Source: a virus (Duplodnaviria > Caudoviricetes). From it: a DNA stretch of 64,000 nucleotides. The stretch lies in IMG/VR virus record IMGVR_UViG_3300025267_002170; one strand, 5' to 3'. The notes below the pieces were generated by a model that saw only the letters and a program-made list of their open reading frames with translations, did no database searches and was not told the origin of the DNA. The position numbers and the translations under genes are program-made. Positions 1 through 64,000 of this stretch are shown here, piece after piece (position 1 is the first letter of the stretch; each line of letters opens with the position of its first letter).

Positions 1-2
1 AC

Positions 3-230
3 TTTGTCAAGCTTGGAAAACACTATCTTCCTTTTTGCAGGCTCGCACCACAAAATATCAAAGATGATGAACCCAACGAGGTTTTTGTGTGTAGCACAGC
101 CGTAACCTATGCTTACCGAATTAATTACTTAGACCCATGTCCCTTTTTGGCAGACGCGGCCACAACGCCAGCCGATTTGGCTCGCTCTCCTTTGTTTAAG
201 TATCAGTTCACCCTCGAAAAAGATTGGTAA
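3..230 (+). CDS. C-terminal fragment (5'-truncated by the window) of a permuted papain-like NlpC/P60 (YiiX/YebB-type) cysteine hydrolase
   Basis: Own translation, open from base 3 to TAA at 228-230: ...NEVFVCSTAVTYAYRINYLDPCPFLADAATTPADLARSPLF... The FxCS..V..AY and TPxDL motifs match the C-terminal catalytic-Cys region of permuted NlpC/P60 proteins. Not in the ORF track. Confidence 0.6.
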   Translation, partial: FVKLGKHYLPFCRLAPQNIKDDEPNEVFVCSTAVTYAYRINYLDPCPFLADAATTPADLARSPLFKYQFTLEKDW

Positions 231-236
231 GCTATA

Positions 237-2258
237 ATGAATAAGCTAATATTCTCAATCGTTTTTGGATTGGGTGTGTTGCTTTCTAGCATCGCAGAAG
301 CAAAACCCCTAACGATGGACCAAGCCCTAGAGGCTGTTTGTAGAGTCAGTACAAGTGGAGCTAGAGGAAGCGGTACAGTATTTGCAGAAGACGAAGATAA
401 GTATTTTATTCTAACTAATGGACACGTTATAGACCGCGCCAGAAGAGGGCATGTAGAATTTTTTCAGAGTGGCTACAAGTCTGCCATGCTACCGTTTAAG
501 ACTGAATATGTCGAATATAAAGATGGCACTGCTCTTGACCTAGCCGTAATTTCTGTAAAAAAGAAATACTTTGGTAGATATCCACCAAGAATTATCCCTC
601 TTGCCCCAAAGGGTACAGAAATCAAGCCAAACGATTATATTATGGCTGGCGGTTGTCCAAGCGGACAGTGGGCCATGGCTTGGTACGGTAGAGTTATAAG
701 AAATACCGGTGCTGTCGTAAGCTTTAACGCTGCTCCAATAGGTGGTCAATCTGGTAGTGGCGTTCTCGTCCTAATCAAAGATGAAAAGGATGAACTTCAA
801 ACTCGCATAGGTGTTTTACTTGCTTGGCGAGTCGGAGATGGCGCTTGGACAGACGATGGACCAGATGACTACGGCGCTGGTCTATCTCTTAAACAAATCT
901 ATGAAATTATTGAAGGTAACGGTCATGGACATCCAATCGAAACTTCTTACAGAGTTGTCCGCGATGGCCACGACCACCCAAAAGAAAAAACTTCTAAGCC
1001 CCAACCGGAACGAATGAAAAAGGTTTGCCCTCAATGCAAGCAAGGGATGGGTGAACATATCATAATTCCAGAAAAGGGTGGCCTAAGAAGAACCAAAAAC
1101 GGCGAATTCATGTACTGCCCCATTGTAACTCTTGAAGATGGCAGCATGCGCAAGAGTCTAGATTTCTTTAAGGGCATAAAGATTAAAGAGCTATATAACG
1201 GAGAAGGTCTTTTCCCTTGGTGTCCATTCAACAACCCGTGCCCACCACCAAACCCAAACCCACAGCCACCCGGAGGTGGTCCCCCAGATGGTGGAGGCGG
1301 GTTCAATGGTTGGCCGGGAAGACCAGACCCCGGTGGTCCTGTAGAACCGGGTCCAGACTTCGACAAAGAACGTCAAGAATATCTTGATATGATTGTAGAG
1401 CTTAAAGAGAAGCTAACAAATTTAGAAGCCCTGCATGAAAGTCTAAAGGCTGAATTGTCTGGGGTATCTGGGAACCTATCAAGTTCTCAAAACGAAATCA
1501 ATGGACTGAAAGACCTTCTCGGAAGAGTTGAAGGCGAAAAGGGTTCGCTTTCTTCTAGGATAGAAAACCTGCTTGTTTTAATTGGCAAAAAGGATAAGTT
1601 AATCGAAGGCTCAGAACATTACCTTGATGATATGACTGGCGGAAACGGTAACACTGTAGAAAACGTTAGTCTAACCCTAGGTGGCATGAGCCTTGGGGCG
1701 TTGGCTCTAAAATATGGAGTGCCTTTGGTACTAGGAAGAATTGGAAGAAGGCGTCGAAGGAAAGATGAAGAAGAAGAAGAAGAAGAAAATGAAGAAAATT
1801 GTGACAATGAGACAGAGGGATTGGGGTATAATAGTGATGATGGCTGTGATTGTGAATCTAAGAAACATGAGCATATTCATGAACATTTTCACAAATATGA
1901 ACATCCCAATGGCGGGTTTGTCATGACGCCAGATGAGCTTCCAAACCCTCAAACTACTTACGAGATAGATGAAAACTTGAAGAATCAAGTAGAGGGGAGC
2001 AGCGGACTCAATCCGGGCTTTGTTCCCTACGGTCTTCCAGTTTCTTCGCCATACTATCAACAACCAGTAGCTGCTCATGGCCTCCCGCCTCAGTTTATTA
2101 ACATTCCTTTCGCTACAAGAAAGAAAGTTACCGCTGAGCAAATCATGACTATAATTGGAGAACTAGTCAACGAATATACTGATGACCAAACCATGACTGT
2201 TAATCAAATTAACACGCTACTTAGACAAAGATTGAAAGAAAAATTTAACGTCGACTAA
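237..2258 (+). CDS. Membrane-anchored trypsin-like (S1) serine protease, multidomain
   Basis: Signal peptide, triad motifs LTNGHV / DLAVI / GGQSGSG, then a Pro/Gly-rich linker, a coiled coil, a hydrophobic segment followed by RRRRRK, and an acidic and Cys/His-rich tail. Confidence 0.75.
   Translation: MNKLIFSIVFGLGVLLSSIAEAKPLTMDQALEAVCRVSTSGARGSGTVFAEDEDKYFILTNGHVIDRARRGHVEFFQSGYKSAMLPFKTEYVEYKDGTALDLAVISVKKKYFGRYPPRIIPLAPKGTEIKPNDYIMAGGCPSGQWAMAWYGRVIRNTGAVVSFNAAPIGGQSGSGVLVLIKDEKDELQTRIGVLLAWRVGDGAWTDDGPDDYGAGLSLKQIYEIIEGNGHGHPIETSYRVVRDGHDHPKEKTSKPQPERMKKVCPQCKQGMGEHIIIPEKGGLRRTKNGEFMYCPIVTLEDGSMRKSLDFFKGIKIKELYNGEGLFPWCPFNNPCPPPNPNPQPPGGGPPDGGGGFNGWPGRPDPGGPVEPGPDFDKERQEYLDMIVELKEKLTNLEALHESLKAELSGVSGNLSSSQNEINGLKDLLGRVEGEKGSLSSRIENLLVLIGKKDKLIEGSEHYLDDMTGGNGNTVENVSLTLGGMSLGALALKYGVPLVLGRIGRRRRRKDEEEEEEENEENCDNETEGLGYNSDDGCDCESKKHEHIHEHFHKYEHPNGGFVMTPDELPNPQTTYEIDENLKNQVEGSSGLNPGFVPYGLPVSSPYYQQPVAAHGLPPQFINIPFATRKKVTAEQIMTIIGELVNEYTDDQTMTVNQINTLLRQRLKEKFNVD
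1767..1787 (+). repeat. (GAA)7 coding microsatellite (poly-Glu)
   Basis: gaagaagaagaagaagaagaa encodes EEEEEEE in the protease tail. Confidence 0.8.
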
Positions 2259-2280
2259 TCCCATAAGGAGGGTATTAAAC

Positions 2281-3069
2281 ATGTCCGATAATTTAGTAAT
2301 TCCAGTTCACGACGCCATTCTTCCCTATATGTTTCAGGGCGTGAAGTGGGCGATTCCCAATGTTGGCGACAACAAGGAAACCCACAACCTAGCTATGGCC
2401 AGACTTTTTGAAAAAGTTGGTGAGCATGTTCAGGCTTTCAGTGTTCGCACTGATTGCTTCGTTCCCGGTCCCCCGACGCTAGGCGCTGTAAAGCATCATC
2501 ACAATATGTTTGTTCGTTTGTGCAACCTAATTGATACAAACACCAAACGTGATAACATGGAGAGACTTGAAGCTCATCACATTACGCACGAGCGTAGAGC
2601 TTTCAAGATTTATCCCGTTCGATACTTTGATGTGAAGAACGACTACTGTCGTAGGTGGATTGAGCTTTGCCTACAGGCTATGAGCAACATTTCCCAGTTG
2701 ACTGAAAACACTTGGGCAAATGACTGGTCAGAAGCCACTGGCAAGGAAATGAAAAAGCTTTTCCGAGAAGGCTATCGCCTAATGTGCGTAGAGCTATTCA
2801 ACGTGCCAGTTATTGAAGCCGAAAAAGTTTTTGATGAAAGCACCCCATTCTTCTTGACAAAGAACCATTTTGAAACTTATGATGTTGGACATATTCCAAC
2901 AATCGAATGGATTAAGCATCCTGCTCTAGGTGGCGAATTTACTGAAGACGAACTTCGCCCAATCTCAACGACTAACGTTCCGGTTGCTCCCGGCGTTGCT
3001 GAGAATGATGGCAATACTCCACAGAGAGAGTTGGAAAGACGTATGCAGGGTGGTGAGGTTGTTGAATAA
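2281..3069 (+). CDS. Hypothetical protein
   Basis: 262-aa ORF with a strong SD (TAAGGAGG) upstream; no motif recognised. Confidence 0.7.
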   Translation: MSDNLVIPVHDAILPYMFQGVKWAIPNVGDNKETHNLAMARLFEKVGEHVQAFSVRTDCFVPGPPTLGAVKHHHNMFVRLCNLIDTNTKRDNMERLEAHHITHERRAFKIYPVRYFDVKNDYCRRWIELCLQAMSNISQLTENTWANDWSEATGKEMKKLFREGYRLMCVELFNVPVIEAEKVFDESTPFFLTKNHFETYDVGHIPTIEWIKHPALGGEFTEDELRPISTTNVPVAPGVAENDGNTPQRELERRMQGGEVVE

Positions 3070-3115
3070 GTAACTTCAACCCGTTATTAATTAAAGACAC
3101 AGAGGAAGGATTCCG

Positions 3116-4096
3116 ATGAAGAAGATTTTTTGGACAGGATTGCTATCTGTTTTTATCTTTGCCACGAGCGTCTTCGCTCAGGACAATCGACTGTATCAAC
3201 ATCTACAGGATGTTTCAGTTACGGTTAAGTCTGGGTTCGGTGAAGGCTCTGGCGTTATTATTACGCGAGATGTTGAAGTGGTCCCCAATGTTAAGCAGAA
3301 GGTCAACTTTGTATGGACCGCTGCGCACGTAGTAGACGGACTAAGGTCTGTCAGGGTAGAAATCAAGAATGGCAAACCTCAGACAGTTGTTGAGTTTAAA
3401 GATGCTCAGATTGTCAAGGAGTTAGTTGAAGACGGTCGCCGTGTTGGCGAAATCAAGATGGAAGCCAAGGTCATTAAGTACTCGGATGCTGAAAACGGAG
3501 AAGACTTGGCTCTCTTGATGGTTAGAAAGAAAGGCTTTATCGATAAGACTGTTACTTTCTATAAGAATGAAGGCAAGCCAGTGGCTATTGGTACTGAGCT
3601 ATATCATGTCGGCTCTTTACTAGGCCAAGTAGGCAGTAACTCGATGACGCGAGGAATTTGTTCTCAAGTTGGTAGAGTTCTTGATTTGGGCAATGGTGAC
3701 GGAGTTGTGTTTGACCAAACAACAGTTACCGCATTTCCGGGTTCTAGTGGCGGTGGAGTATTTCTAAGCGAAAGGTCTGGAGAAAAGGCTGGCCAGTATG
3801 TGGGGATGCTTGTTAGAGGAGCCGGTGAAACTTTCAACCTAATTGTACCGGTTAGAAGAATGAGAAAGTACGCCGAGGAAGAAGGGGTTCTGTGGGCTAT
3901 TGACACAGATGCAAAGGTTCCCTCCCTGAAAGGAGTCCTCTCTCTAAGCCCAGAAGGAAGCTCATCAGTTTCCAATTCAAAAAACGAGAAGAACAACGCT
4001 CCCACAAAAGATGGTTTGAGATTCCCAGTTCTTCCAGTAACCAGAGATTCAAGTAACAATACTAGACTTCCAGACACAAAGAAGCCACTACGATGA
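3116..4096 (+). CDS. Secreted trypsin-like (S1) serine protease
   Basis: Signal peptide (MKKIFWTGLLSVFIFATSVFA); WTAAHVV, DLALL and PGSSGGG triad motifs. Confidence 0.85.
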   Translation: MKKIFWTGLLSVFIFATSVFAQDNRLYQHLQDVSVTVKSGFGEGSGVIITRDVEVVPNVKQKVNFVWTAAHVVDGLRSVRVEIKNGKPQTVVEFKDAQIVKELVEDGRRVGEIKMEAKVIKYSDAENGEDLALLMVRKKGFIDKTVTFYKNEGKPVAIGTELYHVGSLLGQVGSNSMTRGICSQVGRVLDLGNGDGVVFDQTTVTAFPGSSGGGVFLSERSGEKAGQYVGMLVRGAGETFNLIVPVRRMRKYAEEEGVLWAIDTDAKVPSLKGVLSLSPEGSSSVSNSKNEKNNAPTKDGLRFPVLPVTRDSSNNTRLPDTKKPLR

Positions 4097-4419
4097 AAAC
4101 CACAACCAATCTCTTGCTGCTTTTTCTTTCTTGCACAGCGGCCAATATTGGGCTGTCTTTATATTATTTTGAATCAAAAAATAAAGAAGAAAACCCACCC
4201 CAAAAATCGGTCTCTGTTGCTGGACATGAAGCCGCAGCAATAACCTCTGCTTTAGCAAATGTACATAATCAAGCTATCTATAGAGATAGCGTTACGGTGC
4301 AAGAGGTTCTTAAACTTCAGCACCATCTCAATATGCACGGGAAAAGAGTTCCGATGTGCCCCGATTGCAGAGTGGGGAATAGAACTACAGAATATAAATA
4401 TACCATGGATGATTTTTAA
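4093..4419 (+). CDS. Small membrane-anchored hypothetical protein
   Basis: N-terminal hydrophobic helix; C-terminal HHxxxH...CPDC; ATGA overlap with the upstream stop. Confidence 0.55.
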   Translation: MKTTTNLLLLFLSCTAANIGLSLYYFESKNKEENPPQKSVSVAGHEAAAITSALANVHNQAIYRDSVTVQEVLKLQHHLNMHGKRVPMCPDCRVGNRTTEYKYTMDDF

Positions 4420-4459
4420 ATGAAACGGATTTTGTATTACCTTTTACTGAGGAGAAACA

Positions 4460-4633
4460 ATGTCTGAGAAGTTCGCACTACTACTAAAGTCTAGAAGATT
4501 CTGGGTCGCTGTTGGTGGCATTGTTGTCACTACCACAAACATCTTCGGCCTAGACCTTAATCCAGAGCAAGTTAATAACATCGTTCTTATTGGCGGTGCT
4601 TGGATTGTTGGTGACAGTCTAAGAAGCTCTTAA
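4460..4633 (+). CDS. Putative holin-like small membrane protein (57 aa)
   Basis: Own translation: MSEKFALLLKSRRFWVAVGGIVVTTTNIFGLDLNPEQVNNIVLIGGAWIVGDSLRSS. GAGGAG SD, two hydrophobic segments, and an LKSR(R/K)FW start as seen in small phage holin-like proteins. Below the ORF-track size cutoff. Confidence 0.6.
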   Translation: MSEKFALLLKSRRFWVAVGGIVVTTTNIFGLDLNPEQVNNIVLIGGAWIVGDSLRSS

Positions 4634-4642
4634 AGGAAAAAA

Positions 4643-4984
4643 ATGTCTTTAGGAAATTGGGGAGAACCCCTAACAAGGATAGTTAATTATCTAGTCCCAC
4701 CGGAAAGCCGAAAAAAGACACTGTCTTGCGCAGAGCTATTTAAAAGCCTGCACGATGAGTCAGGGGTCACCGTTTCAAACCTTGACAACATCGCAGAGGT
4801 GTGCAAAGATGGGGGAGATTCCCATTTTGCGGCGGCTGCAAAGTGTCTTGGCTTTCGGGGGGACTATGATATAGTCTCCGAAGCATCACAGCTTAAACAG
4901 GAATACGACCTCTGTCTTATTCCTAAAAACCTTAAGCCAAAACAGAAAGGCAGTATTGTAGCTAAGCACATACTAAAGAAGTAA
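4643..4984 (+). CDS. Hypothetical protein
   Basis: 113-aa ORF with an AAGGA SD; fits the operon packing. Confidence 0.6.
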   Translation: MSLGNWGEPLTRIVNYLVPPESRKKTLSCAELFKSLHDESGVTVSNLDNIAEVCKDGGDSHFAAAAKCLGFRGDYDIVSEASQLKQEYDLCLIPKNLKPKQKGSIVAKHILKK

Positions 4985-4985
4985 A

Positions 4986-5096
4986 ATGGGAAAAACAGTA
5001 CGAAAGAAGAGCAAGCGCGATAAAAAGCGATTAAAAAGAGAAAACCGCAGCCGAAAGAATAAGCGAAGCAATGACAGAGAGACCGTCATGGAATGA
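4986..5096 (+). CDS. Putative small basic peptide (36 aa)
   Basis: Own translation: MGKTVRKKSKRDKKRLKRENRSRKNKRSNDRETVME. Starts 1 nt after the previous stop and fills the gap to the dCMP deaminase. Confidence 0.45.
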   Translation: MGKTVRKKSKRDKKRLKRENRSRKNKRSNDRETVME

Positions 5097-5535
5097 ATAC
5101 TTCATGGGCATGGCTCGCTACGCCTCCGTAAGAAGTCATGACTCTCAAACTAAAGTTGGTTGCGTTATAGTCGGTAGTCCTAACGTGGTTGTTGGAGTCG
5201 GGTACAACGGCTTCTGTTCTAATGTTAAAGAAGAAGGACTTCCCACAACCAGACCTGACAAATATCCATTTATTGTACACGCAGAAGCTAATGCTATAAG
5301 TAATCTAGTTGTGAAACAGATTGATTACTACAAGGCTTACATTACACATCTACCCTGTGCTAATTGTGCAAAGCTGTTGTGGCAAAGCGGTGTTCAAGAA
5401 TGGTATGTTCCGAAAGGGTCTAAGGCTCATGGAGAAACAGAGGAAGACAAAATTGTCTATGAACATCTTACAGATAACGGATTAGAAATTACATATTTAG
5501 ATATGTCAGGTCGCTGGAACGGTCTGTTCTTTTAA
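5071..5535 (+). CDS. dCMP deaminase
   Basis: RPSWNEYFM, VGYNG, HAEANAI and PCANCAK zinc-deaminase motifs. Confidence 0.92.
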   Translation: MTERPSWNEYFMGMARYASVRSHDSQTKVGCVIVGSPNVVVGVGYNGFCSNVKEEGLPTTRPDKYPFIVHAEANAISNLVVKQIDYYKAYITHLPCANCAKLLWQSGVQEWYVPKGSKAHGETEEDKIVYEHLTDNGLEITYLDMSGRWNGLFF

Positions 5536-5540
5536 GAGTA

Positions 5541-5984
5541 ATGGCAACTAGAATATTCCATAATGGACCACCCAAGCATTTAAGAAAAATGAAACAACCT
5601 CCAAATGGCTGGACCACAGAAGTAGAAATAAAAAGAGTGTATGACGGAGACACTCTTATAGTAGACGTACATAGAACCCTGACAGTTAGACTGAAAGATT
5701 GCTGGTGTTCAGAAATTAGAACTAGAGATAAAGAGGAAAAGAAAAAAGGAATCGCGGCTAGAAATCATTTAAGAGAAATTTTGTTAGAAGAGAAAAACGA
5801 AGACACCGGAAAACTGGAATACATAAAAGCTGTCCTCCACATACCTGCTAGTGAAGATTCCGAGCTTAAGGATGTGTTTACTTTCGGAAGGGTTTTGGGA
5901 CATATCTTCATAGATGGTAAAGACGTATCAGAAATCATGATAGAGTCTGGACATGCTACAAAAGAAAAAGACAGGAAAAACTGA
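5541..5984 (+). CDS. Thermonuclease (SNase-like)
   Basis: RVYDGDT, VRL...E, FGRVLG and MIESGHA motifs. Confidence 0.85.
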   Translation: MATRIFHNGPPKHLRKMKQPPNGWTTEVEIKRVYDGDTLIVDVHRTLTVRLKDCWCSEIRTRDKEEKKKGIAARNHLREILLEEKNEDTGKLEYIKAVLHIPASEDSELKDVFTFGRVLGHIFIDGKDVSEIMIESGHATKEKDRKN

Positions 5985-8167
5985 TGTCAGTAGCGGAGCT
6001 ACAGAACTATACTTTTGTTGGTAAATACGCCAGATGGATTCCCGAAAAGAAAAGAAGAGAAACGTGGAAGGAAAGTGTAGAACGTGTTGAAGGGATGATG
6101 CTTGAGTCCTACCCCTCTGTCCCAGAGGAAATTGAATGGGCTTATGACATGATGAATAGAAAGCGCGTTCTGGGTTCTCAACGTGCCCTCCAGTTTGGAG
6201 GCTCCCCCGTGCTAAAACACAACGCGAGAATTTACAATTGTATAGCCTCCTATGTAGATAGGCCGAGGTTTTTTCAGGAATGCATGTATCTTCTTTTGTG
6301 TGGTTGCGGTACTGGATTCTCCGTCCAAAGACATCATGTAGAAAAGTTACCCAAACTAGTTCAGAAGAAGGATGGTACTAAAAAATTTACCATTCCAGAC
6401 ACAATAGAAGGGTGGTCTGACGCCGTTGGCGTTTTAGTCAACAGCTATTTCCAGCAGGATGATTTTTTTCTAGACTACGTGGGCAAAACAGTATCATTTG
6501 ACTACTCTGAAATCAGGCCCGCTGGTTCATATCTAAGCTCAAGCTCTGGCAAGGCGCCCGGTCCTGAACCATTGAAAAAAGCTCTGACAAATATTAAGAA
6601 AGTTTTAGATAAAGTATTGAAGGATGCGCTATTTTCAACTAGAAAACTGAGACCTATAGATGTTTATGACGTGGTCATGCATGCTGCCGATGCTGTTATT
6701 TCTGGCGGTGTACGTAGGAGTGCTACGATTTGTCTTTTTTCACCAGACGACAAAGAGATGGCACTGGCAAAAACTGGCAATTGGTTTCATGATAATCCTC
6801 AACGTGGTCGTTCTAATAACTCTGCTCTTTTACTGCGTGGTGAGACCAGTCCTGAACAATTTACATCATTGATGGAGTCGGTTAAGGAGTTCGGAGAACC
6901 GGGATTTGTATGGGCAGATTCCACTGAGCTTATTGTAAACCCATGTGTTGAGATTGGACTCTATCCTGTAGACGAAGAGACGGGAGAGACAGGCTGGCAA
7001 GCGTGCAATCTTAGTACCATCAACTGTGCCAGAATAAAGACCAAGAAGGATTTCTTTGAATCTTGCAAGGCGGCGTCCATCATTGGAACCCTACAAGCTG
7101 GATTCTCAAAGATGTCCTACTTGGGAGAAGTTACCGAGAGAATCCTGAGAAGAGAGGCTCTTCTCGGTGTTTCTATGACAGGAATCATGGAGCGTCACGA
7201 TATCTGTTTGGACCCCGAGATTCAAAAGCAAGGCGCTAGGGTTGTTAGGAAAACGAATAGAGAGCTTGCTAAGAAAATCGGGATTAATGCAGCAGCTAGA
7301 ACTACTTGTGTCAAGCCTGAAGGGACTGCTAGCTGTATTCTTGGTACTAGTTCTGGTATCCATCCTCATCATGCCAAGCGTTATATTAGACGTGTACAGG
7401 CTAATAAGATGGAGGATATATATCAACACTTTAAGAAAACAAATCCGAGAGCATGCGAAGAGTCGGTCTGGTCTGCAAACGACAGCGACGACGTAATCTG
7501 CTTTTGCATAGAGGTTCCTTCCGGTTCTAAATTGAAGAATCAGATTGGTGCTATCGGTCTCTTGGAATATGTAAAAAGCACACAGCAGAACTGGGTCATG
7601 ACCGGAAGAAATGACTCTCTTTGTGTTAAGCCGTTTCTGCAACACAACGTGTCTAACACAATCAATGTAAAGCCAGAAGAATGGGAAGACGTAGAGAAAT
7701 TTATCTACAAAAACAGAAAGTATTTTTGTGGCGTCTCTCTGCTTCCATTGAGTGGAGATAAGGACTATCCGCAAGCACCGTTCACGACGGTGTATCTTCC
7801 CAGCGAAATGGTATCGCACTACGGCGACGGCGCGATGTTTGTTAGCGGGTTAATTGAAGTTGCACTTAACCTCTGGGAAGATAACCTATGGTCAGCTTGT
7901 GACGGACTGTTAGGAGTAGGAACTAGAATTAAAGGCAACGGAAAAAGTGAATGGGTTGAGCGCTGCAAAAAGTTTGCCAAAAAGTATATGGATGGAGACA
8001 TCAAAAGACTTACATATTGCATGAAAGATGTCTACAATTGGAAAGAGTGGGTAGACATGAAGAGAGAGTATACCGCAGTAGAGTATACTAATTGCATAGA
8101 GGAACATGACAACACTACGCCAGAGCAAGAGATTGCCTGTGCTGGTGGAGCCTGTGAAATTATCTAG
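5984..8167 (+). CDS. nrdJ: Class II (adenosylcobalamin-dependent) ribonucleotide reductase
   Basis: KYARW...RRETW, NCIA, GGVRRSA, NPCVEI, CNL, TCVKPEGT and C-terminal CAGGACE; no NrdB gene in the window. Confidence 0.88.
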   Translation: MSVAELQNYTFVGKYARWIPEKKRRETWKESVERVEGMMLESYPSVPEEIEWAYDMMNRKRVLGSQRALQFGGSPVLKHNARIYNCIASYVDRPRFFQECMYLLLCGCGTGFSVQRHHVEKLPKLVQKKDGTKKFTIPDTIEGWSDAVGVLVNSYFQQDDFFLDYVGKTVSFDYSEIRPAGSYLSSSSGKAPGPEPLKKALTNIKKVLDKVLKDALFSTRKLRPIDVYDVVMHAADAVISGGVRRSATICLFSPDDKEMALAKTGNWFHDNPQRGRSNNSALLLRGETSPEQFTSLMESVKEFGEPGFVWADSTELIVNPCVEIGLYPVDEETGETGWQACNLSTINCARIKTKKDFFESCKAASIIGTLQAGFSKMSYLGEVTERILRREALLGVSMTGIMERHDICLDPEIQKQGARVVRKTNRELAKKIGINAAARTTCVKPEGTASCILGTSSGIHPHHAKRYIRRVQANKMEDIYQHFKKTNPRACEESVWSANDSDDVICFCIEVPSGSKLKNQIGAIGLLEYVKSTQQNWVMTGRNDSLCVKPFLQHNVSNTINVKPEEWEDVEKFIYKNRKYFCGVSLLPLSGDKDYPQAPFTTVYLPSEMVSHYGDGAMFVSGLIEVALNLWEDNLWSACDGLLGVGTRIKGNGKSEWVERCKKFAKKYMDGDIKRLTYCMKDVYNWKEWVDMKREYTAVEYTNCIEEHDNTTPEQEIACAGGACEII

Positions 8168-8175
8168 GAAGCCCA

Positions 8176-8481
8176 ATGTCAAGCACCAAAAATATAAAAA
8201 CGCCACCCTTCATGCAGAGAACACCAGAGGGTGACAAAGTCCTACAGGCCACCGTATTGCGTCTTAATGAGGCTATAGACGTTGGGAAAGGATTCATGGT
8301 CCACATATCATATGCACATGAGGGGAAAGTTTTCCATTTTAATGGACGATACAACTTCCCCTCTCCCGATATGCCCATGTGTGCTTCAAGTTTTGGACAG
8401 TTTGTTACAGAGGAGAAGGAAAAAGACAACGAGGAGATGTCTAATGACAAATCAGCCACTAAGGGCAAGAAGGCTGACTGA
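8176..8481 (+). CDS. Hypothetical protein
   Basis: 101-aa ORF between nrdJ and dut, with an AGGA SD. Confidence 0.55.
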   Translation: MSSTKNIKTPPFMQRTPEGDKVLQATVLRLNEAIDVGKGFMVHISYAHEGKVFHFNGRYNFPSPDMPMCASSFGQFVTEEKEKDNEEMSNDKSATKGKKAD

Positions 8482-8899
8482 GACAGCCAAACTACCCACA
8501 AAAGCTCATGACACAGACGCCGGAATAGACTTGTATTCTGACGAGGACTTGGAGATTAGGTCGGGAAGGACCGTATTAGTCTCTACGGGAATCTCTATGG
8601 CAATTCCTGATGGTTATGCTGGATTAATATGGGACCGTTCTTCTATGGGTGTAAAGGGGCTGCACCGATTCGCTGGAGTGGTTGACAGTGGATATAGGGG
8701 AGAAGTAAAGGTCTGTATTTCTAATATGGGCTACGGAACAACAGAGTGGCCATTTGGTAGTAAGTCTTATTTTATTAGTCGCGGTGACAAAATAGCTCAA
8801 ATTTTAATACAAGAAGTACCAAACTTTCGGATAGAGGAAGTTAACGATTTGGATAGCACTGACAGAGGAGAAGGGGGTTTCGGTAGTTCTGGCAAATAA
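8444..8899 (+). CDS. dut: Trimeric dUTPase
   Basis: AGIDL, DRSS, GVVDSGYRGE, IAQ and RGEGGFGSSG motifs; start moved to ATG 8444 after a GAGGAG SD. Confidence 0.95.
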   Translation: MTNQPLRARRLTETAKLPTKAHDTDAGIDLYSDEDLEIRSGRTVLVSTGISMAIPDGYAGLIWDRSSMGVKGLHRFAGVVDSGYRGEVKVCISNMGYGTTEWPFGSKSYFISRGDKIAQILIQEVPNFRIEEVNDLDSTDRGEGGFGSSGK

Positions 8900-8908
8900 A
8901 GAGGTAAA

Positions 8909-9592
8909 ATGAAAAAACCAAAGTCAGAACTTAATAAACATGTTCATAGTAGGCACAGTCTATCTCCTAAAACTTCTAACCAAGCTGAATACATAAGGGC
9001 AATAGTAGAGAACGACGTTACAATATGTTCCGGGCCAGCAGGTAGCGGAAAAACAACTATATGTGTTGGCCTAGCCTGTGAGCATTTATTATCTGGAAAG
9101 ATAGAAAAGATAATAATTACGCGACCAATAGTTGAGTCTGGTGGCGGGTTAGGTTATCTCCCCGGTTCTTTTCATGATAAGATACATCCATACCTAGTTC
9201 CTGTTATGGATGAAATGTCTAAATATATATCTAATAGTGGCATAGACTACATAAAGAAAAATAATGTCCTTGAAGTTTGTCCTCTAGAATATATGAGGGG
9301 AAGAAACTTTCATAACTCATTTATTATATTAGACGAGGCCCAGAATGCCACGATAGAACAGATAAAAATGTTCGTTACTCGTCTGGGAAGAAAGTCAAAA
9401 GCGGTGGTGAATGGAGATGTGAACCAAACCGACCTTCCAAGCCGTGTGCGAGGAGGGCTGTCTACGTGCATATCATGTTTACGTGGCTTGCACGGGGTTG
9501 GTATAGTGGAGCTTGGCGACGACGATGTTATTAGGCATGGAATTATATCCGCAATCCTTTATAGACTAGAAGATGCGCAAAATTCAGGCTAA
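8909..9592 (+). CDS. phoH: PhoH-family ATPase
   Basis: GPAGSGKT, LGYLPG, YMRGRNF, LDEAQN, TRLG and GDxxQTDL motifs. Confidence 0.93.
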   Translation: MKKPKSELNKHVHSRHSLSPKTSNQAEYIRAIVENDVTICSGPAGSGKTTICVGLACEHLLSGKIEKIIITRPIVESGGGLGYLPGSFHDKIHPYLVPVMDEMSKYISNSGIDYIKKNNVLEVCPLEYMRGRNFHNSFIILDEAQNATIEQIKMFVTRLGRKSKAVVNGDVNQTDLPSRVRGGLSTCISCLRGLHGVGIVELGDDDVIRHGIISAILYRLEDAQNSG

Positions 9593-9770
9593 AGAAAATT
9601 TAGAGAATATTATAGACCTTACAGAAAAGCACTCTGTCTTTACTGGAAATGTTGTTAAGACGCTTTCAGAAGACTTGCTCTTCTTAAGAAATAAATGTGA
9701 AGAGCTTCTAGATAACCCTGAAGAAAGCGAATCTGTAATAGAGGACATAAAGAAGGCTGTCGGGAGGTAA
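9573..9770 (+). CDS. Hypothetical protein
   Basis: 65-aa ORF overlapping the phoH end. Confidence 0.5.
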   Translation: MRKIQAKENLENIIDLTEKHSVFTGNVVKTLSEDLLFLRNKCEELLDNPEESESVIEDIKKAVGR

Positions 9771-9771
9771 G

Positions 9772-10107
9772 ATGCCTTTATATGAATATCTATGCTCTGA
9801 GTGTGAACACAGATTTACAATCGTACAGAGTATGAAAGATTCGAAGAAAAAGAAATGCCCGGAATGCGGAAGACATAAACTAGAAAGAGTTCTTGGAAGT
9901 CCTCATATCTTTGTAAGAGGAGAGCCTCAAACTCTTGGGCACTGGGCTGAAAGAAATACCAAGAAGCTTGGAAGATATGAACTGGACGACAGGAAAGAAA
10001 GAGACAAGGTAGATGAAAAGAAACCGGGAAAAAAGAAGCTACAAAGAGAGCTTAGAAGTATGACCGAAGAACAAAGACAAAGATATATACAGAAGGGAAA
10101 AAAATAA
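9772..10107 (+). CDS. FmdB-family zinc-ribbon protein
   Basis: MPLYEYLCSECEHRF...CPECG...LER signature; GGAGG SD. Confidence 0.85.
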   Translation: MPLYEYLCSECEHRFTIVQSMKDSKKKKCPECGRHKLERVLGSPHIFVRGEPQTLGHWAERNTKKLGRYELDDRKERDKVDEKKPGKKKLQRELRSMTEEQRQRYIQKGKK

Positions 10108-10331
10108 TGGGGAACTCTGCTCCACACAGGGCTATACTTTACTGCCAGCTTGGCGTGCATGAGGTTATGAAAACGGGAGAATGCAGTGGCGACACGATAG
10201 ACCCAGAGGATTTAAAGAAGTCTGGGCTGGATGAAACCTTCGTTCTCTGGGTTGATGGGGTCGACAAGTATGATTGCATTAAGAATACTGTCAACCAGAT
10301 AAGAAATTTCATGGGGAAAGAAGATGGATGA
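10107..10331 (+). CDS. Hypothetical protein
   Basis: TAATG coupling with the upstream gene. Confidence 0.55.
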   Translation: MGNSAPHRAILYCQLGVHEVMKTGECSGDTIDPEDLKKSGLDETFVLWVDGVDKYDCIKNTVNQIRNFMGKEDG

Positions 10332-10659
10332 AGATACACTAAAGTCTTTTGAAAAAGACCTTCCAAAAATTACAACAACCACATGCTATACCACCAAGGG
10401 AGATATAGTCTCAGAGAAAAGCAAGCTTGCTTATGCAAAACAAGTAGTGAATGGAAAAACCGGAATCTCTACATTCTTTGTTAAGACTGGAAGAGGCCGA
10501 CTATTCGACCCTTGGGGAACATATGCAAGCAAGGCAAACTCCATAGAATTTCCCCTGAAAAAAGTTTCAGAAAACGTATATAGAAACTATATGACTTATC
10601 TGAAAACAAGAAATGGAAGATTTTTAACCACAGCAGAAAGGTATATGTTTGATGTCTAA
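10324..10659 (+). CDS. Hypothetical protein
   Basis: 111-aa ORF in a tightly overlapping series. Confidence 0.6.
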   Translation: MDEDTLKSFEKDLPKITTTTCYTTKGDIVSEKSKLAYAKQVVNGKTGISTFFVKTGRGRLFDPWGTYASKANSIEFPLKKVSENVYRNYMTYLKTRNGRFLTTAERYMFDV

Positions 10660-10993
10660 GAGAAAAGGACCACTGACCAAGGCAGAAAAATTTTATATAG
10701 ACAATCATCTAGATACACCAGTAAAGGAACTCGCAGAAGAGCTAAACAGAAGCGAAAAGATTGTCAAAAACCGTATTGGAACTCAGCCCGAAGATTCTTC
10801 CGAACAAACAGAAGAAGACAGCAGTATGAAGGTTGGAAATCTGATGGCAAGAAAGGAGGACAGGGGTGTTACTACTATGACCCCCCAAGCCTCGATGCTT
10901 GCTGATGAAAAGAGACCTGAATATCTCAAGAACAGACAGCATAACAGACATAGCCAATCGATTCATAAAATTAAGCCAGACAATGACAGCTAG
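10652..10993 (+). CDS. Hypothetical protein with a possible N-terminal HTH
   Basis: LTKAEKFYI...VKELAEELNRSEKIV resembles an HTH. Confidence 0.55.
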   Translation: MSKRKGPLTKAEKFYIDNHLDTPVKELAEELNRSEKIVKNRIGTQPEDSSEQTEEDSSMKVGNLMARKEDRGVTTMTPQASMLADEKRPEYLKNRQHNRHSQSIHKIKPDNDS

Positions 10994-11423
10994 CATATGT
11001 ACAGAGCCTGACGTATATCTAGGACAGTGTTGCGATAAGAGTGTCATATGGTCTGTTGTTCTTTCTGACGGTACGACAGTATTTCAGGATGACTATAGGC
11101 CGGGTGTTTATCCAGAAAGCGCTTGGATAAGGCTTAAGCAGCACTGTCAAGACGCGGGTCTTTTTATAAAGAGTATGAAAGTTGCTTTTCGTTCTCATGA
11201 AATTGATATCGGAGAAGATGCGGATGGGTTTTATTTCTGCAAGGGCGCGTCTGCATTTATGACATCAAATATAACAAATGAATTATATATAGTTGGAACC
11301 TTGAATGATGGAATGCTTCGTGTTGAAAAATGGAAAGTTCCCGAACTTATAAAAGAGGGAGCCGAACTTAGAAACGCAACTACCGCAGGTGATTGTTTAA
11401 TATCAAGACATGACAAAGAATAG
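10983..11423 (+). CDS. Hypothetical protein
   Basis: ORF-track 10899..11423; ATG 10983 preferred to minimise overlap. Confidence 0.6.
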   Translation: MTASICTEPDVYLGQCCDKSVIWSVVLSDGTTVFQDDYRPGVYPESAWIRLKQHCQDAGLFIKSMKVAFRSHEIDIGEDADGFYFCKGASAFMTSNITNELYIVGTLNDGMLRVEKWKVPELIKEGAELRNATTAGDCLISRHDKE

Positions 11424-11841
11424 AAGCGAAAGCAGTCGGTACAAATCTCCCTCCACGGGGGACTATTGTACGTCTGCTCAATATGTGGCAGAGCTTATGT
11501 GCCAAAGGATGGCTGAGAAATCTAATGAAGGTTCTTTGGCGTATAAGTTCTGGAATACTCCCAAGTGGAAAAAAACTTACCAGCTTCAGGTCATAGAAGC
11601 AAATCGTCTTACAAATAAGCACGACGACAGAGCCGTGGTCGCTGCTCTCAATACGGCTCGTGGAAAAAAAATATATTCACTGAGATTCCCCGGACTAGAA
11701 GACCTTATTAGGGCAGAAGAAGCCCGGCTACAAAAAGAGTCTTCGTCTGCTAAAGAGTACAAAGACTCTACTGAATCTCAACCAAGGAAACCTTACGGAA
11801 AACAAACGAAGATAGGAAAACTGAGGGAACTAGATGGCTAA
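11410..11841 (+). CDS. Hypothetical protein
   Basis: 143-aa ORF overlapping the recA start. Confidence 0.65.
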   Translation: MTKNRSESSRYKSPSTGDYCTSAQYVAELMCQRMAEKSNEGSLAYKFWNTPKWKKTYQLQVIEANRLTNKHDDRAVVAALNTARGKKIYSLRFPGLEDLIRAEEARLQKESSSAKEYKDSTESQPRKPYGKQTKIGKLRELDG

Positions 11842-12928
11842 GGCATCAGATTTTAACGACGATACTACCCGAGAGGTAATGAAGAAATACGGCAAGGTAG
11901 TTAGGAGTGGAACTACCGTATTTGATGAAAGCGAAAATCTAGAGGTTATTCCTTTTACACCGGCGCTTGATTTGGCTCTGGGTGGTGGCATAAAGGAAGG
12001 TAGCTGGGTAATACTCACTGGAGACCCAAAGAGTGGCAAGACAACGACTGCCTTGCAGTTTGCTGCAACTTGTCAAAGCAAAGAACATGGTGAGAGGCCA
12101 ATAGTATATATTAATGCCGAGGGAAGACTTAAATCTATGAACCTTGGTGGTATCAAGGGCCTTGAAAAAGAAAAAATAAAAATCGTTGAGTCTGAAGATG
12201 AACCAATTAGTGCTGAAGACTACCTTGACATAGTCGAGAAGTATGTCAGAGCCGAGCCTAACTGCGTTGTGATTATAGACTCCGTGTCTTCTTTAATTCC
12301 GTCCAGAGAACTAATGGACGAAGTGAGTGGCCAGTTTAGAGCAGGGCTACCTAAGATATTAAGTAACTTTACCAAGCGTCTTGGCAATGTTGTCCCTAGG
12401 CAAAAAAGTATCATTATAATGATAACCCACTTTATTGCCAATACAACTGGATATGGAAAAACTAAGATAGCTGACAGCGGCGTAAAGATTAGGTATCAAG
12501 TCGACACCCACTTAGAGATAAAGAATACAAGACCTTGGGAAGCCGGGGGAAAACAGATTGGTCAGATGGTCAACTGGAGAGTCCTCTGCTCCTCTGCCGG
12601 TGGGTTCCCCGGAGGCGAGGCTCAAAGCTGGATTAAATACGGAATTGGAATAGATAGGACTCAAGAAATCATAAACATGGCTCTTGAGTTTGGCTTGGTT
12701 TCAAAAGCTGGCTCTTGGTATAAGTGTGATTTCGTTCTAGAAGAAGAGAAGAATCTTATCAACCCGTCTGTTTCCAAGCTTCTTTCTGATAATGAAGTTG
12801 ACTCATCAAACATAGAATCAGTGACCAAGTTCTTTAAATTTCAAGGACAGGAGCGTCTGTACAACTTCTTAGAAGGGAACAGCTTCCTTATGGAAATTCT
12901 TGAGAATGATATCAGGGAGATGCTGTGA
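11834..12928 (+). CDS. recA: RecA/UvsX-like recombinase (divergent)
   Basis: LDLALGGG, Walker A GDPKSGKTT, YINAEG, Walker B IIDSV, GID and KAGSWY motifs. Confidence 0.85.
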   Translation: MAKASDFNDDTTREVMKKYGKVVRSGTTVFDESENLEVIPFTPALDLALGGGIKEGSWVILTGDPKSGKTTTALQFAATCQSKEHGERPIVYINAEGRLKSMNLGGIKGLEKEKIKIVESEDEPISAEDYLDIVEKYVRAEPNCVVIIDSVSSLIPSRELMDEVSGQFRAGLPKILSNFTKRLGNVVPRQKSIIIMITHFIANTTGYGKTKIADSGVKIRYQVDTHLEIKNTRPWEAGGKQIGQMVNWRVLCSSAGGFPGGEAQSWIKYGIGIDRTQEIINMALEFGLVSKAGSWYKCDFVLEEEKNLINPSVSKLLSDNEVDSSNIESVTKFFKFQGQERLYNFLEGNSFLMEILENDIREML

Positions 12929-13359
12929 GGGTAGTCGGGTTGGACGGGAGGGAACGCGGATGGAACTTCTCCAAGGACTCCAAACGACGCCGTTCTCGCA
13001 AGGCTTCCGCTCCCCACAAACTGGCCAGATTGACCTTGCGTGACCTGTTCCCACGGTCTATAATACTTGAGGAAGTTTCCCTTCCCGGTACAAGGACTGC
13101 GACTAGAAATTCTATATTATATGCAGATTTCTTTATCCCAGATAGACCACTAGTAGTAGAAGTTCACGGAGAGCAGCACTATTCATATAATGAATTTTAC
13201 CATAAGAGCAAGAGAGACTTTTATCAATCAAAGGCTAGGGACAGAGACAAACAAGAATGGTGCAGTATTAATAATATTTACATGGCGGTACTAGATTACA
13301 GAGAAGGTCCAGATGAGTGGAGAAAATCAATCCTTAACGCCATCGGAACGTCTGGCTAA
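12925..13359 (+). CDS. Vsr/DUF559-like PD-(D/E)XK endonuclease
   Basis: YADFFIP...VVEVHGEQHY...RDRDKQEWC; GTG start overlapping the recA stop. Confidence 0.75.
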   Translation: MRVVGLDGRERGWNFSKDSKRRRSRKASAPHKLARLTLRDLFPRSIILEEVSLPGTRTATRNSILYADFFIPDRPLVVEVHGEQHYSYNEFYHKSKRDFYQSKARDRDKQEWCSINNIYMAVLDYREGPDEWRKSILNAIGTSG

Positions 13360-13801
13360 ATTCGAACAAGCTGTAGACAACTACATAAACTCAAAGTCTC
13401 TGAACGTCGTAGGTTTTAACCTAGAGGCGGCAGAGGCTTTAAATCTTACTACAGAGGCTCTTTCTAGGTTAACGTCTGAAGAGTGCTTGCATAAATCATA
13501 TGTTCTTCATGGCTATGCTAACTACCTGCAAGACGAGCATAACCAGAACATAGTAAAGCTAAACTTTGCTTTAGACAATATAAGAAGAATAGTTTCTGTA
13601 GAGATTGACCAGTATGGCAAGTACACTAAGCATGATATAAAACAGCAGCAAATTATTAATCAAAATCCGTTTGCAGAAAAACTAGAAACAATTAGAAAGC
13701 ACGCACAAGCAAGGGTAGATAGACTTCAGGAAAAAATAAGAGATGTCAGAAAGATGGCAGATGTTTTAACAGAACTAAGTAAGAGGAAGGCATACTCATG
13801 A
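13313..13801 (+). CDS. Hypothetical alpha-helical/coiled-coil protein (possible recombination mediator)
   Basis: Heptad-rich 162-aa ORF just downstream of recA; function inferred from position only. Confidence 0.5.
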   Translation: MSGENQSLTPSERLAKFEQAVDNYINSKSLNVVGFNLEAAEALNLTTEALSRLTSEECLHKSYVLHGYANYLQDEHNQNIVKLNFALDNIRRIVSVEIDQYGKYTKHDIKQQQIINQNPFAEKLETIRKHAQARVDRLQEKIRDVRKMADVLTELSKRKAYS

Positions 13802-14262
13802 GCAGTCCCATTGACTTAATAAGGGAAGGCATTCAGAAAAACGACATGAGTGTCGTAGCGGATGGGTTCAAAAGTTTAACAGGGGAGAGTGTAGAACATA
13901 ACTCTGATGAAGTCGAGCCTGACGGCTGGAGCGGTCCCCTCGCGGATGAAGTTGTTTCATCTCACAAAGAAGATTTCATAGCCCCGGCCCGAAGCGAAGA
14001 GACGGTCCAGTCTTCCACAGGAGGAAGAACTAGGTCTGAACCGATTTATAGAGGAGAGAGAGAAAACGAATGGACTGATGATGGGTCTATTGTATCAGAA
14101 GATAAAAAAAATCTTATAGATGATTCTGCCAATCCGCCGGTTCCTAGAACCAGAAGGAAGTCAATCAAAGCAGATGTAACGTGTAGTAAGTGTCAAAAAA
14201 GTTATAAAGTTAGCCCATCCCTTAAGAGGGATTTTTACGTATGTGAAAGGTGTGTCGGTTAA
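13798..14262 (+). CDS. Hypothetical protein with a C-terminal Zn finger
   Basis: CSKC...CERC at the C-terminus. Confidence 0.6.
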   Translation: MSSPIDLIREGIQKNDMSVVADGFKSLTGESVEHNSDEVEPDGWSGPLADEVVSSHKEDFIAPARSEETVQSSTGGRTRSEPIYRGERENEWTDDGSIVSEDKKNLIDDSANPPVPRTRRKSIKADVTCSKCQKSYKVSPSLKRDFYVCERCVG

Positions 14263-15776
14263 TGTCGCAAAGCATGTTGCATAATCCGGCGGCAGAAAGG
14301 GCGGTTCTGTCTGGAATATGTTCCCATGGTATAGATGCCTTTGTAGATGTAGACGGTATAGTAGAGTCAGACAGTTTTGTTATCGAAGAAAATCAGATAA
14401 TCTACAAATGCCTGAAGAAGGTATTTGAAGAATCTTCAGTAATAGATATATCATCTGTACTTGCCGCAGCAAACGACTTAGGATTTGGTGAAAACTTTAA
14501 AGACAAAGAGGCAGTAGAACATCTTCGTGGAGTGTATAATTTTCCAATCGAATTGGAGAATGTAAGAAACCACGCAGTCAAGATAAGAAAACTTCAACTA
14601 GCTAGAGACATACAAAGACAAGTAAAAATTGTCCACGCCAACATCTCTGATATCACCGGAGACGAAAGTGTAAACGAAATAATTAGCATTGCGGAAGCTC
14701 CAATCATGGAGTTGTCCCACGCTTTTAATAGGTCTGATGATGACAAACCTAACAAGATTGGTTCAGAGATAGAAGAGTATATTGCACACTTGGAAGAAAA
14801 TCCAACCGAGATGGTTGGAATCTCTAGTGGGTATGCAAGGTATGATGAAGCCATAGGTGGCGGGTTTAGAAGAAAGTGTGTTGACTTAGTTGCGGCAAGG
14901 CCCAAAGTAGGAAAGAGCGTATTTGCAGAAAATGTAGCCCTTCATGTGTCAGGGAAGCTCAAGATACCCGTCCTTATGCTGGACACCGAAATGTCAAAGG
15001 AGGACCACCTAAACAGGATTCTTGCCAACCTTAGTGATACCAGCATCAATGATATTTCTACTGGAAGCTTTGCAGAAAATGACTGTGTTAGGTCTAAAGT
15101 AAAAGAAGCCGCAAGCGAAGTTCAGGACATCCCGTATGACTATATCAGTATAGCTGGAAGGTCTTTTGAAGAAACCCTTTCTATTATGAGAAGGTGGATT
15201 TTCCAGAAGGTTGGCTTTGATGAAAATGGGCGAGTAAACGATTGTCTGATTGTATACGACTATCTGAAACTAATGTCTTCTGGACAAATTAGCGATAGTC
15301 TCAGGGAGTTTCAAGTCCTTGGTTTCCAGATGACATCTCTCCACAACTTCTGTGTTCAATACGACTGTCCGTGTTTGTCCTTTGTCCAGTTAAATAGAGA
15401 TGGCATAACCAGAGAGACTACCGATGTTGTTAGTGGGTCCGACAGGCTCATCTGGCTCTGTACAAGTTTTTCCATCTTTAAAAATAAGAGCATAGAAGAA
15501 GTAGCAGAAGACGGTGATGATAATGGAAACAAGAAATTGGTTCCAATCATATGTCGCCATGGGCCAGCGCTTAGTGATACTGACTATATAAACATGACGA
15601 TGTACGGAGAGCAAGCTAAGCTTATTGAGGGAAAAACTAGAAACGAAGTTAAATTGAAAACCAAAGAGAAGGATGAAGGGTTTATAGTCAATGACGATAT
15701 TGAGTCACAGGCGGAAGAAGATACAGACCAAAGCTTGGAGAGGCTATCGGAAATCATCGATGAAGGAAAAAAATAG
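14262..15776 (+). CDS. dnaB: Replicative DNA helicase
   Basis: N-terminal AERAVL, Walker A ARPKVGKS, TEM, IVYDYL, VQLNR and RHGP. Confidence 0.92.
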   Translation: MSQSMLHNPAAERAVLSGICSHGIDAFVDVDGIVESDSFVIEENQIIYKCLKKVFEESSVIDISSVLAAANDLGFGENFKDKEAVEHLRGVYNFPIELENVRNHAVKIRKLQLARDIQRQVKIVHANISDITGDESVNEIISIAEAPIMELSHAFNRSDDDKPNKIGSEIEEYIAHLEENPTEMVGISSGYARYDEAIGGGFRRKCVDLVAARPKVGKSVFAENVALHVSGKLKIPVLMLDTEMSKEDHLNRILANLSDTSINDISTGSFAENDCVRSKVKEAASEVQDIPYDYISIAGRSFEETLSIMRRWIFQKVGFDENGRVNDCLIVYDYLKLMSSGQISDSLREFQVLGFQMTSLHNFCVQYDCPCLSFVQLNRDGITRETTDVVSGSDRLIWLCTSFSIFKNKSIEEVAEDGDDNGNKKLVPIICRHGPALSDTDYINMTMYGEQAKLIEGKTRNEVKLKTKEKDEGFIVNDDIESQAEEDTDQSLERLSEIIDEGKK

Positions 15777-16809
15777 CAACCCTAAGATAGAACATCTTCA
15801 AGGCCATATGAAGTCAAGAATTAGAGATATACTTGACTATTTTAATATCGAATACAGAGAATACGACGAGTGGATTTCTTGCCCATGTCCTATACATGGC
15901 GGCGATAACCCTACCGGCTTTACTATAACTATTGATGGCGACGAAGAATATCTAGGCTTCTGGAGATGCTGGACAAGGGCATGTGAAAAAGAATATTACA
16001 ATGATATCTTGGGTCTTATCCGAGGACTTCTGAGCATAGAGAAAGGCGACGACGCCTCTTTCTCAGAAGTGGTCAGCTTCTGTGAAAAATTTATTGGGGA
16101 GGACATACTAGAACCACCCCCTCCACCAAAGACGAGCAGAGAATTTCTTTCTTCCGTAAATGTTTTAAATCAGGGTACAGAGCAGAACAAAACAAATATA
16201 ACCAGAGAGAGAGTAAGAGAAAGAATATCTATCCCATCTGAGTACTATCTTAATAGAGGGTTTCTGCCGGAAACTCTAGATAAATATGATGTGGGATACT
16301 GTAACGATAGAAGCAAGCCAATGTACAGCAGGGTGGTTGTTCCTGTATATGATGACAATCATGAATATATGATTGGATGTGTAGGAAGAAGAACCAATAG
16401 CAATACAATGGGAAAGTGGATAAATAGCAAGGGATTCAAAAAAAGCACCTGCTTATATAACTACTGGTATGCAAAAGAACATGTCCTGAAAAGCAAGACG
16501 GCCATACTTGTGGAGGGTCAGGGAGATGTCTGGAGACTGGGTGAGGCAGGAATTTTCAACGCTGTTGGAATGTTTGGTTGTTCTTTGAGCGAGCAACAGC
16601 GTATAATATTAGAAAGGTCTGGAGCCTTGAATCTTGTTGTTCTCACAGATTCTGACGAGGCCGGTCAGGTTGGCAAAGAAAAAATCAAACAAAAGTGTGA
16701 CAAACTATTTAACTTGTACTTCCCATCCTCCAACAGTAAAGATGTGGGAGATATGAAGGTAGAAGATATAAAGTCTAACCTTTTGCCTCAGCTTGAGGGT
16801 TTGGTATGA
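15760..16809 (+). CDS. dnaG: DNA primase (Zn finger + TOPRIM)
   Basis: CPIH...C..C zinc-binding domain; LVEGQGDV, DSDEAG and KDVGD TOPRIM motifs. Confidence 0.88.
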   Translation: MKEKNSNPKIEHLQGHMKSRIRDILDYFNIEYREYDEWISCPCPIHGGDNPTGFTITIDGDEEYLGFWRCWTRACEKEYYNDILGLIRGLLSIEKGDDASFSEVVSFCEKFIGEDILEPPPPPKTSREFLSSVNVLNQGTEQNKTNITRERVRERISIPSEYYLNRGFLPETLDKYDVGYCNDRSKPMYSRVVVPVYDDNHEYMIGCVGRRTNSNTMGKWINSKGFKKSTCLYNYWYAKEHVLKSKTAILVEGQGDVWRLGEAGIFNAVGMFGCSLSEQQRIILERSGALNLVVLTDSDEAGQVGKEKIKQKCDKLFNLYFPSSNSKDVGDMKVEDIKSNLLPQLEGLV

Positions 16810-17552
16810 ACCATAGAATACTCGGACTTTCTGGAGTAAAGCGCAGCGGAAAGACTACGTGCGTTAACTTCATGCATGGATACGAGATGAAACGTAACGA
16901 TGTCATCAAACACTTTGAGCTTAACGACAGAGGGGGGCTTTTAGTCAACACCATATTTACTGACGAGAAAGGCGAAGAAACAGAGGGAATGGGTGTTTTT
17001 GATGTCCACAGAACAGATGACGATTTCGCTAATTACGCAGCACAAAGAGTCTGGCCTTATGTAAAAGCATACAACTTTGCCGACTCACTGAAATCTGTAG
17101 CCATGACACTTTTTGGATTGACCAGAGAACAGTGCTACGGAACTGGCTCTCAGAAAAATGAAGAGATAGATATTAAAAAACCGGGTACTGATGAGAACTT
17201 TACCGCAAGGGGATTCTTACAGCATTTCGGAACAGACATGTGCCGAAGTCTTAAGCCAGACATCTGGACATCCTATCTAATAAGACAAATGTCTGCTGAG
17301 CAGGTGGGTCTTGCTTTAGTTGGAGACTGTAGATTCCCCAACGAGGTGAATGCCATCCACAAAGCTGGCGGCAGGGTTATAAGGCTAACGAGAAGAGTTA
17401 ACGAAGACGAACACGAAAGCGAAACTGCATTAGACGATTTTAAAGAATTTGATGGTGTTATTGACAACTCAGAATTAACTGTGGACGAACAATGTAAAAA
17501 ACTAATAGCTATTTTAGGGGGATGGGGATGGCTAAGCTCGGAGCTAAAATAG
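16806..17552 (+). CDS. Deoxynucleoside monophosphate kinase
   Basis: GVKRSGKTT, FADSLK, RxxLQxxGT, DCRFPNE and HESE. Confidence 0.85.
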   Translation: MNHRILGLSGVKRSGKTTCVNFMHGYEMKRNDVIKHFELNDRGGLLVNTIFTDEKGEETEGMGVFDVHRTDDDFANYAAQRVWPYVKAYNFADSLKSVAMTLFGLTREQCYGTGSQKNEEIDIKKPGTDENFTARGFLQHFGTDMCRSLKPDIWTSYLIRQMSAEQVGLALVGDCRFPNEVNAIHKAGGRVIRLTRRVNEDEHESETALDDFKEFDGVIDNSELTVDEQCKKLIAILGGWGWLSSELK

Positions 17553-17875
17553 AAAAGCCTTGGGGCTTTTATGAAGATATATACAGAGAAGATGTGGTAG
17601 TCTTCAAAAAGATTACCGTTAACGTTGATGGAGAACTATCTTTACAAAGACACCAGAAGCGTGGTGAGTTTTGGTATTGCGTGTCTGGTAATGGTACTAT
17701 GGTTTATAATCAAACAGTGTGGAAAATTTCTCCGGGTTACAACGTACACATCCCAATGAACGTGGTCCACAACGTTGTAAATACTGGCAATGAGCCTTTG
17801 GTCATATATGAAATGCAACATGGAACATGTTGTGAAGACGACATAGAAAGGCTTAAGGATAAATATGGCCGCTAG
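17522..17875 (+). CDS. Cupin, mannose-6-phosphate isomerase type II-like
   Basis: KPWG, LSLQRHQKRGEFW, H...N.G and EDDIERLKDKYGR. Confidence 0.85.
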   Translation: MGMAKLGAKIEKPWGFYEDIYREDVVVFKKITVNVDGELSLQRHQKRGEFWYCVSGNGTMVYNQTVWKISPGYNVHIPMNVVHNVVNTGNEPLVIYEMQHGTCCEDDIERLKDKYGR

Positions 17876-18488
17876 GCTTGTCTCTGTTACCCCGAACCCT
17901 GAAATTATTATTGGATATTGCGCCAGAGTGAGCAATCCAAAAAATCAGGAAAATCTTAATGTTGAAAACCTTCTTGGCTTTTGCATAAAGCATGGTCATT
18001 GGTCAATATTTGAAATGGCAAACATGGTGATAGAAATCAATACCACCAGAGGAGTAGCTGCCCAAATTCTTAGACACAGAAGCTTTTCTTTCCAAGAGTT
18101 TAGCCAGCGATATGCAGAGGTCGAAGGCTTTGAAGATATTAAACCCAGAAGACAAGACAATAAGAATCGTCAGAACTCACTAGACGATTTGTCAAAACAT
18201 GATAAAGAGTGGTATAAGATAGCCCTAAAGGAAGAGAACAGAAGGTCTTATTCCAAGTACAAGGAGGCGCTTAAGAGAGGGATAGCAAAAGAAAGCGCTA
18301 GATTTTTTCTACCACTCAATACAAAAACTCGAATGTACATGAATGGTACTGTAAGAAGTTGGGTTCATTATATCCAGCTAAGAACCCACGAGTCAACTCA
18401 GAAAGAGCATCAGGACATAGCAAGTGAAATCAAGGGCATTTTTGTTGAGCAGTTCCCCATTACCGCCTCCGCATTGGGATGGAAATAG
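17865..18488 (+). CDS. thyX: Flavin-dependent thymidylate synthase
   Basis: GHWSIFE, QILRHRSFSFQEFSQRY, ESARFFLP and TQKEH. Confidence 0.95.
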   Translation: MAARLVSVTPNPEIIIGYCARVSNPKNQENLNVENLLGFCIKHGHWSIFEMANMVIEINTTRGVAAQILRHRSFSFQEFSQRYAEVEGFEDIKPRRQDNKNRQNSLDDLSKHDKEWYKIALKEENRRSYSKYKEALKRGIAKESARFFLPLNTKTRMYMNGTVRSWVHYIQLRTHESTQKEHQDIASEIKGIFVEQFPITASALGWK

Positions 18489-19498
18489 TGTACGTTACTT
18501 ACATAAGAAGCTCTTCTTATAATAATTATGACTTCTGTCAACAACAGTACTTTATAAACTATGTTCTTGGTTACCCCTCTGGTTCTAGTAAAAAGGCCGA
18601 GATGGGAACCATTGTTCATAAGGTTATGGAATGCTTGGCCCGTTCAAAGAAGGCCGTTCAAGATAATAAAAAGAGTTACAAAGATGACTCCTTGGGAAGA
18701 ATTAGAATTACCAAGGACAAGATGCTGTCTTCTAAGTATGTTGACTCTTTAATAGACAAGAGCTACGAGCACTACGTTTCTGAGTCGGTGCATAAATACG
18801 CCCCTAGGGATTACAAGGACTGCGTGAAGTGGTCCCACGCAGCCTTGGAATTTAATCAAGGCCAGTTTGACCCCAGAAACAGAAACGTCGTTGCCCCAGA
18901 GCCTCATTTCGATATCGAGATTAAAGAGCCTTGGGCTAAATACGACTACACTATGCCTGATGGGTCCGAGGTCAGTGGACACCTCGCAATCAAGGGGACT
19001 ATAGATTTGGTCACAGAGGTCTCCGATGGGGTTATGGAGGCCGTAGACTGGAAAACCGGCAGAAGAATAGATTGGGCAACGGGTCAAGAGAAGGACTACG
19101 ACAAGCTCTCTAAAGACCCACAGCTTCTGCTTTATCATTATGCGCTGTCTCATCTTTTCCCAAACTATGAGCAGACCATAATGACCATCTTTTATATCCG
19201 AGACGGAGGTCCGTTCTCGCTTTGTTTTGACGAATCTGATAAGAAGCTATTTTTAGACATGCTAAAGAATAGATTTGAAGAGATAAAAAATAACCAGTCT
19301 CCCAAGCTTCTTTCAGAGGACCACAACCATTGGAAATGTACTAAGCTTTGCCACTATTATAAAAACAACTGGCAAGGTACAAACCAGCGGATGTGTTCTC
19401 ACATAAAAGATAAGATAAACAAAGACGGAATAAATCAGACTGTTGATGAGTGTACTAAAGAAGGTTTCACTCTTGGATATTACTCAGCACCGGGGTAA
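18479..19498 (+). CDS. RecB/AddB/Cas4-like PD-(D/E)XK exonuclease
   Basis: GTIVH, GTIDL, DWKTG and QLLLY; an N-terminal Cys plus C-terminal CxxxC...C suggests an Fe-S staple. Confidence 0.8.
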   Translation: MEIVYVTYIRSSSYNNYDFCQQQYFINYVLGYPSGSSKKAEMGTIVHKVMECLARSKKAVQDNKKSYKDDSLGRIRITKDKMLSSKYVDSLIDKSYEHYVSESVHKYAPRDYKDCVKWSHAALEFNQGQFDPRNRNVVAPEPHFDIEIKEPWAKYDYTMPDGSEVSGHLAIKGTIDLVTEVSDGVMEAVDWKTGRRIDWATGQEKDYDKLSKDPQLLLYHYALSHLFPNYEQTIMTIFYIRDGGPFSLCFDESDKKLFLDMLKNRFEEIKNNQSPKLLSEDHNHWKCTKLCHYYKNNWQGTNQRMCSHIKDKINKDGINQTVDECTKEGFTLGYYSAPG

Positions 19499-19501
19499 GC
19501 C

Positions 19502-21424
19502 ATGACTTGGGTTCCTCTACATTTGCACAGCCACTATAGCTTGCTGGATGGTCTGTCTAAGCCCGGCCAGATATCTGACAGATGCGAGACTCTCGGATAC
19601 GATGTTTGTGCCCTTACAGACCATGGAACAATATCTGGAGCCGTCTCTTTTGTCAAAGCGATGAAAGAGAAGGGAATCAAACCCATCTTGGGATGTGAAC
19701 TGTATCTTTCTCAAGACTCGGCAACAATTCAAGATAAAGAAAACAGAACACTTAGCCATCTTGTGGTTCTCGCAAAAAATAAAGATGGTTGGTTAGACTT
19801 AATTTCGATAGTTTCAAGAAGCAATGATGAAGATGTGTTCTATTTTAGACCTAGAATTGATTTAAGTATTCTAGAAGAGCTTAACAAGAATCAAAACTTA
19901 ATAGCTTTTAGCGGACATCCCGGCAGCGACCTCGCCAATGTTCTTTTTGTTAATTGGAAAAAGGCTTATAATTCTAAGTCATATGAAGAAGCGGCCAAGC
20001 ACCTTAAAAGAAATTGGTTTGAAGAGGCCAGTATTCTTCTGTCTAAGTATATAAATATATTTGGCAAGGAAAACTTCTATATTGAAATTCAGCTTATAGA
20101 TAAAGAGAACTTCCCCGCCTCCGAGTTAATAGCAGAATGCCTAAGAAGCCTTAGCTCCAAGAGTGGAACTCCTCCTGTTGCCACGGCTGACTCCCACTAT
20201 CCCACCAAGGAAGATGCCCCAGACCAACGCATGCTTCTTTGCTCAGCGATGAAAACTACATTGCAAAAGGTCGAGCAAAAGCTAAATGAAGGAAGCGATA
20301 TAGGTCTTTCCGGTTTCTTTAGGTCTGATAATTACCACATACCAACACCGGAAGAGATTGAACCCCTTCATACAAAAGAGGAGATATTAAACACACGTGT
20401 GATATCTGGCTTGTGTGAAGAATATAATATATTAGGGCATCCTATTCTTCCAAAGTTTTCATGTCCAGACAGCCTTAGTGAAGACGCATATCTTCGCTCT
20501 TTGTGTAGAGACGGGTGGAAGAGATTGCTCATAAAATCGGGCAAGATATCAGATGAACATTCTACACAGACATATTTGGAAACAATCAAAAAAGAATTAG
20601 AAGTAATCAAGGACGCTAATCTAGCTGGATATTTCCTAATCGTTAGAGACATAGTTAATTATGTCAGGCAAGAAGGATGGCTTCCGGGTCCGGGGAGAGG
20701 GTCGGCTGCCGGAAGCTTAATCTCATACTTAATAGGCATCACTCAGGTGGACCCCGTAGAATTCGGCTTAATTTTTGAGAGATTCTATAACGCCGGAAGA
20801 AATACAGACGGACATATTTCTTTACCTGATATTGATATAGATGTTCCCGCCACAAAAAGAGACGAAGTTATAAAATATATTCGCTCAAAATATGGCCATT
20901 ACAATGTCGGACAGATGATTACCTTCTTAAAGCTTCAGGGAAGAAGCGCATTAAAAGAAGTTCTTAGAGCGCACGACGCCTGTTCATACGACGAAATGAA
21001 TGCCATAACTAAAACGCTTCCACAAGAGCACGAAATTTCTGACCAACTTCAGGACATGGAAGAGCCTTCAATAATTATGTGGGCTTTAATTAACACACCT
21101 GAAGAGCTTAAAGACTATTGTAGGCTAGACAAAGAAAATAATTTAGTCGGCACATACGCAAAACTTTTTCAACAAGCAATGAGAATTGAAGGAACTTATA
21201 AATCCCAAGGCAAGCATGCCGCTGGCGTGGTCATTTCCTCGCACAATCTAGATAAAGTCTGTCCGATGATTAGAGAATCAAAGGGGTCTGACAAGATAGC
21301 TGGATTAGAAATGGTTGACTTGGAAGCCATGGGGCATGTCAAGTTTGATATTTTGGGTGTAAACCTTTTGGATAAAATTATGGGTATTAGTAGTCAATTA
21401 TCATGTGGAGTAATCGAGGTTTAA
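19502..21424 (+). CDS. dnaE: DNA polymerase III alpha, N-terminal subunit (PHP + palm/thumb) of a split DnaE
   Basis: LHLHSHYSLLDG, LTDHG, GRGSAAGS, FERF, PDIDID, HAAG and KFDILG; stops about 20 aa after KFDILG. Confidence 0.92.
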   Translation: MTWVPLHLHSHYSLLDGLSKPGQISDRCETLGYDVCALTDHGTISGAVSFVKAMKEKGIKPILGCELYLSQDSATIQDKENRTLSHLVVLAKNKDGWLDLISIVSRSNDEDVFYFRPRIDLSILEELNKNQNLIAFSGHPGSDLANVLFVNWKKAYNSKSYEEAAKHLKRNWFEEASILLSKYINIFGKENFYIEIQLIDKENFPASELIAECLRSLSSKSGTPPVATADSHYPTKEDAPDQRMLLCSAMKTTLQKVEQKLNEGSDIGLSGFFRSDNYHIPTPEEIEPLHTKEEILNTRVISGLCEEYNILGHPILPKFSCPDSLSEDAYLRSLCRDGWKRLLIKSGKISDEHSTQTYLETIKKELEVIKDANLAGYFLIVRDIVNYVRQEGWLPGPGRGSAAGSLISYLIGITQVDPVEFGLIFERFYNAGRNTDGHISLPDIDIDVPATKRDEVIKYIRSKYGHYNVGQMITFLKLQGRSALKEVLRAHDACSYDEMNAITKTLPQEHEISDQLQDMEEPSIIMWALINTPEELKDYCRLDKENNLVGTYAKLFQQAMRIEGTYKSQGKHAAGVVISSHNLDKVCPMIRESKGSDKIAGLEMVDLEAMGHVKFDILGVNLLDKIMGISSQLSCGVIEV

Positions 21425-21427
21425 TTA

Positions 21428-21649
21428 ATGGTTTCCAATAAGCAACTATACAAAAAGATTATCCAAGACGGATGCGCTGTCGAGTATAAGCAACTGAGCA
21501 TATGCATTCTCAGTGATTATTATAAAGGATATTTTGACGGTAAAATTTATCAAGTTGATTGTGAACATCCAAAGGTTAAGCATAGCGAGTTGTATAAGAG
21601 CTTAGACAAAGCTGTGACTAAGTTCTTAGAACTCAAGAGGAAAATATAA
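21428..21649 (+). CDS. Hypothetical protein
   Basis: 73-aa ORF with a GAGG SD, TAATG-coupled to the next gene. Confidence 0.55.
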   Translation: MVSNKQLYKKIIQDGCAVEYKQLSICILSDYYKGYFDGKIYQVDCEHPKVKHSELYKSLDKAVTKFLELKRKI

Positions 21650-22134
21650 TGAGTTTTAGCAAAGGTAGAATTGGAGAAGACTTTGCTAAAAGCGTATTAG
21701 AAAGTTGTGGAATAAAGTGTTCCAAAAATGACGACTACGAAAAGAGATACGACTACGACTTAGAGTGCAAAGTTGGAAGAAGGGGCTTTACTATAGAAGT
21801 AAAGTACGACTATAAGGCGGAAGAAACTGGCAATATAGCTATAGAACACCACAACACAAAAGTGGACCGCCCAAGCGGGATAACCGCCACGAAAGCCGAC
21901 TTATGGGTTTACGTTCTTGGGGCTGGCAATAATCTAAATTCGTGGGTAGTAAAATCAGAATCCCTAAAGGACTTCTTGGAAGAAGTTCCTCCGTTTAAAG
22001 AGGTTGTATACGGTGGAGACAACAACGCCGCTTTGTACATATACAAAAAGGAAGACATACTGGGACCATTATTTATTAGAATGGATGATTTAGAAGAAGA
22101 CGGATTGAAAGCCCTAATAAAAGGACTGCTATGA
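21649..22134 (+). CDS. PD-(D/E)XK-fold endonuclease
   Basis: GRIGE, YDL, IEVKYD and GNIAIE. Confidence 0.7.
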   Translation: MSFSKGRIGEDFAKSVLESCGIKCSKNDDYEKRYDYDLECKVGRRGFTIEVKYDYKAEETGNIAIEHHNTKVDRPSGITATKADLWVYVLGAGNNLNSWVVKSESLKDFLEEVPPFKEVVYGGDNNAALYIYKKEDILGPLFIRMDDLEEDGLKALIKGLL

Positions 22135-22814
22135 ATTACAGAGACATAATTGTTTTTGATTTTGAAACAGGAAGCAGAAACCCACACAAGACACAGCCTA
22201 CACAAATAGCTGCGGTAGCTATTCATGGAAGAAAGCTAACCGTACAACCGGGTGGATATTTCAATAGTGAAATCAGACCCATAATTGACGATGACGAAGC
22301 TATTGAATCTGGTCTTGACCCCCTAGAGGAAGAGGCTCTGGCAATCACACACAAGGACAGGGAGTCTTTGGCCAAAGCCCCCCATCCCAAACAGGTGTGG
22401 GGGAAGTTCTCAGATTTTGTTAATAAGTACAACTTTAAAAAAACTTCTTTCTATGCGCCAATACCTGCTGGGTATAACATAAACGGCTTTGATATGCCAA
22501 TAGTTAATAGAATGTGTCAGCAATATGGTCCTAGAGATGATAAAACTGGCGGGCAAAAACTCTTTAATAAAGCATACAAACTAGACGTAATGGACCTAGT
22601 TTGGGTTTGGATGGAAAATAATCCAGACGTAAAGTCTATAAGCATGGATTCAATGAGAGACTATATGGGGATAGATAAAGAGGGTTCCCATGATGCTCTA
22701 AAGGATGTTAAAGATACTGCAAATATAATGATAAGATTTTTGAAGTTTCACAGGGCGTTAGCACCTAAAACACAATTTGAAAAGGCTTTTGCAGATGGAA
22801 AATCTTACATTTAA
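22131..22814 (+). CDS. DnaQ-like DEDDh 3'-5' exonuclease
   Basis: VFDFETG, GYNINGFD and HDALKDV (Exo I/II/III). Confidence 0.88.
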   Translation: MNYRDIIVFDFETGSRNPHKTQPTQIAAVAIHGRKLTVQPGGYFNSEIRPIIDDDEAIESGLDPLEEEALAITHKDRESLAKAPHPKQVWGKFSDFVNKYNFKKTSFYAPIPAGYNINGFDMPIVNRMCQQYGPRDDKTGGQKLFNKAYKLDVMDLVWVWMENNPDVKSISMDSMRDYMGIDKEGSHDALKDVKDTANIMIRFLKFHRALAPKTQFEKAFADGKSYI

Positions 22815-24447
22815 ATGTGGATGCAAGTTTAAATTAAAGGACCGCTCTCCCTCTGGAAATAATAGTACTCCAAGTATAGATATTGATATATCTAAAATTG
22901 ACTACTCGTGTTCCAAAACTTGGGACATAATCTGTGAAGGCAAAACAAAAGGTGTTTTTCAGCTTGAAAGTAATTTAGGTCAGTCTTGGGCAAAAAGAGT
23001 AAAGCCAAAGAGCATAGAAGAACTGGCCGCTTTGTCTGCTCTTCTGAGACCGGGATGCTTAAAGGCAATCGTGGACGGCAAGTCCATGACGCAGCATTAT
23101 GTTGACCGTAAACACGGCGAAGAGGAAATAAGCTATCTACACGACTCCTTAGAGCCGATACTGAAGTCAACCCAAGGGGTTCTGGTATATCAAGAGCAAT
23201 CAATGAAGATTGTGGAAGTCATAGCGGGCTTTAATCTCCAAGAGGCAGACAATCTGCGCAAAGCAATCGGCAAGAAAAAAGCCGACCTCATGGCAGACAT
23301 TAAGAAAAAGTTTTTAAAGGGGGCGAAAAAAAAGGGTGTTGTATCTACAGAAATTGCGGAGGAGATATTCAGTTGGATTGAAAAATCGAATCGGTATGCT
23401 TTTAATAAGTCCCATGCTGTTAGTTATGCTGTTTGTGGTTATTGGTCTGCTTACGCTAAGGCACATTTTCCCCTCAATTTTTACTGCAATTACCTATACT
23501 ACGCTAGAGGAAAGCCAGATTCCCAAGAGGAAATTAGAGAGCTAATTTCTGATGCAAAACTAAACGAAATAACAGTCACCACCCCCTCTATAAAACATAT
23601 GTCTGAGAGCTTTGAAATTAGAGATGGGTTAATAACCTTTGGATTTAAAGATATAAAATATATAGGCGAAAGCCAAGCCAAAAAGCTGTTCAACTCTATC
23701 AGAGAACAAGAGCAGGTATTTGGCAAAGAGATGTCCGACTGGACTTGGTATGAATTTTTGATTAATGTTTCGGGATTGAACACAACCAAAGTAATTTCTT
23801 CCTTAATATTGGTTGGTGCTTTATCGTTTTTTCCAGACCACAAGTCAAGAAGCAGAACTCTATATGAATTTGAAACTTGGCAAAAACTTACGACCAAAGA
23901 AAAAGACTGGGTTAAAGAAAGATACAAAAACTGGGACAATGTTCTTGACGCACTAAAGGCATTGACTCCCACCAAAAAAGATGGCGGCGGAACATCTAAT
24001 AAAAACAGATGTGAAATAGTCAAAGACCTCGTCTACCAACTGAAAAACCCCCCGTATGAACTAAAAGATTTTCCAAACGACATCGCCAATGAGGAAGACA
24101 GGCTTCTGGGTGTCTCTATTACGTATTCCAAGATAGACTCATGTGATACGAGCATGTCAAATGGCACTTGCAAGGAGTTCATCGATGGAAAGCCGGGAAA
24201 GATGTCTCTAGCTGTCGAAGTAAAATCTTGTAGAGAGTGGGCTATAAAAAATGGCAAGATGAAAAATAAAAAGATGGCTTTCATAACCGTTGAGGACAAC
24301 TCCTGCGAGCTTTCTTCAGTGATAGCCTTCCCAGAAACTTGGGAAGAAAACAAAGAGTTGCTTGTTAAAGGAAATACTGTTCTTATCATAGGAGAGCGGT
24401 CAAAAAAGAAGGATAGCTTTATTGTTCAAAGGGTTTCTCAAATTTGA
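22795..24447 (+). CDS. dnaE: DNA polymerase III alpha, C-terminal subunit (fingers, HhH, OB) of a split DnaE
   Basis: GVFQLES, LLRPG, YQEQ, ADNLRKAIGKK, YAFNKSHA..Y, IKYIG and MAFITVED; begins where the N-half ends. ATG 22795 preferred over TTG 22777. Confidence 0.92.
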   Translation: MENLTFKCGCKFKLKDRSPSGNNSTPSIDIDISKIDYSCSKTWDIICEGKTKGVFQLESNLGQSWAKRVKPKSIEELAALSALLRPGCLKAIVDGKSMTQHYVDRKHGEEEISYLHDSLEPILKSTQGVLVYQEQSMKIVEVIAGFNLQEADNLRKAIGKKKADLMADIKKKFLKGAKKKGVVSTEIAEEIFSWIEKSNRYAFNKSHAVSYAVCGYWSAYAKAHFPLNFYCNYLYYARGKPDSQEEIRELISDAKLNEITVTTPSIKHMSESFEIRDGLITFGFKDIKYIGESQAKKLFNSIREQEQVFGKEMSDWTWYEFLINVSGLNTTKVISSLILVGALSFFPDHKSRSRTLYEFETWQKLTTKEKDWVKERYKNWDNVLDALKALTPTKKDGGGTSNKNRCEIVKDLVYQLKNPPYELKDFPNDIANEEDRLLGVSITYSKIDSCDTSMSNGTCKEFIDGKPGKMSLAVEVKSCREWAIKNGKMKNKKMAFITVEDNSCELSSVIAFPETWEENKELLVKGNTVLIIGERSKKKDSFIVQRVSQI

Positions 24448-24471
24448 ATACATGATACTTTATAACATAAA

Positions 24472-25035
24472 ATGTGTTCTGAATCAATATACGACTTCTT
24501 CAAAAGTCACAAATATTTTGTATCGGTCTATCCTGATATAGACGCAAATGCATGTCTAGTAGAATATCCACAAAGAACCTGCGTAAAGCCCGTCTTTGAT
24601 GGACTAACTAGTGTGTATTGTTTTGAAGAATTAAATGAGGCTTATGATACATCTGGAATAAGTTATGTTGCCACAAGCTTCCCTTCTCACGCCCCAGAGG
24701 AAGAAAGCCAAACTCTTGAAACTAACGTTTTTATTCCGTGTCCTAGATATGCCGCAAGGACTCTAGCATATTATGACATATACTATAAAACTAAAAGTAT
24801 AAAACTTTCACCAGAGATTATATTTCTGCTAAACGAAAAGGGACTGGGGGAAACCACGTTCTCGCTGTATAATATATTTAAACCCAGCCTATCGAAGGAG
24901 GATGGGCGGAAGGAATCAAAACTTGCTGGCTTTATGTTTCTAAAAATAGAAGATGAGGAGACAGATTTGGCGTCTGGGGCAATAGAAGAAGATGTCCTCG
25001 AAGGATATCGGTTACTGGACACGATTCCGCTCTAA
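24472..25035 (+). CDS. Hypothetical protein
   Basis: 187-aa ORF; no motif recognised. Confidence 0.55.
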   Translation: MCSESIYDFFKSHKYFVSVYPDIDANACLVEYPQRTCVKPVFDGLTSVYCFEELNEAYDTSGISYVATSFPSHAPEEESQTLETNVFIPCPRYAARTLAYYDIYYKTKSIKLSPEIIFLLNEKGLGETTFSLYNIFKPSLSKEDGRKESKLAGFMFLKIEDEETDLASGAIEEDVLEGYRLLDTIPL

Positions 25036-25047
25036 GGAGATTTTGGA

Positions 25048-25437
25048 ATGAACTCTTGCAGTTTTGTAGGACGCTTTGTGAAAGACCCGGAGGTCCGCAA
25101 GGCAAATGGCGTAGACGTTTTAGATTTTACCTTGGCTATCCCAGAGTATAGAAAGACCAAGGAAGGCAAAGTTAAAACTGTGGACTTTCTAGATTTTGTA
25201 GCTTGGGATAGCGGCGCTTCAACTATTGCAAAGTATTGCCTTAAAGGAGACAAGATTGCTGTAACCTGCTCCGCAAGGCAGGAAAGATGGAACGACGACA
25301 GTGGCAACAAAAGGCACACCATTAAATTTCGTGTTAACAAGTTCGATTTAATTAACAGCTTTCGAAATTCTGACGAAGATTACGAAGAGGATTCTTCAGT
25401 ACGCGCAGAATCGGAGACTGAAGAAGCTACAGTGTAA
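25048..25437 (+). CDS. ssb: Single-stranded DNA-binding protein
   Basis: MN..FVGRFVKDPE, DF..VAW, KGDKI and an acidic C-terminal tail; AAGGAG SD. Confidence 0.9.
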   Translation: MNSCSFVGRFVKDPEVRKANGVDVLDFTLAIPEYRKTKEGKVKTVDFLDFVAWDSGASTIAKYCLKGDKIAVTCSARQERWNDDSGNKRHTIKFRVNKFDLINSFRNSDEDYEEDSSVRAESETEEATV

Positions 25438-25438
25438 T

Positions 25439-25912
25439 ATGGAAGAGAACAATGTTGGGCTAAAGTCTGAACAGCAACAGGTCATGGATAACTATGGCCT
25501 TGTTGTTTCTCAGGCTTTAGCCTTTTGTTCTTCAAGGTCTTCAGATTTAGAGGACTATATACAATCTGGACTTATTGGCCTTCTCAAAGCAATAAGAAAG
25601 CACGACCCTAAAAGAAGCAAGCTTTCAACTTATGCCACAACATGCATAAGAAATGAAATAATTAAGTATATAAACAAGAACAAGAAGCATAACGTAAAGA
25701 AAGTTCCCCTTGAAGATATAGAGGTTCCAGAGAAGAGCATAGACTGGGATACTCTAACCGACTCTTTGTCAGAAGAAGAAAAATCTATACTTAAGCTTAG
25801 ACTTGGTAACAACTCTTATAGAGAGATTTCAGACAATATGGAACTCTCTAGAAATTATATAAAATCTTCAATGAAAACAATCCTAATTAAACTCAGGAAA
25901 GATTTGGGATAG
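25439..25912 (+). CDS. Minimal sigma-70-family factor (regions 2 and 4)
   Basis: EDYIQSGLIGLLKAIRKHDP...LSTYATTCIRNEI and LSEEEKSIL...SYREIS. Confidence 0.85.
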   Translation: MEENNVGLKSEQQQVMDNYGLVVSQALAFCSSRSSDLEDYIQSGLIGLLKAIRKHDPKRSKLSTYATTCIRNEIIKYINKNKKHNVKKVPLEDIEVPEKSIDWDTLTDSLSEEEKSILKLRLGNNSYREISDNMELSRNYIKSSMKTILIKLRKDLG

Positions 25913-27571
25913 ATGGTTGGTTCACAGAACTTAACAAGAAAGAGAAGAATCCTTTTCTGTGGGGAGGCTTCCTATCTAAGCACTGGCTACGCTACGTATA
26001 CCAGAGAGGTTTTGCGTAGGCTTCATGCAACTGGCAAGTATGATATAGCAGAACTTGGAACCTATGGTAAGCCAGAGGAGCCTGAAATTAAAGATGTTCC
26101 TTGGAAATTCTATCCAAATATACCGGACATAAATAATACAAAAGCTGTTGAAGAATACAACTCAAACAATATAAACCAGTTTGGTGCTTGGAAATTTGAA
26201 TCGATATGTCTGGATTTTAAACCAGATATAGTATGTGACATACGTGACTTTTGGATGATGGAGTTTCAGGAAAGGTCTCCGTTTAGAAAGTTCTATAACT
26301 GGACCATAATGCCAACGGTTGATGCCGCTCCTCAACACAAGCAGTGGATTCATACTTATGCTAATGCCGATGGTGTGTTTACCTATTCTGATTGGGCACT
26401 GTCTTCTCTCAAAGAACAAAGCGGAGCAGCTATAAACTGCCTTGGAAGCGCTCCACCCTCCGCAGATTCATCTTACTCTCCAGTGCAAGATAAAGAGGCT
26501 CACAAAAGAAGTCTTGGATTTGAAGACGGTGTAAAAATAATTGGAACAGTTATGCGAAACCAAAGACGCAAACTGTATCCAGACCTTTTTGAAGCATTCA
26601 GAATGTTCTTAGACAAGAGTGGAAGAACCGATGTCTATTTGTATTGCCACACCAGCTACCCCGACCTCGGCTGGGACTTGCCAGAAATAATGATGAAGTG
26701 TGGGGTGGCAAGTAAATGCCTGTTTACATATATTTGTAGCGAATGCGGCTATGTGTTCCCAGACTTCTTTAAAGATGCAATCTCTCAGTGCAAAAAATGC
26801 AATAAATTCTCTGCAAAGCTTTCCAATGTTAGAAACGGCGTACCAGTAGAGATACTTTCTTCAATAGTTAATTGCTTTGACCTGTATGTACAATATGCAA
26901 ACAGTGAGGGGTTTGGATTGCCGCAAGTAGAAGCCGCCGCCTGTGGAGTTCCAGTCATGAGTGTCGACTACTCTGCTATGAGCAGCGTCATAAGAAAACT
27001 CGGAGGAACTCCTCTCAAGCCGAAAACTCTCTACAAAGAGTTAGAAACTGGATGCATGAGAGCGGTTCCTGATAATGAACACACTGCTCAAAAGTTCGTA
27101 GAGTTTTTTGATTTGCCACAGGCAATGCGTATGAAAAAGGGATTTGAGTCAAGGAAGCTTTTTGAAGAACATTATCAATGGAACCAAACAGCTGATAAAT
27201 GGGAACAAAGATTTGATTCTGTAGAAATTCTGCCCGAATCTGAGACTTGGAAATCACCGCCAAGAATTCACTTACCCAGCGACAGATACCCAGAGGGTAT
27301 GGACAACAAAAATTTAGTGGACTGGCTTATAATAAATGTCTTGGGGGAACCAGAAAAGCTAAACTCCTATATGTCTTCTAGGCTTGTCAGAGACCTGAAC
27401 TATGGACAGACTACAGAAGGAATGGGAGGAATATACTATAATGAAAACTCCCTTTTAGATTCGGCTCCCAAGACTATGGTATTTAATCCACACGACGCTT
27501 ACAAGCACATGCTAGAGTTGTGCAATAGAAGAAACTATTGGGAGAAAATGAGGCATAAGGTTCTGTTATGA
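25913..27571 (+). CDS. GT-B (GT4-like) glycosyltransferase with an internal Zn-ribbon
   Basis: TGYATY, RNQRRK, EGFGLPQVEAAACGVP and a CSECG...CKKC insert. Confidence 0.85.
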   Translation: MVGSQNLTRKRRILFCGEASYLSTGYATYTREVLRRLHATGKYDIAELGTYGKPEEPEIKDVPWKFYPNIPDINNTKAVEEYNSNNINQFGAWKFESICLDFKPDIVCDIRDFWMMEFQERSPFRKFYNWTIMPTVDAAPQHKQWIHTYANADGVFTYSDWALSSLKEQSGAAINCLGSAPPSADSSYSPVQDKEAHKRSLGFEDGVKIIGTVMRNQRRKLYPDLFEAFRMFLDKSGRTDVYLYCHTSYPDLGWDLPEIMMKCGVASKCLFTYICSECGYVFPDFFKDAISQCKKCNKFSAKLSNVRNGVPVEILSSIVNCFDLYVQYANSEGFGLPQVEAAACGVPVMSVDYSAMSSVIRKLGGTPLKPKTLYKELETGCMRAVPDNEHTAQKFVEFFDLPQAMRMKKGFESRKLFEEHYQWNQTADKWEQRFDSVEILPESETWKSPPRIHLPSDRYPEGMDNKNLVDWLIINVLGEPEKLNSYMSSRLVRDLNYGQTTEGMGGIYYNENSLLDSAPKTMVFNPHDAYKHMLELCNRRNYWEKMRHKVLL

Positions 27572-28698
27572 AGGTATTATTCGTAGGACACTATAGAGAA
27601 GGAACTGGCTGGGGAAATGCAGCTATAGACTATATTCTGTCAATGGATTCTGCCGGAATAGATGTTGTTTGTAGACCAATAAAGCTTAACTCTAGAAACG
27701 TAGACCTTCCAGAAAGAATACTTGAACTTGAAAACAAAAGTTCTTCTGGGTCCGACGTATGCATACAGAATGTTTTACCACACCACATGGATTACAATGG
27801 AAGGTTTAAGAAAAATATAGCGCTTTATTTTATAGAGACCTCTTCTTGCGCTCATTCCATTTGGCCCAATAGAATAAATCAGCTTGATGAAGCTTGGGTG
27901 TGTTGTAATCATAATATAACAGCTTCTAAAAACAGCGGCATAAATATACCGTTATCAGTAATCCCTATCCCTTGCGATGTTTCTAGATATGAAAGTAGTT
28001 ATGATAGGCTTAATGTAGAAACAACCGAAAATACATTTTGCTTCTACTTTATTGGAGAAGTGACTAGAAGAAAAAATCTTGCAGCATTAGTTAAAGCATT
28101 TCATTTGGAATTTTCTCCTAATGAACCAGTATCTTTAGTTATAAAAGCAAACAAGTTTGGAGAAACTCCAGAGTCTCTATTCTTGCACATACAAGAAATT
28201 TGCGAACAGGTAAAAAGAAATCTAAAGCTGTATAAGGACACTAAGGACTATAAGAAAGAAGTTGTTTTAACACAATACCTAACAGATGAAGAGATGCTTA
28301 AGCTTCATTCTTCAATGGACTGTTTTGTAATGCCAAGTTTTGGAGAGGCTTGGTGCATACCGGCATTTGACGCGATGGGATTTGGCAATACTCCTATTTG
28401 TACAAACGTTGGCGGTATGGCAGACTTTGTTCAAGATGGTGGAATTCTTGTTGACGGAAGTCCAGAGCCAGTGTTCGGAATGGTGGATACTTTTCAAGAC
28501 ATATGTACTGGACAAGAAGACTGGGTCAATGTTAACATAAGACTTCTGCAAACTTCAATGAGACATGTGTACACTCTAAAAAATACAAACAAGAATGTAT
28601 ATGAACACAAAAGAAACATTTGTAGAAAAGATTCATATAACTATTCTTATGAAAACATCGGAAGCCTAATTAAAGAAAGGTTGGAGAATGCCAGCTAG
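27568..28698 (+). CDS. GT4-like glycosyltransferase
   Basis: TGWGNA, RRKN and PSFGEAWCIPAFDAMGFG. Confidence 0.85.
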   Translation: MKVLFVGHYREGTGWGNAAIDYILSMDSAGIDVVCRPIKLNSRNVDLPERILELENKSSSGSDVCIQNVLPHHMDYNGRFKKNIALYFIETSSCAHSIWPNRINQLDEAWVCCNHNITASKNSGINIPLSVIPIPCDVSRYESSYDRLNVETTENTFCFYFIGEVTRRKNLAALVKAFHLEFSPNEPVSLVIKANKFGETPESLFLHIQEICEQVKRNLKLYKDTKDYKKEVVLTQYLTDEEMLKLHSSMDCFVMPSFGEAWCIPAFDAMGFGNTPICTNVGGMADFVQDGGILVDGSPEPVFGMVDTFQDICTGQEDWVNVNIRLLQTSMRHVYTLKNTNKNVYEHKRNICRKDSYNYSYENIGSLIKERLENAS

Positions 28699-29728
28699 CC
28701 CTATGTCTGCTATATCTAGGGCGGCTACCCGAGAATCGGGCGAGCCTCTTAATATACTAACCTTTCCTACGCATGAAAGGTATGAAACCACCCTGTCAAA
28801 AACGGGACATAACTTTTATGCGCTGACTAACGACACAATGAAAGACTGGAATGTTGACCACGGAGATATTCCAGACAATTATCATATTTATAAAGCTGCT
28901 GGAAACTCCATAAGCGTTCCTCTTCATTTAGACTTCGATTTAATATTCTCTCAGAGCAAGTTTGGACAGTTCGAACTATCTAAGAACATGGCAAAGTCTC
29001 TACATCTTCCAATAGTAACCCTAGAACATACCCTTCCACTCCACAAGATTCCTGACGGGTGGCCACAGGAACAGTTCTTGTCCTTCAGCCAGATGACCGG
29101 GTGCAGAAACGTCTTTATATCTGATTACAGCATGAAGGAATGGGAGTGGGACAAAAGAGAGGACAGCAGGGCTATTTACCACGGGATAGATTCAGAGATA
29201 TTTTCTCCAGACGAAAGCTGCCAGAAGATAGACCATGTGCTATCTGTGGCGAACCAGTACAAGCAGAGAGACTACTGTCTAGGATACAGCCTATGGGAAC
29301 AGGTTACCAATGGACTGCCGATAAAGCTGGTTGGTGACAACCCCGGAATGTCCGAGCCGTCGAGTTCTATCGAAGACTTAGTTTCTTCTTACAGAACCGC
29401 TAAGGTTTTTCTCAACACCTCAACGGTTTCGCCAATTCCAATGTCACTCCTTGAGGCGATGTCATGTGGATGCGCCGTTGTTTCTACCGCAACCTGTGTT
29501 GTTCCAGAAATAATAGAGAATGGGGTGAATGGTTTTATTACAAACTCCTCAGAGGAGATGAAATACTACCTAGAACTTCTTCTTTCAGATGAAGGAGATT
29601 CCATACGTTCTTCAATGGGACAAGAAGCCAGAAATACAATTCTTTCAAAGTTCTCTGTAGATAGGTTTATTTCTGAGTGGAATGAAGTTTTTGAAGAGGC
29701 TTCTCAAACAGTATATACAGGTGCATAA
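28688..29728 (+). CDS. GT4-like glycosyltransferase
   Basis: HGID, PMSLLEAMSCGCAVVST and ENGVNGF. Confidence 0.85.
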   Translation: MPASPMSAISRAATRESGEPLNILTFPTHERYETTLSKTGHNFYALTNDTMKDWNVDHGDIPDNYHIYKAAGNSISVPLHLDFDLIFSQSKFGQFELSKNMAKSLHLPIVTLEHTLPLHKIPDGWPQEQFLSFSQMTGCRNVFISDYSMKEWEWDKREDSRAIYHGIDSEIFSPDESCQKIDHVLSVANQYKQRDYCLGYSLWEQVTNGLPIKLVGDNPGMSEPSSSIEDLVSSYRTAKVFLNTSTVSPIPMSLLEAMSCGCAVVSTATCVVPEIIENGVNGFITNSSEEMKYYLELLLSDEGDSIRSSMGQEARNTILSKFSVDRFISEWNEVFEEASQTVYTGA

Positions 29729-30153
29729 TGAAGGTAAATCTTACTATAAAACCTAGTAATGTCTCAGGATATCTAAACATCAACGCTGCTGAAGGAGGAG
29801 ATATCGCTGCATTCGGCAACATGGTCAGCGATTCTGAAGCCGTTGAAATATTAGCAACAGATATAATTAACTTTGTTCCTATGGAAAAAATAGAAGAGCT
29901 AATAGATGGCTGGATTAAAAAACTGAGACATGGTGGAAAGTTAGTAATAGGTGGAGTAGATGCTTTCGAAGTTTGCAGAGCAGTGTCTCACACCTCTCTT
30001 TCTATAAAAGAGTTTAATCAAATTATTCACGAGGGCAGGTCCAGCCAGATTTCAATATCTGACCTTTCAGAAATTTTATCAAAAAAGGGCTTGACTATTT
30101 TAAAGAAAAGGCTAAGCGGATTTAATATGATTGTGGAGGCTCAAAGGCCATGA
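29728..30153 (+). CDS. Degenerate class I methyltransferase-like protein
   Basis: GYLNIN and W.KKLRHGGKL, but no GxG SAM motif. Confidence 0.5.
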   Translation: MKVNLTIKPSNVSGYLNINAAEGGDIAAFGNMVSDSEAVEILATDIINFVPMEKIEELIDGWIKKLRHGGKLVIGGVDAFEVCRAVSHTSLSIKEFNQIIHEGRSSQISISDLSEILSKKGLTILKKRLSGFNMIVEAQRP

Positions 30154-31016
30154 GTAAAGATACTACAAATAGCGGCACTAAAGAGGGTGAATCTTTTGAA
30201 ATAACAACTGCGTGCGTTGATTGCGTTTTTGCTAAGTTTGTTGGTAACACCCAGTCCGATTGCGAGCTTGGAAGGATAGAAAAATTTAAACAGAACGGCA
30301 CTAAGGTTGAAGAAGCTTACAATGATGAAAAAGAATTCTTTATAGTTAAGGGATTCTGCAATGGTCATCGAAACGATTTTTGGAAAGAAACCGGAACCTA
30401 CCATAGGCCTTTCTACAAGAATCCCACAGAAAGAGTAAGGCAAGAGAACCTAATACGATGTGGATTCAATGTTCTTATGACAAAAGGTCACAGTATAGAA
30501 GACCTGAAAAAAACTATAGACTCTATAGTCAATCAAGAAGAGATAAATCCATACTATATCATAGTGTCTTGCAGCGCTGATGTAGAGAGATATGAGATTG
30601 TCAATTATCTACAAAACCTCTTGCAGCCAAAAGAAATAAAGTTCTTTTTTGTTAGCATAGCGGATGGAGAAGCCACCGCAGACAGATGTCTGGACGTTTC
30701 TTTTGCCAGAGCAAAGAATGGATACTATGCAATCTTTTCTTCTGGAGATATTGTTCCTTCAAACTTTTTGTTCAAAATAAATCATGCCTTAAATGAAGAA
30801 ATGTTGAGAATTGTGGCGCTAGGGCCAGAAGAAAATAGTATCAGTGGTTTATTTATGAACGCAACAACCTATAAACTTTTGCGTGGAAATATTGTTAAGC
30901 CAATTATGGAAAAAATACACATGCTTGCAGACGCAAGGGGCGAGCACTATCTAATCAAAAAGTGGGACGAACTACCCGATGAATCGAAAGCCGATAGTTA
31001 CTCTTCTAATAGCTAA
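30150..31016 (+). CDS. Hypothetical protein: Cys-motif N-domain + degenerate GT-A-like domain
   Basis: CVDC...C...FCNG; TIDSIVNQ resembles the start of a GT2 domain. Confidence 0.45.
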   Translation: MSKDTTNSGTKEGESFEITTACVDCVFAKFVGNTQSDCELGRIEKFKQNGTKVEEAYNDEKEFFIVKGFCNGHRNDFWKETGTYHRPFYKNPTERVRQENLIRCGFNVLMTKGHSIEDLKKTIDSIVNQEEINPYYIIVSCSADVERYEIVNYLQNLLQPKEIKFFFVSIADGEATADRCLDVSFARAKNGYYAIFSSGDIVPSNFLFKINHALNEEMLRIVALGPEENSISGLFMNATTYKLLRGNIVKPIMEKIHMLADARGEHYLIKKWDELPDESKADSYSSNS

Positions 31017-31773
31017 CTATAATTATGCCCACTATATTGAGAGCGCAGTACAAAGCGCTATCAATCAAGACTACGATGGGCCAATTCAAGTTTGCGTCAT
31101 AAATGATGGGTCAACTGATGACTCGTGGTCTGTTATTAGGTCAATGTGTAGAGCAGATGACACTCCCATCATTACTCAAAATATATCTGAGAATAGAACT
31201 CTCATAGCAATAAACAGAGAAAATGGTGGAGCAAGTGTAGCAAGAAATACCGGGATAGATTACACTTGGGATTTTACTGACATTTATGGGATACTTGACG
31301 CTGACGATTATTATTACGAATCAAAAGTAAGAAAATGTGTGGACAAGCTGATAGAAAATCAGCCTCATGTTGGCGTTGTGTATGCAGATTACGATATAAC
31401 TTACACTGAATCTAACACCGTTGTAAGAGAATATAAACCTCCATATAACAGAGCGGCACTAATGAACCAATGCATGATTCACAGCGGCGCTTTGATAACA
31501 AAACAAGCTCTAGACTTTGCAAGAGATGACAAGGGTCAAATTTTTGACCCAGACTTACATGGTCCGGGTAGCCAAAGTTTTATTGGATGCTCTGAAGACT
31601 ACGATTTGTGGATAAGAATAAGTGAAAAATTTATGATGTTTCATATCCCAGAATCTCTAGCCATGATGAGAGAAACCGGAAGCAATCAAACCACAAATGT
31701 CACACTTGAGAGTCATCAGAGAACGCAATCAATCATTATGGAAAAAATGAAACGTCGTGCGGCTGATGTATGA
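30979..31773 (+). CDS. GT2 glycosyltransferase
   Basis: IANYN, INDGSTD, NGGASVARNTG, LDADD and EDYDLW. Confidence 0.92.
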   Translation: MNRKPIVTLLIANYNYAHYIESAVQSAINQDYDGPIQVCVINDGSTDDSWSVIRSMCRADDTPIITQNISENRTLIAINRENGGASVARNTGIDYTWDFTDIYGILDADDYYYESKVRKCVDKLIENQPHVGVVYADYDITYTESNTVVREYKPPYNRAALMNQCMIHSGALITKQALDFARDDKGQIFDPDLHGPGSQSFIGCSEDYDLWIRISEKFMMFHIPESLAMMRETGSNQTTNVTLESHQRTQSIIMEKMKRRAADV

Positions 31774-32456
31774 ATAGATTTATATCTGAAATTAAAAAAA
31801 GCTACGATGATAATATTTCAGTGGCTATACTTGGTAACGAGACCGATTACAGGGTCAGGTCTTACGGACCAAAGTGTCTACTAAAGCACGGCAGTTCTAC
31901 TATAATACAAAATCAAATTAAGCTTATAGGAGAAACATCCTGCATATCTGACTTGGTTGTTGTGCTTGGTTTTGAATGTGAAAAGATTATTAATTACATA
32001 CCAGAACATGTTAGAATAGTAGAAAATCAACTTTACTCTGAAACAAACTCTTCGGAAAGCTTAAGGCTCGTAATAAATAATATATGCGGAGACAGGCTGT
32101 TAATTATAGATGGCAACATACTGATAAGCAGGAATGCTTTCAAAAAACTTGACTTCTCCCGTTCGTTTGCTCTATGTCATAAAAACGGCAAGCCAAAAAA
32201 CGAGATAAGCGCATCTAAAATTGGGGACCACATAGGAAACTTTTCTTTTGGTCTTGAAAACTGCTGGGACGGAGTTGTTTTCTTGCAAGGAAAAGAATTC
32301 GGACTTCTCAGAAAGGCTTGTACAGACAAGGGAAAGGGTAGATTTTTTGTTTTTGAATTGTTAAACCTAGTAATAGATAATGGTGGAAAAATTGAAATAC
32401 AGGAATGCAAGGCTGGAGACATAAAAGTTATTAATTCCATCAAGGACATAGCATGA
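31770..32456 (+). CDS. NTP-transferase-like (LicC/choline-phosphate cytidylyltransferase-like), degenerate
   Basis: GPKCLL, VVLGF, ENQLYSETNS..SL and INSIKDI; the LAAGxGxR motif is replaced by LGNETDYR. Confidence 0.65.
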   Translation: MNRFISEIKKSYDDNISVAILGNETDYRVRSYGPKCLLKHGSSTIIQNQIKLIGETSCISDLVVVLGFECEKIINYIPEHVRIVENQLYSETNSSESLRLVINNICGDRLLIIDGNILISRNAFKKLDFSRSFALCHKNGKPKNEISASKIGDHIGNFSFGLENCWDGVVFLQGKEFGLLRKACTDKGKGRFFVFELLNLVIDNGGKIEIQECKAGDIKVINSIKDIA

Positions 32457-33505
32457 GAGTAATGATATCTAGCGATGGTTCTACCGCGCACTTCTTTATC
32501 AGGAAGGGCTGGGCGAGCGCCTTCAGTTACGCCGGTCACGAAACCATCCTGTGGGACATCAAGACTAAAAATGCTTTCGATGCCTTTGATGAATTTGAAC
32601 CAGACTTATTTATAGGTCAAACTTATAATATAGATGAGTCTTTAATTAAGTGCATCAGCGCTCGTCCAGAAATGAAAGTGATTATGAAAGCCCCGGACTG
32701 GGGTGATATACAAAAAGATATAGACCCAGAAAAGTACAATGTTTTATTTGTATCTGATAAAGATAAGCATTACGTAGAAGCCTTAAAAAGACAAACGGGA
32801 AAGCCCGACTTTGTCTTTGCTCACTACACACAGAAATGTATTGAAAGAACCCACAACGGATGGGAAAATCTTGGGGTCAGGTCTGTGGGCCTTTTGAACG
32901 CCGCAGACATTTTTGATTACACCAATGGTAGAGAAGTCCCCCATCTAAGAAGCGACATGTCTTTTGTTGGGGGATACTGGGGATATAAAAGCAAAAGCTT
33001 TAATAGATACTTTATGCCCTTTCTCTATCCAGTAGATAAGTATAACGTAAAGATATTCGGTAACCAGCCTTGGCCAAGTACGCAATACTTGGGATTTGTT
33101 TCGGACGGTGTTGTAAAGGACGTAATGGCATCAGCTACTATTTGTCCTAACATAAGCGAGCCACACGCTCAGGACTTTGGAATAGACATAAATGAAAGAA
33201 CTTTTAAAATTCTATCGAATAGGTGTTTTTGTATTTCTGATTATGTGTCCTCTTTAGCGGAGGAAGTTTATACAAATAACGAGGTTCCCTTTGCAAAAAC
33301 TCCAGAAGAGTTCTTTGACTTGGTTAATCACTTTCTAAATAACCCGAGAGAAAGGCTGGAATACATTGAAAGAGGATACGAAACCGTAATAAACAAGCAT
33401 ACTTATTTCCATAGAGTAATGCAGATATGTGGCGAACTGTCCTTGGAGAAAGAAAAAACTGATTGCAAACAAGCCCTCGTGAAATTTATGGAGACAAGAG
33501 TATGA
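32453..33505 (+). CDS. Glycosyltransferase (CgeB/Glyco_trans_1_2-like)
   Basis: SFVGG, NISE...INERTFKI...ISD, and HTYFHR. Confidence 0.8.
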   Translation: MRVMISSDGSTAHFFIRKGWASAFSYAGHETILWDIKTKNAFDAFDEFEPDLFIGQTYNIDESLIKCISARPEMKVIMKAPDWGDIQKDIDPEKYNVLFVSDKDKHYVEALKRQTGKPDFVFAHYTQKCIERTHNGWENLGVRSVGLLNAADIFDYTNGREVPHLRSDMSFVGGYWGYKSKSFNRYFMPFLYPVDKYNVKIFGNQPWPSTQYLGFVSDGVVKDVMASATICPNISEPHAQDFGIDINERTFKILSNRCFCISDYVSSLAEEVYTNNEVPFAKTPEEFFDLVNHFLNNPRERLEYIERGYETVINKHTYFHRVMQICGELSLEKEKTDCKQALVKFMETRV

Positions 33506-34476
33506 GAATATTAGTTACGGGAGCTTATGGATTTCTTGGAAGACACGTCTCCTCAGAGCTAAAGAAACAGTCTTTTACAGACGACGGACCAGAGGAGCAT
33601 AACGAGATAATTGAACTAGGCGGCTCTAGTGAAAGCTTTTCTCTCAATCTGGCAAAAGAAGTAGACTGTATACATGTTCTTAAAACCTACAAGCCAGATA
33701 CGATAATACATCTAGCTGCTAGAGTCGGAGGAATAGGAGCAAACCAAAGGTATCCCGGCTTGTTTTTCTACGAGAACATGGCAATGGGCCTGAACCTGAT
33801 TGAACAGTCTAGAAAAATGGGATGTAAAAAATTTCTTTTGGTCAGCACGGTTTGCGCATACCCCAAGCACACCCCAGTTCCTTTTAAAGAGGAAGATATG
33901 TGGGACGGGTATCCCGAAGAGACCAATGCTCCCTATGGGATAGCCAAGAAAGCTCTCATGGAAATGCTACAGGCTTATAGGAAACAGTATGATTTTAATG
34001 GCATTACTTTGGTCCCTGTAAACATGTATGGGCCTCACGATAATTTTAATCCAGAATACAGTCATGTTATTCCTGCGCTGATATTAAAATTTCAAGAGGC
34101 TATAGATAACGAAAGCAGCGTCGTTAGCGTCTGGGGAAATGGAGAGGCGTCACGGGAGTTTCTTTACGTGGAAGATTGCGCAAAAGCCATCGTTGATGCT
34201 ATTCGTTATTACAACAAGCCAGACCCCGTAAACATTGGAACGGGAAGAGAAATCACAATTAAGGATTTAGTCGGCCTGATTGCAAAGCTTATGGGGTTTG
34301 ATGGAACGATAGTTTTTGACACCTCTAAACCTAATGGTCAGCCGAGAAGATGTCTGGATGTGAGTAAGGCCAAAGAGGAATTTTCTTTTATGGCAAGAAC
34401 AAGCCTCGAAGAGGGGATGAAAAAAACTATAAAATGGTTTAGGGAAAATAAGAATGCTGTCATCCATAATTTTTAG
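33502..34476 (+). CDS. fcl: GDP-L-fucose synthase
   Basis: TGAYGFLG, HLAARVGGIGAN, CAYPK, PYGIAK, SHVIPALI, REFLYVED and GQPRR. Confidence 0.92.
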   Translation: MRILVTGAYGFLGRHVSSELKKQSFTDDGPEEHNEIIELGGSSESFSLNLAKEVDCIHVLKTYKPDTIIHLAARVGGIGANQRYPGLFFYENMAMGLNLIEQSRKMGCKKFLLVSTVCAYPKHTPVPFKEEDMWDGYPEETNAPYGIAKKALMEMLQAYRKQYDFNGITLVPVNMYGPHDNFNPEYSHVIPALILKFQEAIDNESSVVSVWGNGEASREFLYVEDCAKAIVDAIRYYNKPDPVNIGTGREITIKDLVGLIAKLMGFDGTIVFDTSKPNGQPRRCLDVSKAKEEFSFMARTSLEEGMKKTIKWFRENKNAVIHNF

Positions 34477-35284
34477 TAGAGACCGAGCATCTCAGCTTCA
34501 TCTTCTTCTGCATAGCTTATCTAAAAATTTCCTTCTGTCTGGAACAAATGTAATATATAAGTACACAGATGAGGAACATAAGATAGGCTACCAAATGGCC
34601 CAGAGAAGCTTCCCCGGATACGACGGGGTAAACTGGATTCAAGAAGAAGACTTTCAAAAAGATACTCTGGACACTGTTGACAAATCAGAAAATCTGGTCT
34701 GCTTCTTTACAGATGACGACATATTTTATAGGCCGTCACATGTAGGCAGGGATGATATAAAAGAATTGTTTGACTCAGTTGAAAACATTGGGTGCTTATC
34801 ATTCAGGCTTGGCGAGAACACTACTATTCAAGACCAATATACCGGACAGGTTTGCGTAACACCGAAGAAGGTTGCTATATATAAAGACAACTTCTTTGTT
34901 TGGGATTGGAAGAACTACACTGGCATGCTGAGCAATTTTTACTATCCCTTTTCCGTAGACGGCCATGTGTACAGAAAGACTGAAATACAACAGCTTCTGT
35001 CAAAATATCAATTTTCTAATCCAAACAATCTTGAGGGCGATGGAACCAATCATACGAAGGTTCTGCCGCCATATATTTGCTGCCTCCAGCATAGCTGTGT
35101 GGTGAACATCCCAATCAATATAGCGGGCGATTCTAAAAATCGGGCCGGTGAAAAATTTGGAATCTCTTTGAAAGACATGAATCGTAGATACATAGATGGA
35201 GAAACCATATCTTTGGAATCCATAGATTTTTCCAACGTTGTGGGATGCCATCAGGAACTGGAGATATTTCCAAATGCTAATTGA
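34454..35284 (+). CDS. Putative GT-A glycosyltransferase
   Basis: IFSRDRASQL..LL.S, FTDDD and YPFSVDGH. Confidence 0.65.
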   Translation: MLSSIIFSRDRASQLHLLLHSLSKNFLLSGTNVIYKYTDEEHKIGYQMAQRSFPGYDGVNWIQEEDFQKDTLDTVDKSENLVCFFTDDDIFYRPSHVGRDDIKELFDSVENIGCLSFRLGENTTIQDQYTGQVCVTPKKVAIYKDNFFVWDWKNYTGMLSNFYYPFSVDGHVYRKTEIQQLLSKYQFSNPNNLEGDGTNHTKVLPPYICCLQHSCVVNIPINIAGDSKNRAGEKFGISLKDMNRRYIDGETISLESIDFSNVVGCHQELEIFPNAN

Positions 35285-35915
35285 TTTTGAATATATACAT
35301 TACAAACATGATTTAAACATAAGAGGACTTATTCATATAGGCTCTTTTATAGGGGAAGAATATCCAACCTATTTTAGATTTGGGGTGAACAACCTTATAT
35401 TTTTTGAACCGCAACCGAATATATTTTCAATCCTCAAAGATAACGTTGGTTTCTCAACAGTTGTAAATAAGGCAGTTGGAAATCAAAATAAGAAGGTTGA
35501 GCTTAATGTTTCTCACACACCCGGAGGGGTAGGAAATGGTTCTGGAGCTTCCAGTTCTGTCCTAAAGCCAAAGAAACATCTTGAACAATATCCACACATT
35601 ACCTTCAACGAGACAATTGAAGTTGATATGATTAGGCTAGATGATTACTGGAAAGATTCCGGCCTTCCGCAACAGGGGTTCAACTTTTTAAACATAGATG
35701 TTCAGGGGTTTGAGCTTGAGGTCTTGAAGGGTGCTGCCGAAACTCTAAATTACGTTGACTATATACTCACCGAAGTCAATCGCGAGGAGTTATACGAGGA
35801 CTGTGTTCTGGTTGAGAAGTTGGACGAATTTCTTGGTGCGTATGGGTTCGTCAGAGAAGAAACTTCGTGGGGAGGCGGAAGCTGGGGTGACGCCTTTTAT
35901 GTAAAAAATGATTAA
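35274..35915 (+). CDS. FkbM-family methyltransferase
   Basis: HIGSFIGE, FFEP, RLDD and IDVQGFELEVLKG. Confidence 0.9.
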   Translation: MLIDFEYIHYKHDLNIRGLIHIGSFIGEEYPTYFRFGVNNLIFFEPQPNIFSILKDNVGFSTVVNKAVGNQNKKVELNVSHTPGGVGNGSGASSSVLKPKKHLEQYPHITFNETIEVDMIRLDDYWKDSGLPQQGFNFLNIDVQGFELEVLKGAAETLNYVDYILTEVNREELYEDCVLVEKLDEFLGAYGFVREETSWGGGSWGDAFYVKND

Positions 35916-36846
35916 CGTACTAACCCTTAGCGATAGAAACTATATAATAAACGGACTATGTCTGTATGACTCTCTTGTCAAGTACACAGGTGACAATTTC
36001 ACACTGTATTATCTTGCAATGGATTCATTTACTGAAGACAAACTCAGAGAGCTTGAGCTTCCAAACCTAGTTGTCTATACTCTTGAAGATATAGAAAAAG
36101 ACCCCAACTTCGAAATCCTCAAGAAGAATAATGAGTCCAGACCAATCGATACAAGCGATGGGCAAAGCCCGTTCCACTGGATGCTGGCGTCTTTCTTCTG
36201 TCACTTTTTGATGCTAAGGCTTAGCCTTGAGCACGTTTTGTATGCAGACTCTGATATTTTCTTTTACGACTCTGCTGAGAGAATTACAGAGGCCGTCGAG
36301 GGGAAAAGCATAGGGGTAATAACTCACAAACATATCGAACTCAATAAGACAGCCAGAAATCCGGGCTATTTTAATGTTGGGATTGTTTATTTTAGAAATG
36401 ATTCCATAGGAAAGTCCTGTCTTAGATTTTGGAGAGACTGTTGCATACACCCAAACAACCAGTTCTCTGATATATTTGGTTCTTGCGGAGACCAAAAGTA
36501 TCTTGAGCTATTTGAAGAGTTCTTTGACCCAGATAGCATACAAATTCTTTGCCACAAGGTAGGAAATGGCGCCCCTTGGAACTTCACAATGTTTGATTTC
36601 TCCAGTCTAACTAGAGTAGTCTGGCGAGACCCTCTACACTATGTTCTCAAAGATTCTGATACTCTGGAGCAGGACATTGTGTTCAACCACTTTAGTCACT
36701 TCTCTCCTAACTATAATGAAAACTCTTTTTCGATGGATAGAGGAGGGGAGTGGGGTCCGGGTATTCGTAGCCATCCGGGTGTTGAAGATATTTATGTAGA
36801 CTATATGCACCACATGACAGAAACTAAAAAGAAGTATGTATTATGA
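35908..36846 (+). CDS. Putative GT-A glycosyltransferase
   Basis: YADSDIFF, FNVG, GDQKYL and APWN. Confidence 0.75.
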   Translation: MINVLTLSDRNYIINGLCLYDSLVKYTGDNFTLYYLAMDSFTEDKLRELELPNLVVYTLEDIEKDPNFEILKKNNESRPIDTSDGQSPFHWMLASFFCHFLMLRLSLEHVLYADSDIFFYDSAERITEAVEGKSIGVITHKHIELNKTARNPGYFNVGIVYFRNDSIGKSCLRFWRDCCIHPNNQFSDIFGSCGDQKYLELFEEFFDPDSIQILCHKVGNGAPWNFTMFDFSSLTRVVWRDPLHYVLKDSDTLEQDIVFNHFSHFSPNYNENSFSMDRGGEWGPGIRSHPGVEDIYVDYMHHMTETKKKYVL

Positions 36847-37724
36847 AAATAGCCTTCGGGATGATTGTGTTTAATGGCGGCTTTGTTCTAGAAGAGTGCC
36901 TAAAGTCCGTGTATCCGTTTGCCCACCAGATTCTCATAGCAGAGGGTCCGGTTGGGTATTGGCAGTCGCAGGGGTTTACAACCTCAACGGATGAAACAAA
37001 TGAGATTTTACAATCTTTCCCAGACCCAGAAGGAAAGATTACAATTGTTCGTGGACAATACTCTGAGAAGGACGAACAATGCTCTGCATACATGAAGCAT
37101 CTAGACCCGTCGTGTGATTATGTCTGGAACCTTGACTCGGATGAGATATTTAAACCGGAGGATATCGAAACCATAATCAAGCTGCTAACTGACCACAGGT
37201 TTACAACCGCCGGATTTCAAAGCTGTAGCTTTTATGGAGGGTTTGACAGAATCCTTGGCGGGTTTGAGGAAAACGCCGAGTTTCGCCGCATCTGTAAGGT
37301 TTACCCCGGCTCTCGCTGGAAGACCCACAGACCGCCCACGATGGCCCACACAAGCCCCCACGCTTGGCCCGAGAGCCACATGGACTTCAAATGGCTTTGG
37401 GAGAATCATGGCATAAGAATGTATCACTACTCTTATGTTTTTCCAGACCAAGTATATAACAAGGTCCAATACTATAAAGCTGCTGTTAGTATGGATAACT
37501 GTATAGACGATTACTTTTCCAACGTTTATTTACCGTGGGTAACCTCTGAAGACAACGGAAAAGAATCAATAGAAAATCATTACAACGGAGTTCACGAATT
37601 CAAACCTCAGTTCAGGGGAGAATGCAGAACCAAGATGTTTGATGCAGAACATCCCCAGATTGTACAAGAAAATATGGAATTTCTAAAACAAAGGTTTGAC
37701 TCTCAGCTTAGGAAGTATGTATGA
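36843..37724 (+). CDS. GT2-like glycosyltransferase
   Basis: MIVFNG, IAEG, STDET, LDSDE and HYSYV. Confidence 0.75.
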   Translation: MKIAFGMIVFNGGFVLEECLKSVYPFAHQILIAEGPVGYWQSQGFTTSTDETNEILQSFPDPEGKITIVRGQYSEKDEQCSAYMKHLDPSCDYVWNLDSDEIFKPEDIETIIKLLTDHRFTTAGFQSCSFYGGFDRILGGFEENAEFRRICKVYPGSRWKTHRPPTMAHTSPHAWPESHMDFKWLWENHGIRMYHYSYVFPDQVYNKVQYYKAAVSMDNCIDDYFSNVYLPWVTSEDNGKESIENHYNGVHEFKPQFRGECRTKMFDAEHPQIVQENMEFLKQRFDSQLRKYV

Positions 37725-38341
37725 TTGTCCAGCACATAGAACCAGAGCTTAATGTAAGTGAAAACGTTGCCATTGTCGCCTCAAGCCCAAGGCTTTTAAC
37801 AACGGAGTACGGCGAACTTATCGACAGCTTTGATGACGTTGTTAGATTCAACAGGGCGCCAACTGATGGATATGAAAAACATGTTGGAACGAAGACAACC
37901 ATAAGGGTTGCAAACAATCATGTTTTTGGAAACATTCCACACACAGGATGGGAAACAGATGGCCAGCCAACCTTCTTTATAAAAGAGCAAGAAAATATTA
38001 ATGTTGTTTGGTTGGGTCCGGGCGCTTCTGGGGGAGAACCGGGATGGGTAAACAGAGAACAAAATATACACGAAACTTCTAAACCGTTTTTGTCTAACTA
38101 TGACACAATTTATTCCAACCTAACCCCCATGACAAACGGAACCAGACCAAGCGCTGGCTTTGGGTTTCTGTGGCTTCTTATAAAGAGCGGGCTTAGGCCC
38201 ACCATTTTTGGATTTGGGGTCGGTGAAGAGGGCTGTGTGCATTACTGGGAGCTAAATTCTGTTAGCAGTCATCTTTTTACAGAGGAGAGACAAGTAATCT
38301 CTAAATGGGTAAATGAAGGGTTGGTTATATTTTACAAATGA
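37721..38341 (+). CDS. GT29-family sialyltransferase-like protein
   Basis: Sialylmotif L (AIVASS..L...GELIDSFDDVVRFNRAP..GYEKHVGTKT), S (PSAG...IFGF), III (HYWE) and VS (HLFTEE). Confidence 0.85.
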   Translation: MIVQHIEPELNVSENVAIVASSPRLLTTEYGELIDSFDDVVRFNRAPTDGYEKHVGTKTTIRVANNHVFGNIPHTGWETDGQPTFFIKEQENINVVWLGPGASGGEPGWVNREQNIHETSKPFLSNYDTIYSNLTPMTNGTRPSAGFGFLWLLIKSGLRPTIFGFGVGEEGCVHYWELNSVSSHLFTEERQVISKWVNEGLVIFYK

Positions 38342-39165
38342 AAAGTAACATAACAATAATATCTGAAATAGGAATTAATCACAATGGAGACTTAGATGTC
38401 GCCAAGAGATTAATTGACATTTCTAAGATTGCTGGATGTGATGTAGTAAAATTTCAGAAAAGAAATCCCGACGTATGCGTGCCAGAACATCAAAAGGGAA
38501 CAATTAAGAACACCCCTTGGGGTGACATGACCTATATTGAATATAAACACAGGATGGAATTTGGCGAGACCGAGTATAAAGAAATACAGTCTCACTGTAA
38601 AAATATTGGCATCGACTGGTCTGTATCGGTTTGGGATTTGGACAGTTTAGATTTTATACGAGACTATGATATTTCCCTAGTAAAGATTCCCTCGGCTTTA
38701 CTGACGGACCATGAACTAATAGAGGCATGTAAGTCTCTAGATAAAAAAATAGTTTTGTCTACCGGAATGAGTACAGTAGAAGAGATTGACTTAGCTGTAG
38801 ATTGCTTGGATGGTCATGATTTTTCTTTGTTGCACTGCAACTCTACATATCCGGCTCCAATTGAAGACATAAACCTTAGATGTATATCTAGACTTAAGGA
38901 AAGATATGAGTGCGAGGTTGGATATAGCGGCCACGAGTTCGGCTTAACAACTACAATAGCGAGCATTTGTCTTGGAGCAACGGTAATCGAAAGACACATA
39001 ACTCTAGACAGGACAATGTGGGGAACGGACCAGATGTGCTCTGTAGAACCTCACGGATTAATAAAACTTGTGAAGGGAATACGAGAACTAGAGATGGCTC
39101 TGGGGGATGGGGTCAAGAAAATAACAGAAGGTGAGAAACTAGTCAGGGATAAGCTTAGGAAATGA
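38338..39165 (+). CDS. neuB: Nonulosonic acid (N-acetylneuraminate-type) synthase, lacking the SAF domain
   Basis: EIGINHNGD, VKFQKR, KIPS, LSTGMS, LHCNSTYP, GYSGH and IERHITLDR. Confidence 0.92.
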   Translation: MKSNITIISEIGINHNGDLDVAKRLIDISKIAGCDVVKFQKRNPDVCVPEHQKGTIKNTPWGDMTYIEYKHRMEFGETEYKEIQSHCKNIGIDWSVSVWDLDSLDFIRDYDISLVKIPSALLTDHELIEACKSLDKKIVLSTGMSTVEEIDLAVDCLDGHDFSLLHCNSTYPAPIEDINLRCISRLKERYECEVGYSGHEFGLTTTIASICLGATVIERHITLDRTMWGTDQMCSVEPHGLIKLVKGIRELEMALGDGVKKITEGEKLVRDKLRK

Positions 39166-39794
39166 GAACAGTATCTCTTCTACCGGCGAGGGGAGGAAGC
39201 AAAGGAATCCCCAATAAGAACATAGCTCCCCTAAACGGGAAGCCTCTTATTCATTATGCGATACAGGCGTCTCTTAATTCAGAATCTCAGGAGACTTGGG
39301 TTTCAACTGATAATGATGAAATCAAGCGGGTTTCAATTGAGTGCGGAGCAATGGTAATAGACAGGCCAGCAGAAATTTCCAAGGACTATTCACAGAGTGA
39401 AGAAACACTTCTTCATTTTTGTGATAACGTTGATTTTGATATACTGGTCTTTATACAACCAACCTCCCCACTCCTAGAGTCTGCATATATAGATAGAGGT
39501 ATTCAAATGATGAATGAGTACGACTCTGTTTTTAGTGTATATAAAGAGCACTGGGTTCCGAGATGGACAAAAGAGGTTAACCCAGATGGATGGGATGCCA
39601 ACAACAGGCCGATGCGACAACAAATGGATGAGAAATATGTTGAGAACGGAGCTTTCTATATAACAAAGAAGGACAATTTATTGCAGTCGAAACTAAGATA
39701 TAGCGGAAATATTGGAGTGGTGGAAATGCCACTGTATAAGAGTTTTCAAATAGATACAGAAGAAGACCTAGTCCTCATAGGCAATATGTTATAA
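39162..39794 (+). CDS. neuA: CMP-nonulosonic acid synthetase (acylneuraminate cytidylyltransferase)
   Basis: PARGGSKGIPNKN, VSTD, QPTSPL, ENGAFY and IDTEED. Confidence 0.92.
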   Translation: MRTVSLLPARGGSKGIPNKNIAPLNGKPLIHYAIQASLNSESQETWVSTDNDEIKRVSIECGAMVIDRPAEISKDYSQSEETLLHFCDNVDFDILVFIQPTSPLLESAYIDRGIQMMNEYDSVFSVYKEHWVPRWTKEVNPDGWDANNRPMRQQMDEKYVENGAFYITKKDNLLQSKLRYSGNIGVVEMPLYKSFQIDTEEDLVLIGNML

Positions 39795-40843
39795 TGGCCC
39801 ATATATTCAAACGCCCCACAGATTCCGCCAAAGGAATCGTAGTAATTTCTCACCAAGAAGCCTACAGGGGCAAAGACCATTATCCTGATATGATGAACAG
39901 GATAAGCGAAAAATATTTCATAGGTGTCCACTATGGTGGATTTTCTAATGGCGCTCCATATCCGGGCTTTGCCAGCTTCTTTATGGGAAGACCTTCAGTA
40001 ACAGATATATCACGAAGATATCCAGACGCTTTTGAAATTCCAATTGTAAGCTCTAACTTTACATCCACCGTTTTTAGAAAAGACCCCGAAGTAAAAAAGT
40101 ACTGGGACATAATTAATATTTCTAGAGCAGCTAATGTCAAGAAGCTAGACATATTCTTTAGAGAAATAAAAAAGATATACGGTAAAGGGTATAAATACAA
40201 GGTTCTTTTGATTTCCCCAAAGAGACATGAAGACACGCCAGAAGACCATTTTATGGATATAGAGGATGCGTACTATCGCATGTTCTCAAAAGAAGAGAGA
40301 CAGTTGTTTACACTCATGAGACTGGCTCAAAATTTAGAATTTAAAGGACTGAGCAAAACTCAGCTTTCTTATTTTTACCAGTCTTCCAAATGTGCAACCC
40401 TGTTTTCAGATTGTGAGGGAAGCCCCGGAGTGATTGCAGAGGCTTTGCTGACTGAGATACCGGTAGTCATGTATGCTGGCCAGCTTGGAAGTGGAAAAGA
40501 CTTCTTAACAGACGGCAACTCCGTGGTTTGGGAAGACTATAACAATGCCAATGAATGCCTTATTCGCGCGGTTGAAAACCATGACAAGTTTTCATTCGAT
40601 ACGGAGTCTCTCGCTAATGGATATAGAGAAGATAGGGGCTTAGAACAGCTAAAGATTTATTTTGATAAACTATATTCTCTGCATGGACAAGAGTTCGATG
40701 GAGAACTAATTAATACTGATGACTTAGTCAGTAGGCTTCCGTCTCACTATACTGAACTGCCTTGGGTAGACAGCAGGCTTTACAATGGCCACATGACTAC
40801 CGAAGAACATTATAATAAATTTTACTCGGAGCTTAAGATATGA
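39794..40843 (+). CDS. GT-B glycosyltransferase
   Basis: KKLD and EGSPGVIAEALLTEIPVV. Confidence 0.7.
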   Translation: MAHIFKRPTDSAKGIVVISHQEAYRGKDHYPDMMNRISEKYFIGVHYGGFSNGAPYPGFASFFMGRPSVTDISRRYPDAFEIPIVSSNFTSTVFRKDPEVKKYWDIINISRAANVKKLDIFFREIKKIYGKGYKYKVLLISPKRHEDTPEDHFMDIEDAYYRMFSKEERQLFTLMRLAQNLEFKGLSKTQLSYFYQSSKCATLFSDCEGSPGVIAEALLTEIPVVMYAGQLGSGKDFLTDGNSVVWEDYNNANECLIRAVENHDKFSFDTESLANGYREDRGLEQLKIYFDKLYSLHGQEFDGELINTDDLVSRLPSHYTELPWVDSRLYNGHMTTEEHYNKFYSELKI

Positions 40844-41541
40844 TTCCCGGTGAACATAAAAAACTTGAAGAACTTTCTGAAGACCAGAAACTGGAGATAT
40901 CAGAAGCTGCTAAGTATGACTATCTTGTTGCCAGTTGTAATTATGGCTCGGATTTTCATAGAGATAAACAGGTCATAAGAACAACCAAAGAGCTTGGTCA
41001 CGTATCCGTAGTATACTCTCAGATAATATCATGGGGAGGCAAACAGGACCGCCCCTTTAAAGTGCTGGATGTAGGCTCTGGACCCGGTGGTTGTATGAGT
41101 TGGCTTATAGCGCAAGGCGTAGACGCATACGGTGTAGACATCTCTAAAGAGTTTATTAAAATTTCTCAATCTAATTTTCCAGAAATAAGGGGCAAGGTTT
41201 TTAAAGGAAATGCAAAAAAACTCAAGAGATTCTCAGACAGTTCCTTTGATTTGGTACAACATCTTGATGGAATGGAGCATATACCAAAAGAATGGGAAGA
41301 AGATTGTCTAAAGGAGGCTGTTAGAGTATCCAGACAATACGTGGTTCATGAAAACGCTTGCGAAGATGCTTGGGCTGATGGTGTCTGCATAAATAACGGC
41401 TTCTCTGCTGCGCACATTAATGTAAAAACTTCGGAAGAATGGCTTCGTTTTTATGAATCTCATTCTAGTAGTTTAAATTATAAGATAATAGCTAAACATC
41501 TTACCAAAGAATATCTGGCAGTAATTCTAAAGAAGGTATAA
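40840..41541 (+). CDS. Class I SAM-dependent methyltransferase
   Basis: VLDVGSGPG, GVDIS, FSDSSFDLV and EHIP. Confidence 0.88.
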   Translation: MIPGEHKKLEELSEDQKLEISEAAKYDYLVASCNYGSDFHRDKQVIRTTKELGHVSVVYSQIISWGGKQDRPFKVLDVGSGPGGCMSWLIAQGVDAYGVDISKEFIKISQSNFPEIRGKVFKGNAKKLKRFSDSSFDLVQHLDGMEHIPKEWEEDCLKEAVRVSRQYVVHENACEDAWADGVCINNGFSAAHINVKTSEEWLRFYESHSSSLNYKIIAKHLTKEYLAVILKKV

Positions 41542-42251
41542 TGCCTACTTGCCATCGTCGTAAAATAACATTTTTTCACATTACTAAAACGGCAGGAACT
41601 ACCGTTGAAAAGTACCTTGGACTATTCAATAAGACCATGAATGCCGATAATGATACGGTAATGTTTGGCACTCTTAAACATGGACCAGCCCAGCACTACC
41701 CCTTTGAAATATTTTATCAATACAGACCGGAAGAAGAAAAAAATTATTTTAAGTTTTCTTTTGTCAGAAACCCTTACGACCGAATGGTTTCTCAGTATTA
41801 CTGGCAGCTTACACGAATGAGAAATTTGAAGGATACTTATAGTTTTAAAACCTTTCTTCTAGAGGCTGAAGAGCTAGTCTCTAATGCGATTTGTGTCTAT
41901 CCTGCCCCAACCCCTTATTTTACAGGCGACTTTTTTAACAATGACGAATTCATGAAGGTTCCCACCGGAAACAAAATACATTTCTGCCCTCAACATATGT
42001 ATATTTTTGATGAAGAAGACAAATTTAAACTGGACTTCGTTGGCAGTTTTGAAAACTTCACTGATGACTTTTCTCTTCTGTGTTTAATTATTGACGTTAA
42101 TGCAAGCATTCCTGCACGAGGCTTTGGATATCGAACCCACAATGTCTCTGCCGGAAGACCTCCTTATAGAGAAATGTACGATTCTACGACCAAAAAAATT
42201 GTAGAGCGTATGTATGAAAAAGATTTAGATTTACTAAAGTATACTTTCTAG
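41541..42251 (+). CDS. Sulfotransferase (Sulfotransfer_2 type)
   Basis: PAPS motifs HITKTAGT and FVRNPYDRMVSQY; HFCPQ; YEKDL. Confidence 0.88.
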   Translation: MPTCHRRKITFFHITKTAGTTVEKYLGLFNKTMNADNDTVMFGTLKHGPAQHYPFEIFYQYRPEEEKNYFKFSFVRNPYDRMVSQYYWQLTRMRNLKDTYSFKTFLLEAEELVSNAICVYPAPTPYFTGDFFNNDEFMKVPTGNKIHFCPQHMYIFDEEDKFKLDFVGSFENFTDDFSLLCLIIDVNASIPARGFGYRTHNVSAGRPPYREMYDSTTKKIVERMYEKDLDLLKYTF

Positions 42252-42265
42252 AATAAAGAAATACA

Positions 42266-43060
42266 ATGGCACACAAGATACTATTCGTGGTTGCCCATCC
42301 AGATGACGAAAGCTTGTGGATAGGAGGCATTCTAAATTTCCTCAGCAATAGAGAGGAAGTAGAGCCTTATGTTTTGTGCGCAACCGGAAGGCATCATCCA
42401 GAGAGATATAAAGAATTTGAAAGCGTTATGAATCTAATTGGAATAAATAATTGGTACGTTGGCGATGAAGATATTCCAGAAAGAGGTGGAATTCCCCTTC
42501 ATGAATTCCCAAAGTCTTTTGTCAACGGTCTTGAAAGTCTAGAACTAAATCCTGAAGATATAGATGTTATAATAACCCACCCCTTCCACGGCGACGAACA
42601 TCTTAATGGCCAACATGCTCAGCTATTTGCGGGGTTATTTTATCTCTGTAAAGATAAGGATGTTCCCTTTGGGTTCTTTTCAACAGTTGTCATAAGGTAT
42701 TATTCATTAAAACCGTTGCTGATGCATATGAAAAGAGACGGAGGAACCCACTTGATAAATTATTCTTCGTGTGAATCCATACCTCATACCGGCTACGGAC
42801 ATCATATAGTTGACTGTTCCACTATTACTCCAGAATATTTCTACCAGTTTAAAGTCGATTCAAAAATCAAGTCGGAAATGCTCTCGCTATATAAATCTAT
42901 AAATCAAGAAGAACATCAAAAAGGATACGCCTCTTGGGACAGTGATGTTGAGGGAGTATACTTTATGAGTGCAAAAGCCGCCTCTCCGTTTTTAAAAATA
43001 TGTGACAACATGGACGTTCCCGCTGGAAACCCCATATGCGGAATGCCTTTCGGGAGTTAA
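42266..43060 (+). CDS. PIG-L family N-deacetylase
   Basis: AHPDDE, R..E, THP..G and H. Confidence 0.8.
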   Translation: MAHKILFVVAHPDDESLWIGGILNFLSNREEVEPYVLCATGRHHPERYKEFESVMNLIGINNWYVGDEDIPERGGIPLHEFPKSFVNGLESLELNPEDIDVIITHPFHGDEHLNGQHAQLFAGLFYLCKDKDVPFGFFSTVVIRYYSLKPLLMHMKRDGGTHLINYSSCESIPHTGYGHHIVDCSTITPEYFYQFKVDSKIKSEMLSLYKSINQEEHQKGYASWDSDVEGVYFMSAKAASPFLKICDNMDVPAGNPICGMPFGS

Positions 43061-43061
43061 C

Positions 43062-43895
43062 ATGACAATACTTATAACCGGCGGGACCGGGTTTTTAGGC
43101 AGAAGCCTACTGAGAGAATGCTTGAACAACGATATGGATGTTATAGTATTGTCTCATTCTGAAATACGAGACAAAGAGATGCAGTTAGAACATCCAGAAG
43201 TAAAATCTTACTGCGTGGACATATCTACGGATGCTGAAATTTTAGATAGAATCGTAGAGCAGAACAATGTTGAGTATATAGTACACTGTGCTGCCATGAA
43301 ACATATAGGTATATGTGAAAACAATCCCACAAAAGCTATAGAAGTAAATATTAACGGCAGTAGAAATATAATTAGTGTGGCTAAAAAAAACAAGGTAAAA
43401 AATGTTGTTGCTGTAAGTACTGACAAAGCCATAAACCCTTCCTGTGTATACGGTTCTACAAAACTTCTTATGGAGAAGGTGATGCTAGAGAACAGCTTCT
43501 CTGTCATACAGGGCGTGAACTTTTTCTTCTCCAGTGGCAGCGTTCTGGAAATATGGCACAGCTGCATAAAAAACAAGGAGCCTATAAGGGTTAACATCAA
43601 TGACACCGTGAGATATTTTGTTAGCGCAAGCGACGTTGCCAAAAAAATCTTAGAGAATCTAGACACCAAGTCTTCGTACATAAGTCTTGATAGCTGTCAC
43701 AGAGTCAAGCTCCACAATTTGGCAGAGGCGTTTTGTGAGTATCACAATGTCTATAAGATAGAAGACTACGTACCAATATCCGCTGAGAAGATTGTTGAAG
43801 AAGTTCCAGACGGTATTCGAAATATACATGAGCCAGACATGGCAGAGCTTAAGGTCATGATATACAGACACTACAAGGGACAACGATGTCCATAG
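43062..43895 (+). CDS. PseB/CapD-like NDP-sugar 4,6-dehydratase
   Basis: TGGTGFLG, HCAAMKH, NINGS and STDKAINP..VYGSTK. Confidence 0.8.
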   Translation: MTILITGGTGFLGRSLLRECLNNDMDVIVLSHSEIRDKEMQLEHPEVKSYCVDISTDAEILDRIVEQNNVEYIVHCAAMKHIGICENNPTKAIEVNINGSRNIISVAKKNKVKNVVAVSTDKAINPSCVYGSTKLLMEKVMLENSFSVIQGVNFFFSSGSVLEIWHSCIKNKEPIRVNINDTVRYFVSASDVAKKILENLDTKSSYISLDSCHRVKLHNLAEAFCEYHNVYKIEDYVPISAEKIVEEVPDGIRNIHEPDMAELKVMIYRHYKGQRCP

Positions 43896-44542
43896 AACAT
43901 TCAGATATGAAAATGCTCCTTCGATTTAGAGAATCGAATCCAGAGGGAACTAGCTGTGCGATACTCGGGGATGTTTCTCTGCATAGCCTGTCTGGAATGG
44001 ATGAATTTAAGAACCTTCTAGGCTTCGACACCGTACACACTTTTGATATCAATGGAAATCCTACCCACAAAATAAATCTAAACGACCCTGTGCCAGAAGA
44101 GCTTTGTTCACAGTATGACTGGGTGATAGATTCTGGAACCTTGTACTGCTGCTTCAACATAGCCATGGTTTGGAAAAATATCCTGTCCCTGCTTAAAGAG
44201 TCCTCCTGCATAGTACACACGGGCAACCTATCTGGATTCTATGGAAGGGGGTTTTATTCTTTAAGCCCTGCTTTGTTTAGAGATTTTTATAGGGCCAATA
44301 ACTTTGAGATTTTAGGGATGGGAACTAAAACCAGACAAGTAAACCAATGGCATGTTTTCGACCCGAACAATACCTACCTAAACGAAGCATCTACAAGCTG
44401 TATGAAATTTCAAGAACACTCTGGTTCTTTCATAGAATTTATACCAAACGATTGCATGATTTATTGTTTCGCTAAAAGAGATAAGTCGACAGATTTTGTA
44501 GAGCCAGTACCACAGCATTTTATAGATACAGACGGAGCATAA
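43886..44542 (+). CDS. Methyltransferase-like hypothetical protein
   Basis: NLNDP, YDWVIDSGT..CFN and GFYSLSP pattern. Confidence 0.55.
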   Translation: MSIEHSDMKMLLRFRESNPEGTSCAILGDVSLHSLSGMDEFKNLLGFDTVHTFDINGNPTHKINLNDPVPEELCSQYDWVIDSGTLYCCFNIAMVWKNILSLLKESSCIVHTGNLSGFYGRGFYSLSPALFRDFYRANNFEILGMGTKTRQVNQWHVFDPNNTYLNEASTSCMKFQEHSGSFIEFIPNDCMIYCFAKRDKSTDFVEPVPQHFIDTDGA

Positions 44543-44544
44543 TA

Positions 44545-45267
44545 ATGCCAACGTTTCCATCGCAAGAAGAAAGCCAAACCATTCTAGACACCGTAGTTAG
44601 TGGCGACGGTCTATACAAGTTTGATAATTTCCTAACCGACGAGGAGGTTGAATCCCTTCGTGAAGAAATGGAATCCCAGTTTTCTGAGTTGAACACTGGA
44701 GATGAATACTGTTGTGACGGCACGGTGACGCCCGGCTCCTACCCCTTTGGAAAAATTTGTAGAATACAGCGCCACAACCTAAACAGATTTCCCTCCATGT
44801 TAAATGTTCTTAACAACGCATGGTTTTCTATAATGGCTGATGCATACTATTATGGTAACGCAAACAAGCTTTTACAAGTATTTTTTAGCCACGAGTACTT
44901 GCTTCCAAATCAGGTGGATGGAGTTACTAGAAATTCTGTTCTACACTTTGACCCATACCAAGCATTCAAGTTTATGATTTACATTACCGACTGCGAAAAA
45001 GAAACCGGGGCTTTTAGATACATCAAGGGTTCTCAGATAGAATCCAAAAAGATTAGAAACTTATATCAAATGCACGAACTATTAAATGATAAATACACTC
45101 TTGAGTCCAACCCCTCTATGGGATACTCTGAGGAGGATGTGGTTTACGCCGAAGCCTCTAAAGGCTCCCTTCTGATATTCGACACCGACATTATTCACGG
45201 GGGCGGAATTCTTCAAGAAGAAGGCTCTGAAAGAATGGCGATAATTGCCCACAACAGGAGGGGATAA
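44545..45267 (+). CDS. PhyH-like 2OG-Fe(II) dioxygenase
   Basis: HFD, YITD...GAFRYIKGS and GSLLIFD...HGG. Confidence 0.8.
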   Translation: MPTFPSQEESQTILDTVVSGDGLYKFDNFLTDEEVESLREEMESQFSELNTGDEYCCDGTVTPGSYPFGKICRIQRHNLNRFPSMLNVLNNAWFSIMADAYYYGNANKLLQVFFSHEYLLPNQVDGVTRNSVLHFDPYQAFKFMIYITDCEKETGAFRYIKGSQIESKKIRNLYQMHELLNDKYTLESNPSMGYSEEDVVYAEASKGSLLIFDTDIIHGGGILQEEGSERMAIIAHNRRG

Positions 45268-45268
45268 A

Positions 45269-45907
45269 ATGGAACACGTCAACTCTTGGAGAGATTCTGC
45301 CGACGTTTTCAAGCAGCAGCTTTCTCTTAATATGCGAGAGCTACAGTCCTCGTATCCCGTCCACTGGAAACATTTGGTTAAGTCCCTAGAATTCTTGACA
45401 ACCAAATGTGACGCAAGGAGACTGGTTGATATTGGCTGTGGGGCCGGTGTTTATTCTGAACTTATAAGAAAACACTTTCCCGAAATGTCTTACGTGGGAT
45501 ATGATTATTCTGATAGCGCCCTAGAAATTGCTAGAGGAAGTTGGCCTTCAGATACTGATTTTAGACTGGCTAAGTATCAAGATATATCTCCTTCCGACAT
45601 GGAGGATGGAGATGTAATTGTTGTCAATGGCCTTTTGGATATTCTTCCAAACGGAGATGAGGCTCTAGAACATCTCCTGTCTCTTTCCTGTAAATTTTTG
45701 CTGCTTCAAAGAATTAACCTAACTGCTGAGCTAAGTAACTATAGGGTTTACAGAGCTTATAATGTTATAGATACTTATGAATATAGACATAACGTATCAA
45801 GATTCTTCAACCTACTGAAGGAGCACGGATATTTATGTAAGTCTGATGAAATCATTGGATGTTCTGATTATCATGCCCTGAATGTTATGCTTATCAAAAA
45901 TGATTAA
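45269..45907 (+). CDS. Class I SAM-dependent methyltransferase
   Basis: LVDIGCGAG and YVGYDYS. Confidence 0.85.
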   Translation: MEHVNSWRDSADVFKQQLSLNMRELQSSYPVHWKHLVKSLEFLTTKCDARRLVDIGCGAGVYSELIRKHFPEMSYVGYDYSDSALEIARGSWPSDTDFRLAKYQDISPSDMEDGDVIVVNGLLDILPNGDEALEHLLSLSCKFLLLQRINLTAELSNYRVYRAYNVIDTYEYRHNVSRFFNLLKEHGYLCKSDEIIGCSDYHALNVMLIKND

Positions 45908-46847
45908 CTTCGCACATATAAATAACTACACAATAGATACCTCTATATTTTCAAATCTTCTTCATGATAAAATTGTAACTGAGTTTGAAGAAAGGTTTGC
46001 TGATTACGTAGGTGCAAAATATGCATGCATGGCAAACAGTGCCTCCAGTCTAATATATCTGGTAGGAAAAATATTTACAAGAACTTTTACAATACCCAGC
46101 ATGATACCCAATGTAGTTCCAAACGCAATCATAAATTCCAATTCGTATTTTACTTTTACGGATGATGTCGACTGGGTTGGTGATTCATATACACTTTGCT
46201 ATTCAAACCTGTTTAAGCAAAAGACAGTGGACTCTGCTCAGAAGGTAGAAAGAAACCAGTTTAAAAACGAATCCGACAATGAAATAGACACTATGATATT
46301 TAGCTTCTATCCTACAAAGCCCGTGGGTGGATGCGATGGTGGAATGATTGTGTCTGATGACGAGGGAATAATCGACCATTTTAAAATGTTTGTCATGAAT
46401 GGGACAAATAGTCGTCACAATAACTGGGAAAGAAACATTGAGTTGTGTGGGTGGAAGATGCACCCAAATTCAATTCAGGCTTATATAGCCAACGAAAATC
46501 TTAAGAGGCTTGATGAGAAGCAAGAGAGGATGTCTGAGATTAGAAAACTATATAATGAAGCTTTCTCTCTGAAGAATACTAGTAATCATTTATATAGGAT
46601 TCGTGTCTCTAACAACGACCTGTTTGTAAATCATATGAAGAAGAAGGAAATCTCTTGCGGAATACATTACAGGTGTTTGCATAACCACAAAGTATATGAG
46701 ATGGATGCATTAAACTGTGGAGAACCTATGCCCCTTTCTGAGAAAGCGAGTAAGGAGACAGTAAGTTTACCTTTTCATGAACAGTTAACAGATGAACAAA
46801 TTAAATATATCGTGGATGTCACCCATGCGTCTTCATATCTTATCTGA
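45900..46847 (+). CDS. DegT/DnrJ/EryC1/StrS sugar aminotransferase
   Basis: FEERFADYVG, DSAQ, SFYPTK...DGG, GIHY and SLPFH. Confidence 0.88.
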   Translation: MINFAHINNYTIDTSIFSNLLHDKIVTEFEERFADYVGAKYACMANSASSLIYLVGKIFTRTFTIPSMIPNVVPNAIINSNSYFTFTDDVDWVGDSYTLCYSNLFKQKTVDSAQKVERNQFKNESDNEIDTMIFSFYPTKPVGGCDGGMIVSDDEGIIDHFKMFVMNGTNSRHNNWERNIELCGWKMHPNSIQAYIANENLKRLDEKQERMSEIRKLYNEAFSLKNTSNHLYRIRVSNNDLFVNHMKKKEISCGIHYRCLHNHKVYEMDALNCGEPMPLSEKASKETVSLPFHEQLTDEQIKYIVDVTHASSYLI

Positions 46848-47208
46848 CGATAACGGAACATTGGTTCCGATAGAATTCTCAGAACTTCCTTTTGAAGCAA
46901 AGAGGGTGTTCTATGTAACTAATGTTCCCAAGGGAGAGGAAAGAGGGAATCACGCCCACTTCAGAACGCAACAAATTTTAGTGTGTGTGCAGGGACAGAT
47001 TATAGTAAAACTCCACGATGGAAAGAAATTGTTTAAGAAGCTTCTTACTCCTAATGACGCCATATTTGTTGACAAAATGATTTGGGATTCACAAGTTTTT
47101 ATGACCGGTGATGATGTATTGCTTTCGATATGTTCTACTCCATACGATAAGTCTGACTATATAGAAGATATGTCGTCATTTTTAGAAGCTAGGAGACACT
47201 TTAGATGA
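46816..47208 (+). CDS. FdtA/QdtA-like sugar 3,4-ketoisomerase (cupin)
   Basis: LPFEAKRVFY, RGNHAH and YDKSDYI. Confidence 0.88.
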   Translation: MSPMRLHILSDDNGTLVPIEFSELPFEAKRVFYVTNVPKGEERGNHAHFRTQQILVCVQGQIIVKLHDGKKLFKKLLTPNDAIFVDKMIWDSQVFMTGDDVLLSICSTPYDKSDYIEDMSSFLEARRHFR

Positions 47209-47678
47209 AAATTGGAATAATAATAGAAGACCTAAGCGCTTCGCATCTTTCTTATTGCTTGGTTAAAAAGCTAAACGAAATAGTTTCTGAAGACAGTACA
47301 AATGATTATACGATATTTGTTCAAAATATAACTTCGCATGTTCTTCCACCCAGATTTGCTGTTATGAACACTACAGAACTTCCCTACTTTGATGGGACTT
47401 TAATAGCAACCAGCATTTCTACATGCCTCACAGCGATTAAATCTATCTCTCCGTCTAAGAAAATATTCTATGTATGGGACTTGGAATGGATGAGAGACAC
47501 TGGAAGAAACTATGAACACAGCATACGAGCTTTTATAGACAAGTCAGTTGTTCTTGTCGCCCGAAGTGAAAGTCACTCCAAGGCTATAAAGAATTACTGC
47601 AACAAGACGCCTTCTTCTATAGTAGAAGATTTTAATATCAAAAAAATGATGGAGACTATAAACAATGAGATTTGCTGA
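47205..47678 (+). CDS. Hypothetical protein resembling an isolated GT-B N-terminal domain
   Basis: IATS, FYVWDLEW and ARS pattern. Confidence 0.5.
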   Translation: MKIGIIIEDLSASHLSYCLVKKLNEIVSEDSTNDYTIFVQNITSHVLPPRFAVMNTTELPYFDGTLIATSISTCLTAIKSISPSKKIFYVWDLEWMRDTGRNYEHSIRAFIDKSVVLVARSESHSKAIKNYCNKTPSSIVEDFNIKKMMETINNEIC

Positions 47679-48447
47679 AGACAACAAGGATTTCCTAGTC
47701 AGAGAATATGTAGAGAACGATAGAAGCACGTACTGGATTTCTGAGAAGCTGGGAACATATCCCAACAAGGTCAGGCGAGCACTGAAGTTTCTTGGGGTAG
47801 ACTTAAAGAGCAAGAGCGAGGCTCAGTCAAACGCTCTTAAGTCTGGAAGACATAAGCATCCGACGAAGGGACGAAAGAGAACAGAAGAAGAAAGAATCAA
47901 AATTAGCGAGGGCATGGCTAATCACTGGGAAAATATGCCAGAAGAAGAAAGAGAACGAAGGATTGAACTGGCTAAACGACAGTGGGACGAAATGACAGAG
48001 AACGAGAAGTTCGAATTGCGGAGCATGGCGGCGGAAGCTGTTCGCAGGGCCAGTCAGGAGGGTTCCAAAATTGAGAAATTCCTGAAACAAGGCTTGACAA
48101 GCGAAGGGTACGACGTTATATTTCACATGAAGGGTTTGATTCCGGCTGAGAACTTGGAGGTGGACCTGTTCGTTCCGTCCTTGAAGACGGCTATAGAAAT
48201 CGACGGTCCAGCACACTTTCTTCCTATATGGGGAGAAGACAGCCTCCAAAAGAATATAAGGTCGGACGCCAAGAAGTCTGGCCTTATCCTCTCAAAAGGC
48301 TATTGCATGATTAGGGTCAAGCAGATAAATAAAAATATATCTGAAAAAAACAAGAGGCAAACTCTGTCCTTGATACTAACAGAGCTAAATAAGATATCAA
48401 AAAAGTTCCCTGTAAAATCAAAGAGGTACATAGAAATTGAGGCATAG
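47665..48447 (+). CDS. HTH + NUMOD3-like + Vsr/DUF559-like endonuclease
   Basis: STYWISEKLGTY (HTH), KGRKRTEEERIKISE (NUMOD3-like) and EVDLFVP..AIEIDGPAHF. Confidence 0.7.
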   Translation: MRFAEDNKDFLVREYVENDRSTYWISEKLGTYPNKVRRALKFLGVDLKSKSEAQSNALKSGRHKHPTKGRKRTEEERIKISEGMANHWENMPEEERERRIELAKRQWDEMTENEKFELRSMAAEAVRRASQEGSKIEKFLKQGLTSEGYDVIFHMKGLIPAENLEVDLFVPSLKTAIEIDGPAHFLPIWGEDSLQKNIRSDAKKSGLILSKGYCMIRVKQINKNISEKNKRQTLSLILTELNKISKKFPVKSKRYIEIEA

Positions 48448-48451
48448 AGAA

Positions 48452-49375
48452 ATGGTAGACTATAAGAAGATGACGGTAAAAGAAATAAAACAAGACCTAG
48501 AGTCTAGAGGTGTAGACCTCTCAAAAACAGACTCTCTAAAAAAAGAAGAACTGGTAAGGCTACACATGTCTCTTTTGCAAGAGGAGCTAGAACAAGTGTT
48601 GGAAACTATTGACATGGAAAATGATTTTATTTCCGAAGACGCTTCTTTTGAAACCAATGACGAAAATGACGAGGATGAAGAATCAGACAGGCCATCCATC
48701 ACCTCCCCCGAATGGCACGACTATGTGATGCAGTTCTTTCAACCCAACGAGCTTGTTGAAGGAAACCCAATCACCGCAGGGCTTAGACGAGTTGCTGAGC
48801 TTCTGCTTGGGGACATAATGGAATCCGGTCCTATCAATGTGGTAGCACCAAACAACGATGACGGGCCGGGAAGGGCAACCGTTACGTACAGGGTTACCTT
48901 TAACTGGATGAACAGCGGCGAGATGAGAACCTATGCTGACGCGGCGGATGTGTGGCATGGAAATACCGACGACCTTTTCTGTGCTCATCCAGTAGCAACC
49001 GCCAGTACTAGGGCGGAAGGACGCGCTCTTCGAAAGGCTCTTAAGATTAGAGCGCTAGCAGCAGAGGAACTGTCTAAAAAGGATATTGTCAGCATCGTTA
49101 GACAGGCTGTCGCCCCTAAGACTACTGACGGGGACTGGAACCCTGAAGACAGGATTAGTAGCCAGCAGATTGGATTCGTTGACAATAAGTGTAAGCAGCT
49201 TGATATAAGTGTTAGTGGCTTTATCAATAGCGGCAAAAACTCTTACTCTAAAATTGATAGTATTACTAAAAATACTGCGAGCGAAATGATTAGGCAACTG
49301 AATAAGTATCAAAACGGCGATACTAGTATTCCAGAAGAAATCTCTGGATACGACTCAGAATGGAGAAAGCAATGA
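48452..49375 (+). CDS. Putative single-strand annealing protein (Rad52/Sak-like) with an N-terminal SAP/HeH-like domain
   Basis: KMTVKEIKQDLESRG...KKEELVRL, an acidic linker, and ATASTRAEGRALRKAL. Confidence 0.45.
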   Translation: MVDYKKMTVKEIKQDLESRGVDLSKTDSLKKEELVRLHMSLLQEELEQVLETIDMENDFISEDASFETNDENDEDEESDRPSITSPEWHDYVMQFFQPNELVEGNPITAGLRRVAELLLGDIMESGPINVVAPNNDDGPGRATVTYRVTFNWMNSGEMRTYADAADVWHGNTDDLFCAHPVATASTRAEGRALRKALKIRALAAEELSKKDIVSIVRQAVAPKTTDGDWNPEDRISSQQIGFVDNKCKQLDISVSGFINSGKNSYSKIDSITKNTASEMIRQLNKYQNGDTSIPEEISGYDSEWRKQ

Positions 49376-49707
49376 GAGCATCTTACAAAAATGCGAACGG
49401 TCGGCTAACCGCCGAATTTGAATGCGACACCCAACGAGAAATGTTCGAGCAACTCGCTCGATTTCAAGAGGTTTTTGACGAGGGCGTCTGTGGAAAATGT
49501 GGTGCTGAAAATCTAAAGTTTGTTGTCAGAACCGTAGAAGATAATCACTACTATGAGATTAGATGTCTGGACTGCGGAGCAGTTTTGCAGTTTGGTTCTC
49601 ATAAGAAGGGTGGAGGATTATTCCCCAAGAGAAAGGGGAAAGACGGAGACTGGCTTCCTGACAAGGGCTGGATGAAATGGGACGCCAAAAGTAAAAAGCT
49701 AGTGTAG
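49372..49707 (+). CDS. Hypothetical Zn-ribbon protein
   Basis: CGKCG...CLDCG; ATGA overlap; GGAG SD. Confidence 0.6.
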   Translation: MRASYKNANGRLTAEFECDTQREMFEQLARFQEVFDEGVCGKCGAENLKFVVRTVEDNHYYEIRCLDCGAVLQFGSHKKGGGLFPKRKGKDGDWLPDKGWMKWDAKSKKLV

Positions 49708-49723
49708 AATCTCTGACAGTCCG

Positions 49724-49763
49724 AAAAAAGAAAGCCCCGGTTCTTACGAGCCGGGGCTTTTTT
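49724..49763. terminator. Bidirectional intrinsic terminator between the convergent operons
   Basis: A-tract, then AAAGCCCCGGTTC-TTAC-GAGCCGGGGCTTT hairpin, then T-tract. Confidence 0.9.
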
Positions 49764-49806
49764 GTTGTCACCCATGACAACGACAATTAAATTTGTTGCA
49801 GCTTTC

Positions 49807-50520
49807 CTAGAGATATTCTAGGCTAACATAAAGACCATAACTGGTTTTGCTACCAATGCTATCTGGGCTTGCGCTGATTGCTATAAACCAATCGTGCTGA
49901 GTGTCTGTAATCACGCTGCCGGAACCAGTTCCACAATGCTCTCCACTGGTTGCTGGAGAATCTGACAGTGGAACTATGATACCAGTTCCACCAACTGTGT
50001 AAGCACTTGCTCCCAGTCTTACATCTTGGTTGGCTCCTCCGGTCATGCCGTCATGAACGTCTGTACCGTCATGAGCAGAATCTCCCCACCAAAGCCCATC
50101 TCCAGACCCCAATACTGTCATGGTGTTGTTTGGGTGAATTAGTTCGGCAACTCTGGTGCTTACGCCGCTTGCCGGATAGTCTGCATTAGTCCTATCAAAA
50201 ATTCTCATTCTTACATTCTGTGTTTTCACAGCGCTCGCATGAGTAAATCTGATATTCAGCGGTGCTCTATAGTTTGGAATATATTTAAGTCCAGTTCCAT
50301 CTGGAGCACCTGTGACTATACCACTTTGACTGTCTTTATACTTAATGTTATCTACTACTGGACCCTCAGTGGAACCAGAAGAATCTGTAATGAATGTTGC
50401 GCCTTGGAATGCGCCAACCTCTACAGAACTACCAAAAGCACCGGAAAAAAATCCTAGTCCAGAACCTTGGGTATGCTCTATAGTATGGCCATCTCCAGCA
50501 TAAAAGGCTATCGTTGCCAT
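49807..50520 (-). CDS. Putative virion structural protein
   Basis: Gly/Ser/Thr-rich, beta-strand-like 237 aa; strong AAGGAG SD; C-terminal SLEYL. Confidence 0.55.
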   Translation of the reverse strand: MATIAFYAGDGHTIEHTQGSGLGFFSGAFGSSVEVGAFQGATFITDSSGSTEGPVVDNIKYKDSQSGIVTGAPDGTGLKYIPNYRAPLNIRFTHASAVKTQNVRMRIFDRTNADYPASGVSTRVAELIHPNNTMTVLGSGDGLWWGDSAHDGTDVHDGMTGGANQDVRLGASAYTVGGTGIIVPLSDSPATSGEHCGTGSGSVITDTQHDWFIAISASPDSIGSKTSYGLYVSLEYL

Positions 50521-50545
50521 TGTTAAATCTCCTTGAGTTTTTGAG

Positions 50546-51205
50546 CTAGCTCATAGTATTATACACCATTTTCGACTTCTTATAGTACCCTCCCAGAGAG
50601 AACGGAACCTTGGTATTGATAGTTAAATGGTCACTATCAACGTACCTAGACTCTGGAATGACCCTAAAATCGAAACTTACTCTTGTTTGCCCCGTCATAT
50701 TTTCTTTGTTCCCATGTGTCAAATTTGACGCATCCCACTGAATCATTTCTCCATATTCCGCTTCGATTGGAGAAAAATCTCCCCAACCCTCCCTACTTTC
50801 AGACCACACGGTATTGGTTCCGTAAGCACTAGTCAAAGGAACGAAAAAGTTATCTTCTTTAACCTGTTCTGCCCATGAAGCGTCCCTGTAATCCTTATCT
50901 TTATGCCACTCTCCCACAGCTAAATTCCCCGGCAAATGCACACGAAATGTTGGTATGCTTTGATATACAATCGGCTCTCCGTACAAACACTGTATATTCT
51001 CTTCTACAAATTTATCAAATAACTTTTCCATCTTGCTATAATTTTCATAAAATTTCTTGTGGAAAATAGTGCTCTGGTCTTCCTCTCTTTTGAACTTGCT
51101 ATAGTTTTTAACAAAATGCAATTGTTGAAAATCTTTTGTACCAATCATGCTTCTTATGATTTGCAAAAAAGGAAAGTCATCTGTGAAGTAATACATTTTT
51201 TTCAT
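50546..51205 (-). CDS. 2OG-Fe(II) dioxygenase-like protein (StrG-like)
   Basis: PTFRVH, WHKD, LTHGN and TRVSFDFR. Confidence 0.75.
   Translation of the reverse strand: MKKMYYFTDDFPFLQIIRSMIGTKDFQQLHFVKNYSKFKREEDQSTIFHKKFYENYSKMEKLFDKFVEENIQCLYGEPIVYQSIPTFRVHLPGNLAVGEWHKDKDYRDASWAEQVKEDNFFVPLTSAYGTNTVWSESREGWGDFSPIEAEYGEMIQWDASNLTHGNKENMTGQTRVSFDFRVIPESRYVDSDHLTINTKVPFSLGGYYKKSKMVYNTMS
50557..50566 (-). promoter_or_regulatory. Candidate -10/late promoter element GTGTATAATA
   Basis: Perfect TATAAT about 40 nt upstream of the ATG at 50520; single instance. Confidence 0.4.
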
Positions 51206-51207
51206 GT

Positions 51208-52029
51208 TTATAATCCCTCCATATTAAACCAACTTATTGCATCCTTATGGTCTTTAAGAAACTCTTTCCATACCCACATAAAAGTCCTACTTCCTTTAAA
51301 CAAGGCGCTTCTCTGTTCGCTTGTAGTTATATCGCATGCCTCTTCCCAGTCGAACATTTGGCATGGATACCACTCAACCCCATACGCATAATCCATCAAT
51401 TTATTATTGTAACGTTCTGGATTTGAAAATAGTTTTTTATGATTAAACCAAGTAAAACTACCATCATAAAACCATTCTTGTTTATTAAAAATATTTCTAT
51501 TGTAGGTCTGTATCGGGGAGCCTTTTCCCGCGCCTCCCTTTAAAACTCCTGCACATCCGTATTCCCTCATAGTCTTGTCTATGTAATCTATATTGTCTAA
51601 ATTGCTTTTTAACATAAAAGATATCCACCTGCGGATAGCATATAAATATCTTTGTCTTGACTTTCTCATCCCTTTGGCATGGGCAAAAAATGTAATCTCG
51701 TCTTCTCTTTTAGATTCTACAATTCTTAACATATCATAGAATGTTGTACATTCTCTTAAGTGTCCATAGTTTTGCCTAACAATAAATTCAGGTTCCTTTT
51801 TATGTTTAAGTAAAGCCCTTCCCATTAAATGTTCTGTATTAAGAAACCTATCAATTACTTCATCGGCTGAATCAGAATTAAATTTGTGCCCTTTAGGCTC
51901 CACGGCTATTCCCACTATTAGTCTTCCGTTAAACCTATTTATATATTGCGAAAGAGTATCTATATTCCATTTCCAATGCCAATGAGCATCTGGACATGGA
52001 AATATGTGATACATCAAGTTCCTTATCAT
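51208..52029 (-). CDS. Hypothetical glycan-related protein (HAKG motif)
   Basis: NLMYHIFP..WKWNI, TFFAHAKG and W.Y.G.F.WF; paralog of 53584-54279. Confidence 0.6.
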   Translation of the reverse strand: MIRNLMYHIFPCPDAHWHWKWNIDTLSQYINRFNGRLIVGIAVEPKGHKFNSDSADEVIDRFLNTEHLMGRALLKHKKEPEFIVRQNYGHLRECTTFYDMLRIVESKREDEITFFAHAKGMRKSRQRYLYAIRRWISFMLKSNLDNIDYIDKTMREYGCAGVLKGGAGKGSPIQTYNRNIFNKQEWFYDGSFTWFNHKKLFSNPERYNNKLMDYAYGVEWYPCQMFDWEEACDITTSEQRSALFKGSRTFMWVWKEFLKDHKDAISWFNMEGL

Positions 52030-52793
52030 TAACACTCTACATTTATATATCTAGGTTCATCATCAACAAATAGGTCTATTCCTTCTCCACGACACTCTTC
52101 CCAGCACCATATTCCATGTGAAGCATTTGGTATGTATATTTCTTCTGCATCCGATAGAAATGCAGCCCACCAAGAGAAAGTAGATTTAGATATACATATC
52201 TTATTAAAGGAGCTTATAAACGCAAAGTCTTTTATTGAGTTTTGAGAGATTACCTGACATCCTGTTTTTTTTGAAAACTCTACAATAAATTCATGATATG
52301 GCTCTTCTGTTACAACAAACACATTGTTAGGATTTGCTAGGTCTATGACCTTTTGATAGTACTCTTTACTCAAGCAGTGAGTTGAGCTATCAACGTTATG
52401 CTCAAAATAATCTCCCAGTCGTATATGAATAACTAGGTCATCTTTAGATATGAATGGATAATAGTCTGGCTGTCTAAACCACCTTCTCAACTCTTTTTTG
52501 TGGTGTTTAAAATATTGATACTTTTGAAGATGCCCCTTTACAATTATTTTCCTACTAGAATTATTCTCTAAGTATTCCTGTAAATAATTATAATCCAAAC
52601 GAGAATTATATCCGTCTACAACCTCAATTGGGTGCTCGTATCTTTTTCCATGCACGCTTTCATTTGTTGCCTCAAACCCCTGTATGGGTCTGCATATCAA
52701 TTCAAAACCAAGACCTTCCGCCAATATTCTTCCAGTCGAATACTGAAACATATTGTTCCCCATTCTGTCAGTATATTCAACTTCTACAGACAT
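52029..52793 (-). CDS. GT11 alpha-1,2-fucosyltransferase-like
   Basis: RMGNNMFQY, G..Q...YF, HIRLGDY and STFSWWAAFL. Confidence 0.88.
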   Translation of the reverse strand: MSVEVEYTDRMGNNMFQYSTGRILAEGLGFELICRPIQGFEATNESVHGKRYEHPIEVVDGYNSRLDYNYLQEYLENNSSRKIIVKGHLQKYQYFKHHKKELRRWFRQPDYYPFISKDDLVIHIRLGDYFEHNVDSSTHCLSKEYYQKVIDLANPNNVFVVTEEPYHEFIVEFSKKTGCQVISQNSIKDFAFISSFNKICISKSTFSWWAAFLSDAEEIYIPNASHGIWCWEECRGEGIDLFVDDEPRYINVEC

Positions 52794-53587
52794 GAAATTC
52801 CATATCTTTCTCTTATGAGGGATTCTTCCTGCCCCCAGTAAGAGTCGTCTTTAATAGAGTGTTCGATGTTATTAAAAAATCTAATACACAAAGGATAGAT
52901 ATCAGTAATATACATCCCAAACGTTCCATCAGAAGTAACATTAAGCCAGAAGTCCCAGTCTTCAAGGCACTTCAGGTCTTCATCATACGGCTTAAACTTA
53001 TCCCTTTTAATGAGAGCCTGAGATTCTAAATAAGAGTTTTCCTCAAGTGCCATTCTACTGAAGTATATGTTCTTAACAAAGAATGAAGCGTGGCTTGCAG
53101 CGCTCCCCTTTCTCCCCTCAAGCTTTCCATTTTTAATCCAGTGCCTGTATGCATCTTCCCTAGGCCACCCTCGAAGGTCTTCATAAAAATTTGTATAGAA
53201 TTCCCAATCAAACTCTTGTGTAAAAAACTTTTTTGCCCCATCTTTAATTGAAAATTCTGCATGACAGTTTGTTTTTATTGCCCAAAAATCTGAGTACACA
53301 AACGAGAAGTTTAAATGGTTTGGATTTCCCTCTATCTTAGTGAGTATATCCATCATTCTAGAAAGAAGGTTTGCACAGGGGCAGCTATTGCTATCAGCTA
53401 TAAAAATATATTCGCACCTTGATTTTTCAAAACCCTCATTTATTTTTGCCCCCCTAGTCCTATCGTTATTGATTACTATTATTTCTTCTGGATTGTTTTG
53501 CTCTATTGCGGGAAGGCAATAGTTTTCAAACAACCAAGAATCTCTATGATTGAAAGGGACTATAACAGATATTGGAAGCTTGCTCAT
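52784..53587 (-). CDS. GT2-like glycosyltransferase with an inserted FDW...HW...G..EGR module
   Basis: ISVIVP, N.GF, FVYSD and EDWDFWL. Confidence 0.75.
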   Translation of the reverse strand: MSKLPISVIVPFNHRDSWLFENYCLPAIEQNNPEEIIVINNDRTRGAKINEGFEKSRCEYIFIADSNSCPCANLLSRMMDILTKIEGNPNHLNFSFVYSDFWAIKTNCHAEFSIKDGAKKFFTQEFDWEFYTNFYEDLRGWPREDAYRHWIKNGKLEGRKGSAASHASFFVKNIYFSRMALEENSYLESQALIKRDKFKPYDEDLKCLEDWDFWLNVTSDGTFGMYITDIYPLCIRFFNNIEHSIKDDSYWGQEESLIRERYGISCL

Positions 53588-54279
53588 ACATAACCCTTTT
53601 CTACCCATTTTCTCCAATTCGTTTCGCTAAATGGAGAATTGCTGTAATTAACAACGTCTCCCATTCCAGACAACTCTGAACCGGACTCGTCGTAAGTAAA
53701 GAAGTTAGAAAGATAGCTTTCTATAGTGTACCGTTTTTGAAAAATTATAGACTTATACTTTTGTGAAAAAAGGCTGGAATGTTTAAACCAAAAAAATCCT
53801 CCAGCATAAATCCACCTGTGCTTTGAGTTAATAAAATACCATCCAAGCTTTCTTTCCTCAAAGGTTGATTTCATAATTCCAAAACATGGTTTCTCCAAAA
53901 GAATCCTATGAATTTTCTCTGTAGAAAACAAGTTATGCATTAACATTTTCTTTATCCAAGTCTTGTTTGCTTCAACGTTATACCAATCCTCTTTCCTAAC
54001 CGTTTCTCTTGTTACACCTTTGGCATGAGCAAAGAATGTGTATTCATTATTGTCTAACGAATAAACCATATCCATCATCTCGTAAAGAGGGGCACACTCT
54101 CCGAGGTTCTCATTGTTTGGAATTAAGTGAAATTCTATGTCGTTAAATCCCGCCTTGCTAAATTGTTCTTTTACTTCTTCGGGTTCAGCAAACCCCTTGT
54201 CAGTAGCAATAAAAACAATCTTCTTGTTATTAAAAGAGTTCTTAAATCTAGATAGCTCCCGTATATTCCACTTCCACAT
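53584..54279 (-). CDS. Hypothetical glycan-related protein (HAKG motif); possibly the 3' part of a frameshifted fusion with 54309-54830
   Basis: TFFAHAKG and WIYAGGFFWF; homology to the paralog extends upstream of the ATG. Confidence 0.6.
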   Translation of the reverse strand: MWKWNIRELSRFKNSFNNKKIVFIATDKGFAEPEEVKEQFSKAGFNDIEFHLIPNNENLGECAPLYEMMDMVYSLDNNEYTFFAHAKGVTRETVRKEDWYNVEANKTWIKKMLMHNLFSTEKIHRILLEKPCFGIMKSTFEERKLGWYFINSKHRWIYAGGFFWFKHSSLFSQKYKSIIFQKRYTIESYLSNFFTYDESGSELSGMGDVVNYSNSPFSETNWRKWVEKGYV

Positions 54280-54308
54280 TTCCCCCTTAAACGGAGCTAT
54301 GTAGTATA

Positions 54309-54830
54309 TCAGATTGGTCTTGTATCTTTTTTTTTAATTTTGCCTGTAGCCGCTCCTACAATTGTACACAAATTTCCGCTATCATAAATATTTTGAATGT
54401 CTACAACTTCCATTCCTTTGAAAAACAAATCTTTAAATACGTCAATGGTAAATCTATAATAGTCAGTTGGATAGTTTTCTGAATTTCTAAAATTTATTCC
54501 GGGTACTGTTATTAGAAGTAGTCCATATTTCCTGAGAACCCTTCTCATATTTTCAATACTAACCCAAAACTCTGGGTCGTTATTTAGCATAGACGAGCAT
54601 GCCACTATATCGAAAGAGTCCTTGTTAAATCTCTTAGATATGTCATGGGCGTTTAATACTATGTCAACATTCTTCCCTTCTTCTATGTCTATTCCTACAT
54701 ATTCAGAATAAGAAACTACATCTTTTAGACTACCATTAATATCCATGGAACCTACGTCTAAAACTCTAGGCTTCTCTTTAGAGTATTTAGGTATTATATC
54801 TTTATACCATTCAAGAACTTCCGGCGTCAT
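54309..54830 (-). CDS. Class I SAM-dependent methyltransferase
   Basis: VLDVGSMDING, YVGIDI..G.NVD, LLITVP and YPTDYYRF. Confidence 0.85.
   Translation of the reverse strand: MTPEVLEWYKDIIPKYSKEKPRVLDVGSMDINGSLKDVVSYSEYVGIDIEEGKNVDIVLNAHDISKRFNKDSFDIVACSSMLNNDPEFWVSIENMRRVLRKYGLLLITVPGINFRNSENYPTDYYRFTIDVFKDLFFKGMEVVDIQNIYDSGNLCTIVGAATGKIKKKDTRPI
54327..54335 (-). other. A9 homopolymer, candidate slippage or frameshift site
   Basis: On the - strand ATT AAA AAA AAA GAT; the -1 frame is open into the downstream ORF. Confidence 0.55.
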
Positions 54831-55549
54831 GGTCTAAAGTTCCCTTCGTCTAGGCTTCCTCTTTTTAATCCTTTACTGACACTCCTGTAATGAAAGACAA
54901 AGCTATGCATGGCTATTCCAATATTGTTTCCGCCACCACTCCTAGAAACATTCCTGAAAAAGGATGACTCTTGGTGTGTCATAGGGTGTCTTTTTTCGTT
55001 AAACATTCCATAGGCCATCCAGCTTTTTGGTCGTCCCACCATACAGTAACCATTTATACGTTCTCGTATAACATTTTTACTCGAATATTTAGGAAGCCTA
55101 TCTACCAACTTCTTTATATATTCGGGGTCGTCTGTCAATTCGTAATCTTTCACATGCCTATTAATCTTTTGCTTTCTCCTGTCTCCGGGCGCGTTTGTTA
55201 ATGGGCCAAGAAACTCCCACCCATACCTAAAAGCCTTCCTAACTGGTGTAAACCAATTCTCTGGAAATAATAAGTCGCTGTTTCCTACAACAACGAACTC
55301 AGCCTTTATATCGTGCGCTCTTTTTATTCCCCAGTTCCAAGACCTAGTTACCCCTTTATTCTCGTCAAATATGTGTTGAATAATCCTAGTTTCGTCCAGA
55401 CCCTCAAGCCATCTATCATCCCAGTCTGGACTGGCGTCATCAATAACAATAGCCACAGAGTCGCTCTCGCTTCTTAAGAAGCTTTCTGTTGCTATCCTAG
55501 CATAATCAAACTGTCCATACGTTGGTATTATTCCAGCTACTAATGGCAT
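54827..55549 (-). CDS. GT2 glycosyltransferase
   Basis: IIPTY, VIDDAS, NKGVTRSWNWG, NSD and GPLTN. Confidence 0.85.
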   Translation of the reverse strand: MPLVAGIIPTYGQFDYARIATESFLRSESDSVAIVIDDASPDWDDRWLEGLDETRIIQHIFDENKGVTRSWNWGIKRAHDIKAEFVVVGNSDLLFPENWFTPVRKAFRYGWEFLGPLTNAPGDRRKQKINRHVKDYELTDDPEYIKKLVDRLPKYSSKNVIRERINGYCMVGRPKSWMAYGMFNEKRHPMTHQESSFFRNVSRSGGGNNIGIAMHSFVFHYRSVSKGLKRGSLDEGNFRP

Positions 55550-56385
55550 GGTACTTCTACGAGGTCTTCTTTGTACATGTCTATGTAATGGTCGTCAGCG
55601 TAGTGTTCCCCAGAACCCATTCTTTTAAATGGAATCCCAGCCATTATTGCTGGAAAGGTAGAAAATGAACTTCTAGCTGACCCTATTATTTTACTTGTTT
55701 TTGACAGCAACAACATTTCTGCCAAAGCAACCCTTATTGCATAGTGACAATTTCTTATTGAACGAAACTTACCGTCACAATAATCATCAACCTTTATTAT
55801 CCTATTCCCAAACATATCAACGAGCTTATTAAGAGTGAGTTGGCATTCTGTTGCTACATAAAAGTTGGCGTCTCTCTGTGCTTTCATCTCTTCCACAAAC
55901 AGTTCGTACTTGGAGACGTTATGGGCAACGCTATGGTCTCCCCTCCTTACGTGGACACCAACCGTGTTCTCCCCTATCTCGCTTTCTACATCAGCAACTA
56001 GCTGAGATACCTCGTCGACTGGCTGTAACTTATAAAAGAATGGCCTGACGCCGTCCCAAAAATCAGAAGTCCAAGTTTGTATCTCTTGTTCAAAAGAAAA
56101 CGGCTTATGACCACCGACCTTAACTATGTCATATTCTTCTAGCAGGGAAGGGTCTATGTACTCTAGATTTATCTGACTTACAACCGACCTTCCGTTTTCA
56201 TGCCCGTCATCAAGCTCGTACTCATTCTTAAAAAGATGGTTGAAGTAGGCTCCACAACAGTCCCAAGGAATCCACCTTAGAACGAATCTAGCATCTAGAG
56301 ATGAAGCCATTTTCATTGCGCAAATAAGATTTCTCAACTTGTTGCATAGCCCATTATGAGGGTCAGAAAGAATTATTCTATCCAT
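55540..56385 (-). CDS. O-fucosyltransferase/NodZ (GT23)-like glycosyltransferase
   Basis: GLCNKL, VGVHVRRGD, YVATE and LLSK...IIGS..SSFS. Confidence 0.75.
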   Translation of the reverse strand: MDRIILSDPHNGLCNKLRNLICAMKMASSLDARFVLRWIPWDCCGAYFNHLFKNEYELDDGHENGRSVVSQINLEYIDPSLLEEYDIVKVGGHKPFSFEQEIQTWTSDFWDGVRPFFYKLQPVDEVSQLVADVESEIGENTVGVHVRRGDHSVAHNVSKYELFVEEMKAQRDANFYVATECQLTLNKLVDMFGNRIIKVDDYCDGKFRSIRNCHYAIRVALAEMLLLSKTSKIIGSARSSFSTFPAIMAGIPFKRMGSGEHYADDHYIDMYKEDLVEVPCH

Positions 56386-56803
56386 CTTGTTCGGGCCATC
56401 TTCCAAGAGGGCAGGACTCTGAACTAAATTGAGCCTTCTTAGTTAAGAAACATCCGCACGACTTGTGAAGGCATTTGTTCCCGTCTCTAAAAAGACACTG
56501 GTCACATTGTTCCAGCCTGTTTTCATACTCTTCTTGAGAAACCTTTGCTCCGTCATTTGATATAAAATTTGTAATGGCCTTGCCAAAATTCCAAGCCTTT
56601 CGGATTATGTTTGGAGCTTCTATGCGTATCCTATTTTTAATATTTTCCTTATCTTCATCGGTAAGTACTGACTGACCCGGCCCCGCACCCATCTCCCACA
56701 GATTAAAATAATCCTCTCTGGTTTTGCATAGTTTGTGCCAGTGCTCTTCCTTGTCTACCAAGTGCCTTGAACACCAGCCGGGGCCATCGCATTCACAAGC
56801 CAT
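56378..56803 (-). CDS. Cys-rich small protein (DUF6171-like C-terminus)
   Basis: YENRLEQCDQC...CGCFL..KA....CPLGRW. Confidence 0.65.
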   Translation of the reverse strand: MACECDGPGWCSRHLVDKEEHWHKLCKTREDYFNLWEMGAGPGQSVLTDEDKENIKNRIRIEAPNIIRKAWNFGKAITNFISNDGAKVSQEEYENRLEQCDQCLFRDGNKCLHKSCGCFLTKKAQFSSESCPLGRWPEQDG

Positions 56804-56815
56804 GTCGGTTCCTTT

Positions 56816-57700
56816 TTAATTCGTTAACTCTAATCTAAAGGCAATGGCACAAGCACTCCCAATAGCGCATCCTGCACAGGGGCATTCCGCATCCGAACTT
56901 CCTACTCCAGAAAATGCTCCAAGTTTAACCGAAAGGGGCTGACACGTACAGTCATCTACGGTTCCTGCTACAATATGCTTATTTTCAGCCCCATTGGTTA
57001 AGCTAAGAACACAATCGGGATAGTCCTCCTCTATATAAGCCCAAAAATTCTCACACCCACCGAAGGTTTCTAAACAATATACAACTACTTTAAAAGTACC
57101 ACCAGCATAAGTTGCGTTTCCCCTCCACCAGTCTCCTACGCTTTCCCCCACCTCAGAGGCGTCTGGCGTAGGCTCGACTCCATCTTTGTATGAAAGAGTG
57201 AATGTTGCACTATTACCTAAATTACACCCACTGGGGTCGCTCTCCTCCATCAACCGTCCTGTTATATCCTCTTCTATACAACAGGCACAGCCACAATCAC
57301 CGGAATTTACATCACAACATTTATAACAACGAATAGTGTCACTTCCGTATGTATCACTCTTGTACCCATCACAGTTGTTGCCGGGAACACCGTCTGGCGG
57401 CGGCGTGGCGCAGTCACAATCGTTTTGGCTTGTGTAAGTACAATGGTCTCCATCAGTATCCTCATCACCGTCTCCCTGAGTCCAAGTGGTTGCTGTAATT
57501 GTTTTAAACCAAACACAATGCCCGCAGTCACAAAGATGTGACGCAATAGAGGATGATAAAGAACTACTGCTGGAAGACAAAGAAGATTGACTTTCGGAAC
57601 TAGAAGACGAAACAGAGGAAATACTACTGCTGCTAACAGAAGATATACTGCTAGAACTAACGCTACAGCATTCACAACCTTCTTTATATGTTACTGTCAT
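56816..57700 (-). CDS. Ser-tract, Cys-rich protein (candidate glycosylated virion protein)
   Basis: About 30 Ser in a ~40-residue N-terminal tract; about 27 Cys in 294 aa. Confidence 0.65.
   Translation of the reverse strand: MTVTYKEGCECCSVSSSSISSVSSSSISSVSSSSSESQSSLSSSSSSLSSSIASHLCDCGHCVWFKTITATTWTQGDGDEDTDGDHCTYTSQNDCDCATPPPDGVPGNNCDGYKSDTYGSDTIRCYKCCDVNSGDCGCACCIEEDITGRLMEESDPSGCNLGNSATFTLSYKDGVEPTPDASEVGESVGDWWRGNATYAGGTFKVVVYCLETFGGCENFWAYIEEDYPDCVLSLTNGAENKHIVAGTVDDCTCQPLSVKLGAFSGVGSSDAECPCAGCAIGSACAIAFRLELTN
57548..57664 (-). repeat. Ser-rich low-complexity tract, (SSSSISSV)x2 plus degenerate units
   Basis: Repeated at the protein level and encoded by mixed TCN/AGY codons. Confidence 0.75.
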
Positions 57701-58475
57701 CAGTCATTCCATGTGATATATCGTAATCTTCTCCAACAAAATCTTTTGCAGACTTTCTTCCTTTTGCTTGGTTCAGATTATTATTCCAGAGAGTGGATGT
57801 CTTCCCAATATGTTGAGACAGGGATGGTGAAAAATAATACGGAGGCTTTTTTATCCTATACAACCATCTACCAATAATATTATCTATATTTCTATCTCCA
57901 TCATGGCCTGTACAAACTGCATGATTTATACAATTTTTTGCTCTGTCTGGTGGAAAAAAGAATGTCTGAGCCATCCACAATTTTCCTCCATAGTTTCTTC
58001 TATAAAAACCCGGCTTATCTTCTGTATAGTGCGATGGAGTAAAAACTGAAACCAATCCAACATCTGCATTAGGCCATAAAACCTTCTCTAAAAAAATACG
58101 AACCCCTCTACAGAAAACGACATCGTCTTGTATCATGCCGTAACAATCTGCATCGGGGTATAATTCAACAAGCTCCTTCAATCCCTCGAACCAATTTTTC
58201 CAGCATCCGTATTTTTCTTTTCTGTTTATTCTAGGTAATTCTAAATGTCTTTCTCGCAGTTCTGTATTCGGTTCTATAAAAAGGTGAGGATTTTTCCATC
58301 CCGCCCTTATCACACTATCTATTGTTCTAGTATAATACTCCTGCTCTTTTGACCTTGGCGATACTGTAATTCCTATAGCCCAATTAGAAACCTCTGGCTT
58401 GAGCATTTTGTTGTAAGGACCATCGCTCTCGTTATTTTCTCTCCTGTGTGGCTTCTTATAAATAACTCTTGACAT
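57684..58475 (-). CDS. Putative GT-A glycosyltransferase
   Basis: AIGITV.PR, G...NW, IQDD and PSLSQHIG..S. Confidence 0.7.
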   Translation of the reverse strand: MSRVIYKKPHRRENNESDGPYNKMLKPEVSNWAIGITVSPRSKEQEYYTRTIDSVIRAGWKNPHLFIEPNTELRERHLELPRINRKEKYGCWKNWFEGLKELVELYPDADCYGMIQDDVVFCRGVRIFLEKVLWPNADVGLVSVFTPSHYTEDKPGFYRRNYGGKLWMAQTFFFPPDRAKNCINHAVCTGHDGDRNIDNIIGRWLYRIKKPPYYFSPSLSQHIGKTSTLWNNNLNQAKGRKSAKDFVGEDYDISHGMTDDSNI

Positions 58476-58476
58476 T

Positions 58477-61400
58477 CTAACATTCTGGCTCTAGACACTC
58501 GACACATTCTGGGTCTGCTGGCCACTGGATATAGAAGTCTTTCAACGAAACTGCCAAAGTTCCGTCTGAGCAGCACGAAACGTCACATACTACATAGTCT
58601 TCTTCTAGATGGTATTGAGATTGAATCAACTTGTAGTTGTTTTCTTCTTGGTCTGACCATATGAGAATGTTAGAATTTATTCTAACCGGAATCTTGAGAG
58701 GGTTCTGTACTGTAACTTCTCTTGAATTGCAATCATTTAGCTCAGCCAGAAATGAGCCATCACAGCTATTTTGCTTTGATGTTCCTTCAAGAATCTGCGG
58801 AGGAGGTTGCCAAGTCTCTGTTGTTGAGTTCCATCTAAGGTCAACTGGGCCAGCCTTCCAGCTATCGCTTTTTCTTCTATGATTTGGTACAAACGCACCC
58901 CCCACACCGGGAACCGGGTCGGCACAAAGGTCAAAGCCCCACCCCACAATATACAGTGGACCTCGCAACCCCATAGGTTTTTGATTACTTCCAAACCCAG
59001 CCCTTTCAATGGTCGGGTCCGAGTTACTGCTCTTTACAACACCCGTATCATGAGCGCTCTCGTTACCATCAAAATTCCAGTGATTGAGATATTGTGCCGT
59101 TGGCCACATGTTATCTCCCCCCATCTCAAACCCAGTTCCGTTGTGGTGTCCGGGGAAATTTCCAGTCGGGCCTTGTGCTCCAAAGCCTCTAACCACCGCG
59201 CTCCAATCCACATAGGATTTATTGGTTCCATCGTTTTGGGAGTAAACCCTTAGCTCATCATTGCCTAAAGAGCCTACATAAGGATATACAAAATCACCAA
59301 ACTTATAAGCATGCATTCCAACGTAAGGATGTGATGTAGTAGCCTGAAACCTCTTTGGAGGAGTCAGCTTGTTCTTCATGTTGGTATAAAATTTATTCGG
59401 CGGCGGAACTTTAAATAGTTGTCTAAATATTTTAGATGCCTTGTTCCTATTGTTAACCACCTCTTCAATTTTTTTCTGGTTGAACATAGCGAGCTTGCCA
59501 AAAGCAACTTTCCAAGTAGCCATTTGGTATGTTGTTTGTATCTGGTCTGCTGCTACGTTAACACTAAGCCCTGTTAAATATGGGCCTCCATTGATTAGCT
59601 GGGTTCCTAAGTCAACGCTGTCTATCTGCGGGTCGGTTCCGCTTGTTGGCCCACCCGTAAGAGTTATGCTTCCCCTTTCGGCCTGTTGTCCGTCTACAGT
59701 GTTAGCAAAAACTCTAGCCAAGGCTATGCTATCTAAGATGTTCGTTGAAGCAAAGTTTTCTGGTTTTAATTCGCTGTCAACCTCTAGGTCTATCTTTCCA
59801 TACCCCGTCCCAATTGTAGCGGACTGAGAGGCCCAAGGACCGTAAACGTGATACCTTGATTCTTGTGGAACTCCATATTCAAACGGGTATGCCGTAGAAG
59901 GGGCTATAGTATATTTACCGTTGTCAGAGCCAAAGCTTGTTGTAAAGGCTTGAGACTGTAGCGATGTTCCATAGGCGAGGTCCATACTTTCCCACAGCCC
60001 GTTGTAGTTCATGTCAAATCTTTTTGGAGTGCTGCCAACTTTAACCAGAGCGTAGTTGTATATCCCAGCGTCAAAAACTTTTGAATCTATATTTAGGTTA
60101 ACGAGAGTAGCACTTCCAGCACTTGGATACACAAAGTCATCGTCTCCAAATTCGCTAAAATCATTCCAAGTAGAGTACGTTACAAAACCCTTAACTCTTC
60201 CTTTGTCATCAACCAGATTTGCATCATATTGTCCGTTAATATATCCCGGCTCTACCCAGCCAGCGCTGGTTATTTCCCACTCATTTACCCTTTGCCCAAC
60301 TTCCCCGTAGCCCTTGACCATTAACGGAAGAGGGACCGCCAATTGTTTCCCGTAAAAATCGTTAGCCAAAGTTCTGACGGCGTTATAAATTTTGTCAGTT
60401 TGTTCATTTAACTGAGCAGCATGCACCTGATTTGAAATGTTTGTTTCTATTCTGGTTAAGGCATTATATAGAAAAGGAGTTAGGTTACCTGTCTGTAGCT
60501 TTGCTAGAATAGATGGCGTTATTCTAGAAAAACTTGAGCCAATATTATATGCTCCAGCTATATTCATTCCGCCGGGATTAAAGGCGTTTGGTATCCCAGA
60601 ACGACAAGCACAAATAAAAGCCTCCCAAGCATCTTTGCTAACCATCGCGTGTCGCATTTCTCTAACTGTACACAGATAGAATCCGACACCGGGAACCTGA
60701 GCCATGACTTGGCTGGCATCATTAATAGAGTTTACACCAGTAGCACTAAGAGATGCTCCAACGGAATTTGTTGAAGTGGCCCATACTTGAAATATCGAGT
60801 TTCCTGTAGCAATACGAGACTGTTTACCCCCGATAAGAACTTTACCTATCGGGTCGTCTGAAAGCTCCCTACCGTGAGTGGCAGACACCAACCTCTTAAG
60901 TTCGCCAGCGGAGTTGGTGACTACATCGTCTGCCTCGAACGGAACACCGGCAGTTTCTTGCGGCTGGTCTGGCCTGTCTAGGTTTCTTTGACCTCTAGAC
61001 ACGTCTCCCGCGCCAACCAACTCCTCAATCATATTTTGTATGACAGTGAGGCTTGTTGGAGGGGCTGTTCTTCTGACAACATTTACCCTGATGACTCCAG
61101 ATATAGGAGCGCCGTCCGTTGGGTCTGTATCGTTTATATCTGCAACACCATTACCTATTGCTGGACCAATTCTATTAAGCCATTCATTTGTAGTAGAGCT
61201 TGGGTCGTAATCTTGCTCCCTACCAATCCTGTCAATAGTCAAGTAAAAGTCACAGCTAGCAGTTTGACAAACATCCGAGATAAGCTGAAGAAGAGTGGAG
61301 TTGTTAGTTCCAAATCTATAGTTAACTGGAAGTATACCATCTACATACAAATCCCATAAATCAATCATATCAACTCTAAATCTGCTTCCAGCAAATTTGA

Positions 61401-62196
61401 TTGGACCACCAAATTGATGATGCGGACCCCATATCTTTTCGTTAATAACATCTACTACGGTTTCAAGACAGGTCAGCCAGTTCATGCCGGTCTGGTCCAT
61501 GCCAGCAATTGTACCGTCCCAGTTTGTTCTAGTAGTTCCCAATCCAAAAAACTGTTCAATATAACCGTATGGATTTATCACGTTATAAAATATTTGGCTG
61601 AACCCGCCGGGGTTCCACATTCCCAAACTTAGATATGGGCTGGAACCAAAATTAAACGTGGGGTTGTTTAGAGCGCCGCCTTCAAATGTGCTTGGTCCTC
61701 TATTTGAGTAGTTGTACGTGGCGGTGGACCACCCGTAGTTTGGCTCTCCCATGCCTATGTAGTCGCCCAGAATGACCTGAACTCCATCCAGAACAGAGGT
61801 TGCGTCTTCAACCGATACCGTGTGAGTGACTCCCCCGGCTGGACTTATATTTCTTTCTACAGATTTCAATATTCCATTAAACTTAAACTCTTCAAACTTA
61901 AAAAATACAGCGTTTCCCAGAGCAGGGAAATAGAACTCATCTCCGGCAGGATATGAGCTTGGAATATTTGGGTCGTTGGCTACGCTTGCTACCCTGCCCT
62001 GTCCGTCTGTAGTAAAGTTATAATTACCGTAAGATATATCGTTAGTTGTTCTTACGTTTGCTTTATCTTCTACGATATTTATCTGTAGAGACGAACCCTG
62101 ACTTCTAAACGCCAGACTAGAATTGAAGTCTATTATCGTGGCGCCAAGAAAGGTGGTTTGAGAACCGTCTGATGTTTGATTATTTGTTGTAGCCAT
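58477..62196 (-). CDS. Large putative virion structural (tail/baseplate-like) protein
   Basis: 1239 aa, Gly/Asn/Thr-rich; C-terminal GPVDLRW and Cys-rich end; fold not assigned. Confidence 0.55.
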   Translation of the reverse strand: MATTNNQTSDGSQTTFLGATIIDFNSSLAFRSQGSSLQINIVEDKANVRTTNDISYGNYNFTTDGQGRVASVANDPNIPSSYPAGDEFYFPALGNAVFFKFEEFKFNGILKSVERNISPAGGVTHTVSVEDATSVLDGVQVILGDYIGMGEPNYGWSTATYNYSNRGPSTFEGGALNNPTFNFGSSPYLSLGMWNPGGFSQIFYNVINPYGYIEQFFGLGTTRTNWDGTIAGMDQTGMNWLTCLETVVDVINEKIWGPHHQFGGPIKFAGSRFRVDMIDLWDLYVDGILPVNYRFGTNNSTLLQLISDVCQTASCDFYLTIDRIGREQDYDPSSTTNEWLNRIGPAIGNGVADINDTDPTDGAPISGVIRVNVVRRTAPPTSLTVIQNMIEELVGAGDVSRGQRNLDRPDQPQETAGVPFEADDVVTNSAGELKRLVSATHGRELSDDPIGKVLIGGKQSRIATGNSIFQVWATSTNSVGASLSATGVNSINDASQVMAQVPGVGFYLCTVREMRHAMVSKDAWEAFICACRSGIPNAFNPGGMNIAGAYNIGSSFSRITPSILAKLQTGNLTPFLYNALTRIETNISNQVHAAQLNEQTDKIYNAVRTLANDFYGKQLAVPLPLMVKGYGEVGQRVNEWEITSAGWVEPGYINGQYDANLVDDKGRVKGFVTYSTWNDFSEFGDDDFVYPSAGSATLVNLNIDSKVFDAGIYNYALVKVGSTPKRFDMNYNGLWESMDLAYGTSLQSQAFTTSFGSDNGKYTIAPSTAYPFEYGVPQESRYHVYGPWASQSATIGTGYGKIDLEVDSELKPENFASTNILDSIALARVFANTVDGQQAERGSITLTGGPTSGTDPQIDSVDLGTQLINGGPYLTGLSVNVAADQIQTTYQMATWKVAFGKLAMFNQKKIEEVVNNRNKASKIFRQLFKVPPPNKFYTNMKNKLTPPKRFQATTSHPYVGMHAYKFGDFVYPYVGSLGNDELRVYSQNDGTNKSYVDWSAVVRGFGAQGPTGNFPGHHNGTGFEMGGDNMWPTAQYLNHWNFDGNESAHDTGVVKSSNSDPTIERAGFGSNQKPMGLRGPLYIVGWGFDLCADPVPGVGGAFVPNHRRKSDSWKAGPVDLRWNSTTETWQPPPQILEGTSKQNSCDGSFLAELNDCNSREVTVQNPLKIPVRINSNILIWSDQEENNYKLIQSQYHLEEDYVVCDVSCCSDGTLAVSLKDFYIQWPADPECVECLEPEC

Positions 62197-62199
62197 ATA

Positions 62200-63957
62200 C
62201 TAGAAATTCATATTTGGCGAGAAGATTGTCGGGTAATTTGTAAGGCTCTTCTCATAGGTCCAAGTAATATTAAGTGAATATCTTCCTGCTCTATAGTCCC
62301 AAGTTTCTTGTGGGGCTGCATAGAAAACCTTATTATTTTCTACTCCGGTTTCGTCTGTGGGGTCTGCTGCGTCAATAATCTTGTCAATAGCAGTTTTCAT
62401 ATCATCCGGTGTTGTTCTATTGCTAGGCTTGTCGGTAATGAGTGCGTCTTTAATTGTGGTTACGTCACAATTTGCATAGGTCTTAGGAGGCACTACAACT
62501 TCAAGAGAAAGACTTCTTACGTAAGGAGAATCTGCTGCCCCCAACCACTGAAGTATTGGTCCTCTCTTTCTTCCGATTGTTGGAATCGTTGCGAATAAAT
62601 ATCCCGGCACTGTGTCTTGTATATTTATATTTTCCGAAAGTGCCCCCGGAATGCAGCCCGCTGGCCTGTCATCAAACTCTACGCTATATGTAATTATTCC
62701 CTGATTTGGATTTGCCCCAACTGTTTTATTGATAGGAATAATATTTAATGTATTTTCATCTGCTACACCACCAAGATTAGCCGCCATGCCTCTCAATATA
62801 GTATTGCTGCTCATCCCGGTCCATACTCCACTGGCGTTTGCAAATGCATTTACTCCAGATGCGGTTGGACAATTGCTGTTAAGTCCAGTAATAGTACCGT
62901 TTAAAGATACTCTAGTGAGGGCGTCTTCTGAGCTTGTAGTTAGGGAACATTCTACCTGTTCTGTTGCGCTGGCCGTACTTAAAACGAAGGTCTCTGTAAC
63001 CGAAAAAGACCCCGTGGTTTCATCCACCTGCTGGGTTCTTGCGTGGTTTCTGCTTGCGTATCCCGGTTCTAAATCTAAGACTCCACCGGCATTAAGCTGA
63101 AGCCTTGTCAGGTCTGCAACCGGACATGCCTCATACTTAAGAATCTGTTCTACATGTCCCCTAGCCTGTTGCCAAGCAATTCCGCTGGTTGCTAGTTCTG
63201 TCGGGTTGCTTGTATCGTATTTATTTCTTCCAACAGCGCTTACTGTATGCGTTACGGCGAAAGATTTGGTTGGCGTAATAAGGCTATAGTCGACAATCAC
63301 GCCGGTTATCGGGTCAACCGCTTCAGGACCGTCTCGTGTAATCCCTCTAAGGCCATCGTCTTCCGCTATTTCCCAACTTTCTGTTGAATCGGAAATGTTC
63401 CAATTAAGCTGGTCTTCTATAACGGGGACTGTTCCATCAGGACCAATTAGCGCATCAGCTTCAAGCGTAATTGTATATCTACAAATTTGGTTCCATCCTA
63501 CTGCATCTGGACCTCCCCCTTCAAAATTGATATCTACTACTTTGGCTGCAAACTTCAGGGGAGACGAACCATCAGACGATTGTATTTCTAAAAGACCTCC
63601 GTCCCCCGTAGTCGTTCCTACTCCTGTAACACCATCAGAATCTGTTAGATAGTTATCCCCAGTATATCGGAACAACTCCCTAATAGCTTCTTGCTTTCTG
63701 AGTATGCATGCAAGACGACTGGCTTCTGTAACCTCAAGTGAATCATCAGTTGTAGGATTCCAAGTGATTGCAAGAGAGCTTGGGTCGCAACTAGGCGAGC
63801 CTCTAAATGACAACATTATCCCAGTTAGAGTTATATTATAAACAGAGCCAATTATATCTCCAGCCCCATTCTTTGTGAACTGCTTGGAGATGTCTGCCAT
63901 TGGCGCGGGGATTAATTTTCTTGCTGCCCCTGAGCTATTAGTATATTGAACTGCCAT
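62200..63957 (-). CDS. Putative virion structural protein
   Basis: 585 aa, beta-rich and Thr/Ser/Gly-rich; upstream of the large structural gene in the same operon. Confidence 0.55.
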   Translation of the reverse strand: MAVQYTNSSGAARKLIPAPMADISKQFTKNGAGDIIGSVYNITLTGIMLSFRGSPSCDPSSLAITWNPTTDDSLEVTEASRLACILRKQEAIRELFRYTGDNYLTDSDGVTGVGTTTGDGGLLEIQSSDGSSPLKFAAKVVDINFEGGGPDAVGWNQICRYTITLEADALIGPDGTVPVIEDQLNWNISDSTESWEIAEDDGLRGITRDGPEAVDPITGVIVDYSLITPTKSFAVTHTVSAVGRNKYDTSNPTELATSGIAWQQARGHVEQILKYEACPVADLTRLQLNAGGVLDLEPGYASRNHARTQQVDETTGSFSVTETFVLSTASATEQVECSLTTSSEDALTRVSLNGTITGLNSNCPTASGVNAFANASGVWTGMSSNTILRGMAANLGGVADENTLNIIPINKTVGANPNQGIITYSVEFDDRPAGCIPGALSENINIQDTVPGYLFATIPTIGRKRGPILQWLGAADSPYVRSLSLEVVVPPKTYANCDVTTIKDALITDKPSNRTTPDDMKTAIDKIIDAADPTDETGVENNKVFYAAPQETWDYRAGRYSLNITWTYEKSLTNYPTIFSPNMNF

Positions 63958-63959
63958 AT

Positions 63960-64000
63960 TTAAAACCCGTGAGTATATAGTGTAGTTGTACCACTAGGAG
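63960..64000 (-). CDS. 3' end of an upstream ORF truncated by the window
   Basis: ...PSGTTTLYTHGF* ends 2 nt before the ATG at 63957. Confidence 0.35.
   Translation of the reverse strand, partial: PSGTTTLYTHGF

Follow-up and report, generated by a model that had tools for sequence, protein, structure and literature searches.

A glycosyltransferase-rich island at a fixed hot spot of uncultured marine tailed phages may serve cytoplasmic glycosylation of phage proteins

The window analyzed here, a 64,000 nucleotide stretch of tailed phage DNA (IMG/VR record IMGVR_UViG_3300025267_002170), carries an island of glycan-synthesis genes at 25913-47678. We propose, at a probability of roughly 0.5, that this island glycosylates phage proteins in the cytoplasm, with virion proteins as the putative acceptor. 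If so, a tailed phage would glycosylate virion proteins on a scale known to date only from giant viruses. The initial annotation had named the locus the best candidate for an undescribed system, which was an overstatement, as glycosyltransferase-rich regions of marine phages (PMC7029224) and a cyanophage with 13 glycosyltransferases (PMC12801897) have been published. What is new here is the fixed hot spot, its near-universal core of six genes, its flexible cassettes and a second group of glyco-genes (block 2) in the late operon.

The island comprises 27 open reading frames (ORFs), all on the + strand, in which neighbors overlap or are separated by no more than 15 bp. This agrees with the contiguous unit of about 26 genes and 10 glycosyltransferases described initially, as nine glycosyltransferases had Pfam matches at or above the family cut-off and one GT-A enzyme was assigned from its fold. 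The enzymes named at that time (Fcl-like, NeuB, NeuA, PseB-like, DegT, FdtA, GT29 and CgeB-like) were recovered by Pfam or NCBIfam. The nucleotide-sugar genes among them (Fcl-like, NeuB, NeuA, PseB-like, DegT, FdtA) are joined by a LicC/GlmU-like nucleotidyltransferase, and tailoring genes encode four methyltransferase-like proteins, one sulfotransferase and one PhyH dioxygenase. With block 2 the island fills about 46% of the window, close to the half estimated earlier; the two blocks together span about 30 kb, encode soluble enzymes and include at least 12 firm glycosyltransferases. The hallmark check suggested with the initial annotation identified the DNA as phage: the window is colinear with IMG/VR relatives that include complete genomes of 161–167 kb with terminal repeats, terminase and tape measure protein (TMP). 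The source lineage consists of abundant, uncultured marine tailed phages with terminal repeats and genomes of about 150–167 kb, whose terminase shares no more than 27% identity with its counterpart in any cultured phage. Comparison with a strain about 95% identical gave dN/dS values of 0–0.24 for the 20 of 21 island genes for which it could be computed, showing that the island genes are functional and under purifying selection.

The six core genes, counted in 45 loci with full flanks, begin with a GT4-type GT-B glycosyltransferase of 552 aa (GT4-552; 25913-27571; Pfam Glycos_transf_1, 36.5 bits), present in 45/45 loci. This protein has a Cys4 insert and a helical extension at the C-terminus, and its AF2 model (pLDDT 87.8) matched best, within the PDB, the chlorovirus NY-2A glycosyltransferase B736L (3oy2, E = 7.5e-19); further structural neighbors were MshA, BshA, sucrose-phosphate synthase and GlgM. 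There were 3932 metagenomic homologs and at least 565 IMG/VR loci, while the 185,579 species of GTDB yielded 10 loci, which came without exception from metagenome-assembled genomes, with discordant taxa, and never from an isolate. On this distribution of sequences, the GT4-552 family is restricted to phages. Two more GT4 enzymes follow, of 376 aa (27568-28698; 53.3 bits; 45/45 loci) and 346 aa (28688-29728; 60.8 bits; 44/45 loci). The 141-aa core protein (29728-30153), found in 35/45 loci and with its cluster in 65/80 related loci, has the look of a class-I methyltransferase; it had no Pfam match, and its profile gave only weak methyltransferase matches against the PDB (E = 0.2). The 288-aa product (30150-31016; 40/45 loci), formerly without assignment, was modeled as a GT-A fold that is preceded by a Cys-rich beta domain at the N-terminus (AF2 pLDDT 86.7), with Foldseek matches to TarP, RmlT, TarS and SpsA (E about 5e-6), and by this predicted fold is a GT-A glycosyltransferase. 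The last core gene (31770-32456; 45/45 loci) encodes a LicC/GlmU/IspD-like nucleotidyltransferase of 228 aa, for which NCBIfam matches were weak and the family profile aligned over its full length with LicC (1jyk, E = 5e-9). Such lineage-wide conservation of the core points to a function intrinsic to the phage.

The flexible part of the island, also on the + strand, includes a 264-aa GT2 glycosyltransferase (30979-31773; Pfam 66.8 bits) and a CgeB-like GT-B glycosyltransferase (Glyco_trans_1_2; 32453-33505; 78 bits), each in 22/45 loci. These are followed by a GDP-L-fucose synthase-like SDR (33463-34476; Pfam Epimerase, 194 bits; NCBIfam Fcl, 283 bits against a cut-off of 500) and a 276-aa protein with a DDD motif (34454-35284). 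The latter had no Pfam match, and 22 of its 30 named atlas neighbors (top score 0.94) were of GT2 type, which we treat only as a lead to a putative GT-A/GT2-like enzyme. Next are an FkbM-family methyltransferase (35238-35915; 68.6 bits), a GT8 enzyme (35908-36846; 25.9 bits, cut-off 24.3), a 293-aa GT2 enzyme (36843-37724; 30.3 bits) and a soluble, 206-aa GT29 sialyltransferase-like protein without a hydrophobic segment (37721-38341; 66.8 bits). The 275-aa NeuB-family nonulosonate synthase (38338-39165; 254.6 bits) lacks the C-terminal SAF domain, aligning with TIGR03569 over positions 2–277 of 329; in strain G002 a version 39–40% identical lies within a rearranged cassette. A NeuA-type CMP-sugar synthetase (39162-39794; CTP_transf_3, 97.9 bits) and a 349-aa GT4-type glycosyltransferase (39794-40843; Glyco_trans_1_4, 27.5 bits, cut-off 27) precede a cassette at 40840-42251 of a class-I SAM methyltransferase (from 40840; 50.9 bits) and a Sulfotransfer_2 sulfotransferase (from 41541; 65.2 bits); G002 has no counterpart to 40839-42221 at that site. 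The remaining genes encode a weakly matched, putative PIG-L-like de-N-acetylase (42266-43060; 23.5 bits, below the 28.2 cut-off), a PseB/FnlA-like UDP-sugar 4,6-dehydratase (43002-43895; Polysacc_synt_2, 159.6 bits; NCBIfam PseB, 125 bits, below its cut-off), a 218-aa protein without Pfam or NCBIfam matches that is 96% identical in G002 (43886-44542), a PhyH-type Fe(II)/2-oxoglutarate dioxygenase (44545-45267; 48.5 bits) and a class-I SAM methyltransferase (45245-45907; Methyltransf_12, 42.8 bits). A DegT sugar aminotransferase (from 45882; 116.6 bits) and an FdtA-type 3,4-ketoisomerase (from 46792; 115.6 bits), together at 45882-47208, also occur as a pair in relative L143. The 3' boundary is a conserved 157-aa gene (47205-47678) with homologs in equal position in relatives G014 and G017 and in 19 loci. 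The + strand unit is closed by backbone genes of the lineage, not glyco-genes (47665-49707), which encode an HNH-like 260-aa protein (PHROG HNH, E = 5.6e-13; gene present in 31/34 relatives), a 312-aa protein and a Zn-ribbon protein of 115 aa.

The comparison of island content across relatives, which had been proposed initially, placed the hot spot after the replication module, with the convergent tail operon ending on its other side. The near-universal core is accompanied by a flexible remainder that sets the total island length, from 6.4 to 27.6 kb. Cassettes were exchanged even between strains about 95% identical, and the islands of G014 and G017 (25–27 kb) had nothing in common with the middle of the window's island. 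Such swapping and unshared content are the pattern expected of an exposed, serotype-like structure. Relatives' islands also carry an aldehyde dehydrogenase and a HAD-nucleotidyltransferase fusion.

The absence of Wzx/Wzy, an ABC exporter, an initiating transferase and multi-pass proteins, noted at the outset, held in the window, in 80 related islands and in complete relatives. A Kyte-Doolittle scan of the genes at 24.4–64 kb found no ORF with two or more hydrophobic 19-mers; there was none in the G014 and G017 islands, and one ORF in 822 had two across the islands of the 80 relatives. Two complete relatives encoded no long multi-pass ORF except the tape measure protein. HMMs for Bac_transf (WbaP-type), Glycos_transf_4 (WecA-type), Polysacc_synt (Wzx), Wzy_C and ABC2_membrane gave no matches in 10–11 relatives, of which six were 90% complete or more, and matches in 10–14 of 14 positive control genomes. 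With no export machinery found in these sequences, the phage most likely attaches the sugars to its own proteins within the infected cell.

O-antigen assembly typically employs the GT4, GT2, GT8, GT25 and FkbM families, and its glycosyltransferases are soluble or peripheral too, acting on undecaprenyl-linked intermediates. Missing transmembrane segments alone therefore do not discriminate, and since soluble glycosyltransferases also build lipid-linked O-antigen at the inner membrane face, the host could supply primer and exporter. The phage enzymes would then act at that face on undecaprenyl-phosphate-linked host intermediates, and a host phosphoglycosyl transferase, flippase or ABC exporter and ligase would display a new O-antigen or capsule-like glycan, by which other phages could be excluded or grazers avoided. 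The gene families and operon-like packing of the island are indeed those of Wzx/Wzy- or ABC-dependent O-antigen and capsule loci, FkbM methyltransferases and a LicC-like enzyme suit the decoration of a surface polymer, and the core GT-A enzyme resembles the teichoic-acid glycosyltransferases TarP, TarS and RmlT, of which TarP is prophage-encoded. The main island is contiguous and co-directional with replication genes, not structural genes, so that it could be expressed before the late genes, and remodeling of the host envelope is the published default for marine myophage glycosyltransferase clusters (PMC7029224, PMC12801897). We nevertheless regard it as rather unlikely here. Unlike O-antigen and capsule loci, the island has no initiating transferase, flippase or permease, polymerase or chain-length regulator, and the membrane components were not found in 80 islands or 11 related genomes. 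A pathway of at least 20 enzymes would rely wholly on the substrate tolerance of the host primer, flippase and ligase. The core is kept across a very broad phage lineage, its key glycosyltransferase is absent from isolate bacterial genomes, block 2 lies within the tail operon, and no integrase or lysogeny genes were seen in the window.

Immediately upstream of the island are DnaE, SSB and sigma factor genes. The sigma-70 family factor (25439-25912, +; Pfam Sigma70_r2, E = 5e-16; r4, E = 2.5e-7) has a stop codon that abuts the first island gene, and 39/80 related loci have a homolog upstream of their island. This position, together with a dNMP kinase gene and the precedent of phage glycosyltransferases that add several sugars to 5hmC (bioRxiv 10.1101/2023.12.21.572611), would fit hypermodification of phage DNA, in which hydroxymethylated bases are decorated against restriction. 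We consider this very improbable, as the nucleotide genes found (ThyX, dCMP deaminase, dUTPase) are those for ordinary thymidine and a search whose controls worked detected neither a ThyA-type synthase nor a hydroxymethylase in five complete relatives. A Tet/JBP search, run without a positive control, gave no match; the methyltransferases belong to small-molecule or FkbM types rather than to the DNA C5 type, and nonulosonic acid, sulfation and more than 10 glycosyltransferases exceed any known DNA glycan.

Block 2 (50546-58475, - strand), with families assigned by Pfam, is an insertion among the distal-tail genes of the late operon and lies downstream of the gene for the tape measure protein; it is missing from relatives G006 and G010. 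Its 11 genes encode a 263-aa DxD protein (without a family match, possibly GT-A), a poly-Ser/27-Cys protein of 294 aa, DUF6171, GT11-like and GT2 proteins, a methyltransferase, two paralogs, GT2-like and GT11 proteins and a 219-aa protein. GT11 and GT2 are firm, and about three more ORFs are weakly glycosyltransferase-like. Adjacent, at 58477-63957 (-), are 1239-aa and 585-aa putative tail-tip or fiber proteins, assigned from their position, two or three genes further down the operon than the tape measure gene, and from atlas neighbors in viral tail or baseplate clusters. In L143 the order is TMP (PF10145), 284, 585, 1247 and 263 aa, then the Ser/Cys protein and onward; the 284/585/1247-aa stretch of L143 is about 90% identical, and G006 has the same order. 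The final gene of the operon encodes a 237-aa Gly/Ser/Thr-rich protein (49807-50520, -), whose homologs end the operon in G006, G010, G014, G017 and L143. The poly-Ser protein diverges faster than its neighbors (67–79% vs. about 90–99% identity) and, with only eight homologs in 5.8 billion proteins, cannot be the acceptor for a lineage-wide core. One block 2 gene has a homolog within the main island of G014, so both blocks are supplied from a common gene pool.

In the proposed cytoplasmic glycosylation, phage enzymes would divert host precursors into activated sugars, which are predicted here at family level. NeuB and NeuA would give a CMP-nonulosonate; the Fcl-like enzyme and a mannose-6-phosphate isomerase-type cupin encoded outside the island (17522-17875, +; Pfam MannoseP_isomer, E = 1.4e-21) a GDP-6-deoxyhexose; PseB-like, FdtA and DegT enzymes 4-keto and 3-amino deoxyhexoses; and the LicC/GlmU-like enzyme a CDP- or UDP-linked unit. 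In the order of steps that we envisage, the conserved core (three GT4, one GT-A and the nucleotidyltransferase) would lay down an inner glycan, and strain-specific GT2, GT8, GT29, GT4 and CgeB-like enzymes, with GT11 and GT2 of block 2, would add a variable outer part that also needs the methyltransferases, sulfotransferase and dioxygenase. Every step would be cytoplasmic and the acceptor soluble, most likely phage virion proteins, among which the distal-tail proteins with genes around block 2 stand out as local candidates. Lipid carrier, flippase and polymerase would not be needed because the product would exit with the virion at lysis.

The neighbors of the GT4-552 structure MshA, BshA and sucrose-phosphate synthase use soluble acceptors and, with GlgM, act on small ones. 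This is in keeping with the proposed glycosylation of a soluble acceptor, but likeness of GT-B and GT-A folds tells little about what the acceptor is. The neighbors would also suit a free oligosaccharide, polysaccharide or glycosylated small molecule that reprograms the infected cell or, as a variant, a glycosylated host protein comparable to flagellin or pilin. The aldehyde dehydrogenase and HAD-nucleotidyltransferase fusion of relatives are in line with such products, as is, in block 2 of one relative, a protein with a weak MptE/Maf-like (PF01973) match that a PDB sequence search did not confirm. Strain-level cassette swapping is hard to square with an internal metabolite and the island has no likeness to a known small-molecule scaffold pathway, making these products improbable.

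Soluble glycosyltransferases and nonulosonic-acid biosynthesis without Wzx/Wzy are found in flagellin glycosylation islands and serine-rich-repeat adhesin loci, which modify protein Ser/Thr in the cytoplasm. The poly-Ser protein flanked by glycosyltransferases in block 2 is reminiscent of the adhesin loci, but the window has no Maf-type transferase, GtfA/GtfB (DUF1975), accessory Sec or flagellar genes, and the phage acceptor would exit by lysis, not secretion. Mycobacteriophage glycosyltransferase genes adjoin the capsid gene and are not known to be accompanied by nucleotide-sugar pathways; the island differs in its at least 12 glycosyltransferases, sugar biosynthesis and tailoring genes, and in its main block beside replication genes. 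Mycobacteriophages have few such genes; phage Maravista, for example, has two (PMC11256854). Glycans on mycobacteriophage capsid and tail tube are cited in PMC12619734. In the work of Freeman et al. (2023; cited in PMC12619734 and PMC12801897), soluble phage glycosyltransferases reportedly act on virion proteins in the cytoplasm and need no lipid carrier, as proposed here.

Pelagimyophages and cyanomyophages carry glycosyltransferase-rich, hypervariable "host recognition clusters" next to tail-fiber genes (PMC7029224), and cyanophage S-SCSM2R has 13 glycosyltransferases and 22 cell-wall genes (PMC12801897); such regions have been read as host-surface or DNA modification (PMC7029224, PMC12801897). 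These are also large marine phages with many glycosyltransferase and sugar-nucleotide genes in a hypervariable region with tail-fiber genes, and in both cases function is predicted from genes. They are T4-like myoviruses of an unrelated lineage, however, and the present island combines a conserved core with denser clustering (about 30 kb holds at least 12 firm glycosyltransferases), carries genes for nonulosonic acid, GT29 and a sulfotransferase, and comes with explicit evidence against export genes.

Giant viruses have autonomous glycosylation clusters, for the fibril glycans of Megavirinae and the capsid glycans of chloroviruses (PMC10117803, PMC9614988). The initial comparison of scale was fair, as Megavirinae clusters hold 6 to 33 genes (PMC10117803) and the phage 27 + 11 ORFs. 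The phage differs in its bacterial host, tailed virion and genome of about 150–167 kb, shows no sequence-level orthology with those clusters, has a fixed six-gene core with a hypervariable tail, and has a predicted glycan, whereas the virion glycans of giant viruses have been shown chemically. Both encode nucleotide-sugar pathways for rare bacterial-type sugars and many soluble glycosyltransferases, both have clade- or strain-specific content and neither has export machinery, and the best structural match of a core GT4 enzyme was the chlorovirus protein B736L.

Between positions 25913 and 47678 the + strand carries 27 co-directional ORFs in one run, with stops and starts that overlap or almost abut, which confirms the glycan unit of about 26 genes proposed in the initial annotation. 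Nine proteins of this main island reached the Pfam curated cut-off as glycosyltransferases (GTs), namely four of GT4 type (starting at 25913, 27568, 28688 and 39794), two GT2 (30979 and 36843), one CgeB-like Glyco_trans_1_2 protein (32453), one GT8 (35908) and one GT29 (37721). Nucleotide-sugar enzymes are represented by an Fcl-like SDR (33463), a NeuB without the C-terminal SAF domain (38338), NeuA (39162), a PseB/FnlA-like dehydratase (43002), DegT (45882) and FdtA (46792), and tailoring enzymes by an FkbM methyltransferase (35238), two class-I methyltransferases (40840 and 45245), a Sulfotransfer_2 enzyme (41541) and a PhyH dioxygenase (44545); a PIG-L-like protein (42266) fell below the Pfam threshold. 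PDB profile searches left the 141-aa and 288-aa proteins of the 5′ end unclassified, and the predicted fold of the latter (30150; pLDDT 86.7) then resolved it into a Cys-rich beta domain and a GT-A domain, with TarP, RmlT, TarS and SpsA as the nearest solved structures. The family profile of a 228-aa nucleotidyltransferase (31770) matched LicC (E 5e-9), then GlmU and IspD, and a 276-aa protein with a DDD motif (34454) had GT2-like atlas neighbors, which serve as a lead only. The window holds 12 firm GTs and the total might reach about 17; the "possible record" in print for a marine phage is 13 (PMC12801897). Measured against a strain about 95% identical, dN/dS of the island genes was 0–0.24 (20/21 computable), unknowns among them, so these genes are in use.

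Neither Gmd, NeuC, PseG/PseH nor RmlA/RmlB was seen, so several sugar pathways are incomplete and host precursors are needed. A mannose-6-phosphate-isomerase-type cupin of 117 aa is encoded inside the replication module (17522–17875), between the dNMP kinase and ThyX genes, and may supply a GDP-mannose or GDP-fucose route of the island; in the first set of relatives, only loci L007 and L008 have one.

The genes 5′ of the island are those of a phage, encoding a class II ribonucleotide reductase, dCMP deaminase, dUTPase, PhoH, a UvsX-like recombinase, DnaB, primase, dNMP kinase, ThyX, an exonuclease, a split DnaE, SSB and a sigma-70-family factor. The contig of the 95% identical strain (IMG/VR relative G002) is colinear with the window over 1388–58162, and loci carrying the first GT4 gene of the island include complete genomes with direct terminal repeats (G006, 166.6 kb; G010, 161 kb). 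PHROG matches in G006 showed a long − strand operon in which the large terminase subunit, virion proteins and the tape measure protein (TMP) succeed one another, with homologs of the 585-aa, 1239-aa and 237-aa proteins of the window after them. In L143, an ENA contig with about 90% identity to the window, TMP (PF10145) is followed by proteins of 284, 585, 1247 and 263 aa, a poly-Ser, Cys-rich protein, and further genes. Given these phage genes, the colinearity and the two operon orders, the contig is neither cellular nor chimeric. The 1239-, 585- and 237-aa proteins returned nothing significant in PHROGs, Pfam or PDB sequence searches; synteny and atlas leads point to a structural role. At 1–2852, L143 carries a TMP of 5376 aa with PF10145 and a faint match to an ADP-ribosyltransferase-toxin family.

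This nucleotide metabolism bears on the idea that the glycan is attached to phage DNA, which we regard as unlikely. The genes concerned are those of ordinary dTMP synthesis (ThyX, dCMP deaminase and dUTPase only), a ThyA-type enzyme (PF00303) had no matches in five complete relatives with controls working, and the island methyltransferases are not DNA methyltransferases. The search for Tet/JBP (PF12851) also gave no match, but lacked a positive control.

Comparison of island content across relatives revealed a fixed hot spot with a near-universal core and a flexible part in which cassettes are swapped. The hot spot is bordered on one side by the replication module (DnaE-C and SSB, frequently with a sigma factor) and on the other by three conserved backbone genes (HNH-like 260-aa, 312-aa and Zn-ribbon 115-aa), which face the end of the tail operon. 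The HNH-like gene (47665–48447) sits at the 3′ boundary in 31/34 relatives, at 46–64% identity, and is therefore lineage backbone; that constant position led us to reject it as a mobile homing gene. Among 45 loci with a full 10-kb flank, three of the six genes of the 5′ core were found throughout (GT4-552, GT4-376 and the nucleotidyltransferase, 45/45 each), GT4-346 in 44/45, the 288-aa GT-A protein in 40/45 and the 141-aa protein in 35/45; a GT2 (GT2-264) and the CgeB-like GT were each present in 22/45. Island length, derived by hand from the GT4-552 start to the HNH-like gene, was 6.4–27.6 kb over 31 relatives, that of the window (21.8 kb) being large and not the largest.

The 822 island ORFs, clustered together with the window proteins, formed 143 clusters that belong mostly to the flexible part, with representatives including GT2, GT25, GT34, FkbM, a HAD-nucleotidyltransferase fusion and an aldehyde dehydrogenase. 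The large islands of relatives G014 and G017 share with the window the 5′ core, the 3′ end (SDR genes and a 157-aa gene) and nothing else; between the 15–20 genes in their middle and those in the middle of the window's island, similarity was undetectable. Even strains about 95% identical differ, with NeuB/NeuA in one and a NeuA-NeuB-212-aa set in reversed order in the other (32–40% identity), a methyltransferase-sulfotransferase pair missing at its site with a different sulfotransferase-like gene inserted elsewhere, and one additional 368-aa gene. Such strain-level variability would go without explanation if the product were a free glycan or a glycosylated small molecule, or if host proteins were glycosylated, and we consider this group of readings improbable.

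The first core gene, GT4-552 (25913–27571), encodes a 552-aa protein with a conserved Cys4 motif (C..C ... C..C) at about residues 275–300, inserted in the C-terminal Rossmann domain, and at its C-terminus some 110 aa of helical extension, missing from the nearest solved structures. The top structural neighbor of its model (pLDDT 87.8) was chlorovirus NY-2A B736L, followed by MshA, BshA and sucrose-phosphate synthase. These last three enzymes use soluble acceptors, and the modeled likeness may be a weak hint that GT4-552 does so too. Metagenomes yielded 3932 homologs, the longest contig measuring 177 kb, and IMG/VR 565 loci, whilst GTDB had only 10 loci, every one in metagenome-assembled genomes of discordant taxa. 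The GTDB matches were rejected as host evidence on these grounds, and the family seems confined to phages. The GTDB loci (L127–L136) lie on contigs that belong to this phage lineage (maximum 152.7 kb) and were binned into metagenome-assembled genomes labeled SAR202, Flavobacteriales, Chitinophagia, Alphaproteobacteria, Promethearchaeota and Hydrogenophaga; these labels probably reflect mis-binning and are no guide to the host.

In gene content, with GTs clustered among nucleotide-sugar and tailoring enzymes, the island resembles O-antigen and capsule loci, but none of the membrane components of such loci was found, the chain-length regulator being judged by hydropathy only. A hydropathy scan of the window from 24.4 to 64 kb found zero genes with at least two hydrophobic 19-mers. 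Among the related islands, one of 822 ORFs (80 loci) had two hydrophobic segments, and the islands of G014 and G017 (25–27 kb) had none. In the complete genomes G006 and G010, hydropathy of all ORFs of at least 60 aa gave no lookalike of a 6–12-helix permease, flippase, polymerase or WecA, the TMP being the sole long protein with several hydrophobic segments. No Pfam match to an initiating phosphoglycosyl transferase (Bac_transf, Glycos_transf_4) was present among the scanned window proteins. HMM searches with five families of initiation and export, in relatives of which six were at least 90% complete, returned 0 matches for PF02397 (WbaP-type) and PF00953 (WecA-type) in 10–11 relatives with positive controls working, and 0 for PF01943, PF04932 and PF01061 (Wzx Polysacc_synt, Wzy_C and ABC2_membrane) in 11 relatives; the same five HMMs matched in 10–14 of 14 control genomes. 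The claimed lack of Wzx/Wzy, ABC exporter, phosphoglycosyl transferase and multi-pass protein is thus upheld in the window, in 80 islands and in 10–11 relatives.

It is possible that the island remodels the host envelope, drawing on the primer and export enzymes of the host. Undecaprenyl-linked glycans are also made by soluble GTs, the main island directly adjoins replication genes, and comparable pelagimyophage and cyanophage clusters have been read in this way (PMC7029224, PMC12801897). Glycosylation of phage proteins is favored by the lack of export genes across the whole lineage, by a core that is universal with a key enzyme restricted to phages, and by a flexible part that varies like a serotype.

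Two further points in favor of a phage-protein acceptor come from a second block of 11 genes on the − strand (50546–58475), which is inserted among distal-tail genes and holds a Ser/Cys protein. This block 2 encodes one GT11 and one GT2, both firm, together with a methyltransferase and roughly three ORFs that are weakly GT-like, and lies within the tail operon, downstream of the TMP gene; the main island adjoins structural genes more loosely, its 3′ end facing the end of that operon about 2 kb off. Block 2 is not present in G006 or G010, and one of its genes has a homolog within the main island of G014. In L143 (14113–15508), genes of 248 and 221 aa replace the GT11 (52029–52793) and a GT2-like gene (52784–53617) of the window. 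For the 221-aa gene the PF01973 (MptE/Maf-like) annotation is weak and found no confirmation in a PDB sequence search; Maf proteins are flagellin nonulosonic-acid transferases. Among the block-2 GTs is also a − strand paralog pair (51208–52035 and 53584–54279), 31% identical and both with an FFAHAKG motif, for which no family match was found; L143 has a third paralog of this type, 39% identical.

The Ser/Cys protein (56816–57700, − strand) is an acidic protein of 294 aa (pI 4.1) with 27 Cys and about 40 Ser within its first 55 residues. Its residues 1–150 are identical in G002 and residues 150–294 only about 60% so, and it is always the most diverged protein of its neighborhood (67–79% identity vs about 90–99%). 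A constant N-terminal half with a diverged C-terminal half is the pattern of a receptor-binding protein. In G014 (29985–39653) and G017 (45452–57541), loci L137–L142, a protein of 3222–4029 aa lies between the 1239-like and DUF6171-like genes of the tail operon, a position filled in the window by the Ser/Cys protein and a 263-aa protein that has a DxD motif and matches no family. The window clade may have exchanged a giant fiber for a small, possibly glycosylated protein. With only 8 homologs in 5.8 billion proteins, the Ser/Cys protein is too narrowly distributed to be the general acceptor, a candidacy we rejected; it could serve as acceptor in its own clade at most, and the target of the core must be something that every member has.

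The best mechanism is, in our assessment, lipid-carrier-independent glycosylation of phage proteins, with a probability of about 0.5. The initial annotation had proposed a phage glycan built in the cytoplasm on a soluble acceptor; its phage origin and the missing export genes stand, whilst the cytoplasmic glycosylation of phage proteins is held at those even odds. Taken jointly, a fuller scenario is tentative and rather doubtful, in which an entire marine phage lineage, abundant worldwide, would coat its virions with a complex glycan without a lipid carrier. Three phage-specific GT4 enzymes would make the inner core, and the outer part would be hypervariable and serotype-like, here sialylated (GT29 and NeuB/NeuA), fucosylated (GT11 and Fcl-like) and sulfated or methylated, with a mucin-like poly-Ser tail protein and its own GTs replacing the 3,200–4,000-aa fiber of relatives.

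The closest functional analogs would be the giant-virus clusters and mycobacteriophage virion glycosylation, the latter involving few GTs according to work cited in PMC12619734. Autonomous glycosylation clusters of giant viruses comprise 6–33 genes, differ in content between clades and make rare bacterial sugars (PMC10117803, PMC9614988); the island is also a virus-encoded nucleotide-sugar and GT cluster without export genes, but it needs host precursors and may use host transferases as well. Flagellin and serine-rich-repeat glycosylation islands are also cytoplasmic and rich in nonulosonic-acid genes, but the phage island is without their signature transferases, as neither Maf (PF01973) nor GtfA/GtfB (DUF1975) had a Pfam match in the window. 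GT-rich hypervariable regions beside tail-fiber genes are on record for marine T4-like phages (pelagimyophages and cyanomyophages; PMC7029224), so the island is not categorically new and its billing as an undescribed system is overstated. Its novelty lies in the unrelated phage lineage, in the conserved core, in the density and repertoire (GT29, NeuB/NeuA, sulfotransferase and GT11), and in the documented absence of export genes.

Were the glycan on virions, a glycosylation apparatus of giant-virus scale would be a first among bacteriophage lineages, and virion "serotypes" would be a new axis of marine phage diversity, with consequences for host recognition, for adhesion to particles or mucus, for protease and grazer resistance, and for carbon export. 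Under the fuller scenario, virion glycans, and not fiber proteins alone, would be a main variable surface through which phages meet the marine environment. The island offers a concrete test of what the "LPS genes" of large marine phages modify; the six-gene core and the 552-aa GT4, an enzyme restricted to phages, can be taken straight to expression and assay. The flexible part holds a wealth of soluble GTs, GT29 among them, and of carbohydrate sulfotransferases, which could serve glyco-engineering.

No cultured phage is close, the terminase being at most 27% identical to any. A DNA search with the DnaE region against cultured phages gave zero matches, and protein searches with DnaE, GT4-552 and terminase gave only remote cultured relatives (at most 34% identity), from which the host is not inferable. 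Promoter and terminator scans counted about as many sites as in shuffled sequence, and neither transcription units nor timing could be read from them. The start of the window (237–4096) encodes two Trypsin_2 (trypsin-like) proteases with N-terminal hydrophobic segments, which are missing in G006 and G010. DnaE is split between two genes (19502–24447), an N-terminal one (PHP and polymerase core) and a C-terminal one (fingers, HhH and OB), with a DnaQ/RNase T-type exonuclease gene between the halves (22131–22814), joined in this clade by a further ORF of 161 aa; relatives as distant as 49–57% identity, including G006, G010 and locus L010, keep both the split and the exonuclease inside it.
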